From an uncultured Ruminococcus sp. (lineage in GTDB: Bacteria; Bacillota; Clostridia; Oscillospirales; Acutalibacteraceae): DNA of 64,000 nucleotides. The translations under genes were made by a program, and so were the position numbers. The notes under the pieces were generated by a model. The model searched no databases. It saw only the letters and a program-made list of their open reading frames with translations, and had not been told where the DNA came from. Location: assembly GCA_902799245.1 (NCBI GenBank), contig CADBZY010000007.1, forward strand, positions 22,367 to 86,366. The letters are read 5' to 3'. This document shows positions 1 to 64,000 of this stretch, piece by piece; position 1 is the first letter of the stretch, and each line of letters opens with the position of its first letter.

Positions 1-2
1 CT

Positions 3-650
3 GACGATTATAGCGGCAACTTCGCGGATTTTTTTAAGGAGTTTAATAACAGAAACAGAGACAACAACGATTCCAATGCCACTGTAGGTATGAATACGCC
101 GATACAGTTCAAAGAAAAGCTGTACAGCTTTTCGGAAGGCGATGTGGAAACGGAATACGAAGTATCCATGATCGAAACCTATCGCGGTGAAGCAGCTCTT
201 AAGCTGCTCGAAGGAGCCACTCTCCCGCGTTACGACGAAGACAAATATGACATCTACCTCGTCAAATTCAGCATAAGCATTACCAATCAGGAGACAGACG
301 CTATCGTAACGGCGCCCATGAGCAATCCCGTGGCTTATTCCTCGGATGCAGACAGTCTCTTTACAAGTGACTACAGCACTGTCTATAATCTGGATTACGC
401 CAATAAATATGCTCTGATCAGCAAGGGAGATACCGTCGATTCATGGATGGGCTTTATCGTGGACAAGGATGAACAAAGTCCCCGTATCCTGTGGAATGTG
501 TATGAGGACAAGGCATTCCGCAACAGCGATCCCGCCATCTCTGATCCGGATGCGGTAGAAGCCGGCGCTGCGATTGAAATCATAGAAGATGTCAGCAGCG
601 ATGAGTCCGCCGATTCCTCTTCTTCGGACGATGCCACTTCATCTGATTAA
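3..650 (+). CDS. hypothetical protein, 5' end lies upstream of window; acidic Asp/Ser-rich C-terminus
   Basis: Frame 3 is open from the window edge to the stop at 648-650. No recognisable catalytic motif. Confidence 0.45.
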   Translation, partial: DDYSGNFADFFKEFNNRNRDNNDSNATVGMNTPIQFKEKLYSFSEGDVETEYEVSMIETYRGEAALKLLEGATLPRYDEDKYDIYLVKFSISITNQETDAIVTAPMSNPVAYSSDADSLFTSDYSTVYNLDYANKYALISKGDTVDSWMGFIVDKDEQSPRILWNVYEDKAFRNSDPAISDPDAVEAGAAIEIIEDVSSDESADSSSSDDATSSD

Positions 651-698
651 TCATATTGTATTTTACTTTAAGAATATTACAGATCGGAATTTTTGATT

Positions 699-1754
699 AT
701 GACTCAAAGTAATACTATCTCTTCAAAAAGCGAAAGCAAGCTCAACCTGATCACCGCAATCTTGGTCATTGCAGGCGCTTTGATCTCCATTTGTCTTGTA
801 TTTGTCTTTATTTTGCTTTTCAATGCCAAAAGCAACAGCATAAAACCGCAGATTTACAATGCAAAGCAGATCGGATCCACTGATTCCTCCGTCCTTCTTG
901 TCTGGAGCAGTTCCAAAGCATCCAAGGAATTTATCGTAAGATACCGCAGTACGGACAGCAAAGAAACATCGGAGTACCGCACCGATAAATCCTTTGCTGC
1001 CATTCACGGACTGAAACCTAACAAGAAGTACAACGCAGTTGTGATACCGGTGGATGAGGAAAGGGAATACGATCCTGCCACCGTCATATGCACCACTTCC
1101 CCCTACTGCAACGTCACGGAAGTTAATGTGGACGAAATAACATGCAACAGCGCTCACGTCACGTGGAACTATGACGGCATTGATGAAGGATTTACCGTTG
1201 CGGCCTATACAGTGGATAAAGGCGGCAAGCGCCATTTTGTATCGGATACCGTCACTGTTCCAAAGGGATCAGCCAATGAATGTACACTGGAAAATCTGCT
1301 TTCCGTGCTTCGCTACACGGTATGCGTAATGCCCAATACCAGATACGCAGCTGTGCAAAAAACAACTTTTTTAACCGATAAGTATTCCAAATCCTATAAT
1401 CAGTATTTCATTGTGCGTTTCACGCCTTGTCCGTCTGACACAACTGATTCTGTTCATGTCACCGCTGTGACAACACTTACCGCCAATCAGCCGTATAAAA
1501 CTTCTTTGATACTGTCCGGCGCGGCTGCTCCTACCGATAAGGTGAATATGGAAATGTACGTTACGGACGCAGACGGAATCATCGTACGTCATGTGGAATC
1601 AAAGGATGTTGTTTTGAATCCCAATGAAAATAGTCAGTTTTTCTATCGGTCTTTTGTCATGGATTTTACAGCTCCGTCAGAACCGGGCGAATATTCGGTA
1701 TTTGCGGTAATTGACGGCGTTACCGTCAAAAAGAATAATTTTACCGTCAGCTGA
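699..1754 (+). CDS. membrane-anchored protein with repeated beta-sandwich (FN3/Ig-like) segments, hypothetical
   Basis: ATG at 699 (the track's 693 is a TTG). N-terminal transmembrane helix followed by Cys-containing repeat units. Followed by a terminator. Confidence 0.5.
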   Translation: MTQSNTISSKSESKLNLITAILVIAGALISICLVFVFILLFNAKSNSIKPQIYNAKQIGSTDSSVLLVWSSSKASKEFIVRYRSTDSKETSEYRTDKSFAAIHGLKPNKKYNAVVIPVDEEREYDPATVICTTSPYCNVTEVNVDEITCNSAHVTWNYDGIDEGFTVAAYTVDKGGKRHFVSDTVTVPKGSANECTLENLLSVLRYTVCVMPNTRYAAVQKTTFLTDKYSKSYNQYFIVRFTPCPSDTTDSVHVTAVTTLTANQPYKTSLILSGAAAPTDKVNMEMYVTDADGIIVRHVESKDVVLNPNENSQFFYRSFVMDFTAPSEPGEYSVFAVIDGVTVKKNNFTVS

Positions 1755-1778
1755 ATTTTTCAATAAAACATAATAGTA

Positions 1779-1826
1779 ACGGCAGGATGCTGGTTTTTCA
1801 AGAAATCAAACATCCTGCCGTTTTTC
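1779..1826 (+). terminator. rho-independent terminator
   Basis: Stem ACGGCAGGATG...CATCCTGCCGT followed by TTTTTCT. Confidence 0.7.
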
Positions 1827-1924
1827 TGGTTTTCATTCAAATGTTAGACAAATTAGAATAAGCGAGTATTATTTTCCGACGACAACCTCACAGGGAAAAT
1901 AATGAATACTTTCAGTTATGTCAG

Positions 1925-2452
1925 TTATTTTGTGAGCTTTGTCGGTCCTTTGGCAAATAAATTGGTCTTTTTCAGCGCGATAATAAGCGGGATACCCAAG
2001 ATCAGCATCACACCGAGTTCGCCTGCTCCCACTTCAAGAGCGCAAATCCAGAAAGGAATCTTGCAGACAACCGCAAGCTCACCTCCCACGATAAACGCGT
2101 TGAAAATGACGGGCGGCAAAAGTGAAAGGAAGGGTATTCCAAAGAATTCAATCTTCCGCAGCATACGTGTGCAGATGGCGGCGAGCAGTGTAGCAATACT
2201 TCCGAGCAGTACATCCAGCCAGCCGGCAATATTGGCGCCGGTGGCCACACCCACTGCATTTGAAATAATGCATCCTACTGTCAGTCCGGGTATGGATGAA
2301 GCGGTAAAAATCGGCATAACCGTGAGTGCTTCCGATGCGCGGAACTGAATGTTGGCGAAAGACAGAGGCGCTAATACAAGCGTTGCGACCGTGTAGAGCG
2401 CAGCGATCATACCGCCCTGTGCGAGTTGGATAAGCTTGCTTTTGTTGTTCAT
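1925..2452 (-). CDS. queT: queuosine-precursor ECF transporter S component QueT
   Basis: About 175 aa with multiple transmembrane helices; the MNNKSKLIQLAQGGMIAALYTV start is typical of the QueT family. GGAG ribosome-binding site 11 nt upstream. The track's extra 16 codons at the N-terminus overlap the leader. Confidence 0.6.
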   Translation of the reverse strand: MNNKSKLIQLAQGGMIAALYTVATLVLAPLSFANIQFRASEALTVMPIFTASSIPGLTVGCIISNAVGVATGANIAGWLDVLLGSIATLLAAICTRMLRKIEFFGIPFLSLLPPVIFNAFIVGGELAVVCKIPFWICALEVGAGELGVMLILGIPLIIALKKTNLFAKGPTKLTK

Positions 2453-2465
2453 TTGTAATTCACTC

Positions 2466-2524
2466 CGTATTTTGATTATTTGTCCGGTCAGGCCGGACAA
2501 GGTCAGGAGGTTGCGACTGACCTT
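2466..2524 (-). promoter_or_regulatory. candidate preQ1 riboswitch (class I/III-like) in the queT leader
   Basis: Minus-strand RNA contains the hairpin GGUCAG-UCGCAACCUC-CUGACC (its loop resembles the Tte preQ1-I loop UCGCAGUAAC). A second hairpin GUCCGG-CCUGA-CCGGAC follows, then an A-rich tail AAAUAAUCAAAAUACGGAG ending in the ribosome-binding site. A duplicated CUGACC allows alternative pairing. Confidence 0.35.
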
Positions 2525-2617
2525 TTGTTATAATAACACGCAATGATCATGAATTATCGCGTGCAATTATCAGAAAATATTACAATTTGTAATTTGCAAT
2601 AGTGATTATACATTTTT

Positions 2618-2947
2618 CTATTGCTGTATAATGCCGTCCCATAAATATTCTGACAGATCGACAGCATAGTCGTCGTTCACTTTGACGCCCTCGGATTCCA
2701 GCAGTTTGCGCTGGACTTCTTTACCGCCGAAGGCAAATTCCGGGGCCAGCATACCAAAGCGATTGACAACACGGTGACAGGGAACTGTGACAGGCTCTGG
2801 ATTGTGGTGAAGAGCGCTTCCTACTATACGTGACGCCTTCGGAGAGCCACAGAGAGCGGCAATCTGTCCATAGGTAGCCACCTTCCCCTTCGGGATTTTT
2901 CTTACAATACGATATACTTTTCCGTAAAAGCTCGATTTATTACTCAT
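2618..2947 (-). CDS. MGMT-family methylated-DNA--protein-cysteine methyltransferase (short, C-terminal-domain-only form)
   Basis: Active-site PCHRVV motif and helix-turn-helix GKVATYGQIA; 109 aa. Confidence 0.7.
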   Translation of the reverse strand: MSNKSSFYGKVYRIVRKIPKGKVATYGQIAALCGSPKASRIVGSALHHNPEPVTVPCHRVVNRFGMLAPEFAFGGKEVQRKLLESEGVKVNDDYAVDLSEYLWDGIIQQ

Positions 2948-2981
2948 TAAAATTTATTTATTGATTATTACACCTTGTTAT

Positions 2982-4340
2982 TTAAGCGTCATCCGAATTG
3001 TCAGTATCGTTAGTGTTATCGCTGACGACATCATCTTCCGGATTTTTTACGACTCTGACTTTTGTTATTCTGCGGTCGCTCACCTGTTCCACGGTAAACT
3101 CCGCATTTTCAAAGGTAACAGTGGGATGTTCGTTTTCTGTAGGTATTCTGCCCAATGTGCTGACGATATATCCCGCCAGTGTATCGTAGTCTCCTTCCGG
3201 CAATTCTATATCCAGCAGATCAGAAACCTCATAGATGGAAGTAGTACCGTCTATCGTGAATGTATTGTCATTGAGCTGACTGATTTCTTCGTCTTCATTG
3301 TCAAATTCATCCTGGATGTTTCCGAGGATAGACTCTATCAGATCTTCCATTGTAATGATGCCTGATGTACCGCCGTATTCATCGACCACCACAGCCATCT
3401 GCACCTTTGTTTCCGTCATTTCTCCGAAGAGTTCGCTCAGCTTTTTGGTTTCCGGAATATAACACGCCGGACGCATCAGCTTATAGATCTGCGTATCACA
3501 GTTTTCTGTACTGCCGACAAATCGCAGCAGATCTTTGACATACAGCACGCCCTGAATGTTATCCAGGTCATCCTTATAAACCGGTATTCTGGAAAAACCG
3601 TTTTGAAGAGCGAAGTCAACGGCCTGACGGACGGTAGAGGTGTATTCCAGCGCTTCCACATCGGTGCGGTGCGTCATGGCTTCGCTCGCGGTTGTATCGC
3701 CGAATTCAAAGATATTGGCGATCATATCCGCTTCCGATTCCTCTATGACCCCTTTTTCTCCGCTGGCGTCAACCATCATCATGATTTCATCTTCCGTAGC
3801 TAACTTTTCATCCGCGTGCGCCGGAACGCCAAATATCTTCACGATTATATTGCTTATACTGAGCATAAGGATGCAATACGGATACAGCAGCTTAATGAGC
3901 AGCTTAAAAAAGCCCGGAACAGTATATGCGATTTTTTCACAATAGTGAATTCCTATCTTGCGAGGAATAATTTTTCCGTTGACTGTATAAAATGTCAGAA
4001 CCAAAAAGGCTGTACAGATCAACGCTGCCCAATTGGCGTTTTTCTCGCCGATAACGTCCCACAAGCTGAATAATTCCCTGATACGGGGATAGATATATCG
4101 ATATGTCTGAACGGAAATGCCGAATAGACAAAAGGCACTGATCGTCCGCACAACGGCGATAAAAAACGGTTTTTGACCTGAACGCAGCCCGGCGAGTTTT
4201 TCCGCCTTTTTATCTCCATCATCTTCAAGCTGCTTAATGCGGCTGATATTGGCTGCTGTCACTGCTGATTCGCTGAGATGAAGAAAACAGTCAATCAGCG
4301 TCAATACTATAATCAGAAAAATGCACAGATATAGATTCAT
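2982..4340 (-). CDS. HlyC/CorC (CNNM) family transporter with DUF21, CBS pair and CorC_HlyC domains
   Basis: Four N-terminal transmembrane helices, a CBS pair and a C-terminal CorC domain; GGAGGG ribosome-binding site. Downstream acidic tail. Confidence 0.8.
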   Translation of the reverse strand: MNLYLCIFLIIVLTLIDCFLHLSESAVTAANISRIKQLEDDGDKKAEKLAGLRSGQKPFFIAVVRTISAFCLFGISVQTYRYIYPRIRELFSLWDVIGEKNANWAALICTAFLVLTFYTVNGKIIPRKIGIHYCEKIAYTVPGFFKLLIKLLYPYCILMLSISNIIVKIFGVPAHADEKLATEDEIMMMVDASGEKGVIEESEADMIANIFEFGDTTASEAMTHRTDVEALEYTSTVRQAVDFALQNGFSRIPVYKDDLDNIQGVLYVKDLLRFVGSTENCDTQIYKLMRPACYIPETKKLSELFGEMTETKVQMAVVVDEYGGTSGIITMEDLIESILGNIQDEFDNEDEEISQLNDNTFTIDGTTSIYEVSDLLDIELPEGDYDTLAGYIVSTLGRIPTENEHPTVTFENAEFTVEQVSDRRITKVRVVKNPEDDVVSDNTNDTDNSDDA

Positions 4341-4458
4341 ACGGTCTGCCCTCCGAATGTATATCCGTAATTGACGAAAACAGATTGATGAGGATTACTG
4401 TCTGCGTCGCTCATAAACGTTTTTCTCCCTTCTCTATTTAATAGAATAGCACTCTTTT

Positions 4459-5313
4459 TTAGTTGCCGCCCAGCTTGTTTGCAAGGCTGGCAAGGTCTTC
4501 ATTCGAGAAAAAGTCAACCTCTAATGTTCCCTTTTCTGCTGTTCCGACAACCTTCACTTTCCGTCCTAATGCCATTGACAGTGCGATTTCCACTTCATCG
4601 AAATAATTGTCTCTCTCCGTCTGAGTGGCTTTCGGTTTTGTGGTTTCGCCCTTTTCTTTCTTGACTTGCTTCTCCACATCACGGACAGTCATCTTTTTCT
4701 TAACAGCCTGACACGCGATCTTTACCATGGATTCTTCATCATGCAGACCGAGAAGCGGACGCACATGTCCGACGGTAAGATCGCCTGCGGTGAGCATACC
4801 GAGTACCGAGTCAGGCAGCTCCAGCAATCGCACAGAATTGGCGACACTGGGACGTGATTTTCCCACTCTGCTTGCCACCTGTTCCTGCGTCATGCCGTAC
4901 TCATTCATGAGGTGTCTGTAGCCTTCCGCCTCTTCAACCGGGTTGAGATCTTCGCGCTGTAGATTTTCGATCAGTGCGATTTCGTCAACCTCTTTATCGT
5001 TCAGTTCGCGAATAATAACCGGAACCTCTGTCAATCCGGCGCTCTGGGCTGCTCTCCAGCGTCTCTCCCCCGCCACTATCTGATAGCCGCCACTCACAAG
5101 AGGGCGAACAATCAGCGGTTGAATGACGCCGACCGCGGCAATGGAATCGGCCAGTTCTGCCAATGCCGCCGGATCAAATTCCTTTCTGGGCTGGTCACGG
5201 TTGGGCTCAAGCTCGGATATTCTTAATGTGCGAGCGCTGTCACTTTCTTCTATGATATTATCATTAAATAGCGAATCCAGACCTTTTCCTAATCCGCCTC
5301 TCTTGCCTGCCAT
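4459..5313 (-). CDS. parB: chromosome partitioning protein ParB/Spo0J
   Basis: N-terminus GKRGGLGKGLDSLF, ParB box GERRWRAA, helix-turn-helix; GGAGGA ribosome-binding site. Confidence 0.88.
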   Translation of the reverse strand: MAGKRGGLGKGLDSLFNDNIIEESDSARTLRISELEPNRDQPRKEFDPAALAELADSIAAVGVIQPLIVRPLVSGGYQIVAGERRWRAAQSAGLTEVPVIIRELNDKEVDEIALIENLQREDLNPVEEAEGYRHLMNEYGMTQEQVASRVGKSRPSVANSVRLLELPDSVLGMLTAGDLTVGHVRPLLGLHDEESMVKIACQAVKKKMTVRDVEKQVKKEKGETTKPKATQTERDNYFDEVEIALSMALGRKVKVVGTAEKGTLEVDFFSNEDLASLANKLGGN

Positions 5314-5352
5314 TGCGTTTATCCTCCGTTCTCGAATCTTAATGGATTTGTC

Positions 5353-6120
5353 TTACTTCTTATTCTTTTTAATGATTTCCTTTGCCAACTTGTCATATGC
5401 GTCTGCACCCTTTGATTTTTTATCAAAGTAATTGATGGGTTGTCCGTAACTGGGCGCTTCTGACAGTCTTACTGTTCTCGGAATGACCGTTTTGAATACC
5501 TGTTTCGGGAAGTACTTCTTTACCTGTTCGGCTACCTCCTGCGTCAGATTAAGCCTGCCGTCGTACATCGTAAACAGCACGCCTTCGATTTCAAGATGAG
5601 AATTAAATGTTCGCTTAATTCTTGAAACCGTGTTTGTAAGCTGTGCGAGACCTTCCAAGGCATAGTATTCGCACTGAATAGGCACAAGCACGCTGTCCGC
5701 CGCATTCAACGCGTTAATGGTTATCAGATTCAGCGAAGGAGGACAGTCTACCAGCACAAAATCATATGCTTCCCGCGCTGCCGCAAGTCCTTTTTTGAGT
5801 ATGGATTCTCTGTTGTCCATTTCCGATATTTCGAGATCGGCTCCCGCCATTCTTATATCTGAGGGAACGATGGATACATTCTTAAACTCCGTTTTGATGG
5901 CGGCAGCATCGGCAGTCACCTCTCCAATCATCACGTTATAGGACGACTGTTCATTGTCCTGCTTGTCTATACCAAGTCCCGATGTCGCGTTTCCCTGCGG
6001 ATCAATATCGACCAGCAACACCTTTTTGTTCATGGCACCAAGTGCGGAAGCGAGATTGACAGCCGTTGTTGTCTTGCCGACACCGCCTTTTTGATTTGTT
6101 ACAGCGATTATTTTGCCCAT
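5353..6120 (-). CDS. parA: chromosome partitioning ATPase ParA/Soj
   Basis: Deviant Walker A KGGVGKTT. ATG at 6120 with a GAAAGG ribosome-binding site; the track's longer start is a TTG. Confidence 0.88.
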   Translation of the reverse strand: MGKIIAVTNQKGGVGKTTTAVNLASALGAMNKKVLLVDIDPQGNATSGLGIDKQDNEQSSYNVMIGEVTADAAAIKTEFKNVSIVPSDIRMAGADLEISEMDNRESILKKGLAAAREAYDFVLVDCPPSLNLITINALNAADSVLVPIQCEYYALEGLAQLTNTVSRIKRTFNSHLEIEGVLFTMYDGRLNLTQEVAEQVKKYFPKQVFKTVIPRTVRLSEAPSYGQPINYFDKKSKGADAYDKLAKEIIKKNKK

Positions 6121-6238
6121 TTTATAAGCACCTTTCTTTTCTTTCAATGATGTTAATTCATATATATGATTATATCATAAGCTGTTTTAATTACAATCCC
6201 TTTTCCGATTTTTTTAATTAAATTTATGTTAATTACGC

Positions 6239-6254
6239 TGTTTCACGTGAAACA
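6239..6254. promoter_or_regulatory. parS centromere site
   Basis: Perfect 16-bp palindrome TGTTTCACGTGAAACA, matching the Firmicutes parS consensus TGTTNCACGTGAAACA. Confidence 0.8.
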
Positions 6255-6287
6255 TATGTGTTTTTCACCGTGTTTAACATTATAACA

Positions 6288-6998
6288 TTATAAAGGCTTC
6301 TTTTTTATCTTCGCATACGATCTGGGAAACTGTGAAGGCGTGGATTTTATCTTCTCCACCACAATGATCGTTCGTTCACTGTCATCTGAAATCTTATATT
6401 CAGATACAGCACTCTCCTTACCGCCCAGCGTACCGATTCCGGGACGAGCAGAATTAAGCTCAGCGGAACTGTTTGGGCCTTTCATAGACACAAACTTGCC
6501 GCCTGTTTTGACATAAGGAATGCAATATTCAGCCAACTCTCTCAGGTTGGAAACGGCTCTTGCACAGGCAATATCATACTTTTCCCGAAATTCCGGCATC
6601 TGTCCGCCTTCCTCGGCACGCAAATGAACGGTTTTAACTTTGACGCCAATTTTTTCGGCAACGTCGTTTAGAAAAATGATTCGCTTATTAAGACTGTCCA
6701 GCAAAGTCATATCGAGATCCGGCCTAATTATTTTTAAAACCATCCCCGGAAAGCCTGCGCCAGTTCCAACGTCAATCACCTTTGAACGAGAATCGACATC
6801 AACATATTTCAATAAAGCAATACTGTCCTCAAAATGACGAGTCATTATTCCTTCACTGTCAGTAATTCCCGTTAAGTTCATCTTCGTATTCCATTCAACG
6901 AGTAAATCGGAATATTTGTCAAGCTGTGATAATTGAACAGAGCTCAATTGAACACCATATAGGTTCGCTTTTGCCTGCATTTTCTCAAAATCAATCAC
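6288..6998 (-). CDS. rsmG: 16S rRNA (guanine527-N7)-methyltransferase RsmG
   Basis: SAM-binding motif VIDVGTGAGFPG and N-terminal LVEWNTKMNLT. GTG start with a GGGAGG ribosome-binding site. Confidence 0.85.
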   Translation of the reverse strand: MIDFEKMQAKANLYGVQLSSVQLSQLDKYSDLLVEWNTKMNLTGITDSEGIMTRHFEDSIALLKYVDVDSRSKVIDVGTGAGFPGMVLKIIRPDLDMTLLDSLNKRIIFLNDVAEKIGVKVKTVHLRAEEGGQMPEFREKYDIACARAVSNLRELAEYCIPYVKTGGKFVSMKGPNSSAELNSARPGIGTLGGKESAVSEYKISDDSERTIIVVEKIKSTPSQFPRSYAKIKKKPL

Positions 6999-7017
6999 TG
7001 CTTCAATCCTCCCCTAA

Positions 7018-8910
7018 TTATTTCTGATGATTGCTTTTTGCAAGCCAGATCAGCAGAACCGAAATGTCCGCAGGACTCACTCCTGATATTCTGGAAGCCT
7101 GTCCGATGCTGGCCGGACGAATTTTACTTAATTTTTCGATAGCTTCGAGCCTTAATCCTGTAATAGCATTATAATCAATATCAAAGGGAAGCGTTTTTTC
7201 TTCCAATCGATGTGCTTCGTTAATCATGGCCTGTTGACGGCTGATATATCCTTCGTATTTGATTTCTATTTCTACCTGCTCTAAAATATAATCCGGCAAT
7301 TCCGGCCTAGTGCTGTCTATCGGCGTCAAGACCTTATAATTTAATTCGGGACGCTTCAACAATTCAACAAGTCTCACGGGATTGTTAATCGCTGATGTTT
7401 CACGTGAAACAAGAATGTCATTGACTCCCTTTGAACAGGGAATGGTGGTATTCCGAACTCTTTTCATTTCAGCACGCTTTAATTCCTGTCTATACAAAAA
7501 CGCAGCGTATTTTTCATCCGAAATTAAACCAATTTCGTGTCCGATTGGCATCAATCGCTCATCCGCATTATCCTGCCGGAGAATCAGCCGATATTCCGAC
7601 CGGGAAGTCATCATTCTGTAAGGATCAGAGACGCCTTTTGTAACAAGATCATCAATTAGCGTGCCGATATAACTTCCGGAACGTTCCAAAATCAGCGGTT
7701 TGCGCCCTTTAACAGACAATGCTGCATTAATGCCGGCAACAATACCCTGTGCCGCAGCCTCTTCATATCCTGAACTGCCATTAAACTGTCCTGCTCCATA
7801 CAATCCCGCATAGTCCTTGAATTCCAATGTCGGATACAATGCAAGCGGGTCAATACAGTCGTATTCAATCGCATATGCCGTGCGCATAATTTTAACGTTT
7901 TCAAGGCCGGGAATCGACTTATATAGAGCAATCTGAACATCTTCCGGCAGAGAAGAAGAGGCACCCTGCAAATACATTTCTTCCGTATCCAGACCGCAAG
8001 GCTCAATAAATAGCTGATGACGCTCTTTTTCCGAGAATCGGACAATCTTATCTTCTATACTGGGGCAGTAACGAGGCCCGATTCCATCTATTTTACCACT
8101 GTAAAGAGGAGAACGATGAATATTATCAAGGATAATCTGCTTTGTAGTCTGATTGGTCCAGGTGACATGACATACCGCCTGGTTGACCAGCGGAAAATCA
8201 GGCTTTTCCATCGTGTCATAAGAAAAAGGTGTAATGTCATTGTCACCTTCCTGTACCTCCAAACCGGAGAAGTCGATCGAACGTTTATGAATACGCGCCG
8301 GTGTTCCGGTCTTGAATCTTCGGCAGGGCAAACCAAGTGCACGGAGGCATTTTCCGAGAGCAGTAGCGGCAAACATACCGTCTGGGCCTCCTTCGTAACT
8401 GACATCGCCGACGTAAATCTTTCCTCCGAGATAAGTTCCGGTGGAAATGATAACACATTTTGATTGATAAACGGCTCCCATTTTGGTAACAAGGCTCCAG
8501 CGATAAGGTTCATCGGAAGGTCTTATTTCTACAATTTCCGCCTGTTTGAGGTCAAGACCTTCCTGTGTTTCCAACGCTTTTTTGATTCTTGCGGAATACT
8601 TTCTGCGGTCGATCTGTGCGCGTAAGCTGTGCACAGCAGGGCCCTTTCCCCTATTCAGCATTCTGCTTTGAATAAATGTATCGTCGGCGGATCTACCCAT
8701 TTCGCCGCCAAGTGCATCCACCTCGCGTACCAGATGCCCTTTTGCGGTTCCGCCAATAGAAGGATTACATGGCAGATTACCGACGGAATCCATATTGATT
8801 GTAAAAATAATGGTACTACAGCCTAACCTTGCGCTGGCCAGAGCTGCTTCTGTTCCGGCATGTCCCGCGCCAATAACTGCTACATCATATTTTCCGGCAT
8901 TAAATTCCAT
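7018..8910 (-). CDS. mnmG: tRNA uridine 5-carboxymethylaminomethyl modification enzyme MnmG (GidA)
   Basis: FAD motif YDVAVIGAGHAGTEAALA; 630 aa with full-length similarity. Confidence 0.92.
   Translation of the reverse strand: MEFNAGKYDVAVIGAGHAGTEAALASARLGCSTIIFTINMDSVGNLPCNPSIGGTAKGHLVREVDALGGEMGRSADDTFIQSRMLNRGKGPAVHSLRAQIDRRKYSARIKKALETQEGLDLKQAEIVEIRPSDEPYRWSLVTKMGAVYQSKCVIISTGTYLGGKIYVGDVSYEGGPDGMFAATALGKCLRALGLPCRRFKTGTPARIHKRSIDFSGLEVQEGDNDITPFSYDTMEKPDFPLVNQAVCHVTWTNQTTKQIILDNIHRSPLYSGKIDGIGPRYCPSIEDKIVRFSEKERHQLFIEPCGLDTEEMYLQGASSSLPEDVQIALYKSIPGLENVKIMRTAYAIEYDCIDPLALYPTLEFKDYAGLYGAGQFNGSSGYEEAAAQGIVAGINAALSVKGRKPLILERSGSYIGTLIDDLVTKGVSDPYRMMTSRSEYRLILRQDNADERLMPIGHEIGLISDEKYAAFLYRQELKRAEMKRVRNTTIPCSKGVNDILVSRETSAINNPVRLVELLKRPELNYKVLTPIDSTRPELPDYILEQVEIEIKYEGYISRQQAMINEAHRLEEKTLPFDIDYNAITGLRLEAIEKLSKIRPASIGQASRISGVSPADISVLLIWLAKSNHQK
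7396..7411. promoter_or_regulatory. parS centromere site (inside the mnmG coding sequence)
   Basis: Perfect TGTTTCACGTGAAACA. Confidence 0.8.
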
Positions 8911-8933
8911 ACTATCTCCTGTTTTCTATAGTT

Positions 8934-10298
8934 CTATTTTCCTACGCAAAAATGATGAAACACCGCATCCGTTACTACTTCGGTGACTCTCTCCCCTGTC
9001 AATTCAAGCAGATACTGAATGGCACAGTCTATGGAAATATTGACCGCGTCAAGCGTCATACCACCGTTTAATGCGTTTTGCGCATCTGCGACCATATTCA
9101 GGCAATTACGACAGCAGTTAATCTGTCTCTCACCCGATAGTATTCCGTCGGCTGGATTGAGATCGGATACACCGAGAATATCTGAAATTGCTTTACTTAA
9201 TTCTTCGATACCGCTTTCATTCTTTGCGGAAATATAGACGGTTCTGCTGATGCTCTCTGTAATAAACGCAGTATCGAGACTCCCGCTTATATCTGTTTTA
9301 TTGATAACCGCTACACAGTTCCGGCCTTTCAGATTTTCGATTAATTGTCTGTCATCATCATCCAGCGGCATAGAATTATCAAACACCGCAATCACCAACC
9401 CTGCGCTGTTCATTCGATCAAGTGCTCTGTCAACGCCGATCGTTTCGACAGGATCATCGGTATCGTGAATTCCGGCTGTATCGGCGAGTCTCAGAATGAC
9501 ATCTCCTAAAACGACTTTTTCTTCCACAATATCGCGGGTAGTTCCTGCTATGTGCGTCACTATGCTCCGCTCACAACCGGCAAGGCAATTCATCAAAGTG
9601 GATTTGCCTACATTCGGTTTACCGACAATAACCGTGTCGACACCGTCACGGATGACCTTTCCCGCATCCGCGTCTGCAATCATTTTATTTAATTCTGCTA
9701 CGCATTTACCAAGATCACATGACAATTGATCTACATCCACAGGAATCAGATCTTCCTCGGGATAATCCGCCCATGCGGAGAGATGTGCCGCATAGCCTAT
9801 TAAATCATTCTTTATACGATTGATTTTTATATACAGCTTGCCTTCCATCGCGTTGATGGCGGCTCTGGCCGCTTGCTGTCCCTGCGCGGAAATCAGATCC
9901 ATTACTGCCTCTGCCTGCGTTAGGGACATCTTACCGTTTTCAAATGCCCTTCTGGTAAATTCTCCGGCATCCGCTATTCTTGCGCCGTGTTTCAGAACGG
10001 AACGGAGTACATTTCTGATAACGTACAGTCCGCCGTGACATTGCAGTTCTACGACGTCTTCTCCGGTATAGCTTTTCGGTGCTTTGAATACAAGGGCGAT
10101 GGCATCGTCTATTTTTTCAGTGTCATCGTACACATGACCGAAATGCGCCGCATATCCGTTAGAATCAGTCAGCGTTGTTTTATCGGCAGCGGTGAAAACT
10201 CGATCCGCTATTTCACACGCATTTTCTCCGGATATTCTGACGATACCGATGCCGCCGGCAGCCTGAGGCGTCGCAATGGCTGCAATTGTTTCACTCAT
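8934..10298 (-). CDS. mnmE: tRNA modification GTPase MnmE (TrmE)
   Basis: G1 motif GKPNVGKST, G3 motif DTAGIHDT and C-terminal CVGK. Confidence 0.92.
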   Translation of the reverse strand: MSETIAAIATPQAAGGIGIVRISGENACEIADRVFTAADKTTLTDSNGYAAHFGHVYDDTEKIDDAIALVFKAPKSYTGEDVVELQCHGGLYVIRNVLRSVLKHGARIADAGEFTRRAFENGKMSLTQAEAVMDLISAQGQQAARAAINAMEGKLYIKINRIKNDLIGYAAHLSAWADYPEEDLIPVDVDQLSCDLGKCVAELNKMIADADAGKVIRDGVDTVIVGKPNVGKSTLMNCLAGCERSIVTHIAGTTRDIVEEKVVLGDVILRLADTAGIHDTDDPVETIGVDRALDRMNSAGLVIAVFDNSMPLDDDDRQLIENLKGRNCVAVINKTDISGSLDTAFITESISRTVYISAKNESGIEELSKAISDILGVSDLNPADGILSGERQINCCRNCLNMVADAQNALNGGMTLDAVNISIDCAIQYLLELTGERVTEVVTDAVFHHFCVGK

Positions 10299-10414
10299 AC
10301 TTTCATCCCTTTCGATACGTATTACCTTCCTACTATTATATCATATAATTCTGCAATTGCAATTGATTTATAAAAATAATATGACTTATCAGCATCCAAT
10401 TTAATGTTTCACAT

Positions 10415-10430
10415 GAAACATCTGCTTTAA
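10415..10430. promoter_or_regulatory. parS-like site (1 mismatch)
   Basis: TGTTTCACATGAAACA. Confidence 0.55.
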
Positions 10431-10441
10431 CCACTTAATAA

Positions 10442-10457
10442 AGTTTCACGTGAAACA
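10442..10457. promoter_or_regulatory. parS site (first base A)
   Basis: AGTTTCACGTGAAACA. Confidence 0.7.
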
Positions 10458-10492
10458 AAAAAAGACGGGCAGGCAATCAATACCTGTCCGTC
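10455..10492 (-). terminator. rho-independent terminator after jag
   Basis: Minus-strand hairpin GGACGGACAGG...CCTGCCCGTC followed by TTTTTTT. Confidence 0.7.
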
Positions 10493-10517
10493 CTTCATTA
10501 ACATTAAAGACCGATGA

Positions 10518-11447
10518 CTATTCTTCGCTTCTGTAATCAATCTTACCGTACGTAAAGCTTCCGTCGTAATCGCTCTTCGGTGCAGAGGGAGCGCGGTTTT
10601 CGGAGTTATAGGACTTGGAATAGCTGTTCCTGTCTCTATAGTTGTTTCGTCCTCCCCTGCCGTATCCGCTCTTGCCGTAGCCGCCGCGGTTTCCGCGACC
10701 GTAATCACTTCTGCCGCCATGACCGTAATTGTTTCTGCCGTAGCCTCTGCCGCCGCGTTCTCTGCGGTTGTTATTGAGTTTAGCATACTTCACCGGAATA
10801 CCGTCTGCGCCTTCGTCAAGTCCCTCCGGGCCAATCACGACATGGCGCTTTTCATTTTCACCGACAGACCAGCTTGTCACACCTTCGATATTCTGAACGG
10901 CTGTATGGATAATGCTTCTCTCATACGGGCTCATCGGTTCAAGTGCGATATTCTTCTGGAGCTTGACAGCCTTGTACGCTGTCTTGGAAGCGACTGTTTC
11001 CAATGTCTTTTCGCGCTTCTCTCTGAAATTCTTTACATTGAGCGACACCTTAAAGTAACCGTCACAGGCGTTGTTCGCCGTGAGACTGACAAGGTACTGC
11101 AGCGCGGTAAGAGTGTCTCCCCTATGACCGATCACCAAACCGAGATCATCATCGTCGCCGTTAATATTGAGGATCGTGCGCTCGTCGGTCACTTCCTCGG
11201 TTATTTCAAGGTCCTTAACCCCCATATTGGTTAAGATCTCGGTAAGATAAGCAATAGCAACTGATGACGGCGTCTCTTTGACAAACACTCTCACCTTCGC
11301 CGGTGCGCCGCCAAAAAGGCCGAGAATCTTTTGCTGAGGCTGTTCAATAATCTCATAATCTACGCTCTCGCGCTCGACCGCAAGCTGCTCGCAGCCGTTT
11401 TCAATAGCCTCTTCTACCGTAACACCGGTAACAATTATTTCCTTCAT
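10518..11447 (-). CDS. khpB: Jag/KhpB RNA-binding protein (Jag_N, KH, R3H) with an RGG/YG-rich C-terminal extension
   Basis: Canonical position next to yidC. R3H motif region, plus a roughly 70-aa tail GRGYGRNNYGHGGRSDYGRGNRGGYG. Confidence 0.8.
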   Translation of the reverse strand: MKEIIVTGVTVEEAIENGCEQLAVERESVDYEIIEQPQQKILGLFGGAPAKVRVFVKETPSSVAIAYLTEILTNMGVKDLEITEEVTDERTILNINGDDDDLGLVIGHRGDTLTALQYLVSLTANNACDGYFKVSLNVKNFREKREKTLETVASKTAYKAVKLQKNIALEPMSPYERSIIHTAVQNIEGVTSWSVGENEKRHVVIGPEGLDEGADGIPVKYAKLNNNRRERGGRGYGRNNYGHGGRSDYGRGNRGGYGKSGYGRGGRNNYRDRNSYSKSYNSENRAPSAPKSDYDGSFTYGKIDYRSEE

Positions 11448-11494
11448 TTCAGAAACGTCCTTTCAAATAGGTATTAATTCATTAATCAGTACGA

Positions 11495-12655
11495 TTACTT
11501 TTTCTTCTTTCCCTGGTAATCAGATGAAGACTGTTTACTGTTATTTCCACCCTTTTTCTTTTTGGAAGCCGTGTTTTTTCTGTTCGTCTGCGCATTGACA
11601 TCCGCATCAAAGGACACGGTTTCTGTTGCGGCATTGACAGCCGGATCTTCATTGGCAGACGGCGGCAGCGCATAAATCGGCGCGAATTTTTTGACGCCTT
11701 TTCGGGCGTATGTTGCCGATATGACACTCTCTTCTTCTAACTTAATCTTAGCAAGCCTCTGTGCCTCCGATTTAGCGTTCAATATCGCCGCATTGTAATA
11801 CTTGTTTACCACCCAGCTCTGTGCCGGCGCGAACAAGCTGCTGCAAGTCCAGTAAAGAGCCATAGCGGACGGAACTGACAGGGAGATCCACGCAGACATT
11901 AAGCCCATACTGATACCCATCATATTAGGGCTGCATCCTTGCATCTGAGACTGATTGACCGCGCCTGTCAGTTTATTGGTAAGCAACATACCACCGGCGC
12001 TGGCAAAGAACACAACAAACGTCAGAATAATAGCGGGATTCCAGAACTTTGCAATGGAGAGCAAATCAATGCCAAGAAAATTGAATTGCTTGCTCAACTC
12101 ATAGATGGGCTGTAACTCTGCGACTTCACTGGAGGTAAATCCGTATTTCGCATAATTACCGCCGATATTTCTGACAGCATCAATGACATTGATCTGAGAA
12201 TAAAACGAACTTGACGTCGAAGTGTAAACATCACTTAATGTTTTGATGCGGGCAATCGCCGAAGAAAGTACAGCATTTTCTGTCAGATTAAGATGAAGCG
12301 TACATGTCAAAGGCATACAGATCGCACGGTAGAGTCCGTAAAAAATCGGAAGCTGAAGTAACATAGGCAGACAGCCGCCGGTAGGACTCTGTCCCTCTCT
12401 CTGATAGAGCTTGGTCACTTCCTCATTATAACGAGCCTTATCGTTGCCGTATTTCTCCTGCAATTCCTTCATCTTAGGCTGCAATCTCTGCATACCGGCC
12501 ATACCCTTTTGCTGCTTGATCGTCAGCGGGAACATAAGCAATCTGGTAAACAGAGTGAAGAAAATGATGGAAACACCGAAATTTCCGAATACATTGTTAA
12601 AGAATAACAGCACATATCCGAAAATCGAACCGATGAAATTAAATAAAGCATCCAT
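11495..12655 (-). CDS. yidC: membrane protein insertase YidC/SpoIIIJ
   Basis: ATG at 12655 (MDALFNFIGS) with a strong GGAGG ribosome-binding site. Conserved YidC core and a lysine-rich C-terminus. Confidence 0.85.
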   Translation of the reverse strand: MDALFNFIGSIFGYVLLFFNNVFGNFGVSIIFFTLFTRLLMFPLTIKQQKGMAGMQRLQPKMKELQEKYGNDKARYNEEVTKLYQREGQSPTGGCLPMLLQLPIFYGLYRAICMPLTCTLHLNLTENAVLSSAIARIKTLSDVYTSTSSSFYSQINVIDAVRNIGGNYAKYGFTSSEVAELQPIYELSKQFNFLGIDLLSIAKFWNPAIILTFVVFFASAGGMLLTNKLTGAVNQSQMQGCSPNMMGISMGLMSAWISLSVPSAMALYWTCSSLFAPAQSWVVNKYYNAAILNAKSEAQRLAKIKLEEESVISATYARKGVKKFAPIYALPPSANEDPAVNAATETVSFDADVNAQTNRKNTASKKKKGGNNSKQSSSDYQGKKKK

Positions 12656-12817
12656 CTCTTTAAAAATTCCTCCATTCGGATTATTAATTTTCATTGAATG
12701 ATTCAATGAAATAAAATATTTTAAAGCAGAAAGAAAATATGCTATAATCCTTTTTTATTCTATTGTCAAAATAAGCAATAACTAATATTTTATTTAAAGA
12801 AAATTTTAAGCAGTCAT

Positions 12818-13075
12818 TCATTCTGCTGGTTTTTCAGATTTGTTCTTCCTTTTCTTTTCCTTTTTTTCCGGCACAGGATCATATCCGCCGGGATTAAACG
12901 GATTACACCTGAGAATACGCCACATGCCCATTAACGTGCCTCGGAAGGCTCCAAAACGCTCGATAGCAGTATAGGTGTAATGGGAGCAGGTGGGATAAAA
13001 GCGGCACTGTGGCGGCGTTCTTGACGAGATATGTTTCTGGTACATACGAATAAGCCAAAGCAGTAAGCGTTTCAC
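12818..13075 (-). CDS. yidD: membrane protein insertion efficiency factor YidD
   Basis: Cys motif [18 protein letters not shown] start overlapping the rnpA stop (GTGA). Confidence 0.85.
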
Positions 13076-13407
13076 CGGAGAACACCCGCCTCCTTCAGCT
13101 GCTTTCTCATAATTACGGCAATTTCGGTGCTTTTTTTGTAGACCGTCGCAGTGCGCGCCACAAAGACAATGTCCCAGCTGCCGCGTGTATCATTATACAT
13201 AGAGCGAAAAGCCTCGCGTATGACACGACGGCACCTGTTTCTTGCAACGGCTTTTCCGATTTTCTTGCCGGATGTAATGCCGATCTTTACGCCGCCGTAT
13301 TTCTTTTTGAAACAATACGTAATCAAATACGGTGAAACAAAGCTCCTGCCTCTGTTATAAGCACGGCGAAATTCGTAATTCTGTTTAATTACAGCGTATT
13401 TTGCCAT
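13072..13407 (-). CDS. rnpA: ribonuclease P protein component
   Basis: Basic roughly 111-aa protein with an RNR motif; ATG at 13407. Confidence 0.85.
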
Positions 13408-13427
13408 CAATCACAAATCCCTTTTTC

Positions 13428-13460
13428 ATAAAAACAAAAGCCACTTGAAAATAAGTGGCT
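13428..13460 (-). terminator. terminator/attenuator between rpmH and rnpA
   Basis: Minus-strand hairpin AGCCACTTATTTTCAAGTGGCT followed by TTTTGTTTTT. Confidence 0.5.
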
Positions 13461-13645
13461 CTGCTAATCGAAGATACCTCGACAAACAGCCGGTGCAGCC
13501 GACAGATAAATCATAAAACCCTTGCCGCGTCCGGTAGCTGTCTTCGTCCCTGCCGCCGTCATCACGCCGCAGACAGCGCGAAGAACAAAAGCGCTGCTGC
13601 AGCCTGACAGAGGCAAAAAACGCGTCCTGACCTAACCGAACAAAA

Positions 13646-13780
13646 TTAATAGGTCAATGTCTTTCTTCCCTTGGCTCTGCGTCTTGCAAGAACCTTGCGG
13701 CCGTTCTTTGTAGCCATTCTCTTGCGGAAGCCGTGCTCGACCTTTCTCTGACGCTTTTTAGGCTGATATGTTCTGACCAT
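13646..13780 (-). CDS. rpmH: 50S ribosomal protein L34
   Basis: Translated by hand as [44 protein letters not shown]. It is absent from the ORF track because it is shorter than 60 aa. Confidence 0.9.
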
Positions 13781-13830
13781 ATGCGTTTCCCTCCTTTTTC
13801 AAAAAAACATACTAATGTATTATAACGCAT

Positions 13831-14050
13831 TTATCCCCCGAATGTCAATAGATTTTTTTTGATGTAAGTCACGAAATTGCCCCGTTTTTCAATATTTCAG
13901 GCGGATTTGACTTCCGTTGTTTTCAACCTGTTGTGGAAAACAATGTGGACAACCACAAAATATGTAAAATTCAAAGACGTATTACACAAAAAAATTTTAA
14001 AAATTTATGAGATTTTTTAATTATATCGCTTATTTCATGCGGTGGATAGT
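13831..14050. promoter_or_regulatory. oriC part 1: DnaA-box-like cluster upstream of dnaA
   Basis: TTATCCCCC (13831), TGTGGAAAA (13932), TGTGGACAA (13944) and GGTGGATAG (14041), in an AT-rich context. Confidence 0.5.
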
Positions 14051-14195
14051 TATAAGTTTTGCACAAAACTTTAAAATACATTTCTCAAAATTCCTCTATC
14101 AAATTCTATTGAGGTATTTTGAAAACGATGCTATAATATACAAAGTAAAAATACACCATATGCAGTAAAATTCAGAAAGGAAAAATTCACAGAAC

Positions 14196-15605
14196 ATGGA
14201 AATCACACAGCTTTGGCAAAGTGTCTGCGACAAGCTCAGAGAGCAGGTCAATGACGTTTTATTTAACGTTTGGATAGATCCGCTTGTGCCTCACGATCTT
14301 GTAAACGGTAACGAAATGATCATAATTGCTCCTTCACAGTTTCATAAGGATGTTATCATTGATCAGCACATCGGAGAAAAAATCGAAAAAAACATCTTCA
14401 ATACGATCGGATTTGAGGTCAAGCTCAGAATACTCGTCAAAGGGGAGGACATTCCCGCGGAGTCCGCTGCGGAAAAGAATGAACCCAACTGGCGCGAAGA
14501 GGTGGACAAATACAAAAAGCCCGCATCGGAGCCGGCTCAGCCGTCCAGCCAGCCCCAGGGCCAGATGTACTCTTCCTCCAGCGATTCCTACTATGAATAC
14601 ACATTTGATACATTCATTGTCGGATCCTCCAATAAATTCGCCCATGCCGCCAGCCTTGCCGTCGCAGAGAATCCCGGCGGCGCATACAATCCGCTTTTCA
14701 TCTACGGACAGTCGGGAATGGGCAAGACACATCTGCTCTTTGCCATTCAGAACGCGGTACAGAAGAAGTTCCCGGAAAAAAAGGTCATGTATGTCAAAGG
14801 CGACCAGTTCACCAATGAGCTGATCGAGGCGATAGGGAAGGGCAAGCAGAACGAATTCCATCAGAAATACCGTTTCACCGACGTTCTGATGGTGGATGAC
14901 GTGCAGTTCATCAGCGGCAAGGTACAGACACAGGAAGAATTCTTCCATACATTCAATACACTGCACCAGGAACATAAACAGATCATTCTGACCAGCGACC
15001 GTCCTCCGAAGGAGATACAGACCCTGGAGAGCCGTCTCCGCTCCCGCTTTGAAATGGGACTTCTCGCAGACATCGCACCGCCGGAATTCGAAACCAGAAT
15101 CGCCATTATCAAGCGCAAGGCCAAGCAGTGCAACATGGAGATCAGCGACGAAATCGCAGAATTCATCGCTGAACGTCTGAAGTCCAACATCCGCCAGCTC
15201 GAAGGCGTTGTCAAGCGCATCAACGCAACCTACCAGCTCGACAAGGAGCTGCCCTCGCTGACCATGGCGCAGAACGCCATCCGCGACGTCATGAACGACG
15301 TGCAGCCCACGCCGATCACGATAGAACGCATCATCGAGGAAGTGGCGCGCACCTTTGAAGTGACCGCCGCCGACATCAAATCCCCCAAGCGCGCCGCGCA
15401 GATTTCGCAGGCAAGACAGGTCGCCATGTACGTTGTGCGCGAGGTGACCAACCTTTCCTACGAAGAGATCGGCAAGGAATTCGGCCGCGACCACTCCACC
15501 GCCATTTACGCCGTACAGCAGGTGGAAAGAAACATGAAAAACCGCTCCGATTTCCGCAATACCATTACCGACCTCATCAAAAACATCAAGGTAACGGCGC
15601 AGTAA
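14196..15605 (+). CDS. dnaA: chromosomal replication initiator DnaA
   Basis: Walker A GQSGMGKTHL, AAA+ fold and the C-terminal DNA-binding domain. Confidence 0.96.
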   Translation: MEITQLWQSVCDKLREQVNDVLFNVWIDPLVPHDLVNGNEMIIIAPSQFHKDVIIDQHIGEKIEKNIFNTIGFEVKLRILVKGEDIPAESAAEKNEPNWREEVDKYKKPASEPAQPSSQPQGQMYSSSSDSYYEYTFDTFIVGSSNKFAHAASLAVAENPGGAYNPLFIYGQSGMGKTHLLFAIQNAVQKKFPEKKVMYVKGDQFTNELIEAIGKGKQNEFHQKYRFTDVLMVDDVQFISGKVQTQEEFFHTFNTLHQEHKQIILTSDRPPKEIQTLESRLRSRFEMGLLADIAPPEFETRIAIIKRKAKQCNMEISDEIAEFIAERLKSNIRQLEGVVKRINATYQLDKELPSLTMAQNAIRDVMNDVQPTPITIERIIEEVARTFEVTAADIKSPKRAAQISQARQVAMYVVREVTNLSYEEIGKEFGRDHSTAIYAVQQVERNMKNRSDFRNTITDLIKNIKVTAQ

Positions 15606-15651
15606 GAGAGTAAGGAAACGCCGAAACCTTTCCCAACGCATGAAAAAACAA

Positions 15652-15696
15652 CAGCCCCGGACAAATCCTTTGTTCTTTGTCCGGGGCTGATTTTTC
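15652..15696 (+). terminator. rho-independent terminator after dnaA
   Basis: Hairpin CAGCCCCGGACAAA...TTTGTCCGGGGCTG followed by TTTTT. Confidence 0.75.
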
Positions 15697-15738
15697 ATTT
15701 TATCCGGTTGAAAACGGGTTGACAGTGCGTTGAATCGC

Positions 15739-16047
15739 GGTGGAAAACAAGTCAGCGCCCTTTGATTAACGGCGCGGTTATTAAACCTGATATTCAACAA
15801 TCAACGTGGAAAGCTGTGGAAGAAAGTTGATTGTTAATGGATGTGCAAAACATTTCCCACCTGTTTCCATCCGGATTCAACAAGTTAAAAAATCCGGCTG
15901 CTGATGTATTTTCGGGAACCAATGCCATTTTCCACCATTTCAACCCCCCCTACTGCTGCTACTGTCCTTATCTTATAATTATTATTATATTTATATTTCC
16001 AATATGACTCCGCCGGACGAAAAATGACACGCCCGACGTTTTCCACA
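15739..16047. promoter_or_regulatory. oriC part 2: DnaA-box variants plus an AT-rich stretch that may be the unwinding element
   Basis: GGTGGAAAA (15739), CGTGGAAAG (15805), TGTGGAAGA (15815), TTTCCCACC (15853), TTTTCCACC (15928) and TTTTCCACA (16039). AT-rich run TCTTATAATTATTATTATATTTATATTT at about 15961-16000. Confidence 0.55.
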
Positions 16048-16175
16048 CGATCGGTTGAAAATCATCTGTCCGTCCAAACCACAAAAACGGAAGTTTTTAC
16101 AAACTCACACTTGTATTCACTTGCAGAATCATCTATAATAAAAGGTACGAAAAAAACGAAAGGACACGAATAACC

Positions 16176-17285
16176 ATGAAAATCAAATGCAACCGTGAGA
16201 TGCTATCCGACGCATTAAATAAAGTATCCAGAGCCGTCGCCATTCGCTCCACCATGGCGGCACTGGAAGGAATCTATTTGCGCACGGAGGAAAGTTCGCT
16301 TTACCTCTGCGGCTACAACCTCGAATTGGGCATATCGACCAAGATCCTTGCCAATGTGTACGAGGAAGGAAGCATTGTTCTTTCCTCCAAGCTCTTCTGC
16401 GAAATTGTCAGAAAAATGCCGGGTGACGAACTGGAAATCAAAAGCACGGAAAATCTAATCACCACTATCAGCTCCTCCGAATCGGAGTATTCCATCATCG
16501 GCATGTCTGCCGCCGATTTCCCGGAGCTGCCTGTCATCGAAAGCGACCGCAGAATATCGCTCTCGCAGGGAATGCTCAAATCCATGATAGCGCAGACACT
16601 TTTTGCCGTGAGCGACAACGATTCACGTCCGACCTGTACGGGTTCGCTTTTTGAAATCAACGAGCACCAGCTGCGCGTCGTGTCCGTGGACGGATTCCGT
16701 CTCGCAATGCGCACAGAGCCGATCACAGGTACCTTTGAAACATCCTTTATCGTACCGAAAAAAACGCTCGAGGAAATTCTCAAGCTGCTCGAGGACAACG
16801 AAGATAAACGCGCCGAGATCTGCGCTACGCGCCGCCATATCGAATTTATGATCAATGGATGCACCATTATTTCACGTCTGATAGAAGGCGATTTTCTCGA
16901 TTACAACAACGCCATTCCGAAACAGAACAACAAAGAAGTGAAGGTAAGCACCCGCCGGATGATCGAGGCCAGCGAACGCATGGGTCTGCTGATCAGCGAC
17001 GCCATCAAGAGCCCTGTCCGCTGCGTATTCGGCAACGACGAAATCACTTTCAGCTGCCGCACGGCGGTAGGTTCCGCCACCGACAGACTCTCCGCGGATG
17101 CGCCGAACGAGCCTGTCGAAATCGGTTTCAACAACCGGTATTTCATGGACGCATTCAGGGCGGTTTCCACCGATGAAGTCAGGCTGATCATCGGCTCGCC
17201 AGTCAATCCGGTCAAGGTGCTGCCGCCGGACGGCGAGAGCTTTCTGTTTCTGCTGCTGCCTGTCAGACTGCAAAAGAACGACTGA
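16176..17285 (+). CDS. dnaN: DNA polymerase III beta sliding clamp
   Basis: Three-domain beta clamp of 369 aa, in the canonical position. Confidence 0.95.
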   Translation: MKIKCNREMLSDALNKVSRAVAIRSTMAALEGIYLRTEESSLYLCGYNLELGISTKILANVYEEGSIVLSSKLFCEIVRKMPGDELEIKSTENLITTISSSESEYSIIGMSAADFPELPVIESDRRISLSQGMLKSMIAQTLFAVSDNDSRPTCTGSLFEINEHQLRVVSVDGFRLAMRTEPITGTFETSFIVPKKTLEEILKLLEDNEDKRAEICATRRHIEFMINGCTIISRLIEGDFLDYNNAIPKQNNKEVKVSTRRMIEASERMGLLISDAIKSPVRCVFGNDEITFSCRTAVGSATDRLSADAPNEPVEIGFNNRYFMDAFRAVSTDEVRLIIGSPVNPVKVLPPDGESFLFLLLPVRLQKND

Positions 17286-17337
17286 TTTTTAAGATTAACT
17301 ATATCAATTCAATAACAAAAATTGCGGAGTGGATTGT

Positions 17338-17562
17338 ATGGAACACCGTATCATTGAAATATCGACTGAATTCATCAAACTGGACAGTCTGCTGAAATTC
17401 GCGGGAATAGCCGCTGTTGGAGGCGAGGCAAAGTTCATGGTGACATCCGGCGCGGTGCTTGTCAACGGCGAGGTCTGCACGATGCGCGGCAAGAAAATTC
17501 ATCCCGGCGACGTGGTGACAGTTCCCTGCGACAAGATCGAGCTTGAGGTCAAGGGAGCATGA
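17338..17562 (+). CDS. S4-domain RNA-binding protein (YaaA-like)
   Basis: Small S4-like fold in the conserved dnaN-recF slot. GGAG ribosome-binding site. Overlaps the recF start by 4 nt. Confidence 0.75.
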
Positions 17563-18656
17563 TAGCCCGCAGTCTTTTTACCCAGAATTTTCGCAATCTG
17601 TATTCCGGAGACATTGCTTTTTCCGATGAAGTAAACGTCATCAGCGGTCAGAACGGACAGGGCAAAACCAACCTCCTGGAAGCGCTCTGTCTGTTTACAG
17701 GCGTGCGATCTTTCCGAGGGGCAAAGAATTTCGAGCTGATCGCAAAGGGTGAGAAATTCGCCCGCATGGAGCTTCAGTTTTTCGCGGATAAGCGCGAGCA
17801 GAACGCAAAGCTCCTGATTACCGACAAAAAACAGGCGACGCTCAACGGCGTGAAGCAGGCGGCGGCTACCGGATTTATCGGCAGGTTCTGCGCCGTGGTA
17901 TTTTCTCCCGACAACATGAGCCTTGTCAAAGGCGGCTCCAACGAGCGCCGCAGATTCCTTGACGCTGCCATATCGCAGCAGTTTCCCACCTATCCACGGC
18001 TTTTGGTGGAATACAACCGCATACTCGCGCAGCGAAACGCGTTTCTCAAAAAATCCGCCGGAAAAGCGAATTTTGACTCCATGCTTGACATATGGGACGA
18101 AAACCTCGCCCAGACCGGCGCGAGAATCTCCTGCAAGCGGGCGGAATACGTGGCACGGCTGGTGGGGAAGACCCAGGAGATCTTTGACGGCATATCATCC
18201 GGCAGGGATTCGATAGGACTGCGCTATTCGTGCAGTTATCTGATTCCGGAATCCGTCAATGATACCGTTGAAGCGTTGAGAAAACTGCTGGAAACACACC
18301 GCGCCTCCGATCTGGCGCAGGGATGCACCAATTCCGGCGCGCACAGGGACGATCTGCATATTTCGGTCAACGGCATGGTGGCGCGTTCCTACGCGTCGCA
18401 GGGACAGAAACGCTCCTGTGTGCTGGCGCTCAAGCTGGCGGAGGCGTCGCTTCTGGAGGAATCGGCAGGGGAGAGGCCTATTGCCGTGCTGGACGACGTT
18501 ATGAGCGAACTGGACGGACTGCGGCAGGATTACCTGCTCAATCACATGGACGGATGGCAGGTTTTCATCTCCTGCTGCGACCCTCACACGGTCAAGGGTC
18601 TGGACAGGGGCAGGATCATCGAGGTGGAAAACGGTAAATGTATGAGTAAAGATTGA
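17559..18656 (+). CDS. recF: DNA replication and repair protein RecF
   Basis: Walker [10 protein letters not shown], signature and Walker B motifs. Confidence 0.92.
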
Positions 18657-18670
18657 AGGTGGAATATCCA

Positions 18671-18775
18671 TGGAAATCAAAAAAATCAGGTTCCTGGAGC
18701 CGGGAAATTTACCTTACAGACCGTCATTGAAAAATCTCTATGTATATGACAAATATATCCGCACGCCTCCATGAA
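18671..18775 (+). other. 34-codon ORF resembling the first residues of a B12-binding domain, out of frame with the downstream radical SAM ORF
   Basis: Translates as MEIKKIRFLEPGNLPYRPSLKNLYVYDKYIRTPP then a stop. It overlaps the ATG of the next ORF. Confidence 0.3.
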
Positions 18776-19895
18776 TTACCCCGAAGCCTGTGAGCATTGC
18801 GACTACGTGCTGGTGGGCGAAGGGGAAGAGAGCATTTTGGAATTGATGAGCGCTCTTACGAACGATTCGCCGGTGGACGAAGTGAAGGGCGTGGCTTTCA
18901 GACGCGGTGACGAGATCGTCTGCACCGGACAGCGCTGTCCGCCGGCCAATATCGACATCATTCCAAACCGCGATCTGCTCTATCGCTATCAGAAAATGGC
19001 GGGACACAATACCGTCTGGGCGCAGGTGCACGCCTCGCGGGGCTGTCCGCACAACTGTGACTACTGCGCGCTCGTGCGGCATTTCGGGCGGAAGGTGCGC
19101 AAGCGCTCACCGCAGAATATCGTGGACGACATCCGCTATTCCATCGACTTCCACGACAGGCATCATCACCGCTTGGCTAAAATGCTGTGGCTGACGGACG
19201 ATAATTTCTTTGCCGACCGCGAATTGGCGATAGAGGTGCTGCGCGCCATTATTGACAGCGATATTCATTACCATTTCACCATACAGGCGCGGTATGAGGT
19301 CGGATATGACGATGAAATGCTGGAGCTGCTCCGACAGGCGGGATTTGACGAAGTGGCCATGGGCATCGAATTCTTAGAGGACGAGGCCTTTGAAAATTAC
19401 CACAAGAAAAGCACTTACAGGGATATTGTGCGTTCTGTGGAAAATATCCAGCGGCACGGGCTGCGGGTGAGAGGACTTTTCATCGTGGGCGCGGACAATC
19501 ACGAAAAGGGCGTCGGCGACCGGCTTGCCGATTTCGTCATCGAACACAACATCAGCGGTGTGCTGATCCAGTCGATGTATTTTGTACCGGGCACGCCGGT
19601 TTACGAAACGCACAAGGACAAACTCATTCACCGCGACTGGTCAAAATACAACGGCAACGTTGTGCATTATCCTGAACGCATTTCGCCCTATGATCTGCAA
19701 AAGGAGATCATTCACGCCAGCCGTAAAATCTACTCCCGCCGCCGACTGCTGCAGGCGATCCTGCACAAGCGCGGGCTGGAACGGCTGCTGTTTGTGGGCG
19801 AGTACTTCTGGCACAAGAGCGTGCGCGCCGACCTGAAAGCGGATCTGCCGTATTTAAAGCGTGTGACGGAGGAGTCCGCACTGTACCAAGGTTAA
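18771..19895 (+). CDS. B12-binding-domain radical SAM protein, apparently lacking most of the N-terminal cobalamin-binding domain
   Basis: CxxxCxxC motif (GCPHNCDYC). The ORF begins with DYVLVGEGEE, which is the end of a B12-binding domain. Unusual insertion between recF and remB. Confidence 0.55.
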   Translation: MNYPEACEHCDYVLVGEGEESILELMSALTNDSPVDEVKGVAFRRGDEIVCTGQRCPPANIDIIPNRDLLYRYQKMAGHNTVWAQVHASRGCPHNCDYCALVRHFGRKVRKRSPQNIVDDIRYSIDFHDRHHHRLAKMLWLTDDNFFADRELAIEVLRAIIDSDIHYHFTIQARYEVGYDDEMLELLRQAGFDEVAMGIEFLEDEAFENYHKKSTYRDIVRSVENIQRHGLRVRGLFIVGADNHEKGVGDRLADFVIEHNISGVLIQSMYFVPGTPVYETHKDKLIHRDWSKYNGNVVHYPERISPYDLQKEIIHASRKIYSRRRLLQAILHKRGLERLLFVGEYFWHKSVRADLKADLPYLKRVTEESALYQG

Positions 19896-19913
19896 GGCAG
19901 GAGGCGGAAGGGT

Positions 19914-20174
19914 ATGTACCTTCATTTAGGCAACAATTACGTGATCCCTGAGCGGGAGATCATCGGCATATTCGATATGGACAACACCACCATTTCCAAG
20001 CACACGCGCAAGCTGCTGCATCTGGCGGAAAAGAACGGCCAAGTGACGGCTGTCACCAACGATCTGCCAAAGAGTTTTGTGCTTTGCAGAAACGGCGATG
20101 TATATTTGTGTCAGATTTCGCCCTCAGCGCTTGCAGGACGGGCGGAACAGGGTTTAAGCATACAATTAGATTAG
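19914..20174 (+). CDS. remB: DUF370 protein (RemB/YaaB-like)
   Basis: MYLHLGNNYVIPEREIIGIFDMDNTT matches the DUF370 family. In the conserved recF-gyrB slot. Confidence 0.8.
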   Translation: MYLHLGNNYVIPEREIIGIFDMDNTTISKHTRKLLHLAEKNGQVTAVTNDLPKSFVLCRNGDVYLCQISPSALAGRAEQGLSIQLD

Positions 20175-20216
20175 CGTCATGTTTTGAGCGTCACAGCCAA
20201 AATATGACGCTTTTTT
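20173..20216 (+). terminator. rho-independent terminator after remB
   Basis: Hairpin GCGTCA...TGACGC followed by TTTTTT. Confidence 0.6.
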
Positions 20217-20252
20217 ATGTTCCTGCGCGGAGGCGTGTGAACCGATAAAAAA

Positions 20253-20294
20253 TTTGACATATTATTAGTATTATTATACTAATAATATGTCAAA
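20253..20294. repeat. perfect inverted repeat with 18-bp arms and a 6-bp spacer, overlapping the putative gyrB promoter
   Basis: TTTGACATATTATTAGTA-ttatta-TACTAATAATATGTCAAA. A TTGACA hexamer lies on both arms. Confidence 0.7.
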
Positions 20295-20399
20295 AAATTT
20301 AAAAAATAAATATGGCATTTTTCTTCTCTTTATGATATAATATTTTTATATGGATTAATCGCGAAAAACCGGCGCTGCAGCGCGGTCAGACGGGGTTAA

Positions 20400-22538
<2,139 letters not shown>

Positions 22539-22576
22539 TGGTTATCCCCTCGTACTGATTTCACGATAAGGTTGTT

Positions 22577-22600
22577 GCAACAGGAAACAGGAAACCGAAC
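22577..22600 (+). repeat. weak tandem heptamer (AACAGGA x2, then degenerate) after the gyrB stop
   Basis: GCAACAGGAAACAGGAAACCGAAC. Confidence 0.3.
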
Positions 22601-22623
22601 ATTCAACAGCCGCTTAAAAACAA

Positions 22624-22898
22624 TTCCACATCCAATCATTCCCACCAATCGGAAGTTTTTGACGGCTCAGCGTGGAGAATTCCGCAAAACCTGTGGAAAA
22701 CCCTGTGGAAAAGGTTGATAACTCACTGTAATATCGAAAATGACAGCTGCTTTTATTCCAAAGAGTAATTTAAAAATTTGATATTACTTAAGGTTTAAAC
22801 AATTTCCACAGAGTTTTCCACAATCGTATGTTGAATGAAAGTGGATTAAAGGGGAAAGTCTTCCGGCTATTCAAAATCAGGTGGAAAGATGTGGTAAT
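22624..22898. promoter_or_regulatory. third DnaA-box-like cluster, in the gyrB-gyrA intergenic region
   Basis: TGTGGAAAA x2 (22692, 22704), TTTCCACA (22803), TTTTCCACA (22814), AGTGGATTA (22840), GGTGGAAAG (22880) and TGTGGTAAT (22890). Confidence 0.45.
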
Positions 22899-22968
22899 CT
22901 CGTCAGATTATTACAATGAGTATCTTTGACAGTAAGAGAAGTTTTAAACAAGGGGTTTTATCATTACG

Positions 22969-23142
22969 CTGGCTGTTATGGTGCTGGCCGCTCTTGGCCT
23001 GGTAATTCTCGTCGGACTGTCAAAGCATTACCTTCTGGTGCTGCACCTCTATATTCCTCCATCTGCCGCGAAAAATGACGGAGAGTTTGCTGAATGGGAA
23101 AATATTTTGAATGAAATAGTTAATGAATATTCCGATAAGTAA
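22969..23142 (+). CDS. possible small membrane protein (57 aa)
   Basis: ATG ORF MVLAALGLVILVGLSKHYLL...; weak and distant ribosome-binding site; below the track size cutoff. Confidence 0.2.
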   Translation: MAVMVLAALGLVILVGLSKHYLLVLHLYIPPSAAKNDGEFAEWENILNEIVNEYSDK

Positions 23143-23184
23143 TAATTATAACGAAAATTACAAATTATAAAGGAGACTCTTCCT

Positions 23185-23718
23185 ATGGACCCTGCCGATT
23201 ATCCGGAAATGAATAACGATTTATCCGACCTGCAATATTCTATCATATCAGAACAAAGTCCGGAAAATTTCCGCATTGTCAATCTGGTAAAATATTCGGT
23301 CATTATCATATTATCCGTTGCGGCTGTGTTGATCATCTATGCACTCCTCAGCTGGATGGCTAAAAATATTACGGTGCAGCTGTTGATTGTCAGAATGCTG
23401 ATGATGTCATTTATTCCCATTATTGCTATGAGCTTTTTATGCGTTCTGGTGGTAAAAGGTATGCAAACTGCTTTTGGCAGAGTGAAAAGAAATATTAAGA
23501 TCGTCAGATACAACTTTTACGGCGATCATTTTGAGATCGTAGAGGGAGCAAGACTCCGCAGCTTCGGATATGAAAAATTAATAGGGTGTTACAGGATCTT
23601 AGATCACATCGTGCTGATCATCAAGGGAATGTCGCCGCAGTATCTGCCGCCGCAGGTCTTTGAAAACGATATTCAAATGCTGAATTTTGAAACGTTTTTA
23701 CGAATCAAGTTGAAATAA
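23185..23718 (+). CDS. two-transmembrane-helix protein (YcxB-like?), hypothetical
   Basis: AAGGAGA ribosome-binding site. Two transmembrane helices followed by a cytoplasmic domain. Inserted between gyrB and gyrA. Confidence 0.55.
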   Translation: MDPADYPEMNNDLSDLQYSIISEQSPENFRIVNLVKYSVIIILSVAAVLIIYALLSWMAKNITVQLLIVRMLMMSFIPIIAMSFLCVLVVKGMQTAFGRVKRNIKIVRYNFYGDHFEIVEGARLRSFGYEKLIGCYRILDHIVLIIKGMSPQYLPPQVFENDIQMLNFETFLRIKLK

Positions 23719-23748
23719 ATATATTAAGAAACAGGGAGACTACAGCCA

Positions 23749-26253
23749 ATGGAATATGAAGGTCATGAGAATCAAAAAATCATAGAGGTTGACATTAACC
23801 ACGAGATGAAGGATTCCTTTCTCGCTTACTCGATGTCGGTCATCGTGCAGAGAGCGCTGCCCGACGTGCGCGACGGCCTGAAGCCGGTGCACAGGCGTAT
23901 TCTGTACACCATGTTCGAGGACGGACTCTATCCCGAACGCGCCTACAAGAAGTGCGCCACCACGGTCGGTGCCGTGCTGGGTCGTTATCATCCTCACGGC
24001 GATGCTTCCGTGTATGACGCTTTGGTGCGTCTGGCACAGGATTTCTCCATGCGATACATGCTGGTGGACGGACACGGCAACTTCGGTTCTGTGGACGGCG
24101 ACCCGCCTGCCGCTTACCGTTATACCGAAGCCAAGATGAGCAAGATCTCCATGGAAATGCTCACCGACATAGACAAGGAAACCGTAGATTTCACCAACAA
24201 CTTCGACGACTCGCACCAGGAGCCGACGGTGCTGCCGTCACGTTATCCGAACCTGCTTGTCAACGGCTCGACCGGTATCGCCGTCGGTATGGCGACCAAT
24301 ATCGCGCCGCACAATCTGAAGGAAACGATTGACGCGGTTTGTCTGCTGCTCAAAAATCCGGACGCGACGCTCGACGAGCTGATGGAACATATTCAGGGAC
24401 CCGACTTCCCGACAGGCGGCATCATCATGGGACGCGCCGGCATCCGCGCGGCCTACGCCACCGGACGAGGCAAGATCACCGTCCGCGCCAAGGCGGAAAT
24501 AGTGGAACGTCCCAACGGACGCTACCAGATCGTTGTCACGGAGCTGCCTTACCAGGTCAACAAAGCCCGACTGATCGAGAGCATCAGCGACCTTGTCAAG
24601 GAAAAAAGGCTGGAAGGCATCAGCAATTGCGACGACCATTCCGACCGCGAGGGTATGCGGATCACCATCGATGTCAAGCGCGACGCTTCGCCGAATGTGG
24701 TGCTGAATAACCTCTTTAAGAATACACAGATGCAGATCACCTTCGGCGCGATTCACCTTGCCATTGTGGACGGCGTGCCGAGAACCCTCACATTAAAGCA
24801 GATGCTGGAATACTACATCAAGCACCAGCTCGAAGTGATTCTGCGCCGCACGATTTATGACCTTAAAAAGGCAAAGGAACGCGCTCATATATTAGAAGCG
24901 CTGAAAGTCGCCCTTGATTTTATTGATGAAGTCATCGCGATACTGCGTTCTTCCAAGAATATCCCCGAAGGCAAGCAGCGACTCATGGATCGCTTCGGAT
25001 TCGATGAGGTACAGGCGCAGGCCATCGTGCAGATGCGTCTGGCACAGCTCACCGGCATGGAAAAGGAAAAGCTGGAAGCCGAGCTGAAAGCACTGCTGGA
25101 AAAAATCGAGGACTGCAACGACATCATCGCGCGCGAGGAACGCCGCCGCGACATCATTATGGAGGAATCGCAGGAGATAGCCCGCAAATTCGGCGACGAA
25201 CGCAGAACGCAGATAGAAACCATTTCCGGCGAAATGGATATTGAAGACCTCATCAAGGAAGAAGACTGCGTGATCACCTTTACCGCGTTCGGCTATGTCA
25301 AGCGCCAGAAGCTCGACACCTATCAGACCCAGCACAGAGGCGGCCGAGGCGTCAGCGGCATGGCGCGACGGGAAGAGGATGTGCCGACCGAGATGTTTAT
25401 CACGTCCACGCACGATTACGTCATGTTCTTCTCCGACCGCGGAAGGGTCTACAGGCTCAAAGGCTACGAGATTCCGGAGGGTTCCCGTTCGTCCAAGGGC
25501 ATCAATATCGTCAATCTGCTCCCGCTGGAGGGCGACGAAAAGATCACCGAAATGATCCGTGTACAGAAGCAGTATGAGCATGAGATGTACCTCGTCATGG
25601 TGACAAAGAACGGCCTCATCAAGCGCACGGCGCTGAGCGAATTCGGCAATATCCGCAAGAAGGGACTGATTGCCCTGAGCTTGCGCGACGACGATTCCCT
25701 TGTCTGGACGAGGCTGACCAACGGCAGCAATGAACTGCTTGTCGCCACCAAGGGAGGCTATTCCATCCGCTTCAATGAAAACGACGTGCGCGCGATGGGA
25801 CGCGGCGCGGCAGGCGTTCACGCCATCCGGCTGCGCGAAGGCGACGAAGTCATCGGCATGTCCACGCTGCGCGAAGGCGGCAGAGTGCTGACCGTCAGTG
25901 AAACCGGCTACGGCAGACTGACGCCGATTTCCGACTACCGTCTGCAAAGCCGCGGCGGAATGGGAATCAAGAATTACCGCAGCGAGAACGGCAATGTTGC
26001 CGCGATTCGTGTGGTTGACAATGACGACGACGTGATCATTATCAACAGCTCCGGCGTGATTATCCGCATTGCCGTCAGCGAGATCAGAGAATGTGCGAGG
26101 CCGAGTAAGGGCGTTCGCGTGATGAAGATCGAGGACGGCGGCAAGGTTGTGGCGCTGGCGAGAGTCAAACACGAGGAAGGCGAAGAAACCGACGCGGTGG
26201 ACAATACCGTGGAGGACGAACCGGCGGAAGAAGAAGAGGCAGGTAGCAGGTAG
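23749..26253 (+). CDS. gyrA: DNA gyrase subunit A
   Basis: Active-site tyrosine region AAMRYTEA, a QRDR-like segment and beta-pinwheel repeats. Acidic tail. The stop lies inside a heptamer repeat. Confidence 0.96.
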
Positions 26254-26277
26254 AAGGTAGTAGGTTGAAGGTTGAAG
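26241..26277 (+). repeat. tandem heptamers AGGTAGC-AGGTAGA-AGGTAGT-AGGTTGA-AGGTTGA spanning the gyrA stop
   Basis: Read directly from the sequence. Confidence 0.8.
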
Positions 26278-26289
26278 CATAGCGCAGCG

Positions 26290-26570
26290 CGTAACTAGCG
26301 AGTCTTTTTCCCAGGCGAGCGTGGGGTCCAGGGCAATGTCATCAACTTAAGGGGATTATGAAGGATGTGCCTTGCACCGGGGGTGCTCCCCCAGTCAGCC
26401 ATGCCAACAAGTTGGCGGGCTGACAGCCCCCTCAGAGAGGGAGCCGATAAAATTGCCTTCCTCTTTGAGGAAGGTGGCACGAAGTGCCGGTAGGAGCGCT
26501 CCCGGCGCAGGCGAACGCAGATAAAGGCTCCTTCAACGAGAGAAGCACAAACGAGTAAAACGCATAAACC
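26290..26570. ncRNA. GC-rich, hairpin-dense non-coding region (candidate structured RNA or long 3'UTR), unknown class
   Basis: Multiple stable hairpins (GGGGTGCTCCCC; CAGCCATGCCAACAAGTTGGCGGGCTG; CCTTCCTCTTTGAGGAAGG). No credible ORF. Lies between convergent genes. Confidence 0.25.
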
Positions 26571-26574
26571 AAAA

Positions 26575-26608
26575 AGCACTGTGAAATCAAAAATCACAGT
26601 GCTTTTAT
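26575..26608. terminator. bidirectional rho-independent terminator
   Basis: AGCACTGTGA...TCACAGTGCT, flanked by an A-run and a T-run. Confidence 0.7.
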
Positions 26609-26642
26609 TATCGTTTATAGCATAAAAAGTGTTCTCTAAAAA

Positions 26643-27392
26643 TTACAGCTTGGTACCGCATTCACCGCAGAATTTCATATCCGCGTCGTTCTGGAAGCCG
26701 CATTTCGGGCATTTGCCGGTTTTCTGCTGCAAGGAAGCTCCGCACTCGCCGCAGAATTTCAGACCAGCCGCCACGCTTGCGCCGCAGTTCGGACATTTCT
26801 GCATGTCGAGCGGTGCGCCGCAGTTGTTGCAGAATTTGCCGTTTCCGGCGGGCTTGCCGCATTCGGGACAGACCGTGGTGCGGGATTCGATCTTGCCCTT
26901 CCACACCTGGGCGGTTTCGGCGGCTTCATCAATGTTGCGACGCATGGCCTGGCTGCGCGCTTTGGCTATATAACCGGCTTCTCTCGGAGCACATTCCGTG
27001 CAAAGCTCCTCGTCCTCGTTCCAGCAGTCGGCGCATACCCATTTGTTGCAGGAAGGGCATTTCAGAAACTGGGAACGCACTTCCTCCTGCGCGGCGTCAA
27101 AGGCGGCTTCGTATTCCTTGCGCCACTGGGGAGAACGCCCTTCAAATCTGCTGCCGACCGCGTCGCTGCCGCGTTCCAAGGCGTATCCAATATCACCTGC
27201 GGCTCCGCCGATCATTCGACCCACAGCCGAAGCAAGTCTGCCGAAGCTCCTTGAATTCTGCTGTTTCTTGTAGGTGGTAGAGGGAATAAAGGTGCTCTGT
27301 ACGCCGTTTCCGCAGCAGTCACAGTAAAATTCAAACTGAAATCCGGCTTCGGTGGAAAGATCATTGTAATTTCTGGTAAATGAATGCAGCAT
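26643..27392 (-). CDS. multi-zinc-ribbon protein (many CxxC pairs), hypothetical
   Basis: Eight or more CxxC pairs (CPECG, CNNCG, CPNCG, CGECG, CPKCG). ACGGAGGA ribosome-binding site. Confidence 0.6.
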   Translation of the reverse strand: MLHSFTRNYNDLSTEAGFQFEFYCDCCGNGVQSTFIPSTTYKKQQNSRSFGRLASAVGRMIGGAAGDIGYALERGSDAVGSRFEGRSPQWRKEYEAAFDAAQEEVRSQFLKCPSCNKWVCADCWNEDEELCTECAPREAGYIAKARSQAMRRNIDEAAETAQVWKGKIESRTTVCPECGKPAGNGKFCNNCGAPLDMQKCPNCGASVAAGLKFCGECGASLQQKTGKCPKCGFQNDADMKFCGECGTKL

Positions 27393-27623
27393 TATTGATG
27401 TCCTCCGTGTTTTCTATAATATATTTATTGATTCTATTGTATTAAAGAATAGATGATTTGTCAATATGATAAAATCAAAACGCGCCTGAACAAAATAATC
27501 TTTGCGTCAAATATTCAAAGAAAATTCATAAAAAATCATATAACATCTATTGACATTCATATGAACCTGTATTATAATCATATTAATTTAAGTGACAATC
27601 GATTAAACTTGAAGGTGAATCAA

Positions 27624-28199
27624 ATGACAAGTGGAAAAAAGCAAATCACTCCCGCAAAAGAAAGGCCGGAGCTTGTGGATTATGAAGCCATTCGTCCGGC
27701 ATTCGCGGTAACGGGCGGACTCATGCTTTCACAGGTAGTGGAAATGACAGGACTCGGCAGCTCCACGATTCAGAACTGGATTAAACGCGGCTGGATCATG
27801 TCTCCTACGGACAAAAAATACAGCGAACGTCAGGTGGCGCGCATTCTCATTATCAATATGCTGCGCAAATCGATGCAGCTGGAAAACATTCTCAAGCTCA
27901 TGGAATGTGTCAACGGTGATGTGGAAGATCAGTCGGATGACATCATCAAGGACGCCGACCTATACATATATATTTATAATATCGTCAAGAGAACCGAACC
28001 GCTTGATCAATTCACGCTTGACCGTCTGGATAGTGTCATTGATGAGGAAATCCGCGATTATCACGGCACCGCCGAAGGCTACACCGGTCATGTCAGCGAC
28101 GCCGCCAAGCGGCTGCACGACGCGCTGAAAATCATCCTGCTCACCTATATGAGCAGTGAGCTTCGCAAGCGCGCGGAAGCGGAATTGGAAAAATTATAA
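27624..28199 (+). CDS. MerR-like helix-turn-helix protein of the DUF1836 type, hypothetical regulator
   Basis: Helix-turn-helix LSQVVEMTGLGSSTIQNWIKRGWI. ATG at 27624 with a GAAGGTGAA ribosome-binding site; the track's upstream extension is an AT-rich leader. Confidence 0.5.
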   Translation: MTSGKKQITPAKERPELVDYEAIRPAFAVTGGLMLSQVVEMTGLGSSTIQNWIKRGWIMSPTDKKYSERQVARILIINMLRKSMQLENILKLMECVNGDVEDQSDDIIKDADLYIYIYNIVKRTEPLDQFTLDRLDSVIDEEIRDYHGTAEGYTGHVSDAAKRLHDALKIILLTYMSSELRKRAEAELEKL

Positions 28200-28219
28200 A
28201 AAAGAAAGGCAGTATCATT

Positions 28220-28477
28220 ATGGACTTCACTACGATTCTGGGGATTATCATTATATTGGTTGTTGCAGCTGCATTGATTGTGGCGTTAAGGATTTATCAG
28301 AGAGTCAGGGTGGATACAGGTTATCACACAGGTAAGTTTTATAAAAGAGGTCAACACATGGGAGCCTATATCGGAAATTATCATATGGACGAGATGGGTG
28401 TAGGTAAAGAATCTGCTGATGGAAGAATTGAGTCGGATGAAGAAATGTTTTTGTTTTCAGAAAATGATAAACAGTGA
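28220..28477 (+). CDS. small single-transmembrane-helix protein, hypothetical
   Basis: GAAAGG ribosome-binding site; one N-terminal transmembrane helix. Confidence 0.4.
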   Translation: MDFTTILGIIIILVVAAALIVALRIYQRVRVDTGYHTGKFYKRGQHMGAYIGNYHMDEMGVGKESADGRIESDEEMFLFSENDKQ

Positions 28478-28589
28478 GAAATGAATGTATCATAAAAGAG
28501 CGTCAGCAAGGGGACAAGAGAAGAGTTTTTTAGAAGAGAGTATCAAAAAAGGGATAGACTATCAGTTTTTTGAAAGGAAATGAACGGAT

Positions 28590-28802
28590 ATGGAAAAAAT
28601 CAGAAAATGCGTGCGGTGCGGCTCTGAGATGGTTGAAGCAGGACATATCATCGGGGCCGGATTCAAGCTCAACGACCGCGAAATAAGGAGTTATCCTATC
28701 AAGACTGCGGTCTGTCCGAAATGTCATGAAGTCTCCCTTTACATCGAGGATAAGGAATTTGACAGGATGACGGGTCGCGCTTTGATCGAGAGGAAGATTT
28801 GA
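28590..28802 (+). CDS. 70-aa zinc-ribbon mini-protein (CxxC...CxxC), paralogue of 29871..30098
   Basis: CVRCGSEMVEAG...CPKCHEVSLYIED compared with CPFCGGTEFVYG...CRNCGSVVHSYVD in the paralogue. Confidence 0.5.
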   Translation: MEKIRKCVRCGSEMVEAGHIIGAGFKLNDREIRSYPIKTAVCPKCHEVSLYIEDKEFDRMTGRALIERKI

Positions 28803-28843
28803 TGCGGCATAACAGAAGACAATAACAGGGGGGGAAATACATA

Positions 28844-29461
28844 ATGAAAGATTGGTTTATGACAGATCCTTTGCGTTCGACGCTGCTTTGTGTGGCCGTG
28901 CCGGCTACGGTCATTATGATATTGCAGACCGTGATGATTTTTATCGGAATGGCGGGACATTCCGATGTGGATATGCCGGACGACAACGGCATTGACGGTG
29001 TATTCGGCAACGATTCGCCTGACGCTCCCGATGTGCATCTCGGCGACTCGGGACTCCGTATCTTTACGGTGCGCGGAATGGTTGCGTTTTTCGCGGTCGG
29101 CGGCTGGGCAGGGCTTTCCGCCCTCTCTCTCTGCGGAAGTACCGCGGCTGCAATCATTACGGCATTCATCGCGGGAACACTCGCGCTTCTGCTTGTGGCG
29201 TGGTTTTTCAAATGGGCGGCTTCACTGAATGAAAACGGCACGCTTCAAATGGAGAGCGCGGTCGGCAAGGTCGGCGAGGTCTACATAACGGTTCCGCCGG
29301 AAATGAACGGAACCGGCAAGGTGAATATCATCATTCAGGGCAGGCTGACCGAAGCCGAAGCCATGACCGACAGCGAACGTCCCCTGAAATACGGCGAACC
29401 CGTGGAAGTCGTCGGGATGGCAGTCGGGAACGTTCTGAAAGTCAGACCCGTATCAAAATAG
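28844..29461 (+). CDS. NfeD-family membrane protein (OB-fold C-terminus)
   Basis: Transmembrane helices plus a C-terminal OB-fold domain GKVGEVYITVPP...GKVNIIIQGRL. Confidence 0.7.
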   Translation: MKDWFMTDPLRSTLLCVAVPATVIMILQTVMIFIGMAGHSDVDMPDDNGIDGVFGNDSPDAPDVHLGDSGLRIFTVRGMVAFFAVGGWAGLSALSLCGSTAAAIITAFIAGTLALLLVAWFFKWAASLNENGTLQMESAVGKVGEVYITVPPEMNGTGKVNIIIQGRLTEAEAMTDSERPLKYGEPVEVVGMAVGNVLKVRPVSK

Positions 29462-29520
29462 CGCTCACATTCGTTCGCTTAGTGAATGGTGAATAGTGAA
29501 TAACGTCGGAAGCGCTTCGC
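29462..29520 (+). repeat. post-stop element: GCGCTCACATTCGTTCGCTT followed by the (A/G)GTGAAT x3 heptamer and a GC palindrome
   Basis: Similar (about 80% by eye) to 58221..58273 on the minus strand. Confidence 0.7.
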
Positions 29521-29555
29521 GCTTGGAATCTATTATAATGAAAGAAGAATATCCC

Positions 29556-29867
29556 ATGTCTGATGAAAAGAAAATCGATAATTTGGACGAAGATGTAAAC
29601 AAGGAAGAAAAAGAGGACGAAAGCCACACGGGTCTTGCTGTCGGCATGTGCTTAGGCATTGCCTTAGGGCTCTCACTCGGGCAGTTTATTTACCACACTC
29701 CGTCGATTGGCATGTGTATGGGTCTTGGTATCGGTCTGTGCTTTGGCACAGCGTATGACGCACATAAGAATAATCAGAAGGCAGCCAAAGCCGCGGAGAA
29801 GCCGAAGGAAGATACAACCGAAGAAACATCAGAGCAGCAGGAAACGAAATCCGAAAGCGGTGAGTAA
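29556..29867 (+). CDS. small glycine-zipper membrane protein, hypothetical
   Basis: GxxxG-rich transmembrane region. The start is ambiguous (29538 or 29556); the upstream part of the track ORF overlaps the repeat element. Confidence 0.45.
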   Translation: MSDEKKIDNLDEDVNKEEKEDESHTGLAVGMCLGIALGLSLGQFIYHTPSIGMCMGLGIGLCFGTAYDAHKNNQKAAKAAEKPKEDTTEETSEQQETKSESGE

Positions 29868-29870
29868 TTT

Positions 29871-30098
29871 ATGCAGAATACGCTACATCCCATTCAGATC
29901 AAGCAGTGTCCCTTCTGCGGCGGCACGGAGTTTGTGTACGGCTATCAGGCGGGATACGGAGCCATTATGAGAGATCAAAGTCTGTTGGCGGCAGGTCAGG
30001 CTTTGCGTTATATCATCTGCCGGAACTGCGGGAGCGTGGTGCACAGCTATGTCGATAACCCCGAAAAGCTGCTGAAAAGGAGCAACAGAAAAAGATAA
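29871..30098 (+). CDS. 75-aa zinc-ribbon mini-protein, paralogue of 28590..28802
   Basis: GGTGAG ribosome-binding site; two CxxC pairs. Confidence 0.5.
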   Translation: MQNTLHPIQIKQCPFCGGTEFVYGYQAGYGAIMRDQSLLAAGQALRYIICRNCGSVVHSYVDNPEKLLKRSNRKR

Positions 30099-30200
30099 AT
30101 TCCGCATTTTTTATCGTAAATATTGCCAAATTCCGAACGATATGATATAATTGTTTTTAACGAATTCAGAAATATTCAAATAAAAATATCGGAGGAATGT

Positions 30201-31175
30201 ATGTTGAAGCAAATCACAAAATCCACGCTGCTAAAGGGTCTGTTGACGCTGCTGTCTATCATGGCAATGGGAATTATCGTGGGCTGCACATCGGGATTTG
30301 CCGAGCCGTTTGACATCAGCAATATCTATTATAATTACACTACTGTGAGCGGAAGCGACGGAGAATACGTTGTCATTACCAAGCATCTTGTATCGCAGTC
30401 CGATGTTAAGATTCCCGATGCCATTTATGGCATTCCGGTGAAAGAAATTGCCGATTCTGTCTTTGCGGAAGATAAGCAGATAAAGACTGTTACCTTCGGT
30501 AAGAATATGCGCCGGATTGGCAGCAATGCCTTTGGCCATTGTACCAACCTGCAAAGCGTTACCTTCAATGTCAGCATGAGCGACATCGGCGATTATTCAT
30601 TCCAGGGCTGCACAGGGCTGCAGGAAATGTCGTTTCCGGATCATCTGGCGTCTGTCGGACGCGGTGCGTTCTACGGCTGCACTTCTCTGATTAATTTAGC
30701 GGTACCCAATGGCATACAGCATATAGGCGGCATGGCTTTTGGAAATACCGCATGGCTGAGTGCCCGCGCCGGTGACGAATTCGTTTATGTGGGCGACGGA
30801 ATCCTCATAGCCTACAACGGAGATAAAGAAAAACTGAAGCTGCCCAAAAATGTCAGGCTTATCGCCGGTGCGTTCGCGGGAAATACCAATCTGAAGAGCG
30901 TTACACTGAGGGACGGATTGACGGCTATCGGAGATATGGCTTTTATGGGATGCCATTCGCTGACGGAGGTTAATATTCCATCCACTGTCACCGAGATAGG
31001 CAGCAATGCCTTCTATGGCTGTTCTTCCGTGGAAAAGCTGATCATCCCTGCCAGGATGGAATACATAGGACCCGATGCATTTACCAATTGCAGAGCCGCC
31101 TTATTTGTCAAGGAAGGCGCTTACGCCGAAAAATACTGCGCGGATAACGGATTGGATTGTTTCACAAGCAAGTGA
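30201..31175 (+). CDS. leucine-rich-repeat (BspA-type LRR_5) lipoprotein
   Basis: Lipobox IVGC. Repeated xIGxxAFxxCxxLxxV units. GGAGGA ribosome-binding site before the ATG at 30201. Confidence 0.7.
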   Translation: MLKQITKSTLLKGLLTLLSIMAMGIIVGCTSGFAEPFDISNIYYNYTTVSGSDGEYVVITKHLVSQSDVKIPDAIYGIPVKEIADSVFAEDKQIKTVTFGKNMRRIGSNAFGHCTNLQSVTFNVSMSDIGDYSFQGCTGLQEMSFPDHLASVGRGAFYGCTSLINLAVPNGIQHIGGMAFGNTAWLSARAGDEFVYVGDGILIAYNGDKEKLKLPKNVRLIAGAFAGNTNLKSVTLRDGLTAIGDMAFMGCHSLTEVNIPSTVTEIGSNAFYGCSSVEKLIIPARMEYIGPDAFTNCRAALFVKEGAYAEKYCADNGLDCFTSK

Positions 31176-31309
31176 ACACATAATATACAATATGTATTTC
31201 ATATATGATTAATTACGATTTGGAATACTTTTATTTGTAAACTGTTAATCAATAAAGCAATATGCTTTATTTTGATAAAATATTATATTTTACAAAGGAG
31301 TAATGAACT

Positions 31310-32692
31310 ATGCCATCAGAAGTATTGATTACCCTTGCGGTCATCGCACTGCTTATTTTCAGCATGTTTGCCGTTGTGCTGTCAAGATACCGCAAATGTC
31401 CGTCGGATAAGATCATGGTCATTTACGGTAAGGTGGGCAACGACAAAAACGGCGAGAGTATGTCGTCCAAGTGTATACACGGCGGCGCGGCATTCGTGTG
31501 GCCGGTCATTCAGGACTATCAGTACCTTGATCTGACCCCGATTTCCATCAACGTCGACCTCACTAACGCACTTTCGCGTCAGAATATCCGTATTGACGTT
31601 CCTTCAAGATTTACGGTAGGTATTTCTACCGAACCCGGCATCATGCAGAACGCCGCCGAGCGTCTGCTGGGTCTTCGTCTGAGCGAGATCCAGGAGCTTG
31701 CCAAGGACATCATCTTCGGTCAGCTTCGTCTGGTCATCGCCACTATGGAGATCGAGGAAATCAACACCGACCGCGATAAATTCCTGGAAGCAGTCAGCCA
31801 CAACGTCGAGAGCGAACTTAAGAAAATAGGCTTGCGTCTTATCAACGTCAATGTCACCGACATTACCGACGAATCCGGCTACATTGAGGCTCTGGGTAAG
31901 GAAGCTGCCGCCCGTGCCATCAATGACGCCAAGATCAGCGTGGCACAGAAGAACCGCGACGGTTCGATCGGTCAGGCCAACGCACAGAAGGACGAAAGAA
32001 TCAACGTTTCCAGCGCCAACGCATCGGCTATCAACGGTGAAAACGAAGCCAAGGCCGCTATCGCACAGTCCGACGCTACCCGCCGCGAACGCGAAGCGGA
32101 AGCCGCCAGACGCGCCATGGCTGCTGAAAATGTCGCAAAGGCAAAAGCGCTGGAGGAATCCTACATCGCCGAGAAGCAGGCCGAAGAGTCCCGTGCAGCC
32201 AGAGAGCTTGCGACGCAGAAGGCTGACATCATCGTCAAAGCGGAAATCGAGAAGCAGAGAATCGAGATAGAAGCCGAAGCGGAGGCGGAGATGATCCGCC
32301 GCAAGGCAAAGGGTGAAGCCGACGCCATCTATGCCAAGATGGAAGCGCAGGCAAGAGGTATGCAGGAGATACTCACCAAGCAGGCAGCCGGTTTCGCGCA
32401 GATCGTCGCAGCGGCAGGCGGAAACTCAGAGGACGCTGTACAGCTCATTCTGGCCGACAAGATGGAAAATCTGGTCAAGACACAGGTGGAAGCCGTCAAG
32501 GATATCAAGATCGACAAGGTAACAGTATGGGACAGCGGCAGCAAGGAAGGCGGCAAGACCTCGACAGCCAATTTCATCAGCGGTCTCATGCAGTCGGTTC
32601 CTCCTCTCAGCGAGACCTTCAAAATGGCAGGAATGAAGGTGCCAAAGATGCTCGGCACAGAGATTCCCGACGATGCATCCGACAACAAATAA
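31310..32692 (+). CDS. flotillin / SPFH-domain protein (FloT-like)
   Basis: N-terminal transmembrane helix, SPFH domain and an EA-rich coiled-coil region. Confidence 0.85.
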   Translation: MPSEVLITLAVIALLIFSMFAVVLSRYRKCPSDKIMVIYGKVGNDKNGESMSSKCIHGGAAFVWPVIQDYQYLDLTPISINVDLTNALSRQNIRIDVPSRFTVGISTEPGIMQNAAERLLGLRLSEIQELAKDIIFGQLRLVIATMEIEEINTDRDKFLEAVSHNVESELKKIGLRLINVNVTDITDESGYIEALGKEAAARAINDAKISVAQKNRDGSIGQANAQKDERINVSSANASAINGENEAKAAIAQSDATRREREAEAARRAMAAENVAKAKALEESYIAEKQAEESRAARELATQKADIIVKAEIEKQRIEIEAEAEAEMIRRKAKGEADAIYAKMEAQARGMQEILTKQAAGFAQIVAAAGGNSEDAVQLILADKMENLVKTQVEAVKDIKIDKVTVWDSGSKEGGKTSTANFISGLMQSVPPLSETFKMAGMKVPKMLGTEIPDDASDNK

Positions 32693-32916
32693 GTAAATCA
32701 ACCCGTTTGAATCTGTAAAACAAATCACCCGTCCGGTTTTCAACACTTTTATCAGAGAATGTTGAAAAATCGGTCGGGTGATTTCAATTATTAATAAACA
32801 AATAATATTTTCTGATGACATTGAAATGATGTTGATATTCTGATATACTTTATATAAGTGATTGTTTGATTGTAATGTGAAGTAAAAACAAGGATTTTTG
32901 TCAAGGGGAGTGTATT

Positions 32917-35037
32917 ATGAAAAAATTCATTGTGGGGAAGAAGTATTTTATCGGTCTGATCCTCCTGATGGCGACAATCGTTTTGATTCTTTTTGTTTCA
33001 TGCTCACAAAAAGGGAATGAAAATAAAGAAAAAACAGCCGTGCCGGAATCGGAAAAGATATTTCTTATCACCGATGATACACCAAATTGCAGTATGATTA
33101 TTTCCAATGAGATCTTCAAGTATATCAACGAAAAGGACGATTACTCCTATATATTGGATTTGATGAACGATTATTTCAATGTCGTGATCAACGATGAAAT
33201 TGAGCCGAATGTAGTTTATATTAAGGCCGTCAGTGAAAAAATAGACGCAGAGGTCAGACTCGCGCAGGTGTATGAGCCGTCCAATAAGGCTACCCTTCTG
33301 ATTCAGATCGCGGAGGCAGGAAAATCGGCGTTTAATGAGCAGAATTTTGATAATACAGACGACAAGAATAATGCAAGCACGATACAGGAAGATTCCGGCA
33401 ACCAATTGATAAACGATGTCACATCAAGCCTGAAAAAAATAGCGGACAAGGGTTCTGTACACAGTGTTGAGGCCATTAAGGAGGAGTTCAAGGAAAAAAC
33501 AAAACAGATTTATCATACGTCCGATACAATTATGAACAGCAGGAATGTGGAATCTCTCAAGTACAATGATTATTATATAGATATTGATAATGATAACGGT
33601 ATATCCATTGTATGCGGTTCAAAGGAGACAGTCATTACAGCACTGGATTATTTTCTTACCGAATATATTTCTATGGGAACATCTGAGGAGGGAGATTATT
33701 CCATCAACGTTCCAGATTCAAAAATTCATGTAGGTCATTACTTAAGTGATAATATCGGCGATACATCTGTGAGCAATTACAGTATTGCATATTACTGCGA
33801 TGCTACTTACTATGACAGCCGAGATAACGCAAAATATCTTAAAGAGTATTTTTTGAAAAATTTCGGCGCTGATTTGCCGATAAAAGAGACAGATTTTTCT
33901 GATGAAGAATCCAACAGATTAATGAAAAATAAAATAGTGATAGGCAGGTCAACACTTGCGCCCTGTGAACAATATTACAGTGAAGCCAGAGATATAATGG
34001 ATTACAAAATTGTGCAGCAGGAAAAAGACCTTTATATTTTAGGAGGTTCGGATTTAGCCATCAAATATGCCATCGATTATCTGATTGATGAGTTTTTTGC
34101 CAAGGAAAGACCTATTCCGTTATTCTATATAAAGGAAGGAAATTGTTACGGAGAGAGTATTTTTCCGAAGTACGAAGATGCAAGCATCAGAATCATGTCC
34201 AATAACGTGTGGTATAACAAGCTTGGCAACACATGGCAATCTTTAGGCTTGGATGCGTCCAATCAGACCAGATACAGACAAATGGCAAAGGTGTTTGTGG
34301 CATATTCGCCCGACGTGGTTGCGTTTCAGGAACTTTATCCCAGTACAAACTGCTCCGATTTCATGCTCAAAGAAATCAACAAAGGAGGCAGGAACTATCA
34401 GTATGTTGACGGAGCCAGGGAGTTTTATGTCATCAGAAATCACACTCCCATCATTTATAATTGTGATACCCTTGACCTTCTGGATTCGGGATCCCATGTA
34501 TTTGATTATGCCTCCAACAGCAGCGGCTCCAATATCGGCACCAAATCATACACATGGGGTTATTTCAAGGAAAAAGCAACCGGATACAAATTTATCGTTT
34601 TTTCCACACATTTGTGGTGGATGAAAGAGTCGGCCAAAGAGGGAAGCACACAGTGGCGTATCGATCAGATGACGGAAATCTGCAAGAAAGCAAATGAGCT
34701 GATAAAGAAGCATTCCTGCTCTTGCTTTGTTCTGGGGGATTTTAACTGCAAGACATCCGCACAGGAATTCTCGACCATGAATAAGTTCAAGTTTTCGGAT
34801 TGTCATGAAATTGCCACCGAATATGCAAGCAATTCCAGCGGAAGATATATCTGCAATAATACATCCTTCAGCTACAAGCCGAATGCCGGCACATATAAAA
34901 AGAACGGAATCGATCATATTCTGGTGAAAAATCTTAAAAAATCCAGAGTTTTATCCTATAATTACGCATTGCATAACTTTTACGGTAAGTTATCCGATCA
35001 CGCTCCTGTTTATATTGATGTCCGGACACGCAAATAA
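32917..35037 (+). CDS. large secreted/lipoprotein with a C-terminal endonuclease/exonuclease/phosphatase (EEP) domain
   Basis: Signal peptide with a Cys. C-terminal motifs VVAFQELYP, GDFNC and SDHAPV typical of the EEP family. Confidence 0.65.
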   Translation: MKKFIVGKKYFIGLILLMATIVLILFVSCSQKGNENKEKTAVPESEKIFLITDDTPNCSMIISNEIFKYINEKDDYSYILDLMNDYFNVVINDEIEPNVVYIKAVSEKIDAEVRLAQVYEPSNKATLLIQIAEAGKSAFNEQNFDNTDDKNNASTIQEDSGNQLINDVTSSLKKIADKGSVHSVEAIKEEFKEKTKQIYHTSDTIMNSRNVESLKYNDYYIDIDNDNGISIVCGSKETVITALDYFLTEYISMGTSEEGDYSINVPDSKIHVGHYLSDNIGDTSVSNYSIAYYCDATYYDSRDNAKYLKEYFLKNFGADLPIKETDFSDEESNRLMKNKIVIGRSTLAPCEQYYSEARDIMDYKIVQQEKDLYILGGSDLAIKYAIDYLIDEFFAKERPIPLFYIKEGNCYGESIFPKYEDASIRIMSNNVWYNKLGNTWQSLGLDASNQTRYRQMAKVFVAYSPDVVAFQELYPSTNCSDFMLKEINKGGRNYQYVDGAREFYVIRNHTPIIYNCDTLDLLDSGSHVFDYASNSSGSNIGTKSYTWGYFKEKATGYKFIVFSTHLWWMKESAKEGSTQWRIDQMTEICKKANELIKKHSCSCFVLGDFNCKTSAQEFSTMNKFKFSDCHEIATEYASNSSGRYICNNTSFSYKPNAGTYKKNGIDHILVKNLKKSRVLSYNYALHNFYGKLSDHAPVYIDVRTRK

Positions 35038-35044
35038 ATAATGT

Positions 35045-35074
35045 GTTGACAAAACATTATTGGTGAGGTATAAT
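35045..35074 (+). promoter_or_regulatory. sigma-A promoter for guaB
   Basis: TTGACA, 17-bp spacer, TATAAT. Confidence 0.5.
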
Positions 35075-35138
35075 CTTTTAAATAGTACTTTTTCGGACAA
35101 GCACTCCCGCAGCGCGCCGGAACGCCTGTCCGCGGTGA

Positions 35139-36644
<1,506 letters not shown>

Positions 36645-36801
36645 TTTTCCATTGAATTGACTGATTGATTTCAAAAATATTCCGATATGTAATTTTTATA
36701 TAATTTATTACAATTAAGTTTTTTCGCGTTACATACCCGAAAACCATCCCTGGCCTTTGCGCATTCGTGCTGCATCGGTTGGGGATTTTTTTCTTTTGGT
36801 G

Positions 36802-36822
36802 AGGTTGAAGGTTGAAGGTTCA
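36802..36822 (+). repeat. tandem heptamers AGGTTGA-AGGTTGA-AGGTTCA downstream of guaB
   Basis: Same unit as after gyrA. Confidence 0.7.
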
Positions 36823-37007
36823 AAAGAATGAGTTGAAAACTGTGTTGAAAATGTTGAAAAATACTGTTTCTTTGGGTACATTCATTGGTAAAGAATGGGA
36901 ATGAAGCGCAGAATGAACAATTTACTTTAAAATAGAATGGATTTTTACAGTAACGCTATTGACAATAAACAGTACATGATGTAAAATAATGACAGTACAA
37001 ATTAATA

Positions 37008-37110
37008 TGACCCGCAGGGGTGCCGCAAGATATTTGGCTGAGACAGCGCATTGATGCGCTGAACCCTTATACCTGATACGGATAATGCCGTCGTAGGAAG
37101 TTATTTCAAG
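37008..37110 (+). promoter_or_regulatory. TPP (THI-box) riboswitch
   Basis: GGGGUGCC, GGCUGAGA, AACCC and ACCUGAUACGGAUAAUGCCGUCGUAGGAAG match the TPP aptamer consensus. Confidence 0.88.
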
Positions 37111-37164
37111 TGTGTTTTGTATTGTGCCTTGAACCGCATCGCTCAATTGTCACTTTTCGAATCA

Positions 37165-37214
37165 AACACTTCCACGGCTAATGACTGAAATATAGCCGGC
37201 GGGAGTGTTTTTTT
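37165..37214 (+). terminator. riboswitch expression-platform terminator
   Basis: Hairpin ACACTTCCACGGCT...AGCCGGCGGGAGTGT followed by T7. Confidence 0.65.
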
Positions 37215-37250
37215 GTTCTGAAAAACTTTTATTTAGGAGGTTGTTTTATC

Positions 37251-37931
37251 ATGAAGGTAAACAACAAAACATTCAAGCTGGTTTTCAGCGCGTTGATGGT
37301 GGCACTCTCCGTAGTGCTGAGCTTCTTCAAGATCGAATTCCTTTACGGAGGCTCCATCACAATTTTCAGCATGGTGCCGCTGGTGCTGGTCGCACAGATG
37401 TACGGCGTTCCGTGGGGCATCCTCACCGGTGTGGTCTACGGACTGATCCAGATGGTCATGGGATTTAAGAATTTCAGCTATGTGACTGGCGTTGAGGCCT
37501 ATGCGATGGTGGCCGCGCTGGACTACATCGTCGCTTTCGGTGTCATCGGCTTTGCAGGTGTCACACGCAAGATCAAGAACCGCGCCGTTGCCGCTTCTCT
37601 CGGCGCTGTGATTGCCTGTATTCTTCGCTTTTTGTGCCACTTTGCTTCCGGCGTTGTCGTGTGGGCAAAGGGAATGGAAATCTGGGACGAGGCGCCCTCT
37701 TTCATCAGCGAGCGTTTGCTTGAAAAAGACATGGTGCCGTACACCTATTCGCTTATGTACAACGGCGGCTATATGTTCCCCGAACTGATTCTCACCACAT
37801 TGGGCAGCGCTATCCTCTGCACGATCATCTTTGAGGCATTCAAGATCGATGTCAACGCAACCTCGACCAAGAAGCTCAAGGCAACTGCCGACGCAAACCT
37901 TTCCGATGAGAGCGCAAAGACAGAGGAATAA
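37251..37931 (+). CDS. thiT: thiamine ECF-transporter S component ThiT/YuaJ-like
   Basis: Multi-transmembrane protein (FKIEFLYGGSITIFSMVPL) directly downstream of the TPP riboswitch; AGGAGG ribosome-binding site. Confidence 0.65.
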   Translation: MKVNNKTFKLVFSALMVALSVVLSFFKIEFLYGGSITIFSMVPLVLVAQMYGVPWGILTGVVYGLIQMVMGFKNFSYVTGVEAYAMVAALDYIVAFGVIGFAGVTRKIKNRAVAASLGAVIACILRFLCHFASGVVVWAKGMEIWDEAPSFISERLLEKDMVPYTYSLMYNGGYMFPELILTTLGSAILCTIIFEAFKIDVNATSTKKLKATADANLSDESAKTEE

Positions 37932-37993
37932 ACGATAAACAAAGGCCGAAACTTGATCAGTTTCACATCATCCATGTAACCTCTGAAAAAACA

Positions 37994-38036
37994 AATCACC
38001 GTTTTCCTGTCCCATGCAGAAAAGCGGTGATTTTTA
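37994..38036 (+). terminator. rho-independent terminator after thiT
   Basis: AATCACCGTTTTC...GAAAAGCGGTGATT followed by TTTT. Confidence 0.6.
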
Positions 38037-38138
38037 TATTTTAAAATGGTTAAAAAAGTGGATTTATTGAGAAATATATGTTATAATTAACATGAGGAAA
38101 CGTTTGCATTTTTATGAGCGTTCAGGGGAGGAAGTCAG

Positions 38139-38714
38139 TTGAAATACTTAGGGGAATTCTTATCGTATATTCTTGTCGCTGTATTCGCTCAGAATATTCT
38201 GCTCGGCAGGGCCATAGGAATGAACGACGTGATAACGGCGATGAAATACAGACGGTCACTGCCAAAACTGCTTCTTCTGGTAGGCTGCTGGTCTACAGCG
38301 GGTATTATGCTGATGTGGCTGCTGTCACGGTTTGTCAAGGATATGGACGGCTATGCGCTGATCGCGCTCATGCATTCGCTGATCTGCGCCGCGCTGTATT
38401 TTCAGACCGACAGGGTGCTTGCCCGTGTCAAACCGGAGGCGCATGATCAATGGAACGGTATTCTGCCCCATGCGTTGATTAATTCCATTGTTGTCGGCGC
38501 TCCGCTCTCGGCTCTTTCCGCCGGAATACCGAACTGGTATTCCGCATTAGGATGCGGCATAGGTGCCACACTGGGACTCGGACTGGGAATCGTCATCATC
38601 AAGAATGGCATAGCCATACTTGATCGTCCCGATATACCAAAGCCTTTTCGCGGTGTGCCGATTATGCTGATTTACATAGGAATTCTCTCTCTCGGATTCT
38701 GCGCATTTTTATAA
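38139..38714 (+). CDS. polytopic membrane protein with weak Rnf/Nqr-subunit-like features, hypothetical
   Basis: TTG start with a GGAGG ribosome-binding site; six transmembrane helices. Confidence 0.4.
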   Translation: MKYLGEFLSYILVAVFAQNILLGRAIGMNDVITAMKYRRSLPKLLLLVGCWSTAGIMLMWLLSRFVKDMDGYALIALMHSLICAALYFQTDRVLARVKPEAHDQWNGILPHALINSIVVGAPLSALSAGIPNWYSALGCGIGATLGLGLGIVIIKNGIAILDRPDIPKPFRGVPIMLIYIGILSLGFCAFL

Positions 38715-38794
38715 AATGTTATATTATTTATATATATAACAAACTGGAATATTTATCAATAAAAATACTCAATCAAAAAGGATGGCCAAACAAT

Positions 38795-39769
38795 ATGCAG
38801 TGGATCGAAACCAATATTTACACGACGACAGAGGGCATTGAACCCTTATGCGGCAGACTGTACGCGGTAGGACTTAACGGAGTGCAGATCAAGGACGCCG
38901 CCGACTTTAACGACTTCATTGAAAATGAGACGCAATACTGGGACTATATCGACGAATCACTCGAATCGCTGAAAACCTGCGAAACCTGCGTGACGGTCTA
39001 TCTTACGGATGACGCCGACGGAAGGGAACTGCTGTCCCACATCCGCGGAACCGTGGCGGAGCTGAAAGCCCTCGATAACGACGGAAAATTCGGCAGACTG
39101 GAAATTGAACTGAGCGGAATCAACGAAGAAGATTGGGCGAACAATTGGAAAAAATATTACAAACCGTTTAATTTAGGAAAAAAATTACTAATTAAACCGG
39201 AATGGGAACAGCTGGATGACAGTGAGACAAAGGACAAAGTGGTGCTCAGCATGAATCCGGGTCACCTGTTCGGAACAGGCACCCATCACTCGACCCAGCT
39301 TTGCATGATGGAACTGGAAAAGTATGTGAGCAAAGGAGACAGAGTACTTGATTTAGGCTGCGGCAGCGGAATTCTTTCGATATTGTCGCTGCTTCTGGGA
39401 GCTGAGAGCGCGGTTGCGGTAGACATTGACCCGGCGGCTCCGGCTACCGCGATGGAGAATCTGGCCATGAACGGCATATCTCCGGAACGGTACAGCGTAT
39501 TGGTTGGCAATGTGATAGATGACGTTGCTCTGAGGGAAAAAATAGGCGGGGATTATGACGTTGTTGTCGCAAACATAGTGGCGGATGTTATCATAGCAAT
39601 GAGCCGCACGGCATATTCGCAGACCCGGAAGGGCGGAATATTCATCACTTCGGGCATTATCGGGCCGCGCGGCGATGAAGTCAGTGCTGCGATTACCGAG
39701 GCAGGCTTTGAGATAACCGACACGCATACACAAAGCGACTGGGTGTGCATTACGGCTAAGAAAAACTGA
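38795..39769 (+). CDS. prmA: ribosomal protein L11 methyltransferase
   Basis: SAM motif VLDLGCGSGILS and a PrmA N-terminal domain. Confidence 0.85.
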   Translation: MQWIETNIYTTTEGIEPLCGRLYAVGLNGVQIKDAADFNDFIENETQYWDYIDESLESLKTCETCVTVYLTDDADGRELLSHIRGTVAELKALDNDGKFGRLEIELSGINEEDWANNWKKYYKPFNLGKKLLIKPEWEQLDDSETKDKVVLSMNPGHLFGTGTHHSTQLCMMELEKYVSKGDRVLDLGCGSGILSILSLLLGAESAVAVDIDPAAPATAMENLAMNGISPERYSVLVGNVIDDVALREKIGGDYDVVVANIVADVIIAMSRTAYSQTRKGGIFITSGIIGPRGDEVSAAITEAGFEITDTHTQSDWVCITAKKN

Positions 39770-39885
39770 CCAAAATGACGAATTTATTTGTTTTTTGGGT
39801 GTTAGCCGCGCTTGACATTTGGTGAGTGTCACAAAATCCCCGATATTCGGTATAATATCTATGACAGATATATAGGGGGATTTAT

Positions 39886-40143
39886 ATGTTTATCAACAAA
39901 TCGTTCGACGGTAAAAACAACGTATGCGGTAAAAATGTTGCCGTCATGCGCAAAAAGCTCAATATTTCTCAGCGTGAGCTTGCCGAGCGTATGCAGCTGA
40001 TGGGCTACGATCTTGACAAAAACGCCATACAGCGAATTGAATCAGGGCAGCGTTTTGTCACCGATATTGAGGTGCAGGCGCTTGCAAAGGTATTTGACGT
40101 TGAGTTGCCGACTCTATTTGATGAAAATCTGAGTGATGATTGA
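39886..40143 (+). CDS. XRE-family helix-turn-helix transcriptional regulator
   Basis: Helix-turn-helix LNISQRELAERMQLMGYDLDKNAIQRIESGQR. TATAAT at 39851; GGGGGA ribosome-binding site. Confidence 0.7.
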   Translation: MFINKSFDGKNNVCGKNVAVMRKKLNISQRELAERMQLMGYDLDKNAIQRIESGQRFVTDIEVQALAKVFDVELPTLFDENLSDD

Positions 40144-40214
40144 GAGCGTTGTCACGCAAGCCAATCCTATCAAGCCGATGATGACCTTAAGAAAACGCAA
40201 GGGACATTCCAAAG

Positions 40215-40272
40215 AATAAAAAAATAAAAAAGCCGCGCTGTCAGCAATTTAAAGGTTGACAGTGCGGCTTTG
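40215..40272. terminator. bidirectional terminator
   Basis: AGCCGCGCTGTCA...TGACAGTGCGGCT with a flanking A-run and T-run. Confidence 0.65.
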
Positions 40273-40326
40273 TGATTATATAATTGTAATGCTAAGTGTT
40301 TTGAAACGAAATCCGTTTTTTCTTAT

Positions 40327-41106
40327 TTAATAGTATAGATTTTCTGTAATCCAGCTTCTTGCCTGGGCAAGAACTTTCTTGTCGTTGTTGAAACGGAATG
40401 TCTTGACGGCAAGGCTGTAATCCGCCCAGATAAAGCGTTCAATCTCTGATTTCTGGATGACAATGTTCTCACCGGGCATCTCGGCGACAAAGAATATGAC
40501 CTGTTTTGTGATTCTGCCCTTCGGGTGGTATTCGCTGATTGTGCGGAATCCGTCGAGCGGCTGGATGTTGAGTCCGGTTTCTTCGCGTACCTCGCGCACG
40601 GCGGTCTGCCGCTCGTTCTCATGAACCTCCATATGTCCCTTCGGGAATCCCCAGTTGTTCCCCTTGCGGTTTTTGATGAGCAGGTACTCGACATTTCCGC
40701 TGTGTCGGCGGAAAATGACCGCGCCGCAGGATTTTTCATACAGGCAGGTAATGCGGCCGGGTGCAAAATCTTTGCGACCGGCAAGCACTTCCCTTATCAG
40801 CGGCTCATAGATGATGTTATCTTCTTCGGCACAAATGTAATAGATTCTTCCTTCCAGCTCAGTAACCGCCATCACACGGACTCTGACAAGTGACTGGTCG
40901 TTATCAAGCGGCTTGTCCGGGCTGAAAACCAATATATTGTGCAGTACAATATTATGCTGCGTCATACTTTGCTGCACACTGCCGCTGTCAAATGAAACGC
41001 CGGAATGTACGGTGTAGCTTCTGCCGTTGTAGCTGCCCTTGTGGAATATATCATGGCTTATCTGCACATTAATCGTATTGCCAAGCAAAAAATACCCTCC
41101 TATCAT
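40327..41106 (-). CDS. NUDIX hydrolase (Ap4A hydrolase-like) with an unknown N-terminal domain
   Basis: Nudix box GFPKGHMEVHENERQTAVREVREETGL. No clear ribosome-binding site at the annotated start. Confidence 0.65.
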   Translation of the reverse strand: MIGGYFLLGNTINVQISHDIFHKGSYNGRSYTVHSGVSFDSGSVQQSMTQHNIVLHNILVFSPDKPLDNDQSLVRVRVMAVTELEGRIYYICAEEDNIIYEPLIREVLAGRKDFAPGRITCLYEKSCGAVIFRRHSGNVEYLLIKNRKGNNWGFPKGHMEVHENERQTAVREVREETGLNIQPLDGFRTISEYHPKGRITKQVIFFVAEMPGENIVIQKSEIERFIWADYSLAVKTFRFNNDKKVLAQARSWITENLYY

Positions 41107-41337
41107 TTATATTTCGCACTATAAATACTATTTTACTACATTCGGCGAAAATTACAATATGCGAATGATAGAATTTTCATTATTTTAAATATTCAAATTC
41201 ATATTTAAAGAACTTCACAACATAGGGTATTTTATTTAATGCTTTTTCACATATTTTGTATTGCGCGGGTGAACCGCTTTCATACAGCTATTCGTATCAT
41301 ATATTAAAAAATTCATTCAAACAACGGAGGAAAAAAA

Positions 41338-42195
41338 ATGCTTCATGTTTCTTTTGGCGCGCTTGTCTCACTGGTCATCATCATGCTGATATGCTTTGTG
41401 CTGCCGTTTCTGCTTTTTTACTTTCTGTACCGATTTGCAGACGGCAGGGTAAAGACTTTTTTGATAGGTGCCGCCGCCTACTTAGTGTGTGGAATTATAG
41501 CCGATACGACGATATCCGCGCTGCTTGAGCAGTTGGGTAAAATCAATGGGAGCGGAGGATTGTATCTGCTTTATGCGGTGGTGCTTTCTCCGGCCTGTTT
41601 TATTCTGCTGAATTACGTGATAATCAAGCGATTTGGCGCAGACAATATGAAGACAACGGGCGATTCTTTGATGTATTCGGTGGGATATTCGACCGCGCTG
41701 AATCTGCTGTCCACAGGATTTGTCGCAGTCATGTATTTTATCACACTGCTTGATATAAAAGACCGCTCCGGCAGCTTTCAGGTCGTAAGCGACGCCGATT
41801 TCGTCAGCGCGTCAAACGCTGTCAGCGCAAGTAATCTGGTCAATGAGTCGGTTTATCATGACATGGTAAAGCTCTGCAGTGAGCCGATCAGTTATTATAT
41901 CGTGTTCATTATCAACTGCCTGTGGTCTATTGCCGTTTTTGCGGCGATCATGCCTGTGATCTGGCTGGCTGTCAAAAAGCAGAGCAAGCCGATTATCTTA
42001 GTTTTTGCCGTTATCATCAGACTGTTTATCACGCTGCCGGATTTGCTGAACCGTTTTCATGCTGTCAAGAATCAATGGGTTTTGCAGCTGATCATGTTGG
42101 CGATACTTGTCATCGTATGGGTGGCAGCGATCTACTGCCGTCGGCTGTTTATCGACACGGAGGACGCTGTCTGGGAGGATAAAAAGAAAAAGTAA
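41338..42195 (+). CDS. polytopic membrane protein (YhfC-like intramembrane protease family?), hypothetical
   Basis: ACGGAGG ribosome-binding site; 7-8 transmembrane helices. Confidence 0.45.
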   Translation: MLHVSFGALVSLVIIMLICFVLPFLLFYFLYRFADGRVKTFLIGAAAYLVCGIIADTTISALLEQLGKINGSGGLYLLYAVVLSPACFILLNYVIIKRFGADNMKTTGDSLMYSVGYSTALNLLSTGFVAVMYFITLLDIKDRSGSFQVVSDADFVSASNAVSASNLVNESVYHDMVKLCSEPISYYIVFIINCLWSIAVFAAIMPVIWLAVKKQSKPIILVFAVIIRLFITLPDLLNRFHAVKNQWVLQLIMLAILVIVWVAAIYCRRLFIDTEDAVWEDKKKK

Positions 42196-42273
42196 TCACA
42201 GAAGTCAGAGTAATATCCGTCAATAAAATGTCAGCCAATCAACTGACGACAGGAGAGGAGGAATGCCTTTACC

Positions 42274-44250
42274 ATGAATTACTATCTTGACCGTAAAAGA
42301 ATGGGCATAGCGGAAATATTTTCGGGAATGCACCCGATTTTCTCGCCGTCCAACGATATGAACGCAAAGGAAACCGTGCGGCTGATGTGCGAACAGAGTT
42401 TCCGCACCAGAGCGAAAATTGCCGCGGGAATTAACCGTTCCATACGCAAGCTGACCTGTGACAGCACCGTGGATGTGGAGGAATATCTGAATGACGATAT
42501 AAAAAATCTGTCGGAAAATCCAGTGAGAGCCGACAATCTCAACGATCTGCTTCCCTTTATGCAGTGGCTCGAGGAACTGCACCGCGTTAATTCGCTTTCG
42601 CTGGAGCGCAGTCAGTACAGTCTGAACGACGCGGCCAATCACATGGAACGGGCGGCAGGCGAGCTTCTGCGCAACTGCTCCGCCAACATGATGTGGCAGA
42701 ATATTTCGATTGCGCAGGAGAACGGCGGGCTTCTTCTCAATCTGACAGAGCGCTTCTGGGGAAAAGCGGCGCTTTTCTTCCCGGATGTATCCTCTAACTT
42801 TGAGGGGACGTTTCCGCTGGTGGGAATGCTTTTCAGCATAGAAGCCGAGCACACCGATTCGGGATTTGAATTCAGCTTTGTGGTCAATGTGGAATTCGGC
42901 AGCGATGATTTGGAGACACGCGCTTTGCAGAACCGCAACTGGGTGAGACTCACGTTTTGCTGCGGACGTCCGGAGCTTCGACTGTCGCTCTATGACTACG
43001 GCCGTTATCTGCGCGATTTCGGCAAGTGCGGTCACGGCTTTATCGAGGATTGGTGCAGCGAGGCGATCAATAAGGAACAGACCCTCGGCAGTTCTTCCAT
43101 GTCGGAAAAGGAGCAGGCGCTTCTGCCGCTGGCCAAGATACTGCGTGTCGCCTATCAGATGGCGGAAGTGGAGGAATTGGATGGCGGAGAACATTCTCCG
43201 TCCGAGATAGCGATTCCGAATAAAGTGCTGGAGCTGCTTGGCAACCGTTACCGGTTCGGACTGTATGAGCAGCTGTTCAAAGACGCCGGACAGCAGGAGC
43301 TTTATGAAATACTCAATCAGTCGGTGGAAGCATGGAGCGATGAAGACGCTGAAACAGTCATTTCGCAGCTTTGGAAATTTGCCCATCAACTGCGGGAAAA
43401 GGAGCGAAGCGATTCACTCCGTGTATTTTACGACAAGCTGATTCACATGATGACGGAATGTACGTTTGCATTCGAGGATGTCAGCCGGATATACGGAACG
43501 TACCCGGAGGCCGAGGAAAAAATGCGCTCGATCATTGAGCCGCAGCTGCTCAAAAACGGATTGACCGGCAGTTATCCGCATTACCGCCGGCGCAGGGGCA
43601 AAAAGGGCGAGTATATCAGCGTGCTGACCTCCCATATCAACAAGCGCACCGTCAACGGAGTTCTGACGTACTATTTTACTGTTTCCGCTGCCGTCAAGAC
43701 GTTGGAACGGCGTGGAAAACGAAAGACTGCGGAATACTTTGCCGCCGGAATGCCGTTTGAAGAAACCACCGCCGAGGATTGCGCGGCGGTTTCCGAACGC
43801 CATACGAAATATTCTGAGCTTGGCGCAGATTTTGATGATGAGATCGCGGAGATCAATCTCGATATATTTGAAGGAATGACCGGAGAAAGCCATGCCAGCG
43901 ATACGGCAAAGGATTTGCTGAAATATGTCGATGTGGCGCTGCAGGCCTTCAATGGCAGGGCCATGCCGCGATGGTACCGAAAAAAGCTCCGCCGGTCGTC
44001 CGTAAAGAGCAGGCATGAGCGAACGACGAGCGGAACCATGATGAAATTTCTTCCGTTGGGGATGTATTTGACGGCTCTGCTGATGGGAGCCTATGTGATC
44101 TGCAACAGGTTTTTTGATGTCAGCCGGTATGTCCCTGTCACGGATACAAGGACGGCACTCGTGCTGTCATTGGGAATAGGCGTGCTGTTTACGGTTTTGT
44201 GTACGGTTCTGCGCATGGGTTCTCTCCGCAGACATATCTGGAAATATTAA
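42274..44250 (+). CDS. 658-aa uncharacterised protein with a C-terminal transmembrane hairpin
   Basis: Good coding composition. The antisense ORF 42220..43389 is rejected. Confidence 0.6.
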   Translation: MNYYLDRKRMGIAEIFSGMHPIFSPSNDMNAKETVRLMCEQSFRTRAKIAAGINRSIRKLTCDSTVDVEEYLNDDIKNLSENPVRADNLNDLLPFMQWLEELHRVNSLSLERSQYSLNDAANHMERAAGELLRNCSANMMWQNISIAQENGGLLLNLTERFWGKAALFFPDVSSNFEGTFPLVGMLFSIEAEHTDSGFEFSFVVNVEFGSDDLETRALQNRNWVRLTFCCGRPELRLSLYDYGRYLRDFGKCGHGFIEDWCSEAINKEQTLGSSSMSEKEQALLPLAKILRVAYQMAEVEELDGGEHSPSEIAIPNKVLELLGNRYRFGLYEQLFKDAGQQELYEILNQSVEAWSDEDAETVISQLWKFAHQLREKERSDSLRVFYDKLIHMMTECTFAFEDVSRIYGTYPEAEEKMRSIIEPQLLKNGLTGSYPHYRRRRGKKGEYISVLTSHINKRTVNGVLTYYFTVSAAVKTLERRGKRKTAEYFAAGMPFEETTAEDCAAVSERHTKYSELGADFDDEIAEINLDIFEGMTGESHASDTAKDLLKYVDVALQAFNGRAMPRWYRKKLRRSSVKSRHERTTSGTMMKFLPLGMYLTALLMGAYVICNRFFDVSRYVPVTDTRTALVLSLGIGVLFTVLCTVLRMGSLRRHIWKY

Positions 44251-44251
44251 T

Positions 44252-44578
44252 TCACATCAGAATGTACAGCAGGGCAAACAACAGCCGTTCGTCTGCGTTT
44301 TCCTTGACCAGAAGGAGTATGATGGCTGTGATGAGCGCCCTTTCGGTTTCCTCCTGGGAAATTTCCGCTTTTGGGGGTTCGTTATGTTCTTCTTCGGATG
44401 CTGTGATGCATTCCGCCTCCGGCTCACAAAGCGGAGAATCCTCGGCGGCGTCGATAACAGTGGGCAGCACAGCGGGCGGCGGCTGCTCACGCATGGCCGC
44501 CTGTGCCCGTCGCTGCATTTCCATCACCCGCATGGCAGCGTCCCGCTGCATCTGGGCGAAGCTCTCAAATTGCTGCAT
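44252..44578 (-). CDS. small hypothetical protein (108 aa), third gene of a three-gene minus-strand operon
   Basis: GAGGTGA ribosome-binding site. Confidence 0.5.
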   Translation of the reverse strand: MQQFESFAQMQRDAAMRVMEMQRRAQAAMREQPPPAVLPTVIDAAEDSPLCEPEAECITASEEEHNEPPKAEISQEETERALITAIILLLVKENADERLLFALLYILM

Positions 44579-44593
44579 AGCGTCACCTCACAA

Positions 44594-44956
44594 TCACGGC
44601 TCTTCCTGACGGGATTGCCTTAACAGCGGTATCACCCGCATTATGGAGACGATTCTGTCGGCTTCTTCCGCTCTTTTGAGCCTTGCTCCGCTGAGATACG
44701 GTTTCAGCGCGTGGATCAGCCGGGTCATGTCGTCCTCCTCATTCAGCTTGCCGAGCAGCGGCGCCAGTTTGCCTACCGCCGGCATCAGCCCTGACAGTGC
44801 TTCCGAGGCGGAATTGCCGCTTTTTTTGGTGTGCTCGCTCTTTTCCGGAAACGTGTCAGAGGTCTCAATACCCAGCTGATGCGCGGTTTCCCTGAGTTTT
44901 TCCATGGCGTCCGGATCGCTGAGCACCGAGCCGAGCAGCTCGTTGATGTTTTCCAT
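44594..44956 (-). CDS. small hypothetical protein (120 aa)
   Basis: GGGAGG ribosome-binding site. Confidence 0.55.
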   Translation of the reverse strand: MENINELLGSVLSDPDAMEKLRETAHQLGIETSDTFPEKSEHTKKSGNSASEALSGLMPAVGKLAPLLGKLNEEDDMTRLIHALKPYLSGARLKRAEEADRIVSIMRVIPLLRQSRQEEP

Positions 44957-44975
44957 TTTGCGTCAGCCTCCCGTC

Positions 44976-45212
44976 TCAGCCCTTGAATTTTCTGAGCAGC
45001 GCCTGTGCTTTCGGCGTGGACATGATGCGCCGGAGCGCCTGTTTGTCGTTTATGATGGCGGATATTTCCGCTAAATCTTTTTCGGTAAGATTTCCTATCG
45101 CACGGGCGACGGCCGGATCGTTCTCCGCCGCTTTTCTGATTTTCTCTGAGGCGTCGCCTTGATTGGCTGCCCCTCGGAGTAGTCGGTTGATGTTGTCGAT
45201 GCTGTTTGACAT
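44976..45212 (-). CDS. small hypothetical protein (78 aa)
   Basis: GGAAGGA ribosome-binding site; first gene of the operon. Confidence 0.5.
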   Translation of the reverse strand: MSNSIDNINRLLRGAANQGDASEKIRKAAENDPAVARAIGNLTEKDLAEISAIINDKQALRRIMSTPKAQALLRKFKG

Positions 45213-45319
45213 ACACGCTCACTGTCCTTCCGCGCCTTTGTTAAAATATATGCTTCATTATGCATATTATTCATAGAGTCAAGCAAATGTTACATCCATC
45301 AGAAGGGAGAATTATCAAG

Positions 45320-45808
45320 ATGAAGATACTGATTATGTCCGACAGCCACGGGAGACGCGATCTTGTTCAGAAATGCATTCAGCAGCACCCGGACGCGGAA
45401 GCCGTGCTGTTTTTGGGCGACGTTCTGACGGATATAAAGGGTATGGAAAAGATCTTCCCCGAAAAACAGTTCTATTCTGTCAAGGGAAACTGTGATTTCG
45501 GCAGCGATGTACCGGCCGAACGCCTGGTCACTCTCCAGGGCACGGGAATACTGCTTACCCACGGTCACGCGCATGGGGTGAAATACGGCATCAACGCTCT
45601 TGTGGGCTATTCCCGCAAAATCGGCGCTAAGATAGCGCTCTACGGTCATACGCATGTACCGTACAACCAATATCACGACGGAATCTATGTGCTGAATCCC
45701 GGTTCCATAGCCTATCCGCGCGGATACAGCAAGCCGTCCTACGGTTTGATTGAGATTACGCCGAAGGGAATTCTCACCAATACGCCGGATTTTAATCAGT
45801 TTAAGTGA
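45320..45808 (+). CDS. YfcE-type metallophosphoesterase (MPP family)
   Basis: MKILIMSDSHG, GDVL and GHTH motifs. AGGGAGA ribosome-binding site. Confidence 0.8.
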   Translation: MKILIMSDSHGRRDLVQKCIQQHPDAEAVLFLGDVLTDIKGMEKIFPEKQFYSVKGNCDFGSDVPAERLVTLQGTGILLTHGHAHGVKYGINALVGYSRKIGAKIALYGHTHVPYNQYHDGIYVLNPGSIAYPRGYSKPSYGLIEITPKGILTNTPDFNQFK

Positions 45809-45993
45809 AAAAAATGTTTTTTTATACGATCATCATCACATATAGCTAAAAAAATAATAAAATTTTATAAAAATCGCCGTTAAAAAAAATAGATTTTTTT
45901 ATTAACTTTTTATTTACATTTCTGGTAAAAAGTTTTATAATATATTCTATATAGGATATTTCAGGAAAAACGAGAAAAAGGAGGGGTATAATT

Positions 45994-47763
45994 ATGAGAA
46001 GACACCAATTGAGCGGATTGGAACATGTGCATATGATGAGACATGTTCCGAGAAGCTATGATATGACCCGCACTCATATAATGCACAAGAGCGTTAATAA
46101 GCACGTCGATGTTGTGCTGAGATGTTCCCCGAAGAACTGGAAGAAGAAGAAAGTGACTGTCAATGTGGTCAGGGGCGAAAAGAAAAACGACGCCGCCCGC
46201 ATCGCAGCCAACGCCAAAAAGGGCTATGTGGCCGTACGCAAGACGGTCAACGATCAGTTTGAAGCCGATCGCAAGATAGCCGCAGCCGCTTTTGAGACAA
46301 AGTACGGCACACGTTCCGCGGGTTCTGATGCTCTGATACACGATATGAAGAGCCAGATTTCCACAATGGCCCAAAAGAGTGCCGATTATATCGACAGCCA
46401 GCTGACAGAGAAGCCGGAATATCCCTACGGATCTCCCATGAATCCTACGGTGGAATCCAAGCCCGTCGTGGAGAAAGAGCCCCTTATCAGCGCGGAAACC
46501 GAGGATATTCTGAAAAAGGGCGGCTACAAGCTTCCCAAATCCAAGCCGGAGGGAAGCCCGTATGCTGCGGACTACCTCATGCACGCTTCCAATGAGGAAT
46601 TCCATAACCTGATGGATTCTCTGGAAAAGTCGCTCGACGAAGCCTGCAAAAAGTATGCGGCGCAGCCCGATGAACCGGCGGCAAAGACCGAGACAGAAAC
46701 AGAGCCGACGCACGAAACCGAGAGCGGCAAGACCGAATTTGGCTATGAAGGGTATAACGGATTTGGCGGTTACGGCGGCGGATATAATATGCCAGGCGAC
46801 ATCAGCCTCAGTGTGACAAAGAAGCAGGAAATTAAGGCTGAGGAAAATGAAGTAAAAGAAGCAAAATTAGCCATAGAAGAAGAGGAAGAACAGGAGTTCA
46901 AGCCCGCTCTGACGTTTACGGACGGCGGCGAGCATTATATTCCTGACAGCGGACGGCATTATCTCCGCGAAGACGATCTTTTTGACAGAGAGCTTAACCG
47001 TCCTGGTGACACCTATGTGCCGCCTGCTAATTTCTTTGAGGATGAGGAAATCGCTCCCTCGGGTGACAGTGATGACAGCGGCGAAGCATATGTGCCGCTG
47101 CCGGACGCAATACCCGCGCATCCGTCCATGCCGAAACCCCAGAATATCTTCTACACTGAGGAGGACGACCAGCCGATCGGCCAGCAGGAAGGCTATCCGA
47201 GAGAGGACTACGTTCAGCAACAGGTATTTTTCACGACACAGCCGGACGATGAATCATCTTCCAATCTTTACAATCCTCCGCAGGAGGAAGAGGAATTTGC
47301 CGAGCCGACGCTGTATCACGATATGACCAATGCGCACGGTCATGTCGGAGAAGAAAGCGACTACGAACCCCCGATGGTATTCCCCGATAACGACAACGAC
47401 GGTGATGCTCCTGAAGTACCGGCACCGGATGATGACGAAGATCTTGCGGCTCCTATGATCTTCCCGGACGATGATGAAGAACTTCCGCCTCCTATGATCT
47501 TCCCGGACGACGATGAGGGCTACAGTCCCGCTCCCGTTTCGCCCGACCGGAATGAATATTATGATGACGGTAACGGCGATCAGGGTGTGGTGAATCGTTC
47601 CGGACAGACGCTGTTCAGCCGCACCGGCGACCAGATCAAAAAGGTAATCGGTATCATCCCCGGTTCCGGCGACAGTAATATCAGCTCAAAGAACAATTCT
47701 TCACAGATTCGCAATCACAATGTAGAGATTACCTATACCGATCGGGACGGTAATAATATATAA
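45994..47763 (+). CDS. acidic low-complexity protein with PxM(I/V)FPDDDE repeats, hypothetical
   Basis: AAGGAGGGG ribosome-binding site; Asp/Glu/Pro-rich with three near-identical repeats. Confidence 0.6.
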   Translation: MRRHQLSGLEHVHMMRHVPRSYDMTRTHIMHKSVNKHVDVVLRCSPKNWKKKKVTVNVVRGEKKNDAARIAANAKKGYVAVRKTVNDQFEADRKIAAAAFETKYGTRSAGSDALIHDMKSQISTMAQKSADYIDSQLTEKPEYPYGSPMNPTVESKPVVEKEPLISAETEDILKKGGYKLPKSKPEGSPYAADYLMHASNEEFHNLMDSLEKSLDEACKKYAAQPDEPAAKTETETEPTHETESGKTEFGYEGYNGFGGYGGGYNMPGDISLSVTKKQEIKAEENEVKEAKLAIEEEEEQEFKPALTFTDGGEHYIPDSGRHYLREDDLFDRELNRPGDTYVPPANFFEDEEIAPSGDSDDSGEAYVPLPDAIPAHPSMPKPQNIFYTEEDDQPIGQQEGYPREDYVQQQVFFTTQPDDESSSNLYNPPQEEEEFAEPTLYHDMTNAHGHVGEESDYEPPMVFPDNDNDGDAPEVPAPDDDEDLAAPMIFPDDDEELPPPMIFPDDDEGYSPAPVSPDRNEYYDDGNGDQGVVNRSGQTLFSRTGDQIKKVIGIIPGSGDSNISSKNNSSQIRNHNVEITYTDRDGNNI

Positions 47764-47881
47764 AAATGCATTTATTCTGTTGACCTTTTTGATTATGTAT
47801 GTCATAATATAGATGTAACGGTTTTCGACTAAATTTTTATGCGGCAGTGCATAAGCTGCCTTGTTATACGGAGGAATCTGC

Positions 47882-48679
47882 ATGGCTTTTTGTTCAAAAT
47901 GCGGCAATGAACTGCGTGAAGGGCTGACCTTTTGCACCAAATGCGGAGCGGCGGTCAGTACCGCCGGAAGGAGCGCTTCATCGGAAACGAGTGAAACCAC
48001 AACCGGTACGGGAAGCGCGACACAGCACGCGAATGCGGCCGGAGGTTACAAGAGCGCGGGAAGCGAAACCCAGACACTGGTGGATACGCGGCCGACAGCG
48101 CCGACCATCGTCATCGGTCCCGCGCCGAAAAAGGATCCTTCAAGAGGACTCAAGAGCTTTGCCAAAGGCGCGTTGGGGTTCTTTGTAGCGGTCGCCGTGA
48201 TTATCATCGGCGTATGGACGGCGGCATGGGTCGTCAGCAATTTTGACACCAAGGCCCAGATAGAAGAAGTCGATGACGACAAGTCCAAGCAGATGCTCGC
48301 GCTGGTGGACGACGTGCGCAACCCTAACTTTGACGAGGTTCTTGACGATCTGCTTTCCAAATCGGGCAAGGCGGAGGATTACAGCTTTCTGGAGGAATAC
48401 ACCAATAAATTCAACGAGATACTCGGCGAGGAATACACCGCAGAGGAGAAGCTCTACTGTGACTGCTGCTATTATGTCTGGTACACGGAATATGAAGCAA
48501 AGCGCTATGAGTGGTTCTCCAACAACAGCGGATTGCTCAATTATCTCTATGTCGGCAAGGCCAACAGATACCGCAAATATGCCGATACGCTCTACGAAAT
48601 GCTGACGTCCTCAAAATCCGATACGGATCTGAAAAATATAAAGATTTATTGTGTAGACCACAAGATCATTACGGAGTAA
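47882..48679 (+). CDS. zinc-ribbon (CSKCG..CTKCG) single-pass membrane protein
   Basis: ATG at 47882 with a GGAGG ribosome-binding site; the track's 47861 start is a TTG. Confidence 0.6.
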   Translation: MAFCSKCGNELREGLTFCTKCGAAVSTAGRSASSETSETTTGTGSATQHANAAGGYKSAGSETQTLVDTRPTAPTIVIGPAPKKDPSRGLKSFAKGALGFFVAVAVIIIGVWTAAWVVSNFDTKAQIEEVDDDKSKQMLALVDDVRNPNFDEVLDDLLSKSGKAEDYSFLEEYTNKFNEILGEEYTAEEKLYCDCCYYVWYTEYEAKRYEWFSNNSGLLNYLYVGKANRYRKYADTLYEMLTSSKSDTDLKNIKIYCVDHKIITE

Positions 48680-48767
48680 TGATTGCATCATTGTGCGTGT
48701 TACGGCTTGTCTGTACAGAAAAGGCCGTATAATAAATCAATTTTTGAATCGAAAGGAAGAATGTTTT

Positions 48768-49223
48768 ATGTTCTGCAAATCATGCGGCACTGAAATTCCC
48801 ACCGGTGCGTCCGAATGTCCAAAATGCGGCAAAGCCGTCGAAACCATTATGATTGCCGAGGAAAATCAGACAGAGTCTGTAGCAACATCCGCGCCGCAGC
48901 CTGCCGTGGAAGCTGCTCCTGCCGTTAAGAAACGCAAAAAATCCGACAATCTTACACTTCCGGTGGTTCTGCTGATTATTTCTATCGGCGGACTGGTGTA
49001 TATGTATATCGACAATACATTCGGAAGCATTATTTCGTGGTTCACATCCACCGCAGAAGAAGCAAAGCATCTGCCGGGAAATTTGAACCGTACGCCTCAG
49101 ATGGATGAGTTTTTTGTCATCATCGCTGCTCTGGTCATCGCCGTTATTCTTGCGGTGATCGCAGTGATCGGTCTGATCATGCTCTTCAAGCGTCTTGGCA
49201 GGAAGTTCTCCGCCAAGGACTGA
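48768..49223 (+). CDS. zinc-ribbon single-pass membrane protein
   Basis: MFCKSCG...CPKCG. GAAAGGAAG ribosome-binding site. Confidence 0.6.
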   Translation: MFCKSCGTEIPTGASECPKCGKAVETIMIAEENQTESVATSAPQPAVEAAPAVKKRKKSDNLTLPVVLLIISIGGLVYMYIDNTFGSIISWFTSTAEEAKHLPGNLNRTPQMDEFFVIIAALVIAVILAVIAVIGLIMLFKRLGRKFSAKD

Positions 49224-49281
49224 TAGCTTTTTACTCAGAGTAATTTTACGAGAAAATATTACGAAAGTGAGGTAGTATGAC

Positions 49282-49815
49282 ATGTATTGTTCACATTGCG
49301 GCGCTCAGAATGCCGATGATGATCTTTTCTGCGGCAGCTGCGGCCAGAGACTGTCTGGCGAAGGGACAGGCAATGCCGTAGAGGACGAAGAGCTTCCTCC
49401 CGTGCTGGACAGCCGGGCAGAATTCGCCATGCTGCGTCCTCCTGAATCGGAAATGCGTCCGCTGACCAAATTGGCATATGATATACATGATTCTGAGCAG
49501 GCAAAGGCAATCAGCGCTGTGCTGAGTGTGGTTTTTGTAGGGCTTTGTCTGGGAGTTATTGCCAATCTTCTTGCTATATTTGAGAAGATGAATAACCTCA
49601 CCTATTCACTCAAAACATCCAGCGGCACCAAGCTGGCCGATGAGATCTACAGTCAGCTCAGAGGTGACAGCACAATGGATCTTATTTGGTTGTGCGTACT
49701 GTTTGCATCGCTTGTGCTGCTGTATATCGTGGTCGGTAAAATCAAGCTCAGGCTGAAAAAGATTTACCGCAAAGAAAAGAAATTTAAGGCAAAGGGTCTT
49801 TTTATCGACATCTGA
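49282..49815 (+). CDS. zinc-ribbon membrane protein
   Basis: MYCSHCG..CGSCG; transmembrane helices. Confidence 0.6.
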   Translation: MYCSHCGAQNADDDLFCGSCGQRLSGEGTGNAVEDEELPPVLDSRAEFAMLRPPESEMRPLTKLAYDIHDSEQAKAISAVLSVVFVGLCLGVIANLLAIFEKMNNLTYSLKTSSGTKLADEIYSQLRGDSTMDLIWLCVLFASLVLLYIVVGKIKLRLKKIYRKEKKFKAKGLFIDI

Positions 49816-49817
49816 TT

Positions 49818-49835
49818 CTTACGCTTATGCTTACG
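49818..49835 (+). repeat. tandem hexamers CTTACG-CTTATG-CTTACG 2 nt after the stop
   Basis: Read directly from the sequence. Confidence 0.6.
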
Positions 49836-49875
49836 GACTGCAGGGAATACGGTTTATTTTCTCATGCAGTCCGTT
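49829..49875 (+). terminator. rho-independent terminator
   Basis: ACGGACTGCA...TGCAGTCCGT followed by TTTTT. Confidence 0.7.
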
Positions 49876-49968
49876 TTTGTATTTCAGTCCAACAAATACT
49901 TGAAAACCTATCAGATTTATGGTATTATGTAATTACAATTACAAAATCGTGCAGGGGATTGATAAAAA

Positions 49969-50406
49969 ATGAAAATATCCACTAAGGGCAGATATGCTCT
50001 CCGACTGATGCTTGATCTTGCCGAGCACCGCGGCGACGGCTTTGTCGCGCTCAAAGATATTGCAGAACGTCAGGGTATTTCCAAAAAATACCTTGAGCAG
50101 ATCATTCCGATGATCAACACTCCCGATCTTTTACAGACCAACAGGGGATTTCAGGGCGGTTATCGGCTGGCACAGCCGCCGGAGAATTATACTGTCGGTA
50201 TGATATTAAGGCTGACGGAGGGAAGTCTTGCGCCGGTTTCGTGCCTTGTTCACCATCCCAACACCTGTGAAAGAGCCGAGGACTGTCCTACGCTGTTCAT
50301 ATGGGAGGGTCTGAACAAGGTGATAAACGAATATCTGGACGGCATCACTCTCCAGGATATTATTGATAAGCAAAATGAAAGTTACTCCAATAATTACGTT
50401 ATATAA
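49969..50406 (+). CDS. Rrf2-family transcriptional regulator (IscR-like, three conserved Cys)
   Basis: N-terminal helix-turn-helix. C-x7-C-x5-C (VSCLVHHPNTCERAEDCP). Confidence 0.8.
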   Translation: MKISTKGRYALRLMLDLAEHRGDGFVALKDIAERQGISKKYLEQIIPMINTPDLLQTNRGFQGGYRLAQPPENYTVGMILRLTEGSLAPVSCLVHHPNTCERAEDCPTLFIWEGLNKVINEYLDGITLQDIIDKQNESYSNNYVI

Positions 50407-50455
50407 TAGCATTATCCGAGAATATCATGATGAAAACAAGATTGGAGCGGGTCAT

Positions 50456-51310
50456 ATGAAATTATTCAAGAGGACTGTGGCATTCATTATTGCCTTGACA
50501 GTGACCGTATCGGTTTTGGCAGCCTGCAACTCCGAAAGCACCGTAAGTCGGCTCAATGATAACGGAGGACTTCGTGTGGGATATTGCTCCTGTTCCGAAG
50601 CGGACGACGCTCCCTTTGTCCTGGAGTCAAAGGAAGGGAAGGCCTCCGAGGGAATTACCGGCGAACCGGCGTCAAATGTAGCTGATTCATTCGGAACGAA
50701 CGCGGTATTTACCCGCGTCAATACCGCGGAGTCGTATGACAAGCTCATGGATGGCAGTGTGGATTGTTTGTGGAATTGCCCTCCTCCGTCCAAGGCGCTT
50801 GTTTCATCCGTGAGAACGATTGAAACAGGATTGTATTACCGTCAGGTGATCATGACAACATCTGCCAGCAAGATCAACCGGCTGGCCGACGTAAAGGGAA
50901 AGTCTTTAGCGGTGGTCAGCGGTTCCGATGCCCAGGTAGAGCTTCACAATGCCTCGGTGATGGAGAAGAGCCTGAAAAAAATCATTATTTGCAGTAATAT
51001 GCAGCAGGTGTTGCAGAAGCTGGCATCCGGCGAGGTTCAATGCGCCGCGGTGGATGAGCCGCAGGCGATCTACGCGGCGGCTCATTTCAAAGAGAAAGGC
51101 ACCGATTTCAAATACATCAAAACGCCTATCGCGGAATCCGGTTTAGTGATTGTTACCCGTGCCGATGACGCGGATCTTTGCTCCTTATTAGCGGAAAAAT
51201 ATGTGAGTCTGTCACAGAAAAATGTAATCAAAGAGCTTTGTCAGAAATATGGTCTCGATGTGATGCTGTCCTCTGCCATGAAGGATAATCCCGCCGAGGT
51301 AAACACATAA
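50456..51310 (+). CDS. family-3 solute-binding lipoprotein (orphan; no adjacent permease or ATPase)
   Basis: Lipobox LAAC; PBPb-like fold; ATG at 50456. Confidence 0.6.
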   Translation: MKLFKRTVAFIIALTVTVSVLAACNSESTVSRLNDNGGLRVGYCSCSEADDAPFVLESKEGKASEGITGEPASNVADSFGTNAVFTRVNTAESYDKLMDGSVDCLWNCPPPSKALVSSVRTIETGLYYRQVIMTTSASKINRLADVKGKSLAVVSGSDAQVELHNASVMEKSLKKIIICSNMQQVLQKLASGEVQCAAVDEPQAIYAAAHFKEKGTDFKYIKTPIAESGLVIVTRADDADLCSLLAEKYVSLSQKNVIKELCQKYGLDVMLSSAMKDNPAEVNT

Positions 51311-51316
51311 TTACGT

Positions 51317-51337
51317 AGCCAAAAGCCAAAAGCCAAA
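51317..51337 (+). repeat. tandem heptamers AGCCAAA x3 6 nt after the stop
   Basis: Read directly from the sequence. Confidence 0.75.
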
Positions 51338-51348
51338 AGAATAAAAGA

Positions 51349-51399
51349 AACCGCCCATTGACGCGACGGAAAATTCCGGTCAATGGGCGGTATTTTTTT
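51349..51399. terminator. bidirectional terminator
   Basis: ACCGCCCATTGAC...GTCAATGGGCGGT followed by T7. Confidence 0.75.
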
Positions 51400-51423
51400 G
51401 CATGTCATAAATCAGCTGAACGG

Positions 51424-52302
51424 TTACGGCTGACCAGCTGCTTCTGTACTCTCTGTGGTGGTGCGCTTGTTGATCGAAACAGCACCGCCGATCTGAGGCG
51501 CCTTGGTAGTCGTCGTTGTGGGAGCCGCTGTCGTGGTATGCTTTGTGGTTGTCTGTGTTTGGGCAGTTGTCGTCGTTGGCATAGTAGTGGTGGTAGTCGC
51601 TTTTGTCGTTGCTTTCGTGGTGGAAACCGTCGTGCTCGCAGTGGTAGTCACGGCCGTGGTTGTCGTGGTGGAAGTGACAGATGTCTGCGTCTTCTTTTCC
51701 GTGGTTGTCGTCTTTTTCACCGTGGTAGTGGTGGCCTTTACCGTGGTCGTCGTTTTCCTTCTTGTGGTGGTGGTCGTTTTGACGGAATACGGCTTCGCGG
51801 AGGTGACGGCTGCCGTCTTTTTCGTAGTCCTGCGGGTAGTGGTCGTAGTGGTATGCTTCACTGTCGTGGTGGTGGCGGATTCCTTCAGGTTCGCGTCGGG
51901 AAGTCGGGTGGTGACAGTCGTCATGTAAAGGAACTGGTTGTCAATGTCTTCCTCGGGAACGTTACTGGTTTCCGAAGTGTAGTCTTCATCGTCATCATCG
52001 ATGAATTCCACGACTGTAACACCGTTCTCGATAACGGAAGGATTCCTGGTGGTGGTAGTAACAGCGGCAACCGTCTCTTGATCCTGTGTGGGAACGTCGC
52101 TCTGAGAGACCGACTCATTCGGCGTTTCATAAATGGAGGTGTCGCTGTATGTAACAACATAGTGAATTTTAGGAACAGGTTGAATATAGCCGTCCGTAGA
52201 AGCGCTGCTGCTGACAATGCTGCCGCACACGAACACCGTGGCAAACATGGCCGTGAGCATCGACATGACGATCATGAATTTCTGTGCAACAGACTTGTCC
52301 AT
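51424..52302 (-). CDS. Thr-rich (mucin-like) membrane-anchored protein
   Basis: N-terminal transmembrane helix followed by long poly-Thr/Val low-complexity sequence. AAGGAGGG ribosome-binding site. Confidence 0.55.
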   Translation of the reverse strand: MDKSVAQKFMIVMSMLTAMFATVFVCGSIVSSSASTDGYIQPVPKIHYVVTYSDTSIYETPNESVSQSDVPTQDQETVAAVTTTTRNPSVIENGVTVVEFIDDDDEDYTSETSNVPEEDIDNQFLYMTTVTTRLPDANLKESATTTTVKHTTTTTTRRTTKKTAAVTSAKPYSVKTTTTTRRKTTTTVKATTTTVKKTTTTEKKTQTSVTSTTTTTAVTTTASTTVSTTKATTKATTTTTMPTTTTAQTQTTTKHTTTAAPTTTTTKAPQIGGAVSINKRTTTESTEAAGQP

Positions 52303-52491
52303 TCCAGTCCCTCCTTTACAATCAACTTAAACCTTACAGGATAATACCCCATTTAAATCAATCTATATTATAAGGTATTTTTTTGAGTTTGTAAAGAGAA
52401 AAATCATTAAATTTTTTCTAATTATATAGTTTTTTTTGGATCGAATTGTAAAATTTTCATTTTCCTACGCGTAATAGGACGATACAAAACA

Positions 52492-53610
52492 TTAACCCAC
52501 AGGCACACCGTCAAGATCGTCACTGCTTTCATCCGCAGCCAATGACGAAGAAACAGGCGGAGCGGCTGTTGTCGTGGTGGTGGTGGTATTCTTGGTTGTT
52601 GTGGTTGTGATGGTGGCGGTAGTGTCAGTTGTCGTCGTTGTGGTTGTCGTGGTTTTGGACGAGGAAGTGGTTGACTGCTCGCTGAAATAGGGATTGCCCG
52701 CAGACCATTCATCAGAGGGATCCCAGCCGCTGTATTTGGCACCGGTCTTTCTCTTGGGAACGCCGGCGCCCTTCGGTCCGGATTCCCATACGACGTGCAC
52801 CTGCGTGCCGATGGGGCAGTTGTCAAAAATCCACTTGCAGTCTCTGACACACATTCTGATGCAGCCGTGCGAAACCGCTTTGCCTAAATTGTTGTAGGAA
52901 GCGTTGTAAAGTGTGTCAGGTTTTTGCTTGTCGTAAGGAACCGAGTGGAAAAGATAGCTGGAACCGATGCTGCTGCTGTACTGACCATAGCACGGCCCCA
53001 TCAGCAGGCGCCATCTGTATTTTGCCCTGATTTTGTACATGCCCTTGCGAGTCGGAGTGGAGCTTTTTCCGGTCGATACGGTGAATGCCTTGATAATCAC
53101 GTTGTAAGCGCCGGAATTATCCTTGCCGTATACGACGGCAGACTGGCTGCCGGTGTAGACGACTATATAATATTTGGATTTGTAGTCGGGATCCTTTATG
53201 TATTCCACGTTTTTGGATTCATCGTCGGGAACACTTGCTTCCGTCGTCTTTGTTGCGTCCGCCTTTGACTCTGCTTTTGCATTGTTGGAGGAAGTTGTTC
53301 TGGTGGTTGCAGCGGTGGATGAAGCACTGGAAGTCGCCGTGCTGGAAGTGGCCGTGGTATTGTTATTCCTGCTGTTATTATTATCATTGTTGTTGTTGTT
53401 GACAGTCTTGTTGCCCAATACATTTTTTGTATTGATTTTGTTTATTTTCAGGCCGTTGTCCGACTTGTCAGCGGAAATCTTTGCCGACACTTCCTCCTCG
53501 ATGGTGGAAAGTTGTTTCCCGAAGCTGTCAAATCCGGTGAAAAACACGGTGCATGAGATGAGCATACATGAGATAAGAATGGTTATCAGTCTGGAATAAT
53601 GACTTTTCAT
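52492..53610 (-). CDS. L,D-transpeptidase (YkuD domain) with a poly-Thr linker
   Basis: Catalytic motif SHGCIRM; AGGAGG ribosome-binding site. Confidence 0.75.
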   Translation of the reverse strand: MKSHYSRLITILISCMLISCTVFFTGFDSFGKQLSTIEEEVSAKISADKSDNGLKINKINTKNVLGNKTVNNNNNDNNNSRNNNTTATSSTATSSASSTAATTRTTSSNNAKAESKADATKTTEASVPDDESKNVEYIKDPDYKSKYYIVVYTGSQSAVVYGKDNSGAYNVIIKAFTVSTGKSSTPTRKGMYKIRAKYRWRLLMGPCYGQYSSSIGSSYLFHSVPYDKQKPDTLYNASYNNLGKAVSHGCIRMCVRDCKWIFDNCPIGTQVHVVWESGPKGAGVPKRKTGAKYSGWDPSDEWSAGNPYFSEQSTTSSSKTTTTTTTTTDTTATITTTTTKNTTTTTTTAAPPVSSSLAADESSDDLDGVPVG

Positions 53611-53873
53611 TGCGAAAACCTCCTGTTCCTTTGGTTAACATGGAAAAAATATATGATAACTTTTTATACATATATTATAATAATTCGTTTTTCGTGTCAA
53701 TAGGGAATCTTCATTTGTAATATTTATGATGGAATTGAAACAAAAACCGCGGCATGATTGTTAATTTTATGTCAATATTTGGATGCGCGTATCCAAGAAA
53801 TCCCCGAAAACGACGTGCTTTCGGGGGTGCGAAGCGATTTTTCAAAAAAAATAAAAAAAAATTAAAAAAACTC

Positions 53874-53902
53874 TTGACATTTCAAAAACAGTGTGGTAAT
53901 AT
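53874..53902 (+). promoter_or_regulatory. promoter of the 5S rRNA gene with an upstream A-rich UP-like element
   Basis: TTGACA, 17 bp, TGGTAATAT. Confidence 0.55.
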
Positions 53903-53943
53903 ATTGAAGTCGTCACGGAGAGCTGCGGCGAAGCAAAAAAATA

Positions 53944-54059
<116 letters not shown>

Positions 54060-54064
54060 ATCAA

Positions 54065-54100
54065 GCCAATCTGTCCAATAGGACGGTTGGCTTTTTTTGT
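54065..54100 (+). terminator. terminator after the 5S rRNA gene
   Basis: AGCCAA...TTGGCT followed by T7. Confidence 0.65.
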
Positions 54101-54146
54101 TTCTTATCGGTTTTTTTTCAAAAATGTTTTAACATACGAATATGCA

Positions 54147-54196
54147 AAACCTGCCGCGCCCTGATCTTGCGACCAGACGCGGCAGGTTATTTTTTC
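54147..54196. terminator. bidirectional terminator (serves the minus-strand GNAT gene)
   Basis: ACCTGCCGCG...CGCGGCAGGT with a flanking A-run and T-run. Confidence 0.65.
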
Positions 54197-54208
54197 AAAA
54201 TATCATTC

Positions 54209-54946
54209 TCAGTACACAAATCCGCCTGTCGTCAGGAAACCGAATTTCGCGTAGAAATCGTGCAATGACGGCATACACATCAGATATACATCTCTGTCGG
54301 CGCATCTGTCCAGCAGGGCATTGACAACCTTGCCGGCGTAGCCCTTGCCGCGCTTGTCCGGCACACAGGCACAGATGGTCAGCAGTGCGGTGCCGGGAGA
54401 GATATGAACCGCTCCGCAGGCAGCGGGCATTCCGTCGGCGCGGACGATCGCGGAAAGAACGGTTTTGGCCTTTTTGCGGTAGATCATGTCGCTGTAGAAG
54501 TCGTCAAAGCGCGGCACTTCAAAGCCGGTGCCGGCACACTCCTCCATCACGGCGTAAACGTCGGATATTTCCGGATTAATCTCCGCGTCGGAGGATGACA
54601 CGACGTTTTTTCTCTTGGCCAGACGCATAACAAGGCCGTTGGCGGTTTCCCCTTCGCGTGCAGGGCGAAGCGCTCCGATGTAGCCCATATTGGCCTGAAT
54701 AAAGCAGTCCAGCTCCTCTTCGTCATATTTTCCCTTGGCGCATACCGTCATAGCCGTGTCAAGCCTTGAAATGACCGCGGTGATGGAACCGTCGGCGCTG
54801 TCGCCTTCGTGCTGCGTCCAGAACTGCGCAAAAGGCTTGTCTGTGCCGTAAGCCAGCATGGCCGCCAGTATGCGGCAGCCGAAGGGATCGCCCTGACAAT
54901 ATTCCTTGGCAGCTTCAAAGCTGTCCTGATTGATCATCTTAATCAT
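54209..54946 (-). CDS. GNAT-family N-acetyltransferase
   Basis: C-terminal acetyl-CoA fold (GKGYAGKVVNALL); AAGGTGG ribosome-binding site. Confidence 0.65.
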   Translation of the reverse strand: MIKMINQDSFEAAKEYCQGDPFGCRILAAMLAYGTDKPFAQFWTQHEGDSADGSITAVISRLDTAMTVCAKGKYDEEELDCFIQANMGYIGALRPAREGETANGLVMRLAKRKNVVSSSDAEINPEISDVYAVMEECAGTGFEVPRFDDFYSDMIYRKKAKTVLSAIVRADGMPAACGAVHISPGTALLTICACVPDKRGKGYAGKVVNALLDRCADRDVYLMCMPSLHDFYAKFGFLTTGGFVY

Positions 54947-55016
54947 AGGATCTGTCCACCTTTTATTGATAAATTTTCTGTCCTAATATTACGATTTGTT
55001 GATTCTTATATATGTT

Positions 55017-55787
55017 TTACAAAACATACCGATCTATAAAATCAGAAATGGAATCCGTATCGTTGTTTCCGATCACAATATTCGCGTGAAGCTTGACATC
55101 ATCGACAGCGTTATCCATGGCAACTCCCACGCCGCAGATCTCGAGCATTTCCACATCCACGAAATCATCGCCGAACGCGATCATTTCCTCCGCCGGAATA
55201 CCGGTGCTGCTCACCACATGCTTCAGCGCGTCACCCTTGGAGACGTTGGCTTTGGAAAACTTGAACCAGTCGCAGTCGGAGAATGCCAGCCATGAGCAGT
55301 TGTCCACCAAACCGGACGTTTTCTCGGCAAATGCCGTATCAGTGCCCTCAATGCATATCTTGTAGGAACGGCGGCGGAAATCCCCGTAAGCCGTGTAGAC
55401 CATTCCCGGCATGTTGTAAAACGGAATATGACGGTTGGAATAAGTGACGTCCTCGCAGTCCACGGTGATGCCGCGCTGCTCCGCAACGCCTGCGCCGACA
55501 AGGATCGATGTTTCCTCCGCGGTAAATCCGCATTGGTAAATCACCGTTCCGCGGAGCCGCACCAGTGCGCCGCTGTTGGAAATCAACAGATCGGGCTGAA
55601 TGGCGTCCGCAAACGGCTGGCAGGTCGGCTCACTTCGCGCGGTCGCCACGCCGATGAGGATGCCCTTTTTGCGGCATTCGGCAATCGCTTTCATATTGCG
55701 CTGCGAAATCTGCTTCTTGCTGTCGAGCAGTGTCCCGTCGAGATCAAAGAGCAGCAGACGCGGCTTGATTTTCAGTCTGAAATCCAT
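55017..55787 (-). CDS. Cof-type HAD-IIB hydrolase
   Basis: LLLFDLDGTLL motif. ATG at 55787, 11 nt after the upstream stop; the track's longer start is a TTG. Confidence 0.75.
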   Translation of the reverse strand: MDFRLKIKPRLLLFDLDGTLLDSKKQISQRNMKAIAECRKKGILIGVATARSEPTCQPFADAIQPDLLISNSGALVRLRGTVIYQCGFTAEETSILVGAGVAEQRGITVDCEDVTYSNRHIPFYNMPGMVYTAYGDFRRRSYKICIEGTDTAFAEKTSGLVDNCSWLAFSDCDWFKFSKANVSKGDALKHVVSSTGIPAEEMIAFGDDFVDVEMLEICGVGVAMDNAVDDVKLHANIVIGNNDTDSISDFIDRYVL

Positions 55788-55798
55788 AAATAGAATAA

Positions 55799-56827
55799 TT
55801 ACTTGTTCATAGCGGCCTTCTGAGCGAGTGCGCAAACCAGCTCACAGACGGCATTCAGATCGTTTTCGGAAATAACGCCGCAGGGGGAGTGGAGGTATCT
55901 GCAAGGCAGCGAAATCGCGGCTGTCCTGACGCCCGATCGGCTGTTGTGGATGGATCCGGCGTCGTTTCCGCCGGTGACGCCTTTTTTGAACTGCCACTTG
56001 ATGCCGCGGTCGCCCGCGATTCTCTGGCACATCTTCAACAGTCCTCTGTCGTAGATGGTGGTTCTGTCCATGAAGGAAACGACCGCGCCTTCGCCCACTT
56101 TGCAGACCTTGCTGCATTCGTCAACGCCCGGGATGTCGGCTGCCGTGGTGGATTCCACAACGATGGCCATATCCGGCGCAAGGCTGAATGCAGCGCATTT
56201 GGCGCCTCGCAGTCCGACTTCCTCCATCGTGGAGAATACAAAATACAGATCACATTCCAGGTCGCGTTTGAGTATCTCCATCAGAATAGCGCATCCCGCG
56301 CGGTCGTCAAGCGCCTTGCCTTTCAGCAGACCGTCGCCGAATTCACCGAAAGAGGTGTCAAATACCGCATAGTCACCCGGTAAAACTTTCTGCAGGGCTT
56401 CCAGCTTGTTAAGCGCTCCGATGTCGATGTACATATCTTTTGCTTCCGGCGCCTTTGCGACCTCGTCATCCTCCAGCAGATGAATCGGCTTGGCGCCGAT
56501 GACGCCGGGCAGCTTCTCCTCACCTACGAGAACCGGCGTGCCGCAGAGCACGCGCGCGTCAATGCCGCCCACTGTGGCGAATTTCAGCAGTCCGTTCTCC
56601 GCAATATCGGTGATGATCAGTCCCACCTCGTCCATGTGGGCGCATATCATCAGCTTGTTTTCGGGTGTGTTCTTTCCCTTTTTGAATGCGATGACCGAAC
56701 CGGTGCTGTTCACGTTCACCTCGTCGCAGTAGGGTTTTATTTCTTTTATAATAAACTCTCTTACCTCGTCCTCCACGCCGGAAACGCCGTGAAGCTCCGA
56801 GAGCTTTGCAAGTGTGTCACGAAGCAT
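55799..56827 (-). CDS. M42-family aminopeptidase (FrvX/YsdC-like)
   Basis: Full-length M42 similarity; AAGGGAG ribosome-binding site. Confidence 0.8.
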   Translation of the reverse strand: MLRDTLAKLSELHGVSGVEDEVREFIIKEIKPYCDEVNVNSTGSVIAFKKGKNTPENKLMICAHMDEVGLIITDIAENGLLKFATVGGIDARVLCGTPVLVGEEKLPGVIGAKPIHLLEDDEVAKAPEAKDMYIDIGALNKLEALQKVLPGDYAVFDTSFGEFGDGLLKGKALDDRAGCAILMEILKRDLECDLYFVFSTMEEVGLRGAKCAAFSLAPDMAIVVESTTAADIPGVDECSKVCKVGEGAVVSFMDRTTIYDRGLLKMCQRIAGDRGIKWQFKKGVTGGNDAGSIHNSRSGVRTAAISLPCRYLHSPCGVISENDLNAVCELVCALAQKAAMNK

Positions 56828-57099
56828 ATTTTTTCTCCCTTCTTGTAATGCAGTTGGCGGATTGGTAATCGTGGAAATTGGTTGAGATAGGTGTGGTGGC
56901 GCCTTTTATGAAGCGAGGTTGTTCTTCGGTCGGGACAGGGGAAAATTGCCGGTATTCGCCTGTCCCTTTCGCGTGTTCGGGTGCGTCTTGCTCGCTCAGC
57001 CAAAGGCTTCGCTCGTGAAGGCTTTGCCCTCACGCAGGGCTCCAGACCCCTGCACACCGCGCTCGCTAATTATGTGCTATGCGTACTTTTTCTTCATCT

Positions 57100-57128
57100 G
57101 CTACCTTCTACCTTCTACCTTCTACCTT
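57100..57128 (-). repeat. tandem heptamers AGGTAGA x3 plus AGGTAGC immediately after the stop of the upstream M42 gene
   Basis: Plus-strand sequence CTACCTTCTACCTTCTACCTTCTACCTT. Confidence 0.8.
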
Positions 57129-58157
57129 TTATTTTATTCCGCCGCTTCTTATGTACGCGGCGAGCAGCTGTGCGGTTTTCTCCACGTCATCACAGTCCAC
57201 TGTTTCCACGGGAGTATGCATATTTCTTATCGCAACCGACAAAAGCCCGCAGGGAATGCCGCCGGCTGTTACGGCGATGTCATCGGCATTGGTGCCGGTT
57301 CTGCCGCCGCCGACGTCATACTGCCACTTGATGCCCTGTTCATCCGCGATGGACGTCAGCTTTTTGGTGATCTGCCGGCTGAGCACCGGATAAAAGCCGA
57401 TCATCGGGCCTTCGCCGAGCTTGCCGCACATTTCGTCAGGGCATCCCGGATACTGTCCGAATCCCGTATCCACGACAATGGCCTGTGTGGGAGCGACAGT
57501 GAATGCTGCGCAGCCCGCCGCGAGATGACCGACTTCTTCACGTGTGGACAGCAGCGCGGTCACATGGTAATCGAGTCTGGCACATTTGGGTTCGAGAAGC
57601 TCCACTGTGCGGATAATGACAGCGGCGCCCGCGCGGTTGTCCAGTGCCTTGCCGGAAATTCTGCTGCCCAGCAGGGAAGCGGGTCTGCTTCTGAAAGCGA
57701 TACGGGTTCCGATGGGCACAAGCTCTCTGGCCTTGTCGGCGGAATAACCTATATCAACCGCCATATCCCTGAAATCGGGAACTTTGGAAACATCTTCCCC
57801 GCGTGTCAGGTGAGGAGGACGGCAGCAGATCACGCCGTTGATTTTGTTTTTGCTCATGACGCAGACTTCGCTGCCCATCAGAACGCGACGGTCGACGCCG
57901 CCGCAGCGTGCCACATGGAGAAATCCGTCATTGTCAATATCGGTGACAACAAGTCCGATCTCGTCGATATGCGCATCAATGAGTATATGATTGGGGGAAT
58001 TCAGATCACCCAGCTCCGCCATGACGTTGCCCATCGAATCGCGTACGACCGAGGTGTAATCCGAAAGCAGTTCCATTGCCAGCCGGGCGGCGGAACCTTC
58101 CGCGCCCGAGGGGCCGTTCGCGTTGGATAGCCCCAGTATGATGTCTTTTACAGCCAT
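57129..58157 (-). CDS. M42-family aminopeptidase (second tandem copy)
   Basis: ATG at 58157 (MAVKDII) with a GAGGAG ribosome-binding site. Confidence 0.8.
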   Translation of the reverse strand: MAVKDIILGLSNANGPSGAEGSAARLAMELLSDYTSVVRDSMGNVMAELGDLNSPNHILIDAHIDEIGLVVTDIDNDGFLHVARCGGVDRRVLMGSEVCVMSKNKINGVICCRPPHLTRGEDVSKVPDFRDMAVDIGYSADKARELVPIGTRIAFRSRPASLLGSRISGKALDNRAGAAVIIRTVELLEPKCARLDYHVTALLSTREEVGHLAAGCAAFTVAPTQAIVVDTGFGQYPGCPDEMCGKLGEGPMIGFYPVLSRQITKKLTSIADEQGIKWQYDVGGGRTGTNADDIAVTAGGIPCGLLSVAIRNMHTPVETVDCDDVEKTAQLLAAYIRSGGIK

Positions 58158-58220
58158 ATATCTTCTCCTCAAAATTTATATTTTATTCATTTCAGCGCTG
58201 CGGGCGCTCCGAAATTATTA

Positions 58221-58273
58221 TCTATTATTTATTCTCTATTCACTATTCACTTAGCGAGCGAACGCGAGCGCCT
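58221..58273 (-). repeat. post-stop element (minus orientation): GCGCTCGCGTTCGCTCGCTA followed by AGTGAAT-like heptamers
   Basis: Homologous to 29462..29520. Confidence 0.7.
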
Positions 58274-58810
58274 TTAGCCTACCGCGTCGAGCTTGACGGC
58301 GCAGAATACGTAATTGCCTGTGCCGTAATAGACAAGGTATTCGTCATCCACAATGAATACCGTATCAATGAGAGCGTTGCCGTCTTCGCTGTAAACTTCG
58401 ATTTTGGTGATGGATGCGTTGTCGCTGAATTCTTCCATAATGCCTTCGCTCTCCATCTCCTGTTCGTCCATGGCTTTTGTGCCGCAGTTTTTCTCCATTT
58501 TGTAGGAAGGATTGCTGATGCTCCCAACCCGGTTGGTGCAGTAAACGCCGTAGGTCATGGTGACGCCGAAGTCATTTTCGTCCGCGAGCGCTTCATCCTC
58601 TGTCAGATCGGCTGTCCTTGGGGACTGGAGCACATGGCTGTCGCCCGGAAGTTCCCAGCTGCCGACGTATTTTTCCGGCAAAGACCCGACAAATCCTTCC
58701 TCTTCATCTGCGGTTCTTCCCCTGGCAAACATGATGGCGGCAACGGTGAAGGCTACCACAATGATCATGCACATAACGACTATCATTGCTATACTGTTGT
58801 TTTTTCTCAT
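58274..58810 (-). CDS. membrane-anchored hypothetical protein
   Basis: N-terminal transmembrane helix; AAAGGTGA ribosome-binding site. Confidence 0.5.
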   Translation of the reverse strand: MRKNNSIAMIVVMCMIIVVAFTVAAIMFARGRTADEEEGFVGSLPEKYVGSWELPGDSHVLQSPRTADLTEDEALADENDFGVTMTYGVYCTNRVGSISNPSYKMEKNCGTKAMDEQEMESEGIMEEFSDNASITKIEVYSEDGNALIDTVFIVDDEYLVYYGTGNYVFCAVKLDAVG

Positions 58811-58875
58811 TGAATTTCACCTTTCTGAGTGATTAATTATACTAAAAACTTATGTTGAGAATCAATCATTCCCTG

Positions 58876-59610
58876 TCATTCGTCGTTTTTGTTGATACGG
58901 CGGAAATACCGATTGAGCGGCTCCGAGAAGGAATTTTGCGGCACAGCGAGCGGCAGAACCTCCAGATAGACCGCCGTGTGCTTGGAAGAAATGTGCCTGT
59001 CCTTGTGCATGGAGCCAAAAAACCAGTGCTTGTATTTCACCCTGTCGCAGAGGTCGTCGAAGAAGGCGGTGAGTGAATTGAAGTTGTTCAGGTCATTCGA
59101 GAGCAGATTCTTGACCTTGGTGGGACATTCGTGGGTGATGATGTAGTCAACCCTGAGCGAATGACGGTAAAGGGTGTTGGCCGCCTGTTCCATTTCATAC
59201 ATGGTGGGCATTTCTTCCTCCCACCAGCGCATACCGCGGCTGGTGCGAATATCCGCGTCCGGGCTGAATCCGCCGCCCATCGTGAAAACAGAATGTTCCT
59301 CGATCTGAAACACCTGTCCCCGACAGAGGTGAAATACATTGTCATTGATAACGTGGATTCTGCCTCCGCACCATTCGTCCTCCGGATAGCTGTACAATTT
59401 GTCAAAATTTTCGTGGCAGCCGTCAACAAAGAGAATCTTATATTTCTGTCTGCCCATAAACTGGAGGATTTTTTCCTCCTGACCGTCTCCGTTCCAGATA
59501 AATCCGAAATCGCCGCATATAATGAGAATATCTCCGCTGCGGAGTTTGGCAAATTGTTTTTCCTCAAAACGGGAGACCGCTCCGTGCATATCGCCTGTTA
59601 CATATATCAT
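58876..59610 (-). CDS. calcineurin-like metallophosphoesterase
   Basis: MIYVTGDMHG and GDFGF motifs. Start at 59610; the track's extension has no ribosome-binding site. Confidence 0.65.
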   Translation of the reverse strand: MIYVTGDMHGAVSRFEEKQFAKLRSGDILIICGDFGFIWNGDGQEEKILQFMGRQKYKILFVDGCHENFDKLYSYPEDEWCGGRIHVINDNVFHLCRGQVFQIEEHSVFTMGGGFSPDADIRTSRGMRWWEEEMPTMYEMEQAANTLYRHSLRVDYIITHECPTKVKNLLSNDLNNFNSLTAFFDDLCDRVKYKHWFFGSMHKDRHISSKHTAVYLEVLPLAVPQNSFSEPLNRYFRRINKNDE

Positions 59611-59800
59611 GATGAATAACGCTCCTGTCCATGACAACGGCTTATCTTTTGTATTATACATTAAAATAAGAATAAAAACAACTGTTTTTATAACTTTACT
59701 GTTAATTTACTTTTATAACACTTTTAAATTTCAAAAAGATATGATATAATAATCAGTAATTAACCTGCTATAACGATTCTATCATTAGGGGCTGAAAAAA

Positions 59801-61240
59801 TTGAGATTATCTGTTGTATTGAAGCGTGTATCATCGCTGGCTTGTGCCGTTCTGCTGGCATTCGCTTTTTTTGCCGCGCCTTCCTCGCGTCCTGCGAAGG
59901 TCAGCGCCGCGTTCCGTTCCGAATACGAGCCTGTCTGCGAGACGGCCTATATGCTCAGTATGGATACAGGCAAGGTCATTTTTGAGAAGGACGGCGACAA
60001 AAAGATGCTTCCCGCCTCGCTCACCAAGATGATGACCTGCATCATCGCCTACGAGCGCGCCGATTCTCTCGACGAAATGGTGGTTGTCGATTCCCGCGCC
60101 GTGCGATTCGTCAACTATAACAAGGAAGGCGCGACCGGCGTCTGGACAAACATCAAGGTCAACGAACGTTTTACTTTGAAGGATCTTATCTACAACGCCC
60201 TCGTTGCCTCGGAGAACTGCGCCGCGGAGGCCATCGGCTATTACATCAGCAAGCAGTACTACGGCAGCGACACCAACGAGGAATTCATTCAGTTTATGAA
60301 TGACCGCGCCACCGAGATCGGCTGCACCAATACAAAATTCAAGTGTGCGTCCGGTCTGACCACTGATTTTGAAAATCATTATTCCTCCGCGCACGATATG
60401 GCGCTGATAGCCAACCACCTGATGAATATTCCCGAGCTTGCCGAGATTGCCTATACGCCTCACTCTTACGGCATCAAACCCACCAACAAGCACGATAATG
60501 TGCAGTGGGTCGTTTCCACCAACCTGCTCATCCGCGAAGGCGAAAAGGGCGCGGACGGCACCGACTACTTCTACCAGTACTGCGAAGGCGTCAAGACGGG
60601 ATACCTCATCAAATCGGGACACTGCTTTGCCGCCTATGCCAAAAAGAACGTCGGCGGCAGGGATTACCACTACATCGCCGTGCTGATGAACGACCACGCG
60701 CCGACCGCCAAGGACAGGAATTACGCGTTTGTCGACGCGAAGAATCTCTTTGAATGGGCGTTCAACAACCTGTATATCACCGATATTTACAACACCAACG
60801 TGCCGATCACCGAAATACCTCTCAAGCTGGCGTGGAATATGGACAGCATTACCCTTGTTCCGCAGGACGATTTCAGCACTATTCTCCCCAAGGGCGTCAA
60901 GTCAACCAGCGTCAGCAAGGAGATAACATTTGTCGATGAGGTGGCGGAGGCGCCCATACGCAAGGGACAGAAGCTCGGCACCGCCGTGCTGACATACGAC
61001 GGCGAGGAGATAGGCAGAATCAACTTAGTGGCAAGCGAATCCGTCGAACGCAGCACGCTGCTTGCCATTCTCGACTGGGTCAACAATCTCTTTGCCTCGG
61101 TGATTTTCAGAATATTCCTCGTACTGGCTGTGCTGGGAGTGGCGGGCTATATCTTTGTTTCCTATTCCCGCAAGCAGAGGATGAACAGCCTCAAGAGAAG
61201 CGTTTCCCGCCGCAAGGCAACACGCAGGACATACCGCTGA
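59801..61240 (+). CDS. D-alanyl-D-alanine carboxypeptidase (PBP5/DacB-like serine peptidase)
   Basis: SLTKMMT (SxxK), SEN and KTG motifs. Signal peptide. TTG start with an AGGGG ribosome-binding site. Confidence 0.8.
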   Translation: MRLSVVLKRVSSLACAVLLAFAFFAAPSSRPAKVSAAFRSEYEPVCETAYMLSMDTGKVIFEKDGDKKMLPASLTKMMTCIIAYERADSLDEMVVVDSRAVRFVNYNKEGATGVWTNIKVNERFTLKDLIYNALVASENCAAEAIGYYISKQYYGSDTNEEFIQFMNDRATEIGCTNTKFKCASGLTTDFENHYSSAHDMALIANHLMNIPELAEIAYTPHSYGIKPTNKHDNVQWVVSTNLLIREGEKGADGTDYFYQYCEGVKTGYLIKSGHCFAAYAKKNVGGRDYHYIAVLMNDHAPTAKDRNYAFVDAKNLFEWAFNNLYITDIYNTNVPITEIPLKLAWNMDSITLVPQDDFSTILPKGVKSTSVSKEITFVDEVAEAPIRKGQKLGTAVLTYDGEEIGRINLVASESVERSTLLAILDWVNNLFASVIFRIFLVLAVLGVAGYIFVSYSRKQRMNSLKRSVSRRKATRRTYR

Positions 61241-61306
61241 TTCATCTGATTGGAAGAAAGTGATCTATTCTTTATGATAATCGTCCGGACGGGAGTGAAT
61301 GCCGTT

Positions 61307-61894
61307 ATGCCTATTAAAAAACGACTTTATTGCAGGATGTTGTGCGCTGTATTCGCCTTGCTTATGACCGTGTCCTGTCTGTCCTGCGGAGATAACAAAT
61401 CCAACGATACGACCATGACGGAAAGCCTCATTGCTTCCTACATGAATGCGTTCCGCGACTACAATATCAGCGGCATGAATAAGTGCTGCATGGTCAACCT
61501 CGATCCATACAATGACAGCGACGCCGAAGTGAAGGCTTGCAGAGCGATTGCGGAGCGCGTGGATTGGGAGAGCCTGCCGATCAGCATAGACGGGAATTCC
61601 GCGATAGCGCAGCTTAAGCTGACGGTTCCGGCGGATGTTGAAACCGTATGCGGTGCAGCTCTGAATGACACGGTGAAGGCGCTTGACGGCGGCTCGGATG
61701 ACAATTACGCCGATCTGCTCATAGCAGCGATTAAGAAGCGTGCCGGCAACGCCAAGACGGTTACGCTTTCGGTTGAAATTCATATGACGAAGGTGGACAA
61801 CAAGTGGTATATTGTCAAATCACTTGGAGTGAACCGTTTTCTTTCCGAAATAAGGACATCTGTTACGGCCGTTTTTTCGCTTATCGAAGGATAA
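61307..61894 (+). CDS. lipoprotein, hypothetical
   Basis: Signal peptide with a Cys (LSCG); GGGAG ribosome-binding site. Confidence 0.5.
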   Translation: MPIKKRLYCRMLCAVFALLMTVSCLSCGDNKSNDTTMTESLIASYMNAFRDYNISGMNKCCMVNLDPYNDSDAEVKACRAIAERVDWESLPISIDGNSAIAQLKLTVPADVETVCGAALNDTVKALDGGSDDNYADLLIAAIKKRAGNAKTVTLSVEIHMTKVDNKWYIVKSLGVNRFLSEIRTSVTAVFSLIEG

Positions 61895-62156
61895 CGTCTG
61901 TTTTGTTGATTTGCAATAATTGTTTTTAATAAAGTAAAAAATTCTATGAATGCTGCTTCTTTGTTCACAAAGTGTTATTTTTCAGTTAATCGGGTGTTCA
62001 TAAAGTGTATTTATACTTTATATCAGTAACGGGAGTCAAACGAACCTCTGTGCAGGTTTTGCGTGCGCATGTTCTTGTTTTGTCGGTTTTGAAGGTTCCG
62101 TTATGATCTGAAAATGACTACACCTACTCCTATCCCTTTTTTGATACTCTTTTCTG

Positions 62157-62203
62157 ACACAAGGCGGGCGGCAATCATGTCGTCCGCCTTGTGTCTTTTT
62201 TTA
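62157..62203 (+). terminator. intrinsic terminator in the leader of the downstream gene (attenuator candidate)
   Basis: GACACAAGGCGGGCGG...CCGCCTTGTGTC followed by T7, located 5 nt before the ribosome-binding site of the 62223 gene. Confidence 0.6.
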
Positions 62204-62222
62204 ACGAATGGAGGTACTGATT

Positions 62223-63191
62223 ATGGCTGATTTAATAAGCCACTGGCTGCTGGGCAAGCGCATACTTAACGATGATAGTTTTGCCGAAGCCTATCCTTTT
62301 CTTGACAGGGAAGCCTTTCTGTGGGGATGCCAAGGTCCCGATATACTCTTCTTTCACAGAATGATGCCGTGGCAGTCGGGCAGTCTCCGTCCCTACGGCT
62401 CATCCATACACAAAGGCGATCCCGCCGCGGTTTTGCGTTCGCTCGCCAAAATCTGCCGTTACTGCGCGGACCGGCAGGACTATGCCCTGATTCTGTCTTA
62501 TTCCATGGGCTTCTGCTGCCATTACTGTTATGACCGGCTGGTTCATCCGCTGGTGCATTACAATATAGAGCTGCTGGAAAAAACCGACGAGCGCGGGAAC
62601 AATTACAATTATCACGCGCTGATTGAAAGCAACTATGATCTCATGCTGCTCAAGCAGGAAAAAGGGCTGTCTATCAACGATCTGGATATTAACGAGTGTC
62701 TGCCGGAGTGTCAGGGGTTTGATAAAGCGGCGGCTCTGCTGTATTCGCTGCTGCTTTGCGATCTGTATGGCGTTCACACGCCGATCAAGCTGTCGATGAC
62801 GCTTGCCGAAGATTTCAGATCGGCGGTCAAGCTTCGCAAGGATTCTCTTTTCATCAAAAAGCCGGTTGCGGAGCTGGCCGAACGTCTGCTTCCTTATGTC
62901 AGGCCCGGCGTAAAAGGCGGCGCGCTGGCCTGCCGCTTTTACACGAAAAATTACGATACGGGCTTTGATTACGCGAATATCACCAACAGCGTCTGGTTTG
63001 ACCCGAGAGACAAGAGCTTCCGTTCCAACGCGAGCTTTTTCGACCTCACCTCCATGGCGCAGTTTGAATCCAAAGCGCTGATCGACATTTTTGTGGAAGA
63101 CGTGACGCACAAGGGCTGCGGTGATTTTGAAAGCTTTACCGGCGGCGTCAATTTCAGCGGAATCAAGTGGGATATGGTCGAGAACAAGTAG
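62223..63191 (+). CDS. hypothetical protein (possibly a zinc-dependent phospholipase C-like fold)
   Basis: GGAGG ribosome-binding site inside the track ORF, so ATG at 62223. His-rich motifs. Confidence 0.45.
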   Translation: MADLISHWLLGKRILNDDSFAEAYPFLDREAFLWGCQGPDILFFHRMMPWQSGSLRPYGSSIHKGDPAAVLRSLAKICRYCADRQDYALILSYSMGFCCHYCYDRLVHPLVHYNIELLEKTDERGNNYNYHALIESNYDLMLLKQEKGLSINDLDINECLPECQGFDKAAALLYSLLLCDLYGVHTPIKLSMTLAEDFRSAVKLRKDSLFIKKPVAELAERLLPYVRPGVKGGALACRFYTKNYDTGFDYANITNSVWFDPRDKSFRSNASFFDLTSMAQFESKALIDIFVEDVTHKGCGDFESFTGGVNFSGIKWDMVENK

Positions 63192-63376
63192 TATGTGCTG
63201 AATTTTTGAAGACTTTTTTGTGCAATATAGATTTAAAAGACCCCGGAACGAATTTTTTCTTGCGAAGATTGCAAGAAATTGTCGTTTCGGGGTTGTATTA
63301 TTACAGATTTGTAGTATAATATAACAGTATTGTAATAGAATTGGAACTCAAAGGCAACACAAAGGAGAGTGACATA

Positions 63377-64000
63377 CATGAGCAATATGACAAAAAGGGA
63401 TATACTCAACAAGATCAAAACAAACGGCAAAAAGAAAAAAATGAATATATTGGCACGGTTCTACCGTATGCTTTGCTGGATAGGTTTGAAGCTCCAGTTT
63501 GTGACATACAACAAGCGCCGCAGGATCAGGAAATTCTTCCGTCCGGTGAGCGGAAGGATTTCCGCGTTTTTCAGTGAATATGCGGTCAGGCCCGTGGCCG
63601 CCGCATGGAATGAATTCCGCGAGATCTGCGGGAGCAGGGCAGGCTTCGGGGATACGTTCAGGCAGCATAAGGGCTTCTTTGCGGGGATTGTGAATGTGGT
63701 GCTGCCGCTGATCTGCATAGGCGTGCTGGCGGCGGTGGTTTACAATGTAATGAATTCCCCTCACGCGCTTGAGGTGTCATGCAACGGCAAAGTTCTCGGA
63801 TATATCGAGGACGAGGACGTTTATAACAACGCCGTCCGGCTGCTCAGTCAGCGAACGGTCAATACCAGCACCGATTACACAGACTCGCTCTCTCCGTCGT
63901 ATTCTATGGCGTCGGTCAGCTCGTCGATGAATATGAGCTCCGAAACGCTCTGCGAGGCGCTGCTGGCTGACAGCAGCAATGTCGAGAGCGCATACGGTCT
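63377..64000 (+). CDS. membrane protein, 3' end beyond the window
   Basis: AAGGAGAG ribosome-binding site. Open frame to the window end, with a transmembrane helix (VVLPLICIGVLAAVVY). Not in the ORF track. Confidence 0.5.

What the first reader, a model, noticed from the sequence alone, without database searches (positions are those of the whole stretch)
22624..23718. Third DnaA-box cluster and two inserted genes between gyrB and gyrA
Clostridia usually have gyrB and gyrA adjacent. Here they are 1.2 kb apart. The gap holds at least 7 copies of the same variant DnaA box found in oriC (TGTGGAAAA/TTTTCCACA), plus a 57-codon small ORF and a 177-aa two-transmembrane-helix protein. All three DnaA-box clusters use T at the third position of TTATCCACA (TTTTCCACA), a lineage-specific variant. 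The extra cluster could be a DnaA-titrating or regulatory locus like the B. subtilis DnaA-box clusters, or a part of a split oriC.
Basis: partly seen in the sequence, partly recalled or inferred. Interest (0 to 1): 0.55.

Follow-up and report, generated by a model that had tools for sequence, protein, structure and literature searches.

The report
DnaA-box cluster between gyrB and gyrA
The 1.2-kb gap between the two gyrase genes holds a conserved cluster of binding sites for the replication initiator DnaA, separate from the real origin 6.7 kb away; it is a new example of a known kind of origin-proximal DnaA site, next to an older inserted membrane-protein gene.

Summary
The cluster is real. 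gyrB ends at 22538 and gyrA starts at 23749. The first ~380 bp of the gap is the richest 300-bp stretch for DnaA boxes in the 64-kb window. It has 3 exact TTTTCCACA, 1 box with one mismatch, and about 6 weaker boxes with a CCAC or CAAC core. "At least 7 copies of the same variant" is therefore overstated.

The core is two "double DnaA boxes" (3-bp spacer) in inverted orientation, 110 bp apart. Only three such doublets occur in 64 kb (0.03 expected); the third lies upstream of dnaA.

Seven related rumen Acutalibacteraceae-like species keep the boxes, their orientation and their spacing. The arms are 79-91% identical, against 61-67% at silent sites of gyrB.

It is not part of the unwinding origin. 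The DnaA-trio run and the AT-rich unwinding element lie in the dnaA-dnaN spacer, and the gap cluster has neither.

The 177-aa gene is YcxB-like. More distant relatives carry a same-family gene tightly packed between gyrB and gyrA with no boxes. The small ORF is a deletion relic of a second, 378-aa YcxB-like gene.

Best reading: a B. subtilis-type DnaA-box cluster outside oriC that gates transcription into ycxB/gyrA, sequesters DnaA, or both. This is a new member of a known kind, of modest interest.

The parts
20436..22538 (+). gyrB (left flank of the gap)
   Evidence: Pfam HATPase_c, DNA_gyraseB, Toprim and DNA_gyraseB_C.
22622..22630 (+). Weak DnaA box AATTCCACA (2 mismatches)
   Evidence: The TCCAC core is kept in most relatives.
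22645..22665 (.). Conserved block that is not a DnaA box, CCAATCGGAAGTTTTTGACGG; role unknown
   Evidence: Invariant in 4 species and partly kept in L019 and L035. No -10 element at a suitable distance.
22671..22679 (-). Weak DnaA box TTCTCCACG (2 mismatches)
   Evidence: Box-like (1-2 mismatches) in 6 of 7 species.
22692..22721 (-). Left arm: double DnaA box TGTGGAAAA-ccc-TGTGGAAAA plus the abutting weak box GGTTGATAA
   Evidence: Exact matches and double-box scan. Invariant or one mismatch in 6 of 7 species. The same 27-nt module recurs in other genomes.
22706..22734 (+). Possible promoter: -35-like TGGAAA (22706-22711, inside the box), 17-nt spacer, -10-like TAATAT (22729-22734) preceded by TG
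   Evidence: Read from the sequence. TGTAATAT is kept in all species, and L019 has TGTTATAAT. It scores 8 of 12, below the scanner's threshold. Inferred, not shown.
22722..22793 (.). AT-rich centre (72% A+T) between the arms; its length is conserved but its sequence is not
   Evidence: Identity 66-71%, close to the silent-site rate. Inner-box distance 109-112 bp in 7 species. Among the 0.7% least stable 40-mers, but not the 15 least stable.
22802..22822 (+). Right arm: double DnaA box ATTTCCACA-gag-TTTTCCACA, inverted relative to the left arm
   Evidence: (inverted repeat I1).
22840..22898 (-). Three weaker boxes: AGTGGATTA (22840), GGTGGAAAG (22880), TGTGGTAAT (22890)
   Evidence: The GTGGA(A/T) cores are conserved.
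22939..22955 (+). Conserved block AAGTTTTAAACAAGGGG, carrying the ribosome-binding site of the first downstream gene in relatives
   Evidence: Alignments. In L015 it lies directly before the ycxB-like start codon.
22948..23142 (+). Small ORF (ATG at 22978, 54 aa): in-frame deletion relic of a 378-aa double YcxB-like gene
   Evidence: BLASTP matches residues 46-72 and 349-377 of the L024 378-aa protein. That protein hits PF14317 at 2.4e-16.
23185..23718 (+). 177-aa YcxB-like protein with two transmembrane helices
   Evidence: Translation. It is 61-63% identical to P0002 and P0004, which carry PF14317. The L024 orthologue scores 25.5 bits against a 23.3 cutoff. The window protein itself gives no PF14317 hit.
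23749..26253 (+). gyrA (right flank), 30 bp after ycxB; possible own promoter TTTACG-17-TATATT at 23697-23725
   Evidence: Pfam, promoter scan, and upstream regions in relatives.
15928..16006 (+). For comparison, the canonical unwinding module of oriC in the dnaA-dnaN spacer: TTTTCCACC, ATTTCAACC, a C run, the trio-like run CTACTGCTGCTACTG, then the AT-rich unwinding element
   Evidence: 4th least stable 40-mer of the 64 kb; conserved in L025 and L028; only trio run of 5 or more.
13932..13952 (-). For comparison, the third double DnaA box of the window, in the rpmH-dnaA spacer

Best explanation
A roughly 300-bp non-coding element (about 22620-22915) is a secondary, high-affinity DnaA-binding region outside oriC. 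It is the same kind of thing as the B. subtilis DnaA-box clusters (DBCs).

Anatomy: the core is two double DnaA boxes in inverted orientation, 110 bp apart. Each is extended by weaker boxes, giving about 10 sites in 280 bp.

Position: it lies directly after gyrB and ahead of the ycxB-like gene(s) and gyrA. In more distant relatives these three genes form one tightly packed operon.

Proposed mechanism: DnaA oligomers nucleate on the two doublets. They then either occlude a weak promoter whose -35 lies inside the left doublet, or block RNA polymerase reading through from gyrB. Transcription entering ycxB, and possibly gyrA, would thus depend on DnaA occupancy. As a side effect the site holds DnaA 6.7 kb from the origin and is duplicated early in each round of replication.

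Shown: the sites, their statistics, their conservation and spacing, and the absence of origin-unwinding features.

Inferred: DnaA binding itself, the promoter, and the direction of regulation.
For: - Box enrichment.
- The double-box format matches the unit that E. coli DnaA prefers in vivo (PMC11317965).
- The same box type flanks dnaA and sits next to DnaA-trios in the dnaA-dnaN spacer, so it is this lineage's DnaA box.
- The arms are 79-91% identical between species. 4-fold sites of gyrB are 61-67% identical and the post-gyrB flank 44-58%.
- Box spacings of 12 and 110 bp are kept in 7 species.
- The two arms do not co-vary. Each box stays box-like independently, which fits protein binding sites rather than a hairpin.
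- The identical module TGTGGAAAAnnnTGTGGAAAAGGTTGA lies upstream of guaB, dut and an ogg-like gene, on the same strand, in other Oscillospirales MAGs. These are nucleotide and DNA-metabolism genes typical of DnaA regulons. It also lies in the dnaA-dnaN spacer of L023.
- TGTAATAT (TGTTATAAT in L019) is conserved 17 nt after a -35-like TGGAAA.
- No terminator was detected after gyrB.
- gyrB-ycxB-gyrA is a tight operon in L032 and L033.
- In B. subtilis some DBCs are known both to regulate neighbouring genes and to restrain initiation, and DBCs are said to be usually oriC-proximal in Firmicutes (PMC3245932).
Against: - There are no binding or expression data.
- The putative promoter scores only 8 of 12, and the scanner found none in the element.
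- The central region evolves nearly neutrally.
- gyrA may have its own promoter at the 3' end of ycxB, so control of gyrA is not established.
- Conserved blocks that are not boxes (22645-22665, TATTAC at 22909) are unexplained and could belong to another factor.
- Only 64 kb of this genome was seen, so other clusters and the genome-wide box density are unknown.
Confidence: 0.5

Rival explanations
1. A pure DnaA sink or inactivation site (like E. coli datA, or like DBC[yydA-yycS]). The cluster exists to hold or inactivate DnaA next to oriC and so restrain re-initiation. Any effect on neighbouring genes is incidental.
For: - It lies 6.7 kb from the unwinding element, so it is duplicated right after initiation.
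- About 10 sites sit in 280 bp.
- Spacing rather than central sequence is conserved, which fits a nucleoprotein architecture more than a promoter.
- Deleting the six B. subtilis DBCs causes over-initiation, and the effect depends on closeness to oriC (PMC3245932).
- E. coli has a box-rich, origin-proximal titration zone (PMC12371093).
Against: - In B. subtilis only two of six DBCs affect initiation, and no feature that distinguishes them is known.
- The same module sits upstream of guaB, dut and ogg elsewhere, which looks like transcription control.
- The element always sits at the head of the ycxB gene(s), with a conserved -10-like motif.
- This reading and the best explanation are not mutually exclusive.
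Confidence: 0.3
2. A third sub-region of a split oriC, or a second unwinding site. DnaA bound here would loop to the dnaA-flanking clusters, or open the AT-rich centre.
For: - The origin already has two box clusters flanking dnaA, as in B. subtilis and C. difficile (PMC7561715).
- The centre is 72% A+T and among the 0.7% least stable 40-mers.
- The 110-bp spacing is kept.
Against: - There is no DnaA-trio run: at most 2 next to the strong boxes, against 5 at box 15928.
- There is no GC cluster.
- The boxes face away from the AT-rich centre, opposite to the arrangement in the basal unwinding system.
- The unwinding element with trios is in the dnaA-dnaN spacer and is conserved there.
- The cumulative GC-skew minimum is at 16-17 kb.
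- An origin at 22.7 kb would put dnaA through gyrB head-on to replication.
- The element is absent in L032, L033 and R. bromii.
Confidence: 0.05
3. Not a DnaA element. It would instead be a structured leader RNA or small RNA, a cruciform-forming palindrome, or the operator of another regulator that happens to resemble DnaA boxes.
For: - There is a quasi-palindrome, 22692-22723 against 22791-22822, 81% complementary.
- Conserved blocks that are not boxes exist.
- A weak Rfam hairpin-type hit was found (MIR4245, E=0.4).
Against: - No Rfam family reached significance.
- RNAalifold gives only -8.7 kcal/mol over 287 columns, with an unfavourable covariation term.
- The arms change independently without compensation.
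- The conserved 9-mers are the same as those around dnaA and next to the DnaA-trios.
Confidence: 0.07

Closest known systems
Bacillus subtilis DnaA-box clusters outside oriC (DBCs, e.g. DBC[yydA-yycS], ywlC, sda; Ishikawa 2007, Okumura 2012, PMC3245932)
   Same: - Several DnaA boxes lie in one intergenic region close to, but outside, oriC in a Firmicute.
- The cluster sits next to or on a promoter region.
- The expected dual role is gene regulation and restraint of initiation.
   Different: - The location differs: inside the gyrB-gyrA pair, which is not a B. subtilis DBC site.
- The architecture is a symmetric pair of inverted double boxes 110 bp apart.
- The organisms are uncultured, so binding and phenotype are untested.
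E. coli double DnaA boxes at DnaA-regulated promoters (Stringer, Fitzgerald and Wade 2024, PMC11317965)
   Same: - Two boxes in the same orientation are separated by 3 bp.
- The same module lies upstream of nucleotide and DNA-metabolism genes (guaB, dut, ogg) in relatives.
   Different: - Here two doublets plus about 6 weaker boxes are combined in one element.
- The box is TTTTCCACA rather than TTATCCACA.
- No ChIP data exist.
E. coli datA
   Same: It is an origin-proximal cluster of high-affinity DnaA boxes that is not an origin and could lower free or active DnaA after initiation.
   Different: - datA works with IHF and promotes hydrolysis of DnaA-bound ATP. Neither an IHF site nor such activity can be assessed here.
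- The sequences are not homologous.
oriC basal unwinding system (DnaA boxes, DnaA-trios and an AT-rich element; PMC8287927, PMC7561715)
   Same: It has tandem DnaA boxes and a nearby AT-rich stretch.
   Different: - It has no DnaA-trio run and no GC cluster, and the boxes are oriented away from the AT-rich stretch.
- The genuine module lies in the dnaA-dnaN spacer of the same window.

Membership tests
DnaA-box cluster outside oriC (B. subtilis-type DBC) | Several DnaA-box matches clustered in a short non-coding stretch, well above background | tested here: met
   The best 300 bp holds 3 exact, 4 with <=1 mismatch and 12 with <=2 mismatches, the top window of 64 kb. It holds 2 of the 3 double boxes, against 0.03 expected.
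DnaA-box cluster outside oriC (B. subtilis-type DBC) | Separate from the origin's own box clusters but close to the origin | tested here: met
   It lies 6.7 kb from the unwinding element at 15967-16006, with six genes in between (dnaN to gyrB).
DnaA-box cluster outside oriC (B. subtilis-type DBC) | Stable DnaA binding in vivo or in vitro | not testable with these tools
   This needs ChIP-seq or binding assays with the cognate DnaA.
DnaA-box cluster outside oriC (B. subtilis-type DBC) | Deletion changes initiation frequency or expression of neighbouring genes | not testable with these tools
   The organisms are uncultured rumen MAGs.
Double DnaA box (binding unit for a DnaA dimer) | Two boxes in the same orientation, 2 or 3 bp apart | tested here: met
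   22692/22704 and 22802/22814 both have a 3-bp spacer. The 12-bp start-to-start distance is invariant in 7 species.
oriC basal unwinding system | At least 3 consecutive DnaA-trios (3'-NAN-5') within 16 bp of a DnaA box | tested here: not met
   The strong gap boxes have at most 2. Box 15928 in the dnaA-dnaN spacer has 5. A run of 3 occurs by chance at 28% of boxes.
oriC basal unwinding system | AT-rich unwinding element directly downstream of the boxes and trios | tested here: not met
   The AT-rich centre lies on the 5' (TTTT) side of both arms, and it is not among the 15 least stable 40-mers of the window.
oriC basal unwinding system | Coincides with the GC-skew switch | tested here: inconclusive
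   The cumulative minimum is at 16-17 kb with 2-kb windows. That favours the dnaA-dnaN spacer, but the skew is confounded by gene orientation and the resolution is low.
E. coli datA-type site | IHF site and stimulation of hydrolysis of DnaA-bound ATP | not testable with these tools
   No sequence test is available.
YcxB-like protein (PF14317), for the 177-aa ORF | Match to the PF14317 profile above the gathering score | tested here: inconclusive
   The window protein gives no PF14317 hit even at E<=1. Its 61%-identical orthologue in L024 scores 25.5 bits against a 23.3 cutoff, and P0002 and P0004 carry PF14317.
YcxB-like protein (PF14317), for the 177-aa ORF | Two N-terminal transmembrane helices followed by a ~60-residue C-terminal domain | tested here: met
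   Hydrophobic stretches lie at about residues 35-57 and 66-90. In orthologues the domain maps to residues ~110-172.
Structured cis-regulatory RNA or small RNA | Rfam match, or a conserved structure with covariation | tested here: not met
   No Rfam hit below E=0.4. The RNAalifold covariation term is +0.78.

The most novel reading that the evidence does not exclude
The element may be a DnaA-operated gate inserted into an ancestral gyrB-ycxB-gyrA operon. In this genus the supply of gyrase subunit A, and of a membrane YcxB protein, would then be tied directly to the state of the replication initiator. The fixed geometry (two inverted double boxes exactly 110 bp apart) could reflect a looped or bridged DnaA complex that also inactivates or stores DnaA. 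That would be a Clostridial counterpart of datA with a defined architecture.
Probability: 0.15. Interest if true: 0.55.

Novelty: new member of a known kind. Interest (0 to 1): 0.3.

Why it matters
Origin-proximal DnaA-box clusters are thought to help control initiation in Firmicutes, which lack SeqA and Hda. Only the B. subtilis ones have been studied, and no structural rule separates active from inactive clusters. This element offers a compact, phylogenetically footprinted example: two inverted double boxes, an invariant 110-bp spacing, and a nearly neutral centre. It sits in an unusual place, between the gyrase genes. That hints at a link between initiator status and gyrase expression, which could be tested with purified DnaA and reporter fusions. 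For annotating these rumen genomes, it also shows that the origin proper is the dnaA-dnaN spacer. The 'extra genes' are an older YcxB-like insertion plus a deletion relic.

Tried and rejected
- **Structured RNA.** The Rfam scan of 22400-23900 found nothing significant. RNAalifold on six species gave weak energy and an unfavourable covariation term, and the predicted pairs were just opposed boxes. Rejected.
- **Hairpin or cruciform maintained by pairing.** The arms change independently without compensation. Rejected.
- **Internal ~178-bp tandem duplication** (suggested by repeats D1, D2 and D4). Aligning the two units gives only scattered identity. The box layout is loosely repeated, but a duplication is not supported.
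- **Basal unwinding system or second origin.** The trio scan was negative.
- **Sigma-70 promoter scan.** No hit of 9 of 12 or better lies inside the element. The promoter proposed here is weaker and was read by eye.
- **Metagenome scan** with the 31-nt module returned a single contig (L029), the same species as L011. It added little.
- **DnaA-box cluster upstream of gyrB** in the window and in R. bromii. None was found.
- **Literature.** Searches for DnaA boxes between gyrB and gyrA, or upstream of gyrA, found no precedent. A search for YcxB function found nothing.
- **Direct similarity** between the window's 177-aa protein and the YcxB-like protein of L033 is only 21% (E=0.04). They share family and position, but orthology is not shown.

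Full report
**Layout.** On the + strand the window carries dnaA (14196-15605), dnaN (16176-17285), an S4-domain gene, recF, a radical-SAM gene, a RemA-like gene, gyrB (20436-22538) and gyrA (23749-26253). The gyrB-gyrA gap is 1210 bp. The cumulative GC-skew minimum is at about 16-17 kb.

**The observation.**
- Exact TTTTCCACA occurs 7 times in 64 kb against 0.72 expected. Three of these are in the gap, at 22692(-), 22704(-) and 22814(+).
- ATTTCCACA at 22802 has one mismatch.
- With two mismatches, further sites with a CCAC or CAAC core appear at 22622, 22671, 22713, 22840, 22880 and 22890.
- The gap is the best 300-bp stretch of the window at all three stringencies.
- So the cluster is real, but 'at least 7 copies of the same variant' holds only for the TCCAC core. 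There are 3 exact copies.
- The strong sites form two 'double boxes' with a 3-bp spacer, 22692/22704 and 22802/22814. They are in inverted orientation, with their CCACA ends pointing outward, and flank a 72% A+T centre.
- Only three such doublets exist in the 64 kb. The third is at 13932, upstream of dnaA. Markov simulations give 0.03.
- In E. coli, pairs of boxes 2-3 bp apart are the unit DnaA binds in vivo (PMC11317965).

**Are these DnaA boxes?**
- The same 9-mer type fills the rpmH-dnaA and dnaA-dnaN spacers.
- In the dnaA-dnaN spacer, TTTTCCACC-ATTTCAACC is followed by a C run and the trio-like run CTACTGCTGCTACTG. Next comes the fourth least stable 40-mer of the window (15967-16006).
- This matches the C. 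difficile trio 5'-CACCTACTACTATTACTACTATGA and the published definition of the basal unwinding system (PMC7561715, PMC8287927).
- The module is conserved in two sister species.
- The origin's unwinding module is therefore in the dnaA-dnaN spacer, and TTTTCCAC(A/C) is this lineage's DnaA box.
- T at position 3 lies within the relaxed consensus TTWTNCACA and is also used in other families. It is not a lineage-specific novelty.

**Conservation.**
- Contigs of the same species repeat the layout.
- Six further species carry the element in the same place. All are rumen MAGs labelled Clostridiales, Oscillospiraceae or Acutalibacteraceae, with GyrA 81-96% identical. They are L011/L012/L028/L029, L015/L017/L018, L024, L025, L019, L035, and a degraded copy in L031.
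- Against the window, the arms are 79-91% identical in L024, L011 and L015. 4-fold sites of gyrB are 61-67% identical. The stretch just after the gyrB stop is 44-58%, and the AT-rich centre 66-71%.
- Start-to-start box distances are kept. They are 12 bp in both doublets in all seven species, and 110 bp between the inner boxes in five (109 and 112 in the other two).
- The two arms do not co-vary. The right inner box drifts (ATTTCCACA, GTTTCAACA, ATTTCAACC and others) while the left stays fixed. Selection therefore acts on each site, not on pairing.
- Rfam and RNAalifold give no support for an RNA.

**The genes in the gap.**
- The 177-aa protein has two hydrophobic helices.
- It gives no Pfam hit itself. 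It is 61-63% identical to proteins that carry PF14317 (YcxB-like), one of them above the gathering score.
- The small ORF (54 codons from ATG 22978; 64 open codons) matches residues 46-72 and 349-377 of a 378-aa double YcxB-like protein that sits at the same place in L024. It is an in-frame deletion relic.
- Gene content of the gap varies. Some species have one YcxB gene (L015), some two (L011, L012, L024). L019 has broken YcxB ORFs plus a Fic-domain gene.
- More distant relatives (GyrA 73-75%; L032, L033) have gyrB, YcxB-like gene(s) and gyrA packed with 0-14 bp between gyrB and the next gene. They have no non-coding spacer and no box cluster.
- In Ruminococcus bromii, gyrB and gyrA are 30 bp apart.
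- The YcxB insertion is thus wider, and probably older, than the box element. The element is confined to the clade with GyrA 81% identical or more.

**Function.**
- The 27-nt module TGTGGAAAAnnnTGTGGAAAAGGTTGA was found once per genome in ten species representatives.
- Besides the four gyrB-gyrA cases, it lies upstream of guaB (L020), dut (L026) and an ogg-like glycosylase (L021, L027), on the same strand. It also lies in the dnaA-dnaN spacer of L023. One hit, in L022, is inside a coding repeat and is chance.
- These are the kinds of genes DnaA regulates elsewhere.
- In the window, a -35-like TGGAAA inside the left doublet is followed after 17 nt by TAATAT preceded by TG. This motif is kept in every species and is TGTTATAAT in L019.
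- No terminator follows gyrB.
- I therefore favour a DnaA-operated control point, by promoter occlusion or roadblock, at the head of the ycxB-like gene(s), with sequestration of DnaA as a side effect.
- Whether gyrA depends on it is open. AT-rich, -10-like sequences lie just upstream of gyrA in most species.
- A pure titration or inactivation role, as shown for two B. subtilis DBCs (PMC3245932), fits about as well and is not exclusive.
- The split-origin reading is unlikely. There is no trio run, the boxes face the wrong way, the unwinding element is elsewhere, and close outgroups lack the element.

**Comparison and novelty.**
- Okumura et al. state that DBCs are usually near oriC in Bacillus and in many Firmicutes and Actinobacteria.
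- This element is a new member of that kind.
- What is new is its place between the gyrase genes, for which I found no published precedent, and its symmetric geometry with fixed spacing.

**Unexplained.** These features have no assigned role: the invariant non-box block at 22645-22665, the conserved TATTAC at 22909, the GTTTAAAC-like blocks, and the reason for the 110-bp constraint.

Noticed in passing
window 20246-20301 (also L024 3122-3155, L011 2117-2162): A long palindrome (26-nt arms, 88% complementary, 4 nt apart) lies in the RemA-like/gyrB spacer and overlaps a TTGACA. It is kept in two sister species, with symmetric changes in both arms (ATTATT/AATAAT versus ATAATT/AATTAT). It may be an operator or a supercoiling-sensitive feature of the gyrB promoter.
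   Followed up: partly
window 18670-19895: The radical-SAM gene is a damaged copy of a 481-aa B12-binding radical-SAM gene that is intact in the same-species contig L004. Residues 1-34 are in one frame, residues 105-481 in another, and about 70 codons are deleted. The gene is absent from sister species, where recF is followed directly by the RemA-like gene.
   Followed up: partly
L020 (~6295), L026 (979), L021 (4406), L027 (4128), L023 (2729), all oriented with the module on +: The module TGTGGAAAAnnnTGTGGAAAAGGTTGA(A/T)AAC recurs upstream of guaB, dut and an ogg-like glycosylase in other Oscillospirales MAGs, and inside the dnaA-dnaN spacer of a distant Bacillota MAG. This outlines a possible DnaA regulon.
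   Followed up: partly
window 15928-16006: The dnaA-dnaN spacer holds a textbook unwinding module: a box, a weak box, a C run, CTACTGCTGCTACTG, then an 85% A+T stretch. It is conserved in L025 and L028 and pins the origin.
   Followed up: yes
L019 4876-5763 (- strand): In this relative a 295-aa Fic/DOC protein with a Bro-N-like N-terminus is inserted in the gyrB-gyrA gap beside broken YcxB-like ORFs. The gap therefore acts as an insertion slot.
   Followed up: partly
L001-L010 (same species as the window): dnaA is called as 469 aa in some contigs and 532 aa in others, so the start codon is uncertain. An upstream 53-aa ORF is called in some.
   Followed up: no
window 22645-22665: The invariant block CCAATCGGAAGTTTTTGACGG inside the element is not a DnaA box and matches no motif I recognise.
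   Followed up: partly

Follow-up and report, generated by a model that had tools for sequence, protein, structure and literature searches.

Six tandem arrays of heptanucleotide units in the 64-kb window, i.e., the whole stretch of DNA analyzed here, are best interpreted as slippage-generated simple sequence repeats (SSRs) in a permissive zone between the stop codon and the terminator, a reading to which we assign a probability of roughly two-thirds. The array finder detected 6 period-7 arrays with at least 3 copies and none with periods of 5, 8, 9, 11, or 12; in 200 dinucleotide shuffles, period-7 arrays had a mean of 0.075 and a maximum of 1. With this approximately 80-fold excess, the heptamer arrays are real and not a product of chance. 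The arrays listed after stop codons in the first-pass annotation were all recovered by TRF and direct reading. However, they proved to be copy-number-variable SSRs rather than the uniform family proposed there, and the seven loci come down to about three independent heptamer origins, since common flanks mark the two loci of the AGGTAGA pair as copies of each other, and likewise those of the AGTGAAT pair. For the source genome, the analysis covered the approximately 64 kb and additional loci from conspecific strains.

AGGTWGA-type arrays are found at three loci. The one at gyrA (positions 26241 to 26277, plus strand) consists of 5.3 copies, AGGTAGC AGGTAGA AGGTAGT AGGTTGA AGGTTGA, and the gyrA stop codon TAG (26251 to 26253) lies within its second unit, so that the array encodes the last GyrA residues (..AGSR*). 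After the first M42 peptidase gene (57100 to 57128, minus strand), there are three AGGTAGA units and one AGGTAGC, starting 1 nt past the TAA codon (57129 to 57131). The stand-alone guaB array (36802 to 36823, plus strand; AGGTTGA AGGTTGA AGGTTCA) is located 157 nt past the guaB stop, 3' of the terminator at 36744 to 36792 and upstream of a TPP riboswitch promoter, and shares an identical 16-nt stretch with the end of the gyrA array. Units of the AGTGAAT type occur at two loci. The first (29480 to 29503, plus strand) has 3.3 copies, AGTGAAT/GGTGAAT/AGTGAAT (in letters, TAGTGAA TGGTGAA TAGTGAA TAA), and lies 18 nt past the stop of gene 28844-29461, whose “NfeD” label comes from a below-threshold Pfam hit. 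The second (58214 to 58252, minus strand) follows gene 58274-58810 and contains two AGTGAAT units and then the decayed units AGAGAAT AAATAAT AGATAAT. The sixth array, 3.3 copies of AGCCAAA (51317 to 51339, plus strand), starts 6 nt past the stop of a substrate-binding-protein gene and ends before the A-tract of a bidirectional terminator (51348 to 51399; z = -4.5); at this site, relatives have the A-tract only. Two further repeats are a hexamer array, CTTACG CTTATG CTTACG (49818 to 49835, plus strand), 2 nt past the stop of the zinc-ribbon gene 49282-49815, and a weak AACAGGA array of 2.4 copies (22579 to 22595, plus strand), 40 nt past the gyrB stop. The arrays are predicted to be unstructured, and no Rfam family matched them.

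The suggestion that the repeats are lineage specific was borne out by comparison with relatives: congeners have 0 or 1 array of at least 3 copies in approximately 112 kb versus 6 in the 64-kb window (Poisson p = 3e-4), and their orthologous sites show a bare terminator or a 27- to 69-nt spacer. The array after gyrA is absent in the relatives L123, L126, L129, and L130; L131 has a related element at the orthologous position.

Four of the 6 heptamer arrays lie within two related modular dispersed elements that are present or absent at orthologous sites across the family. The small module consists of the stop codon, AGCGCTCGCGTTCGCTCGCT, the array, a short GC hairpin, and GGAAT; the long element consists of the stop codon, an array or A-rich tract, a short GC palindrome, TAGCGAGCGAATGCGAGCG, and 2 to 4 GC-rich hairpins. 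Of 14 independent copies, all in gene orientation, approximately 12 start 0 to 3 nt past a stop codon. At gyrA, the body of the long element (26278 to 26565, plus strand; nhmmer E = 2.4e-7) comprises the short GC palindrome H (26281 to 26291), the split motif M (TAGCGAG..CGAGCG; 26296 to 26321), and GC-rich hairpins. This body is an insertion that separates the gyrA tail from the ancestral gyrA intrinsic terminator, a hairpin with a T run (26571 to 26606, plus strand), whose ortholog directly follows the gyrA stop in L130 (GyrA 96% identical). The second long-element body (56928 to 57099, minus strand; E = 1.4e-10) contains an A-rich linker, H', M' (57057 to 57069), GC hairpins, and then GAGCGAGCAAGACGC..GGCGAATAC, and the two M42 genes are separated by 300 nt here versus 27 to 69 nt in L132 and L134.

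Both AGTGAAT-type arrays are parts of small modules. At the 58274 locus, the reverse complement of motif M (GGCGCTCGCGTTCGCTCGCT; 58253 to 58272, minus strand) is an exact match (small-module HMM E = 2e-22) that starts no more than 3 nt from the TAA codon (58274 to 58276), and the module ends with TTCGG and a hairpin, AGCGC(C)-loop-GCGCT (58189 to 58213, minus strand). In L132, this module is wholly missing, and the spacer is 32 nt versus 117 nt here. The module at the “NfeD” locus begins with the reverse complement of motif M (AGCGCTCACATTCGTTCGCT; 29460 to 29479, plus strand; small-module HMM E = 3.3e-16), which overlaps the stop codon TAG (29459 to 29461), and ends with CGTCGG, the hairpin AAGCGC-TTC-GCGCTT, and GGAAT (29504 to 29529, plus strand); the L130 ortholog of its array is more degenerate.

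Neither a transposase nor a target-site duplication nor a clear terminal inverted repeat was detected for these elements, so their mobility is judged solely from presence and absence. The repeats had been said not to be a REP element, and no named element matched them; nevertheless, two-thirds of the heptamer arrays (4/6) sit inside dispersed elements that are REP-, BOX-, or MITE-like, a resemblance that bears on the proviso in the first-pass annotation that a match to a known mobile or REP element would refute its reading. The REP/BIME sequences of enterobacteria resemble the elements described here in being mosaics of imperfect, GC-rich palindromes and short linker motifs, in occupying the 3' untranslated region (3'UTR), past the stop and ahead of the terminator or following gene, and in their presence or absence among relatives, but their sequence is different and their mosaics have no leading heptamer array. 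The pneumococcal BOX elements, boxA-(boxB)n-boxC (Croucher et al. 2011, PMC3049150), share the architecture of a dispersed modular repeat with conserved ends around a tandem module, a module copy number that differs among strains (more so with more copies), enrichment downstream of genes, transcription, and the capacity to alter the ends of open reading frames (ORFs). In contrast to the elements described here, BOX elements have an approximately 45-nt boxB instead of a 7-nt unit, have ISSpn2-like terminal inverted repeats (with no such partner known here), and are not anchored at stop codons.

The most serious alternative, which we nevertheless consider improbable, is that the stop-anchored modules and their arrays are functional RNA elements in 3'UTRs or between cistrons, where they might serve as a landing pad for an RNA-binding protein or nuclease, a REP-like stabilizer of mRNA ends, or a ribosome sensor at the stop codon, with the array as an unstructured spacer of tunable length. 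In several Acutalibacteraceae, unrelated genes are followed by the modules in the same internal order, at the same 0- to 3-nt spacing from the stop, and in gene orientation, and the hairpin stem AAGCGC/GCGCTT is preserved by compensatory changes in other copies, AAGCCC..GGGCTT in L146 and AAGGGGC..GCCCTT in L205. Two further observations weigh against the slippage reading: in small modules, the stop codon just precedes the motif in 8 of 8 cases, where random-frame insertion into ORF ends would be expected to give only about one-third, and long elements keep a constant orientation in 7 of 7 copies (p = 0.016), which suggests a constraint at the RNA level. At the 58274 locus, the 5' arm of the hairpin can pair with the stop-adjacent palindrome (AGCGCT / GGCGCTC) and so enclose the array. 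In addition, the AGGTAGA and AGTGAAT arrays read UAG-N4-UAG-N4-UAG, which is the spacing recognized by Bacillus HutP. The HutP site in the Bacillus subtilis hut mRNA is (UAG-N4)x3, which gives it the same UAG triplets at 7-nt spacing, but the arrays described here have no paired second site in a terminator or antiterminator, and no HutP-like gene was found in the window.

Several observations argue against an RNA function. The predicted modules fold no better than shuffled sequences (z = -0.2 to -0.5) and match no Rfam family; orthologous sites in congeners lack the modules, with no visible replacement; and array copy number varies freely among strains. Homologous copies also differ in unit (AGGTAGA, GAAAAAA, AAAGAAAATAA, and GGAAAAA in one set; AGTGAAT, ACTGAAA, and AGATAAT in the other), and the L146 and L205 copies have no UAG. 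This diversity of units in homologous modules of other Acutalibacteraceae argues against the sequence-specific protein-binding array considered in the first-pass annotation.

All 8 loci considered together, the arrays are nearer to the upstream stop codon than expected from uniform placement within their own intergenic regions (Fisher combined p = 8.8e-5; for the 6 heptamer arrays only, p = 9.0e-4), which bears out the claimed proximity. Their location, past a stop codon and ahead of a terminator or another gene, probably places them in 3'UTRs or intercistronic RNA. The claim that most units begin with AG and end with A, on the other hand, hinges on the phase chosen, which is arbitrary. A statement about the coding strand is meaningful only among arrays with the same unit, and there it stands, with AGGTWGA in the sense orientation at 3 of 3 loci and AGTGAAT at 2 of 2; in other phyla, however, AGGTWGA arrays are found 34 times in sense and 32 times in antisense orientation.

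It also holds that, with a unit length one more than a multiple of 3, AGGTAGA, AGGTTGA, and AGTGAAT put a stop into every frame within 21 nt. This property raises the possibility, quite unlikely in our view, that the arrays have been selected as all-frame stop traps that end read-through or frame-shifted ribosomes at the end of the upstream gene. Sense-strand stops are present in 3 of the 5 heptamer unit types in the window and antisense stops in none, and gyrA and the first M42 gene both end at a stop codon that belongs to the repeat or its A-rich head (the first M42 protein ends in SGGIK* here versus SGGICQ* and CGGIGQ* in relatives). However, AGCCAAA, AACAGGA, and the homologous tracts with GAAAAAA and GGAAAAA or flanking AAAGAAAATAA often contain no stops, congeners do without the arrays, and among 56 unselected units from across phyla, those with a stop are split between 22 sense and 25 antisense. 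The stop content is better understood as the reason that an ORF end tolerates the insertion than as a trait under selection.

Whole-unit length variation between nearly invariant flanks is evident among 10 conspecific strains that are 98.5 to 99.5% identical. The AGGTAGA array after the first M42 gene has 4, 5, 6, or 7 copies, with 5 alleles among the 10 strains, whereas the rest of this spacer (275 nt) is constant in length and has just 2 variable columns. The AGTGAAT-type array at the 58274 locus has 4, 5, or 6 units or a 21-nt-shorter variant, and the AGCCAAA array has 3 units, 2 plus AGAAAAA, or 2 units. As expected for SSRs, short or imperfect arrays are stable: the guaB array is identical in the 10 strains, the “NfeD”-locus array is unchanged in strains L225 and L226, and the CTTACG hexamer array is invariant in 7 strains. 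Copy-number-driven phase variation is known for the 7-bp repeats at hmw in Haemophilus, and the polymorphism of the substrate-binding-protein array and of both arrays flanking the first M42 gene, each of the latter upstream of a co-oriented gene, would fit contingency loci that switch or tune a downstream gene, e.g., the second or first M42 gene. We regard this as very unlikely: the next start codon is approximately 60 to 270 nt from the arrays, no promoter-like site was called on the gene strand of those spacers, the neighbors are housekeeping or metabolic rather than surface genes, and the Xanthomonas and Nostoc heptamers have been judged likewise (PMC4692102). Chance low-complexity sequence or an assembly artifact, for which the short units and the only about 3 imperfect copies of some arrays might speak, was rejected and deserves virtually no credence, given the period-7-specific excess and the recurrence of the same arrays, as whole-unit alleles, in independent assemblies of many samples.

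The arrays fall into one class with the heptamer repeats of Xanthomonas, Nostoc, Beggiatoaceae, and other cyanobacteria. They do not form a new class, since the heptameric SSRs GGGAATC in Xanthomonas and GGGGA(C/T)T in Nostoc PCC 7120 (Rehm et al. 2015, PMC4692102) were already known to abut stop codons on the coding strand. As in those genomes, the 7-nt units are in tandem, typically in about 4 copies (PMC4692102), and the arrays are intergenic, rare between divergent genes, and variable between close relatives. Polymerase slippage has been proposed for the Xanthomonas and Nostoc heptamers, and overrepresentation of heptamer SSRs in bacteria is attributed to Mrazek et al. 2007 (as cited in PMC4692102). 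In contrast, the units described here are not G-rich, which makes a G-quadruplex impossible, they occur in a gut Firmicute from the family Acutalibacteraceae, and most of the arrays lie inside larger dispersed modules whose flanks are conserved.

In Moorena, Okeania, Microcoleus, and others, scanning revealed arrays of AGGTWGA along with a single TTCACTA (= AGTGAAT) array. At least 120 stretches, spread over many phyla, have AGGTWGA arrays, and these loci carry approximately 120 further heptamer arrays with other units, compared to 9, 25, 19, and 6 arrays with periods of 5, 6, 8, and 9, respectively. Cyanobacterial STRR heptanucleotide repeats were reportedly described in Calothrix and Anabaena by Mazel et al. 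in 1990 (ref. 39 in PMC4692102). TAACTGA repeats are known from Beggiatoaceae, Cyanobacteria, and Bacteroidetes (MacGregor 2015, PMC4679880). Like both, the repeats described here form numerous intergenic arrays, each with 2 to several heptamers, have a patchy phylogenetic distribution, and include several unit types per genome, although the copies here are far fewer and in a different phylum. ACTGAAA and AGTGAAT are one or two changes away from a rotated TAACTGA. In “Maribeggiatoa,” however, TAACTGA lies just upstream of start codons, with a proposed translational role (PMC4679880), whereas the arrays described here adjoin the upstream stop.

The arrays gain and lose whole 7-nt units, most likely by slipped-strand mispairing or unequal exchange. 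Under the slippage interpretation, they would arise in purine- and A-rich DNA where a compact bacterial gene end tolerates extra sequence, a stretch that begins with the last dispensable codons and extends to the terminator hairpin or the following ribosome-binding site. The preference for 7 nt is unexplained by slippage alone; a polymerase-footprint idea is cited in PMC4692102. Most arrays are the variable tandem module of the two related dispersed elements rather than free-standing, and the units and flanks shared within the AGGTAGA and AGTGAAT pairs reflect copying of the element, not independent selection of a motif. The order of the small module, its position at the stop codon, and its compensated hairpin, kept across several Acutalibacteraceae, look more constrained than junk. 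For the arrays themselves, we infer no sequence-specific function. As the purine-rich strand has stops in all frames, an insertion into an ORF end would be terminated at once, and the proximity to stop codons and the gene orientation may result mainly from the cell's tolerance of insertions there.

Each array listed in the first-pass annotation, including the weak AACAGGA x2.4 repeat after gyrB (22579-22595), was recovered in place by TRF and by direct reading. The homologues of its GyrA assign the uncultured organism to the Acutalibacteraceae. After gyrA, which belongs to the dnaA-dnaN-recF-gyrB-gyrA origin region within the window, units AGGTAGC, AGGTAGA, and AGGTAGT and two copies of AGGTTGA occupy positions 26241-26277, with the gyrA stop codon TAG (26251-26253) falling inside unit 2. 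Three copies of AGGTAGA plus one of AGGTAGC (57100-57128, minus strand) directly follow the TAA of the first (upstream) of two M42 peptidase genes, and two copies of AGGTTGA plus AGGTTCA (36802-36823) lie beyond the guaB terminator. AGTGAAT-type arrays are found at 29480-29503 and, on the minus strand, at 58214-58252, AGCCAAA x3.3 at 51317-51339, and the hexamer CTTACG x3 at 49818-49835.

A single array finder, run on all periods of the 64-kb window with a threshold of at least 3 copies, returned six period-7 arrays and none of period 5, 8, 9, 11, or 12; in 200 dinucleotide-preserving shuffles, period-7 arrays averaged 0.075 and never numbered more than one. These six, built of head-to-tail 7-nt units in at least 3 copies, are heptanucleotide simple sequence repeats (SSRs). 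Every array in the window is either intergenic or straddles a stop codon, and none lies between divergent genes. The six heptamer arrays lie 0, 0, 157, 18, 22, and 6 nt past the upstream stop, with the hexamer at 2 nt and the weak gyrB array at 40 nt. Measured against uniform placement of each array in its own intergenic region, this closeness yields a combined p of 8.8e-5 with all eight loci included and of 9.0e-4 when the six heptamer arrays are taken alone. Given this p value and the excess of period 7, the reported position of the arrays close 3' of stop codons holds. The accompanying claim of gene orientation survives in a weaker form: only in comparison with a second array of the same unit can a direct repeat be said to have an orientation, and by that measure all three AGGTWGA and both AGTGAAT arrays are in the sense direction, at loci that are not independent of each other.

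The data on this genome comprise the ~64 kb of the window and the loci of conspecific strains, and the latter show the arrays to be hypervariable. The M42 protein of the window recurs unchanged in many samples, in roughly 85 sample blocks, from which ten loci with 10-kb flanks (98.5-99.5% identical) were compared. The AGGTAGA array after the first M42 gene has 4, 5, 6, or 7 copies, in five alleles that, denoted by the final base of every unit, are AAAC, AAAAC, ACAAAC, ACAATAC, and AAAAAAC, while the remaining 275 nt of the spacer are constant in length and have two variable columns. Most strains have five units in the AGTGAAT-type array, with four in strain locus L222 and six in L223; two other strains (L215 and L224) carry a version of this locus that is 21 nt shorter and retains a hairpin. 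At the AGCCAAA site, there are three units, two units plus AGAAAAA, or just two. The short or imperfect arrays are invariant (guaB in ten strains, the 29480 array in two, the hexamer in seven). Changes by whole units, commoner in longer and purer arrays, are the behavior of simple sequence repeats. For the gyrA array, the only other contig found is identical to the window, and exact-protein matches for the “NfeD” gene (28844-29461) returned identical DNA only. In strain locus L225, the neighbor gene is a different one: LytTR and DUF3021 genes, not gyrA, stand beside the double-zinc-ribbon gene (positions 1-1460), so that the 3' surroundings of gyrA have been rearranged between strains.

The arrays do not form the single repeat family that had been proposed. 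Their units differ, their flanks are alike in pairs (the 29480 and 58214 loci; the gyrA and first M42 loci), and four of the six belong, as modules, to dispersed elements with a history of gain and loss at the ends of genes. The same small module of 70 to 90 nt follows two unrelated genes, the “NfeD” gene and the 178-aa gene (58274-58810). It consists, in order, of the stop codon, AGCGCTC(A/G)C(A/G)TTCG(T/C)TCGCT (the reverse complement of motif M, TAGCGAGCGAAYGCGAGCG), the heptamer array, (CG)TCGG, a 5- to 6-bp GC hairpin, and an end motif, GGAAT in the 29460 copy and GAAAT in the 58274 copy. At least 8 copies of this combination of motif, array, hairpin, and GGAAT were found, with variable arrays; those in metagenome loci L146 and L205 have the units ACTGAAA, ACTTAAG, or AGATAAT. 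One of the L146 modules adjoins dapA, whose relatives at 88% identity are labeled Acutalibacteraceae, and in L205 each of four consecutive genes ends in a module.

The AGGTAGA arrays after gyrA and after the first M42 gene form the head of a longer element, in which the array is followed by a short GC palindrome, M, 2 to 4 GC-rich hairpins with 7- to 8-bp stems, which are 3' of the stop codon, and then GAGCGAGCAAGACGC..GGCGAATAC; some of the stem changes are compensatory, and the consensus fold of the core shows weak covariation only. Related Acutalibacteraceae share the long element, with the array replaced by an A-rich, roughly 7-periodic tract or another repeat: GAAAAAG AAAAAAG in the relative L131, AAAAGTA AAAAGAA AAAAACA in L134-136, AAAGAAAATAA x5 plus GAAAAAA in metagenome locus L211, and GGAAAAA x2 in L161. 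About 12 of the ~14 independent module copies start 0 to 3 nt past a stop codon, and all are in the orientation of that gene. AGCGCT-type palindromes are common to the module ends and could function as terminal inverted repeats, though short and imperfect ones; a comparison of filled with empty sites revealed no target-site duplication. The guaB and AGCCAAA arrays alone have no module flanks, the latter being placed on the A-tract of a strong bidirectional terminator.

A metagenome scan for the 19-mer TAGCGAGCGAAYGCGAGCG produced 78 matches, of which only about 6 gut-type loci were informative and many, in GC-rich coding DNA, are probably due to chance. The 19-mer also occurs exactly in unrelated environmental contigs, within other repeat families (e.g., L155, 165-302; L150, 3449-3586). 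In an activated-sludge example, GTCCTAG punctuates the 119-nt tandem units that contain it, and sample Ga0213870 has 17 contigs with ..GGAGCGAAGCGACC-M-AGAGGGGGAGGCTCC... Some of these environmental matches, too, probably reflect chance in GC-rich DNA.

The presence or absence of elements at orthologous sites differs between the window and its relatives L130, L131, L132, and L134 at the ends of gyrA, both M42 genes, and the 178-aa gene. In L123, L126, and L129 (GyrA ~89-90% identical) and in L130 (96%), a terminator immediately follows the gyrA stop. The counterpart of the L130 terminator in the window lies at 26571-26606, which indicates that ~320-345 nt, array and element together, were inserted into the acidic tail of gyrA, so that GyrA now ends in ..AGSR*. 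This C-terminal tail (26211-26253) has a different length and sequence in each of the close relatives (810 to 853 aa), and in the window it finishes (..EEEEAGSR*) with residues that the repeat encodes. In the window, 117 nt separate the 178-aa gene from the first M42 gene, versus 32 nt in L132, and 300 nt separate the two M42 genes, versus 27 to 69 nt in L132 and L134; the first M42 protein ends in SGGIK* versus SGGICQ* or CGGIGQ* in relatives. The reverse case is seen after the second M42 gene, where L134-136 have a long element and the window and L132 have none. At the AGCCAAA site, relatives have a plain A-tract. Comparison with relatives, suggested in the annotation, thus places the arrays in this species alone among those sampled: ~112 kb of nonredundant congener DNA holds 0 or 1 heptamer arrays of at least 3 copies versus ~10 expected at the density of the window (Poisson p = 3e-4).

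Heptamer repeats close to stop codons are already documented in other bacteria. According to Rehm et al. (2015; PMC4692102), who cite Mrazek (2007), heptameric SSRs are overrepresented in many bacteria, are mostly transcribed, and differ between sister species, with no function identified there. TAACTGA arrays have been described in Beggiatoaceae, cyanobacteria, and Bacteroidetes (MacGregor 2015; PMC4679880). An exact scan for AGGTWGA x3, with one genome per species, found at least 120 stretches versus ~2 expected by chance (our estimate), and the matches listed come from filamentous cyanobacteria, Chloroflexota, Bacteroidota, Acidobacteriota, Planctomycetota, and others. The listed loci contain ~120 additional period-7 arrays with other units, many of which adjoin the selected ones and are not independent of them, against 9, 25, 19, and 6 arrays of periods 5, 6, 8, and 9; genomes that make such arrays thus make many kinds. 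A system shared across these phyla was considered and rejected: there are only ~1,200 rotation/strand classes of heptamers and array-rich genomes hold hundreds of arrays each, so by this estimate any unit should recur.

Among known classes, the closest modular analogue is the pneumococcal BOX element (PMC3049150), which is enriched downstream of genes and in which conserved ends enclose a tandem module present in different numbers from strain to strain. The small module likewise has conserved ends flanking a variable tandem module; the likeness is one of architecture only, as the tandem unit of BOX is ~45 nt versus 7 nt here. The long elements resemble REP/BIME in their GC-rich imperfect palindromes within 3'UTR mosaics, and the elements of both kinds resemble MITEs in their presence or absence at orthologous sites. 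A CRISPR array, with repeats of ~23 to 50 nt and unique spacers, was correctly dismissed in the annotation, the units being 7 nt long, contiguous, and without spacers. Its statement that the repeats are no known terminator class is right for the arrays themselves, which are predicted to be unpaired and have genuine terminators alongside (36744-36792, 51348-51399, and 26571-26606); what it overlooks is that they ride in REP/BOX-like elements. HutP-type sites share the UAG-N4 periodicity, whereas the arrays have neither a paired site nor a terminator overlap; such binding was rejected, as no HutP domain was found among the candidate ORFs of the window and homologous modules lack UAG.

The only Rfam 15 matches in the window are a 5S rRNA and a TPP riboswitch. 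The 5S rRNA gene (53944-54060, plus strand) stands alone, with no 16S or 23S rRNA gene nearby, as does the one in the syntenic L134 (14212-14328, minus strand). The riboswitch (37006-37116, plus strand) precedes a Thia_YuaJ-type thiamine transporter gene (37251-37931) and has a consensus promoter at 36959-36987. Just 3' of the guaB array, GTTGAAAA occurs three times at irregular spacing (36826-36862), overlapping weak -35-like hexamers. In the origin region, the long spacer after gyrB contains DnaA-box-like TGTGGAAAA repeats in inverted arrangement (22686-22712 and 22777-22822); this cluster, which has a similar counterpart after gyrB in L123 (~8250-8330), may be the region's second DnaA-box cluster. 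The dnaA-dnaN spacers of congeners contain two inverted, ~100-nt, GC-rich triple-hairpin elements (CAATGGGAATCCAAGGGGGCAGGCCC...; L123, 1673-2200; L126, 1808-2230; L129, 2261-2760), the first of which starts 10 to 25 nt past the dnaA stop, and L123 has a further copy after gyrB. Repeats inside genes include an in-frame 39-nt tandem repeat (47425-47516, 2.4 copies, 88% match) in ORF 45994-47763. Two further stretches, 52568-52658 and 51688-51757, cover GTG/GTT-rich repeats (periods 9, 15, and 33 nt) of the YkuD-domain gene 52492-53610, which is on the minus strand, and a 21-nt repeat in the unannotated gene beside it.

Taken together, these data are best explained, with a probability of roughly 0.68, by slippage-prone heptanucleotide SSRs riding in elements that gene ends acquire and lose. 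Units would be added and removed by slipped-strand mispairing or unequal exchange in purine- and A-rich tracts, and arrays may be seeded by A-tracts, as suggested by the allele series AGAAAAA/AGCCAAA and the equivalent A-tracts in relatives. If elements survive only where insertions are tolerated, in a short interval that begins with the last dispensable codons and ends at the terminator, their placement at the stop codon would be accounted for; a purine-rich orientation with stops in every frame would be tolerated where an insertion clips the end of an ORF, as in gyrA and the first M42 gene. The size of the unit, 7 nt, is not accounted for by this mechanism, here as elsewhere. The annotation's lineage-specific 3'UTR element is borne out as to lineage, position in 3'UTRs, and provision of stops, and is replaced in kind by slippage-prone SSRs in dispersed elements.

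The alternative that fares best among the rivals, although we consider it improbable, is a functional 3'UTR or intercistronic RNA module, which would fit the constant order of parts, their anchoring at the stop codon, their orientation, and the compensatory changes in the hairpins. The predicted folds of array and module RNAs are, however, no more stable than those of shuffled sequences; Rfam 15 matched nothing at the arrays or elements at gathering thresholds (window and 7 relatives' loci), nor either long element at E values up to 5; the module is absent in congeners, its units are not conserved, and its copy number varies freely.

Selection for an all-frame stop trap, one of the functions originally proposed, is considerably less probable, as stop-free units exist and there is no asymmetry of sense and antisense arrays elsewhere. 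A general strand rule for AGGTWGA, suggested by a first ORF analysis (27 sense versus 13 antisense), was rejected after the arrays were masked, which gave 34 versus 32 among the matches listed, a soft count based on crude ORF calls in foreign loci; the early bias arose because 34 arrays had been swallowed by stop-free antisense ORFs. The antisense strand (TCWACCT) has no stop in any frame, and in 75 of the 120 listed cross-phylum loci the array falls within a frame that stays open for 90 codons or more. Phase variation of downstream genes is slightly less probable still, given that the arrays overlap no promoter or ribosome-binding site and that their neighbors are housekeeping genes. Chance or artefact can be regarded as excluded.

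The arrays present an old puzzle in a fresh case, as the preference for 7-nt tandem units in many bacteria, and their placement at stop codons, now extend to a gut Firmicute. Many near-identical strains of it have already been sequenced, which makes slippage rates, and any effect on expression, directly measurable, and the arrays can be used as VNTR markers for typing strains of this uncultured species. Annotators should be aware that spurious or overextended gene calls are likely to arise from the stop-free antisense strand of such arrays. Small dispersed elements give essential proteins, GyrA and an M42 peptidase, new C termini and move terminators ~300 nt off their genes. The part worth following is the stop-anchored family itself. 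A tentative and rather unlikely proposal is that the small module (stop codon, AGCGCTCGCGTTCGCTCGCT within 0 to 3 nt, heptamer array, GC hairpin, and GGAAT) and its long relative constitute an undescribed family of stop-anchored, gene-oriented elements in the Acutalibacteraceae, which would be either a mobile element with translation stop sites as its specific target or a functional post-termination or 3'-end RNA device, its spacing tuned by array slippage, that might act via a protein, HutP-like or other, that binds with a 7-nt period.

Follow-up and report, generated by a model that had tools for sequence, protein, structure and literature searches.

What are two closely similar GC-rich sequences doing directly behind the stop codons of two unrelated genes? 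The question arises in a 64,000-nucleotide stretch of DNA from an uncultured Ruminococcus sp., referred to below as the window, in which a sequence-only reading had picked out the pair, together with two weaker motifs, and had taken them to represent a small dispersed family of non-coding elements. Three roles had been suggested for the family, those of a miniature mobile element, a 3'UTR regulatory or stability module and a protein-binding site. We have followed up these suggestions by examining the two elements, here denoted A and B, their relatives in the window and in other genomes, and the genes beside which they occur.

Element A lies on the plus strand behind a gene for a 205-aa membrane protein, whose stop codon TAG (29459-29461) contributes its final G as the first base of the element. 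The core of A (29461-29503) opens with a 22-nt module, GCGCTCACATTCGTTCGCTTAG (29461-29482), containing two CGCTCRC-like half sites at a spacing of about 10 nt, and it runs on into the heptamer array TAGTGAA TGGTGAA TAGTGAA TAA (29480-29503), which is devoid of C and closed by stop triplets in every frame. The hexamer CGTCGG then separates the array from a GC hairpin, AAGCGC-TTC-GCGCTT (29510-29524), after which GGAATCTATTATA leads up to a small Gly-zipper gene with its ATG at 29538. Element B is located on the minus strand and starts 2 nt past the TAA (58276-58274) of a 178-aa gene. Its core (58271-58229) also begins with a module, GCGCTCGCGTTCGCTCGCTAAG (58271-58250), which is followed by six heptamer units, AAGTGAA TAGTGAA TAGAGAA TAAATAA TAGATAA TAA (58252-58215), by TTTCGG and by a GC hairpin, AGCGC-CCGCA-GCGCT (58208-58194). 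Behind the hairpin lie the tail GAAATGAAT and then the ribosome-binding site (RBS) and start codon (ATG, 58157) of an M42 peptidase gene, the first of two. Thus, in both elements C-free, purine-rich heptamers are succeeded by a GC hairpin of 5-6 bp and a GAAT-rich tail.

The sequence-only reading had placed both sequences correctly, and it was also right that they begin at stop codons, with A overlapping its TAG by one base. The two cores align without gaps at 37 of 43 positions (86%; E=4e-8 by blastn within the window), while outside these 43 nt A and B share an architecture, with the hairpin in the same place, but not a sequence. Both match the pattern GCGCTC[AG]C[AG]TTCG[CT]TCGCT[AT]AG exactly, and the motif RGTGAATRGTGAAT occurs nowhere else in the window. 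Moreover, a profile HMM constructed from 76 copies from other genomes, with the window left out of training, recovered B (E=1.4e-8) and A (E=5.5e-8) and nothing else at E<1; the third-best match in the window was a half-module at 57060-57070 (E=1.2).

An exact-pattern scan for GCGCTCNCNTTCGNTCGCTNAG, covering one genome per species, produced 119 matches in 104 stretches. About 70 of these derive from some 15 metagenome-assembled genomes (MAGs) of rumen and gut Clostridia, where they are spread over many contigs per genome; the source MAGs include RUG10756, RUG328, RUG14799, RUG10784, RGIG2899 and SRR11784291_bin.54. The proposal of a dispersed non-coding family is thereby borne out and the further copies that were to be looked for are present, in numbers that are lower bounds because the scan used an exact pattern and a single genome for each species. 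The nearest relatives of the window among the scanned records are about 80-87% identical at the DNA level, its own genome not being one of them. Nearly all of the approximately 70 Clostridia copies continue into C-free heptamers (AGAATAG, ATAATAG, AGTGAAT and similar units, numbering from 1 to about 12), then a GC hairpin and then GAATATA. A fuzzy search allowing up to 3 mismatches gave 107 matches in 839 kb of related loci as against none in shuffled copies. The family architecture is that of the 22-nt module, which is by far the most conserved part, joined to a variable heptamer array and a 5-6 bp GC hairpin. Copies from the same genome are more alike than copies from different genomes, a pattern that either lineage-internal amplification or homogenisation would be expected to produce.

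We conclude that A and B are members of a lineage-restricted, modular, non-coding family of intergenic repeats which, as far as could be found, has not been described previously. No Rfam family matched A, B, C or G (the latter two being long relatives described below) at the gathering score, and nothing relevant appeared at E<=5. The GC module was also found in four IMG/VR contigs (L167, L169, L170 and L171), as the centre of palindromes of AGGTAGA and CCTCCTAC, and these occurrences were rejected as evidence for a phage origin. The same arrangement, with the module at the centre of AGGTAGA and CCTCCTAC arms, is present at positions 1040-1180 of L054, a Christensenella-like MAG, and the AGGTAGA unit of all five palindromes is also the unit of elements G and C. 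Structured RNAs were seen elsewhere in the window, namely a TPP riboswitch at 37006-37116 (63 bits) and a lone 5S rRNA gene at 53944-54060 (95 bits).

The position of the copies relative to genes is unusual. Twenty-nine of them (about 40%) start 0-2 nt past the stop of a co-oriented ORF with 80 codons or more, or overlap it by 1 nt, and by a second gene-calling method 14 of the 28 copies with a co-oriented upstream gene lie no more than 2 nt from its stop. Relative to the upstream gene, 28 copies are in the same orientation and 23 in the opposite one, and many adjoin the RBS of a divergent gene. The heptamer units carry TAA, TAG or TGA and, since seven is not a multiple of three, three successive units close all three reading frames; the same all-frame stop has been pointed out before for TAACTGA repeats (PMC4679880). 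Together with the GC module, such closed arrays set flush with stop codons are among the traits that make the family unusual, a further one being that its arms are common to certain gene cassettes that are considered below.

The two weaker motifs of the sequence-only reading, one near 57061 and a GCGAGCG behind gyrA, proved to be true relatives, because each falls in a longer element that holds the reverse complement of the GC module, truncated in one case and split in the other. Element G (26239-26568, plus strand) follows gyrA. Its heptamers, AGGTAGN/AGGTTGA (26241-26277; AGGTAGA x5 according to TRF), cross the gyrA stop codon and supply it (26251-26253), and after them come a reverse-complement hairpin, a reverse-complement module split by a 12-nt insert (26295-26322, with the GCGAGCG motifs) and a series of GC-rich hairpins about 240 nt long. 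Element C (56900-57128, minus strand, with an approximate inner boundary) lies between the two M42 genes and contains an array of AAGGTAG x4 (57128-57098; CTACCTT x4 on the plus strand by TRF), a truncated module (57070-57059) that reads GCGCTCGCTAAT on the plus strand, and a series of GC-rich hairpins that runs to about GGCGAATACCGG (56961-56950). When C is read on the minus strand, G and C align over 67 nt with 75% identity (E=7.5e-6). The order of their parts differs from that in A and B: after the stop come heptamers rich in purines or a run rich in A, next the hairpin and the module, both as reverse complements, and finally 150-250 nt of GC-rich hairpins. In both, the element takes the place of the last codons of the upstream gene and provides the stop codon; the C terminus of the M42 protein, for example, reads ...SGGIK* in the window and ...SGGICQ* in the relatives.

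The series of GC-rich hairpins in the long elements also recurs as a dispersed repeat in its own right (L049, L072, L110, L116, L068 and L077), of which the five full copies recovered are too few for covariation analysis. The orthologous long copies at L049 and L116 differ solely in the presence or absence of the module, so that modules are evidently shuffled.

Other tandem arrays in the window lack the GC module. AGGTTGA x2.7 (36802-36823) lies just past a terminator and AGCCAAA x3.3 (51316-51339) starts 6 nt past a stop codon; in addition, a 39-nt repeat of 2.4 copies with 88% matches (47425-47516) lies within a coding region. Four parS-like palindromes, TGTTTCACGTGAAACA, were also observed in the window, at 6239-6254, 7396-7411, 10405-10420 and 10442-10457, two of them exact and two with one mismatch, against 0.18 expected by chance, and they fit a replication-origin region containing dnaA, dnaN, recF, gyrB and gyrA. 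Clusters of DnaA-box-like TTTCCACA/TGTGGAAA at 22539-23151 and 15801-16058, in the long intergenic regions flanking the dnaA-gyrB block, are probably segments of oriC.

Whether such elements are mobile can be judged from orthologous loci, which were retrieved via neighbouring proteins. A, B, G and C are each missing at the same site in several close relatives, and related genomes clearly gain and lose copies of the family. A is present in L013, with a different array length, and in L014, it is absent from L003-L008, and in L010-L012 it is reduced to TAGTGAG and a hairpin with another stem, GCCC-TTC-GGGC. The Gly-zipper membrane-protein gene 3' of A (29538-29867) is also missing from L003-L008, where the upstream gene overlaps a Zn-ribbon gene directly, and a joint gain, or a joint loss, of A and this gene is possible. 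L015, whose M42 protein is 94% identical, lacks B and has a spacer of 32 nt where that of the window measures 116 nt; L017-L019 lack B too, and L111 (RGIG2899) carries it at the orthologous position, with two heptamers instead of six and a longer hairpin. C is likewise present in L111; L015-L019 lack it and have spacers of 24-69 nt, the window one of about 300 nt. G is missing from L010 and L013, in which the gyrA stop leads straight into the terminator. Conversely, L029 and L099 carry a copy one base past the stop of gyrB, at a site that is empty in the window. Persistence at orthologous sites was seen for B and L111, A and L013, and L029 and L099, in genomes with about 80-85% identical DNA. 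No target-site duplication was recognised in comparisons of filled and empty sites, the empty sites being too diverged for base-exact boundaries.

Some members of the family are considerably larger than A and B. A complementary right arm is present in about a quarter of the copies (14 of 52), and in the best of them (L075, L093 and L101) the GC module is inverted as well. These two-armed copies are palindromes of about 200 nt, L075 reaching -126 kcal/mol over 300 nt, and their centre, made up of a hairpin, an AT-rich spacer and a second hairpin, is found in either orientation. Neither A (z = -0.5) nor B (z = 0.9) has a complementary right arm, and they are half elements. As in miniature inverted-repeat transposable elements (MITEs), the copies are dispersed, small and free of ORFs. 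The terminal inverted repeats of MITEs are lacking in A and B, and a parent element with a transposase sharing their ends was not seen in about 66 loci; nor did an all-versus-all blastp of ORFs of 150 aa or longer from same-genome loci reveal a transposase or any other multi-copy ORF near the copies in these loci, with their approximately 0.5 Mb of flanking DNA. By the measure used for short tandemly repeated repetitive (STRR) sequences, TRF detected at least three tandem 7-nt units that are non-coding and differ in copy number between relatives.

A connection to a protein family emerged from the tandem multiplication of the module. Among the related loci searched, arrays of several modules were seen in two independent places only, L083 (also L079 and L080) and L106. 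At L083 the polA stop is followed by six forward units of GCGCTTCGCTGAGTTGA, an ORF of 120 aa, ten reverse-complement units of 26 nt and the RBS of the next gene, and at L106 a 27-nt array abuts the typA/bipA stop about 130 nt from an ORF of 119 aa. Both ORFs belong to PF05635, the '23S rRNA intervening sequence protein' family (E=5e-42 for L083 and E=8e-32 for L106), although the two proteins are only 27% identical; that of L083 also gives a bAvd match below the Pfam cut-off. Within the related loci searched (the window and L003-L124) there are no PF05635 genes besides the ORFs at these places; hmmsearch of the six-frame translation showed no PF05635 ORF or remnant in the window, and a profile search showed none beside the single copies. 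A metagenome scan for tandem module arrays yielded one match, in a contig of 67% GC, that is attributable to chance.

Arrays of heptamers bracket PF05635 genes more generally. In rumen contigs such genes lie within operons, between oppF and a gene for an FAD protein and between those for V-ATPase B and D, and they are bracketed by heptamers which start at the upstream stop, for example ...gtaTAGTTGTTAGTTGTTAG...ATG[ORF]TAActaccaactactaactaccaa; the downstream units complement the upstream units and the number of units varies between samples. In IMG/VR, most of 15 independent contigs have inverted arrays round a PF05635 gene, likewise beginning at the upstream stop, with units of TAGGGTG, TAGGGAG, TAGTCTG, TAGTGAn or AACGTTG, or of 8-13 nt. 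These arrays concentrate at the ends of the PF05635 ORF and the complementarity of the flanks exceeds z>3 in 11 of 18 loci. Plasmids with a PF05635 gene bracketed by inverted heptamer arrays, again from the upstream stop onwards, include those of Anabaena sp. 90 (at cas6/cas4), Nostoc edaphicum (at nrdB/nrdA) and Riemerella; in Calothrix PCC 7716 the PF05635 gene was found without the bracketing pattern. The same kinds of arm, inverted tandem arrays of heptamers or of GC modules, are thus shown to bracket genes of the PF05635 four-helix-bundle family. In three IMG/VR contigs (L146, L147 and L148, at about 1450-1860) the PF05635 cassette, heptamer arms included, seems to split a larger ORF. The sequences to either side are homologous among these contigs and read like a single gene, which would make the cassette an intervening sequence within a gene that codes for protein.

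There are precedents for parts of this arrangement. In Coxiella, the intervening sequence bears an ORF of this family beside GACAGAT heptamers that vary in number, and it has a terminal stem of 28 bp which RNase III cleaves (PMC4990558). An earlier survey reported PF05635 genes inserted in cas operons and made no mention of repeats (PMC3936711). We found no description in the open-access literature of repeat arms as a general feature of the PF05635 family.

The explanation that we favour, and consider probable, is that A and B are one-armed copies, lacking an ORF, of a clade-confined family which constitutes a MITE- or STRR-like counterpart of the PF05635 cassettes, and that they are most likely inert. 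Among the three roles first suggested, that of a miniature mobile element fits best because of the filled and empty sites, the genome-specific subfamilies and the two-armed palindromes of about 200 nt; a 3'UTR or stability role ranks lower and a protein-binding site is the weakest. The analysis adds to the initial proposal that the elements are modular and often half a palindrome, that they carry stops in all frames and that their modules bracket PF05635 genes.

The course of events may be envisaged as follows. The family would have originated as an ORF-less relative of cassettes of the intervening-sequence type, and its copies would insert at gene boundaries, very often directly 3' of a stop codon, with some insertions swapping out the last codons and providing a stop of their own. 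The copies would be tolerated because they halt ribosomes from the neighbouring gene in any frame and do not disturb the downstream RBS; with both outward-facing strands closed in every frame, the arrays could allow such elements to reside at or in gene ends without giving rise to fusion proteins. Subsequently, the number of heptamers would drift via replication slippage. Two-armed copies are predicted to fold into long RNA duplexes, like the 23S rRNA intervening sequences cut by RNase III, and may be processed as double-stranded RNA. Processing of this kind is inapplicable to A and B since they lack a second arm, and they would form the small hairpin alone and persist as inert passengers between cistrons. 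A and B probably have no function at all, although there is a smaller chance that they contribute to the stability or processing of mRNA.

Some observations weigh against this explanation, among them the failure to find a transposase near the copies or to recognise a target duplication, and the missing second arm of A and B. The link to PF05635 consists of two independent loci with module arrays and a general pattern of heptamer arms, and it could reflect a shared preference for intercistronic spacers instead of common descent; among the long simple repeats of bacteria, heptamers are stated to be the most common (Mrazek 2007, cited in PMC4679880). Moreover, the persistence at orthologous sites and the compensatory changes in the hairpin, described below, could indicate selection for a function and not inertness.

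A more far-reaching proposal, which we put forward tentatively and regard as having somewhat less than an even chance of being correct, is that PF05635 genes are the cargo of widespread, undescribed mobile cassettes. Short tandem repeats, mostly heptamers with a TAG, would form inverted arrays at their two ends; the cassettes would insert into rRNA, within genes and at stop codons, halting translation from both sides, and the STRR-type heptamers, together with A and B, would be their ORF-less offspring or footprints. If this were true, the orphan family PF05635 and the heptamer repeats of bacteria would gain a common and testable origin, and, should the link hold, the role of the '23S rRNA intervening sequence protein' and the origin of the STRR-type repeats would become one testable question. 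There is also a practical side, in that the repeats break metagenome assemblies, many PF05635 contigs being shorter than 2 kb, and that they can be mistaken for regulatory RNAs or CRISPR-like arrays.

Among the alternatives, the one that survives best, which we nevertheless consider unlikely, assigns the elements a selected role in mRNA, with the intercistronic or 3'UTR hairpin and the unstructured purine-rich array shielding the upstream cistron from 3' exonucleases or setting a processing site. Part of the evidence for it comes from the hairpin. A GC-rich stem of 5-6 pairs lies 3' of the array in most of 54 parsed copies, usually as AGCGC/GCGCT, with the variants AGCCC/GGGCT, AGTGC/GCACT, AACGCC/GGCGTT and AAGGCGC/GCGCCTT. 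When 31 distinct hairpins were aligned, 94.8% of cells were paired, changes on both sides were seen in 3 of 5 pairs, and the covariation score was reached by none of 500 shuffles. Such compensatory changes imply that the stem is under constraint, as RNA or as single-stranded DNA, and their maintenance of the hairpin speaks for an mRNA role. The retention at orthologous sites across species and the many copies lying in sense orientation exactly past stop codons point the same way, and a similar action has been suggested for the hairpin of the cyanobacterial STRR heptamers between hupS and hupL (PMC2670836).

Against an mRNA role, the same operons occur without the element in close relatives, the orientation is nearly even and many copies lie upstream of divergent genes. 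Nor is there the signature of an intrinsic terminator; a scan found none at A or B, and the hairpin is not one because the stem is followed not by a run of U but by tails of GGAATC... and GAAATG..., respectively. The fold energy is also at the level of shuffled sequences, since single-sequence folding of the whole element gave z = 0.16 for A and -0.83 for B, and the search of Rfam was negative. A scan for sigma-70 promoters gave no match at A or B. Two more specific mechanisms were considered and rejected. One was a switch, in which the GCGCTC of the module would pair with GAGCGC before the hairpin; copies with the AGCCC/GGGCT stem lose this pairing and keep the local stem. The other was binding of the UAG repeats by a HutP- or TRAP-type protein, which nothing supports.

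It appears improbable that the 22-nt module is a binding site for a protein on DNA or RNA, with two CGCTCGC half sites one helical turn apart and with the heptamers and hairpin as incidental additions. The module is the most conserved part by far, and arrays of 26-27 nt units stand beside genes of a basic, nucleic-acid-associated family (PF05635, bAvd-like), which both speak for such a site. However, its occurrence after the stops of unrelated housekeeping genes shows no regulon logic, the module comes and goes in the orthologous elements L049 and L116 and is truncated or split in C and G, and no binding protein is known.

We give still less credence to elements of the REP/BIME type, or to hairpin elements derived from IS200/IS605 (PATEs), moved by a tyrosine HUH transposase encoded elsewhere. 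The short GC hairpins with AT-rich spacers, and the one-armed copies with neither long terminal inverted repeats nor a recognised target duplication, would suit such an origin, as would the hairpin-AT-hairpin centre, which occurs in both orientations (L093 versus CAMHAV copies) in a BIME-like manner. Nevertheless, no such transposase is encoded in the approximately 0.5 Mb of flanking DNA, no conserved GTAG-type guide lies beside the hairpin, the stem has just 5-6 bp, and the heptamer arrays and 22-nt module are without counterpart in REP or PATE elements. Finally, chance or low-complexity likeness at this base composition, to which the short GCGC/TCGC motifs of the module and the approximately 35 matches of the exact-pattern scan in unrelated GC-rich genomes, roughly the number estimated for chance and without heptamers after them, might have pointed, is ruled out by the E-value of 4e-8 in the window, the 107 matches versus none in shuffled sequence, the independent HMM that finds A and B only, and the same three-part architecture in dozens of copies.

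As one-armed, ORF-less copies of a modular repeat family, A and B can be compared with several known systems. Among these are the STRR and other heptamer arrays, such as TAACTGA of Beggiatoaceae, cyanobacteria and Bacteroidetes, which also consist of tandem 7-nt units, lie in intergenic or intercistronic spacers and vary in copy number. Inverted arrays of the cyanobacterial STRR can form hairpins (PMC2670836), and forward units of the TAACTGA type provide all-frame stops and may overlap the upstream stop codon (PMC4679880). In the family described here, by contrast, the array is coupled to a 22-nt GC module and a GC hairpin, the hosts are Clostridia, and many arrays follow stop codons whereas those of the STRR type precede start codons. 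A link between STRR and PF05635 is not reported in the STRR and heptamer literature examined.

The intervening sequences of 23S rRNA with an S23p/PF05635 ORF, of the Coxiella, Leptospira and Salmonella type, share with the ORF-bearing relatives the protein family and a stem built from terminal inverted repeats, and in Coxiella also the tandem heptamers of variable number by the ORF (PMC4990558). A and B differ from them in having neither an ORF nor a second arm and in their location, which is between protein-coding genes and outside helices 25 and 45 of 23S rRNA.

In its modular construction the family resembles the pneumococcal BOX elements (boxA-boxB(n)-boxC), which are small, non-coding and intergenic, with a middle part of variable number and conserved ends that can pair, and which carry no transposase of their own. 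Set side by side by description, the two have in common the modularity and the variable middle, but their sequences are unrelated, the middle unit measures 45 nt in BOX and 7 nt here, and the present family contains many half elements and has shown no target duplication in the comparisons made. The mycobacterial MIRUs are similar in their placement, being intercistronic within operons, with ends that abut or overlap the flanking stop and start codons, and variable in copy number. Their units of 46-101 bp may be translated, whereas those of the family to which A and B belong are 7 nt long and closed in all frames.
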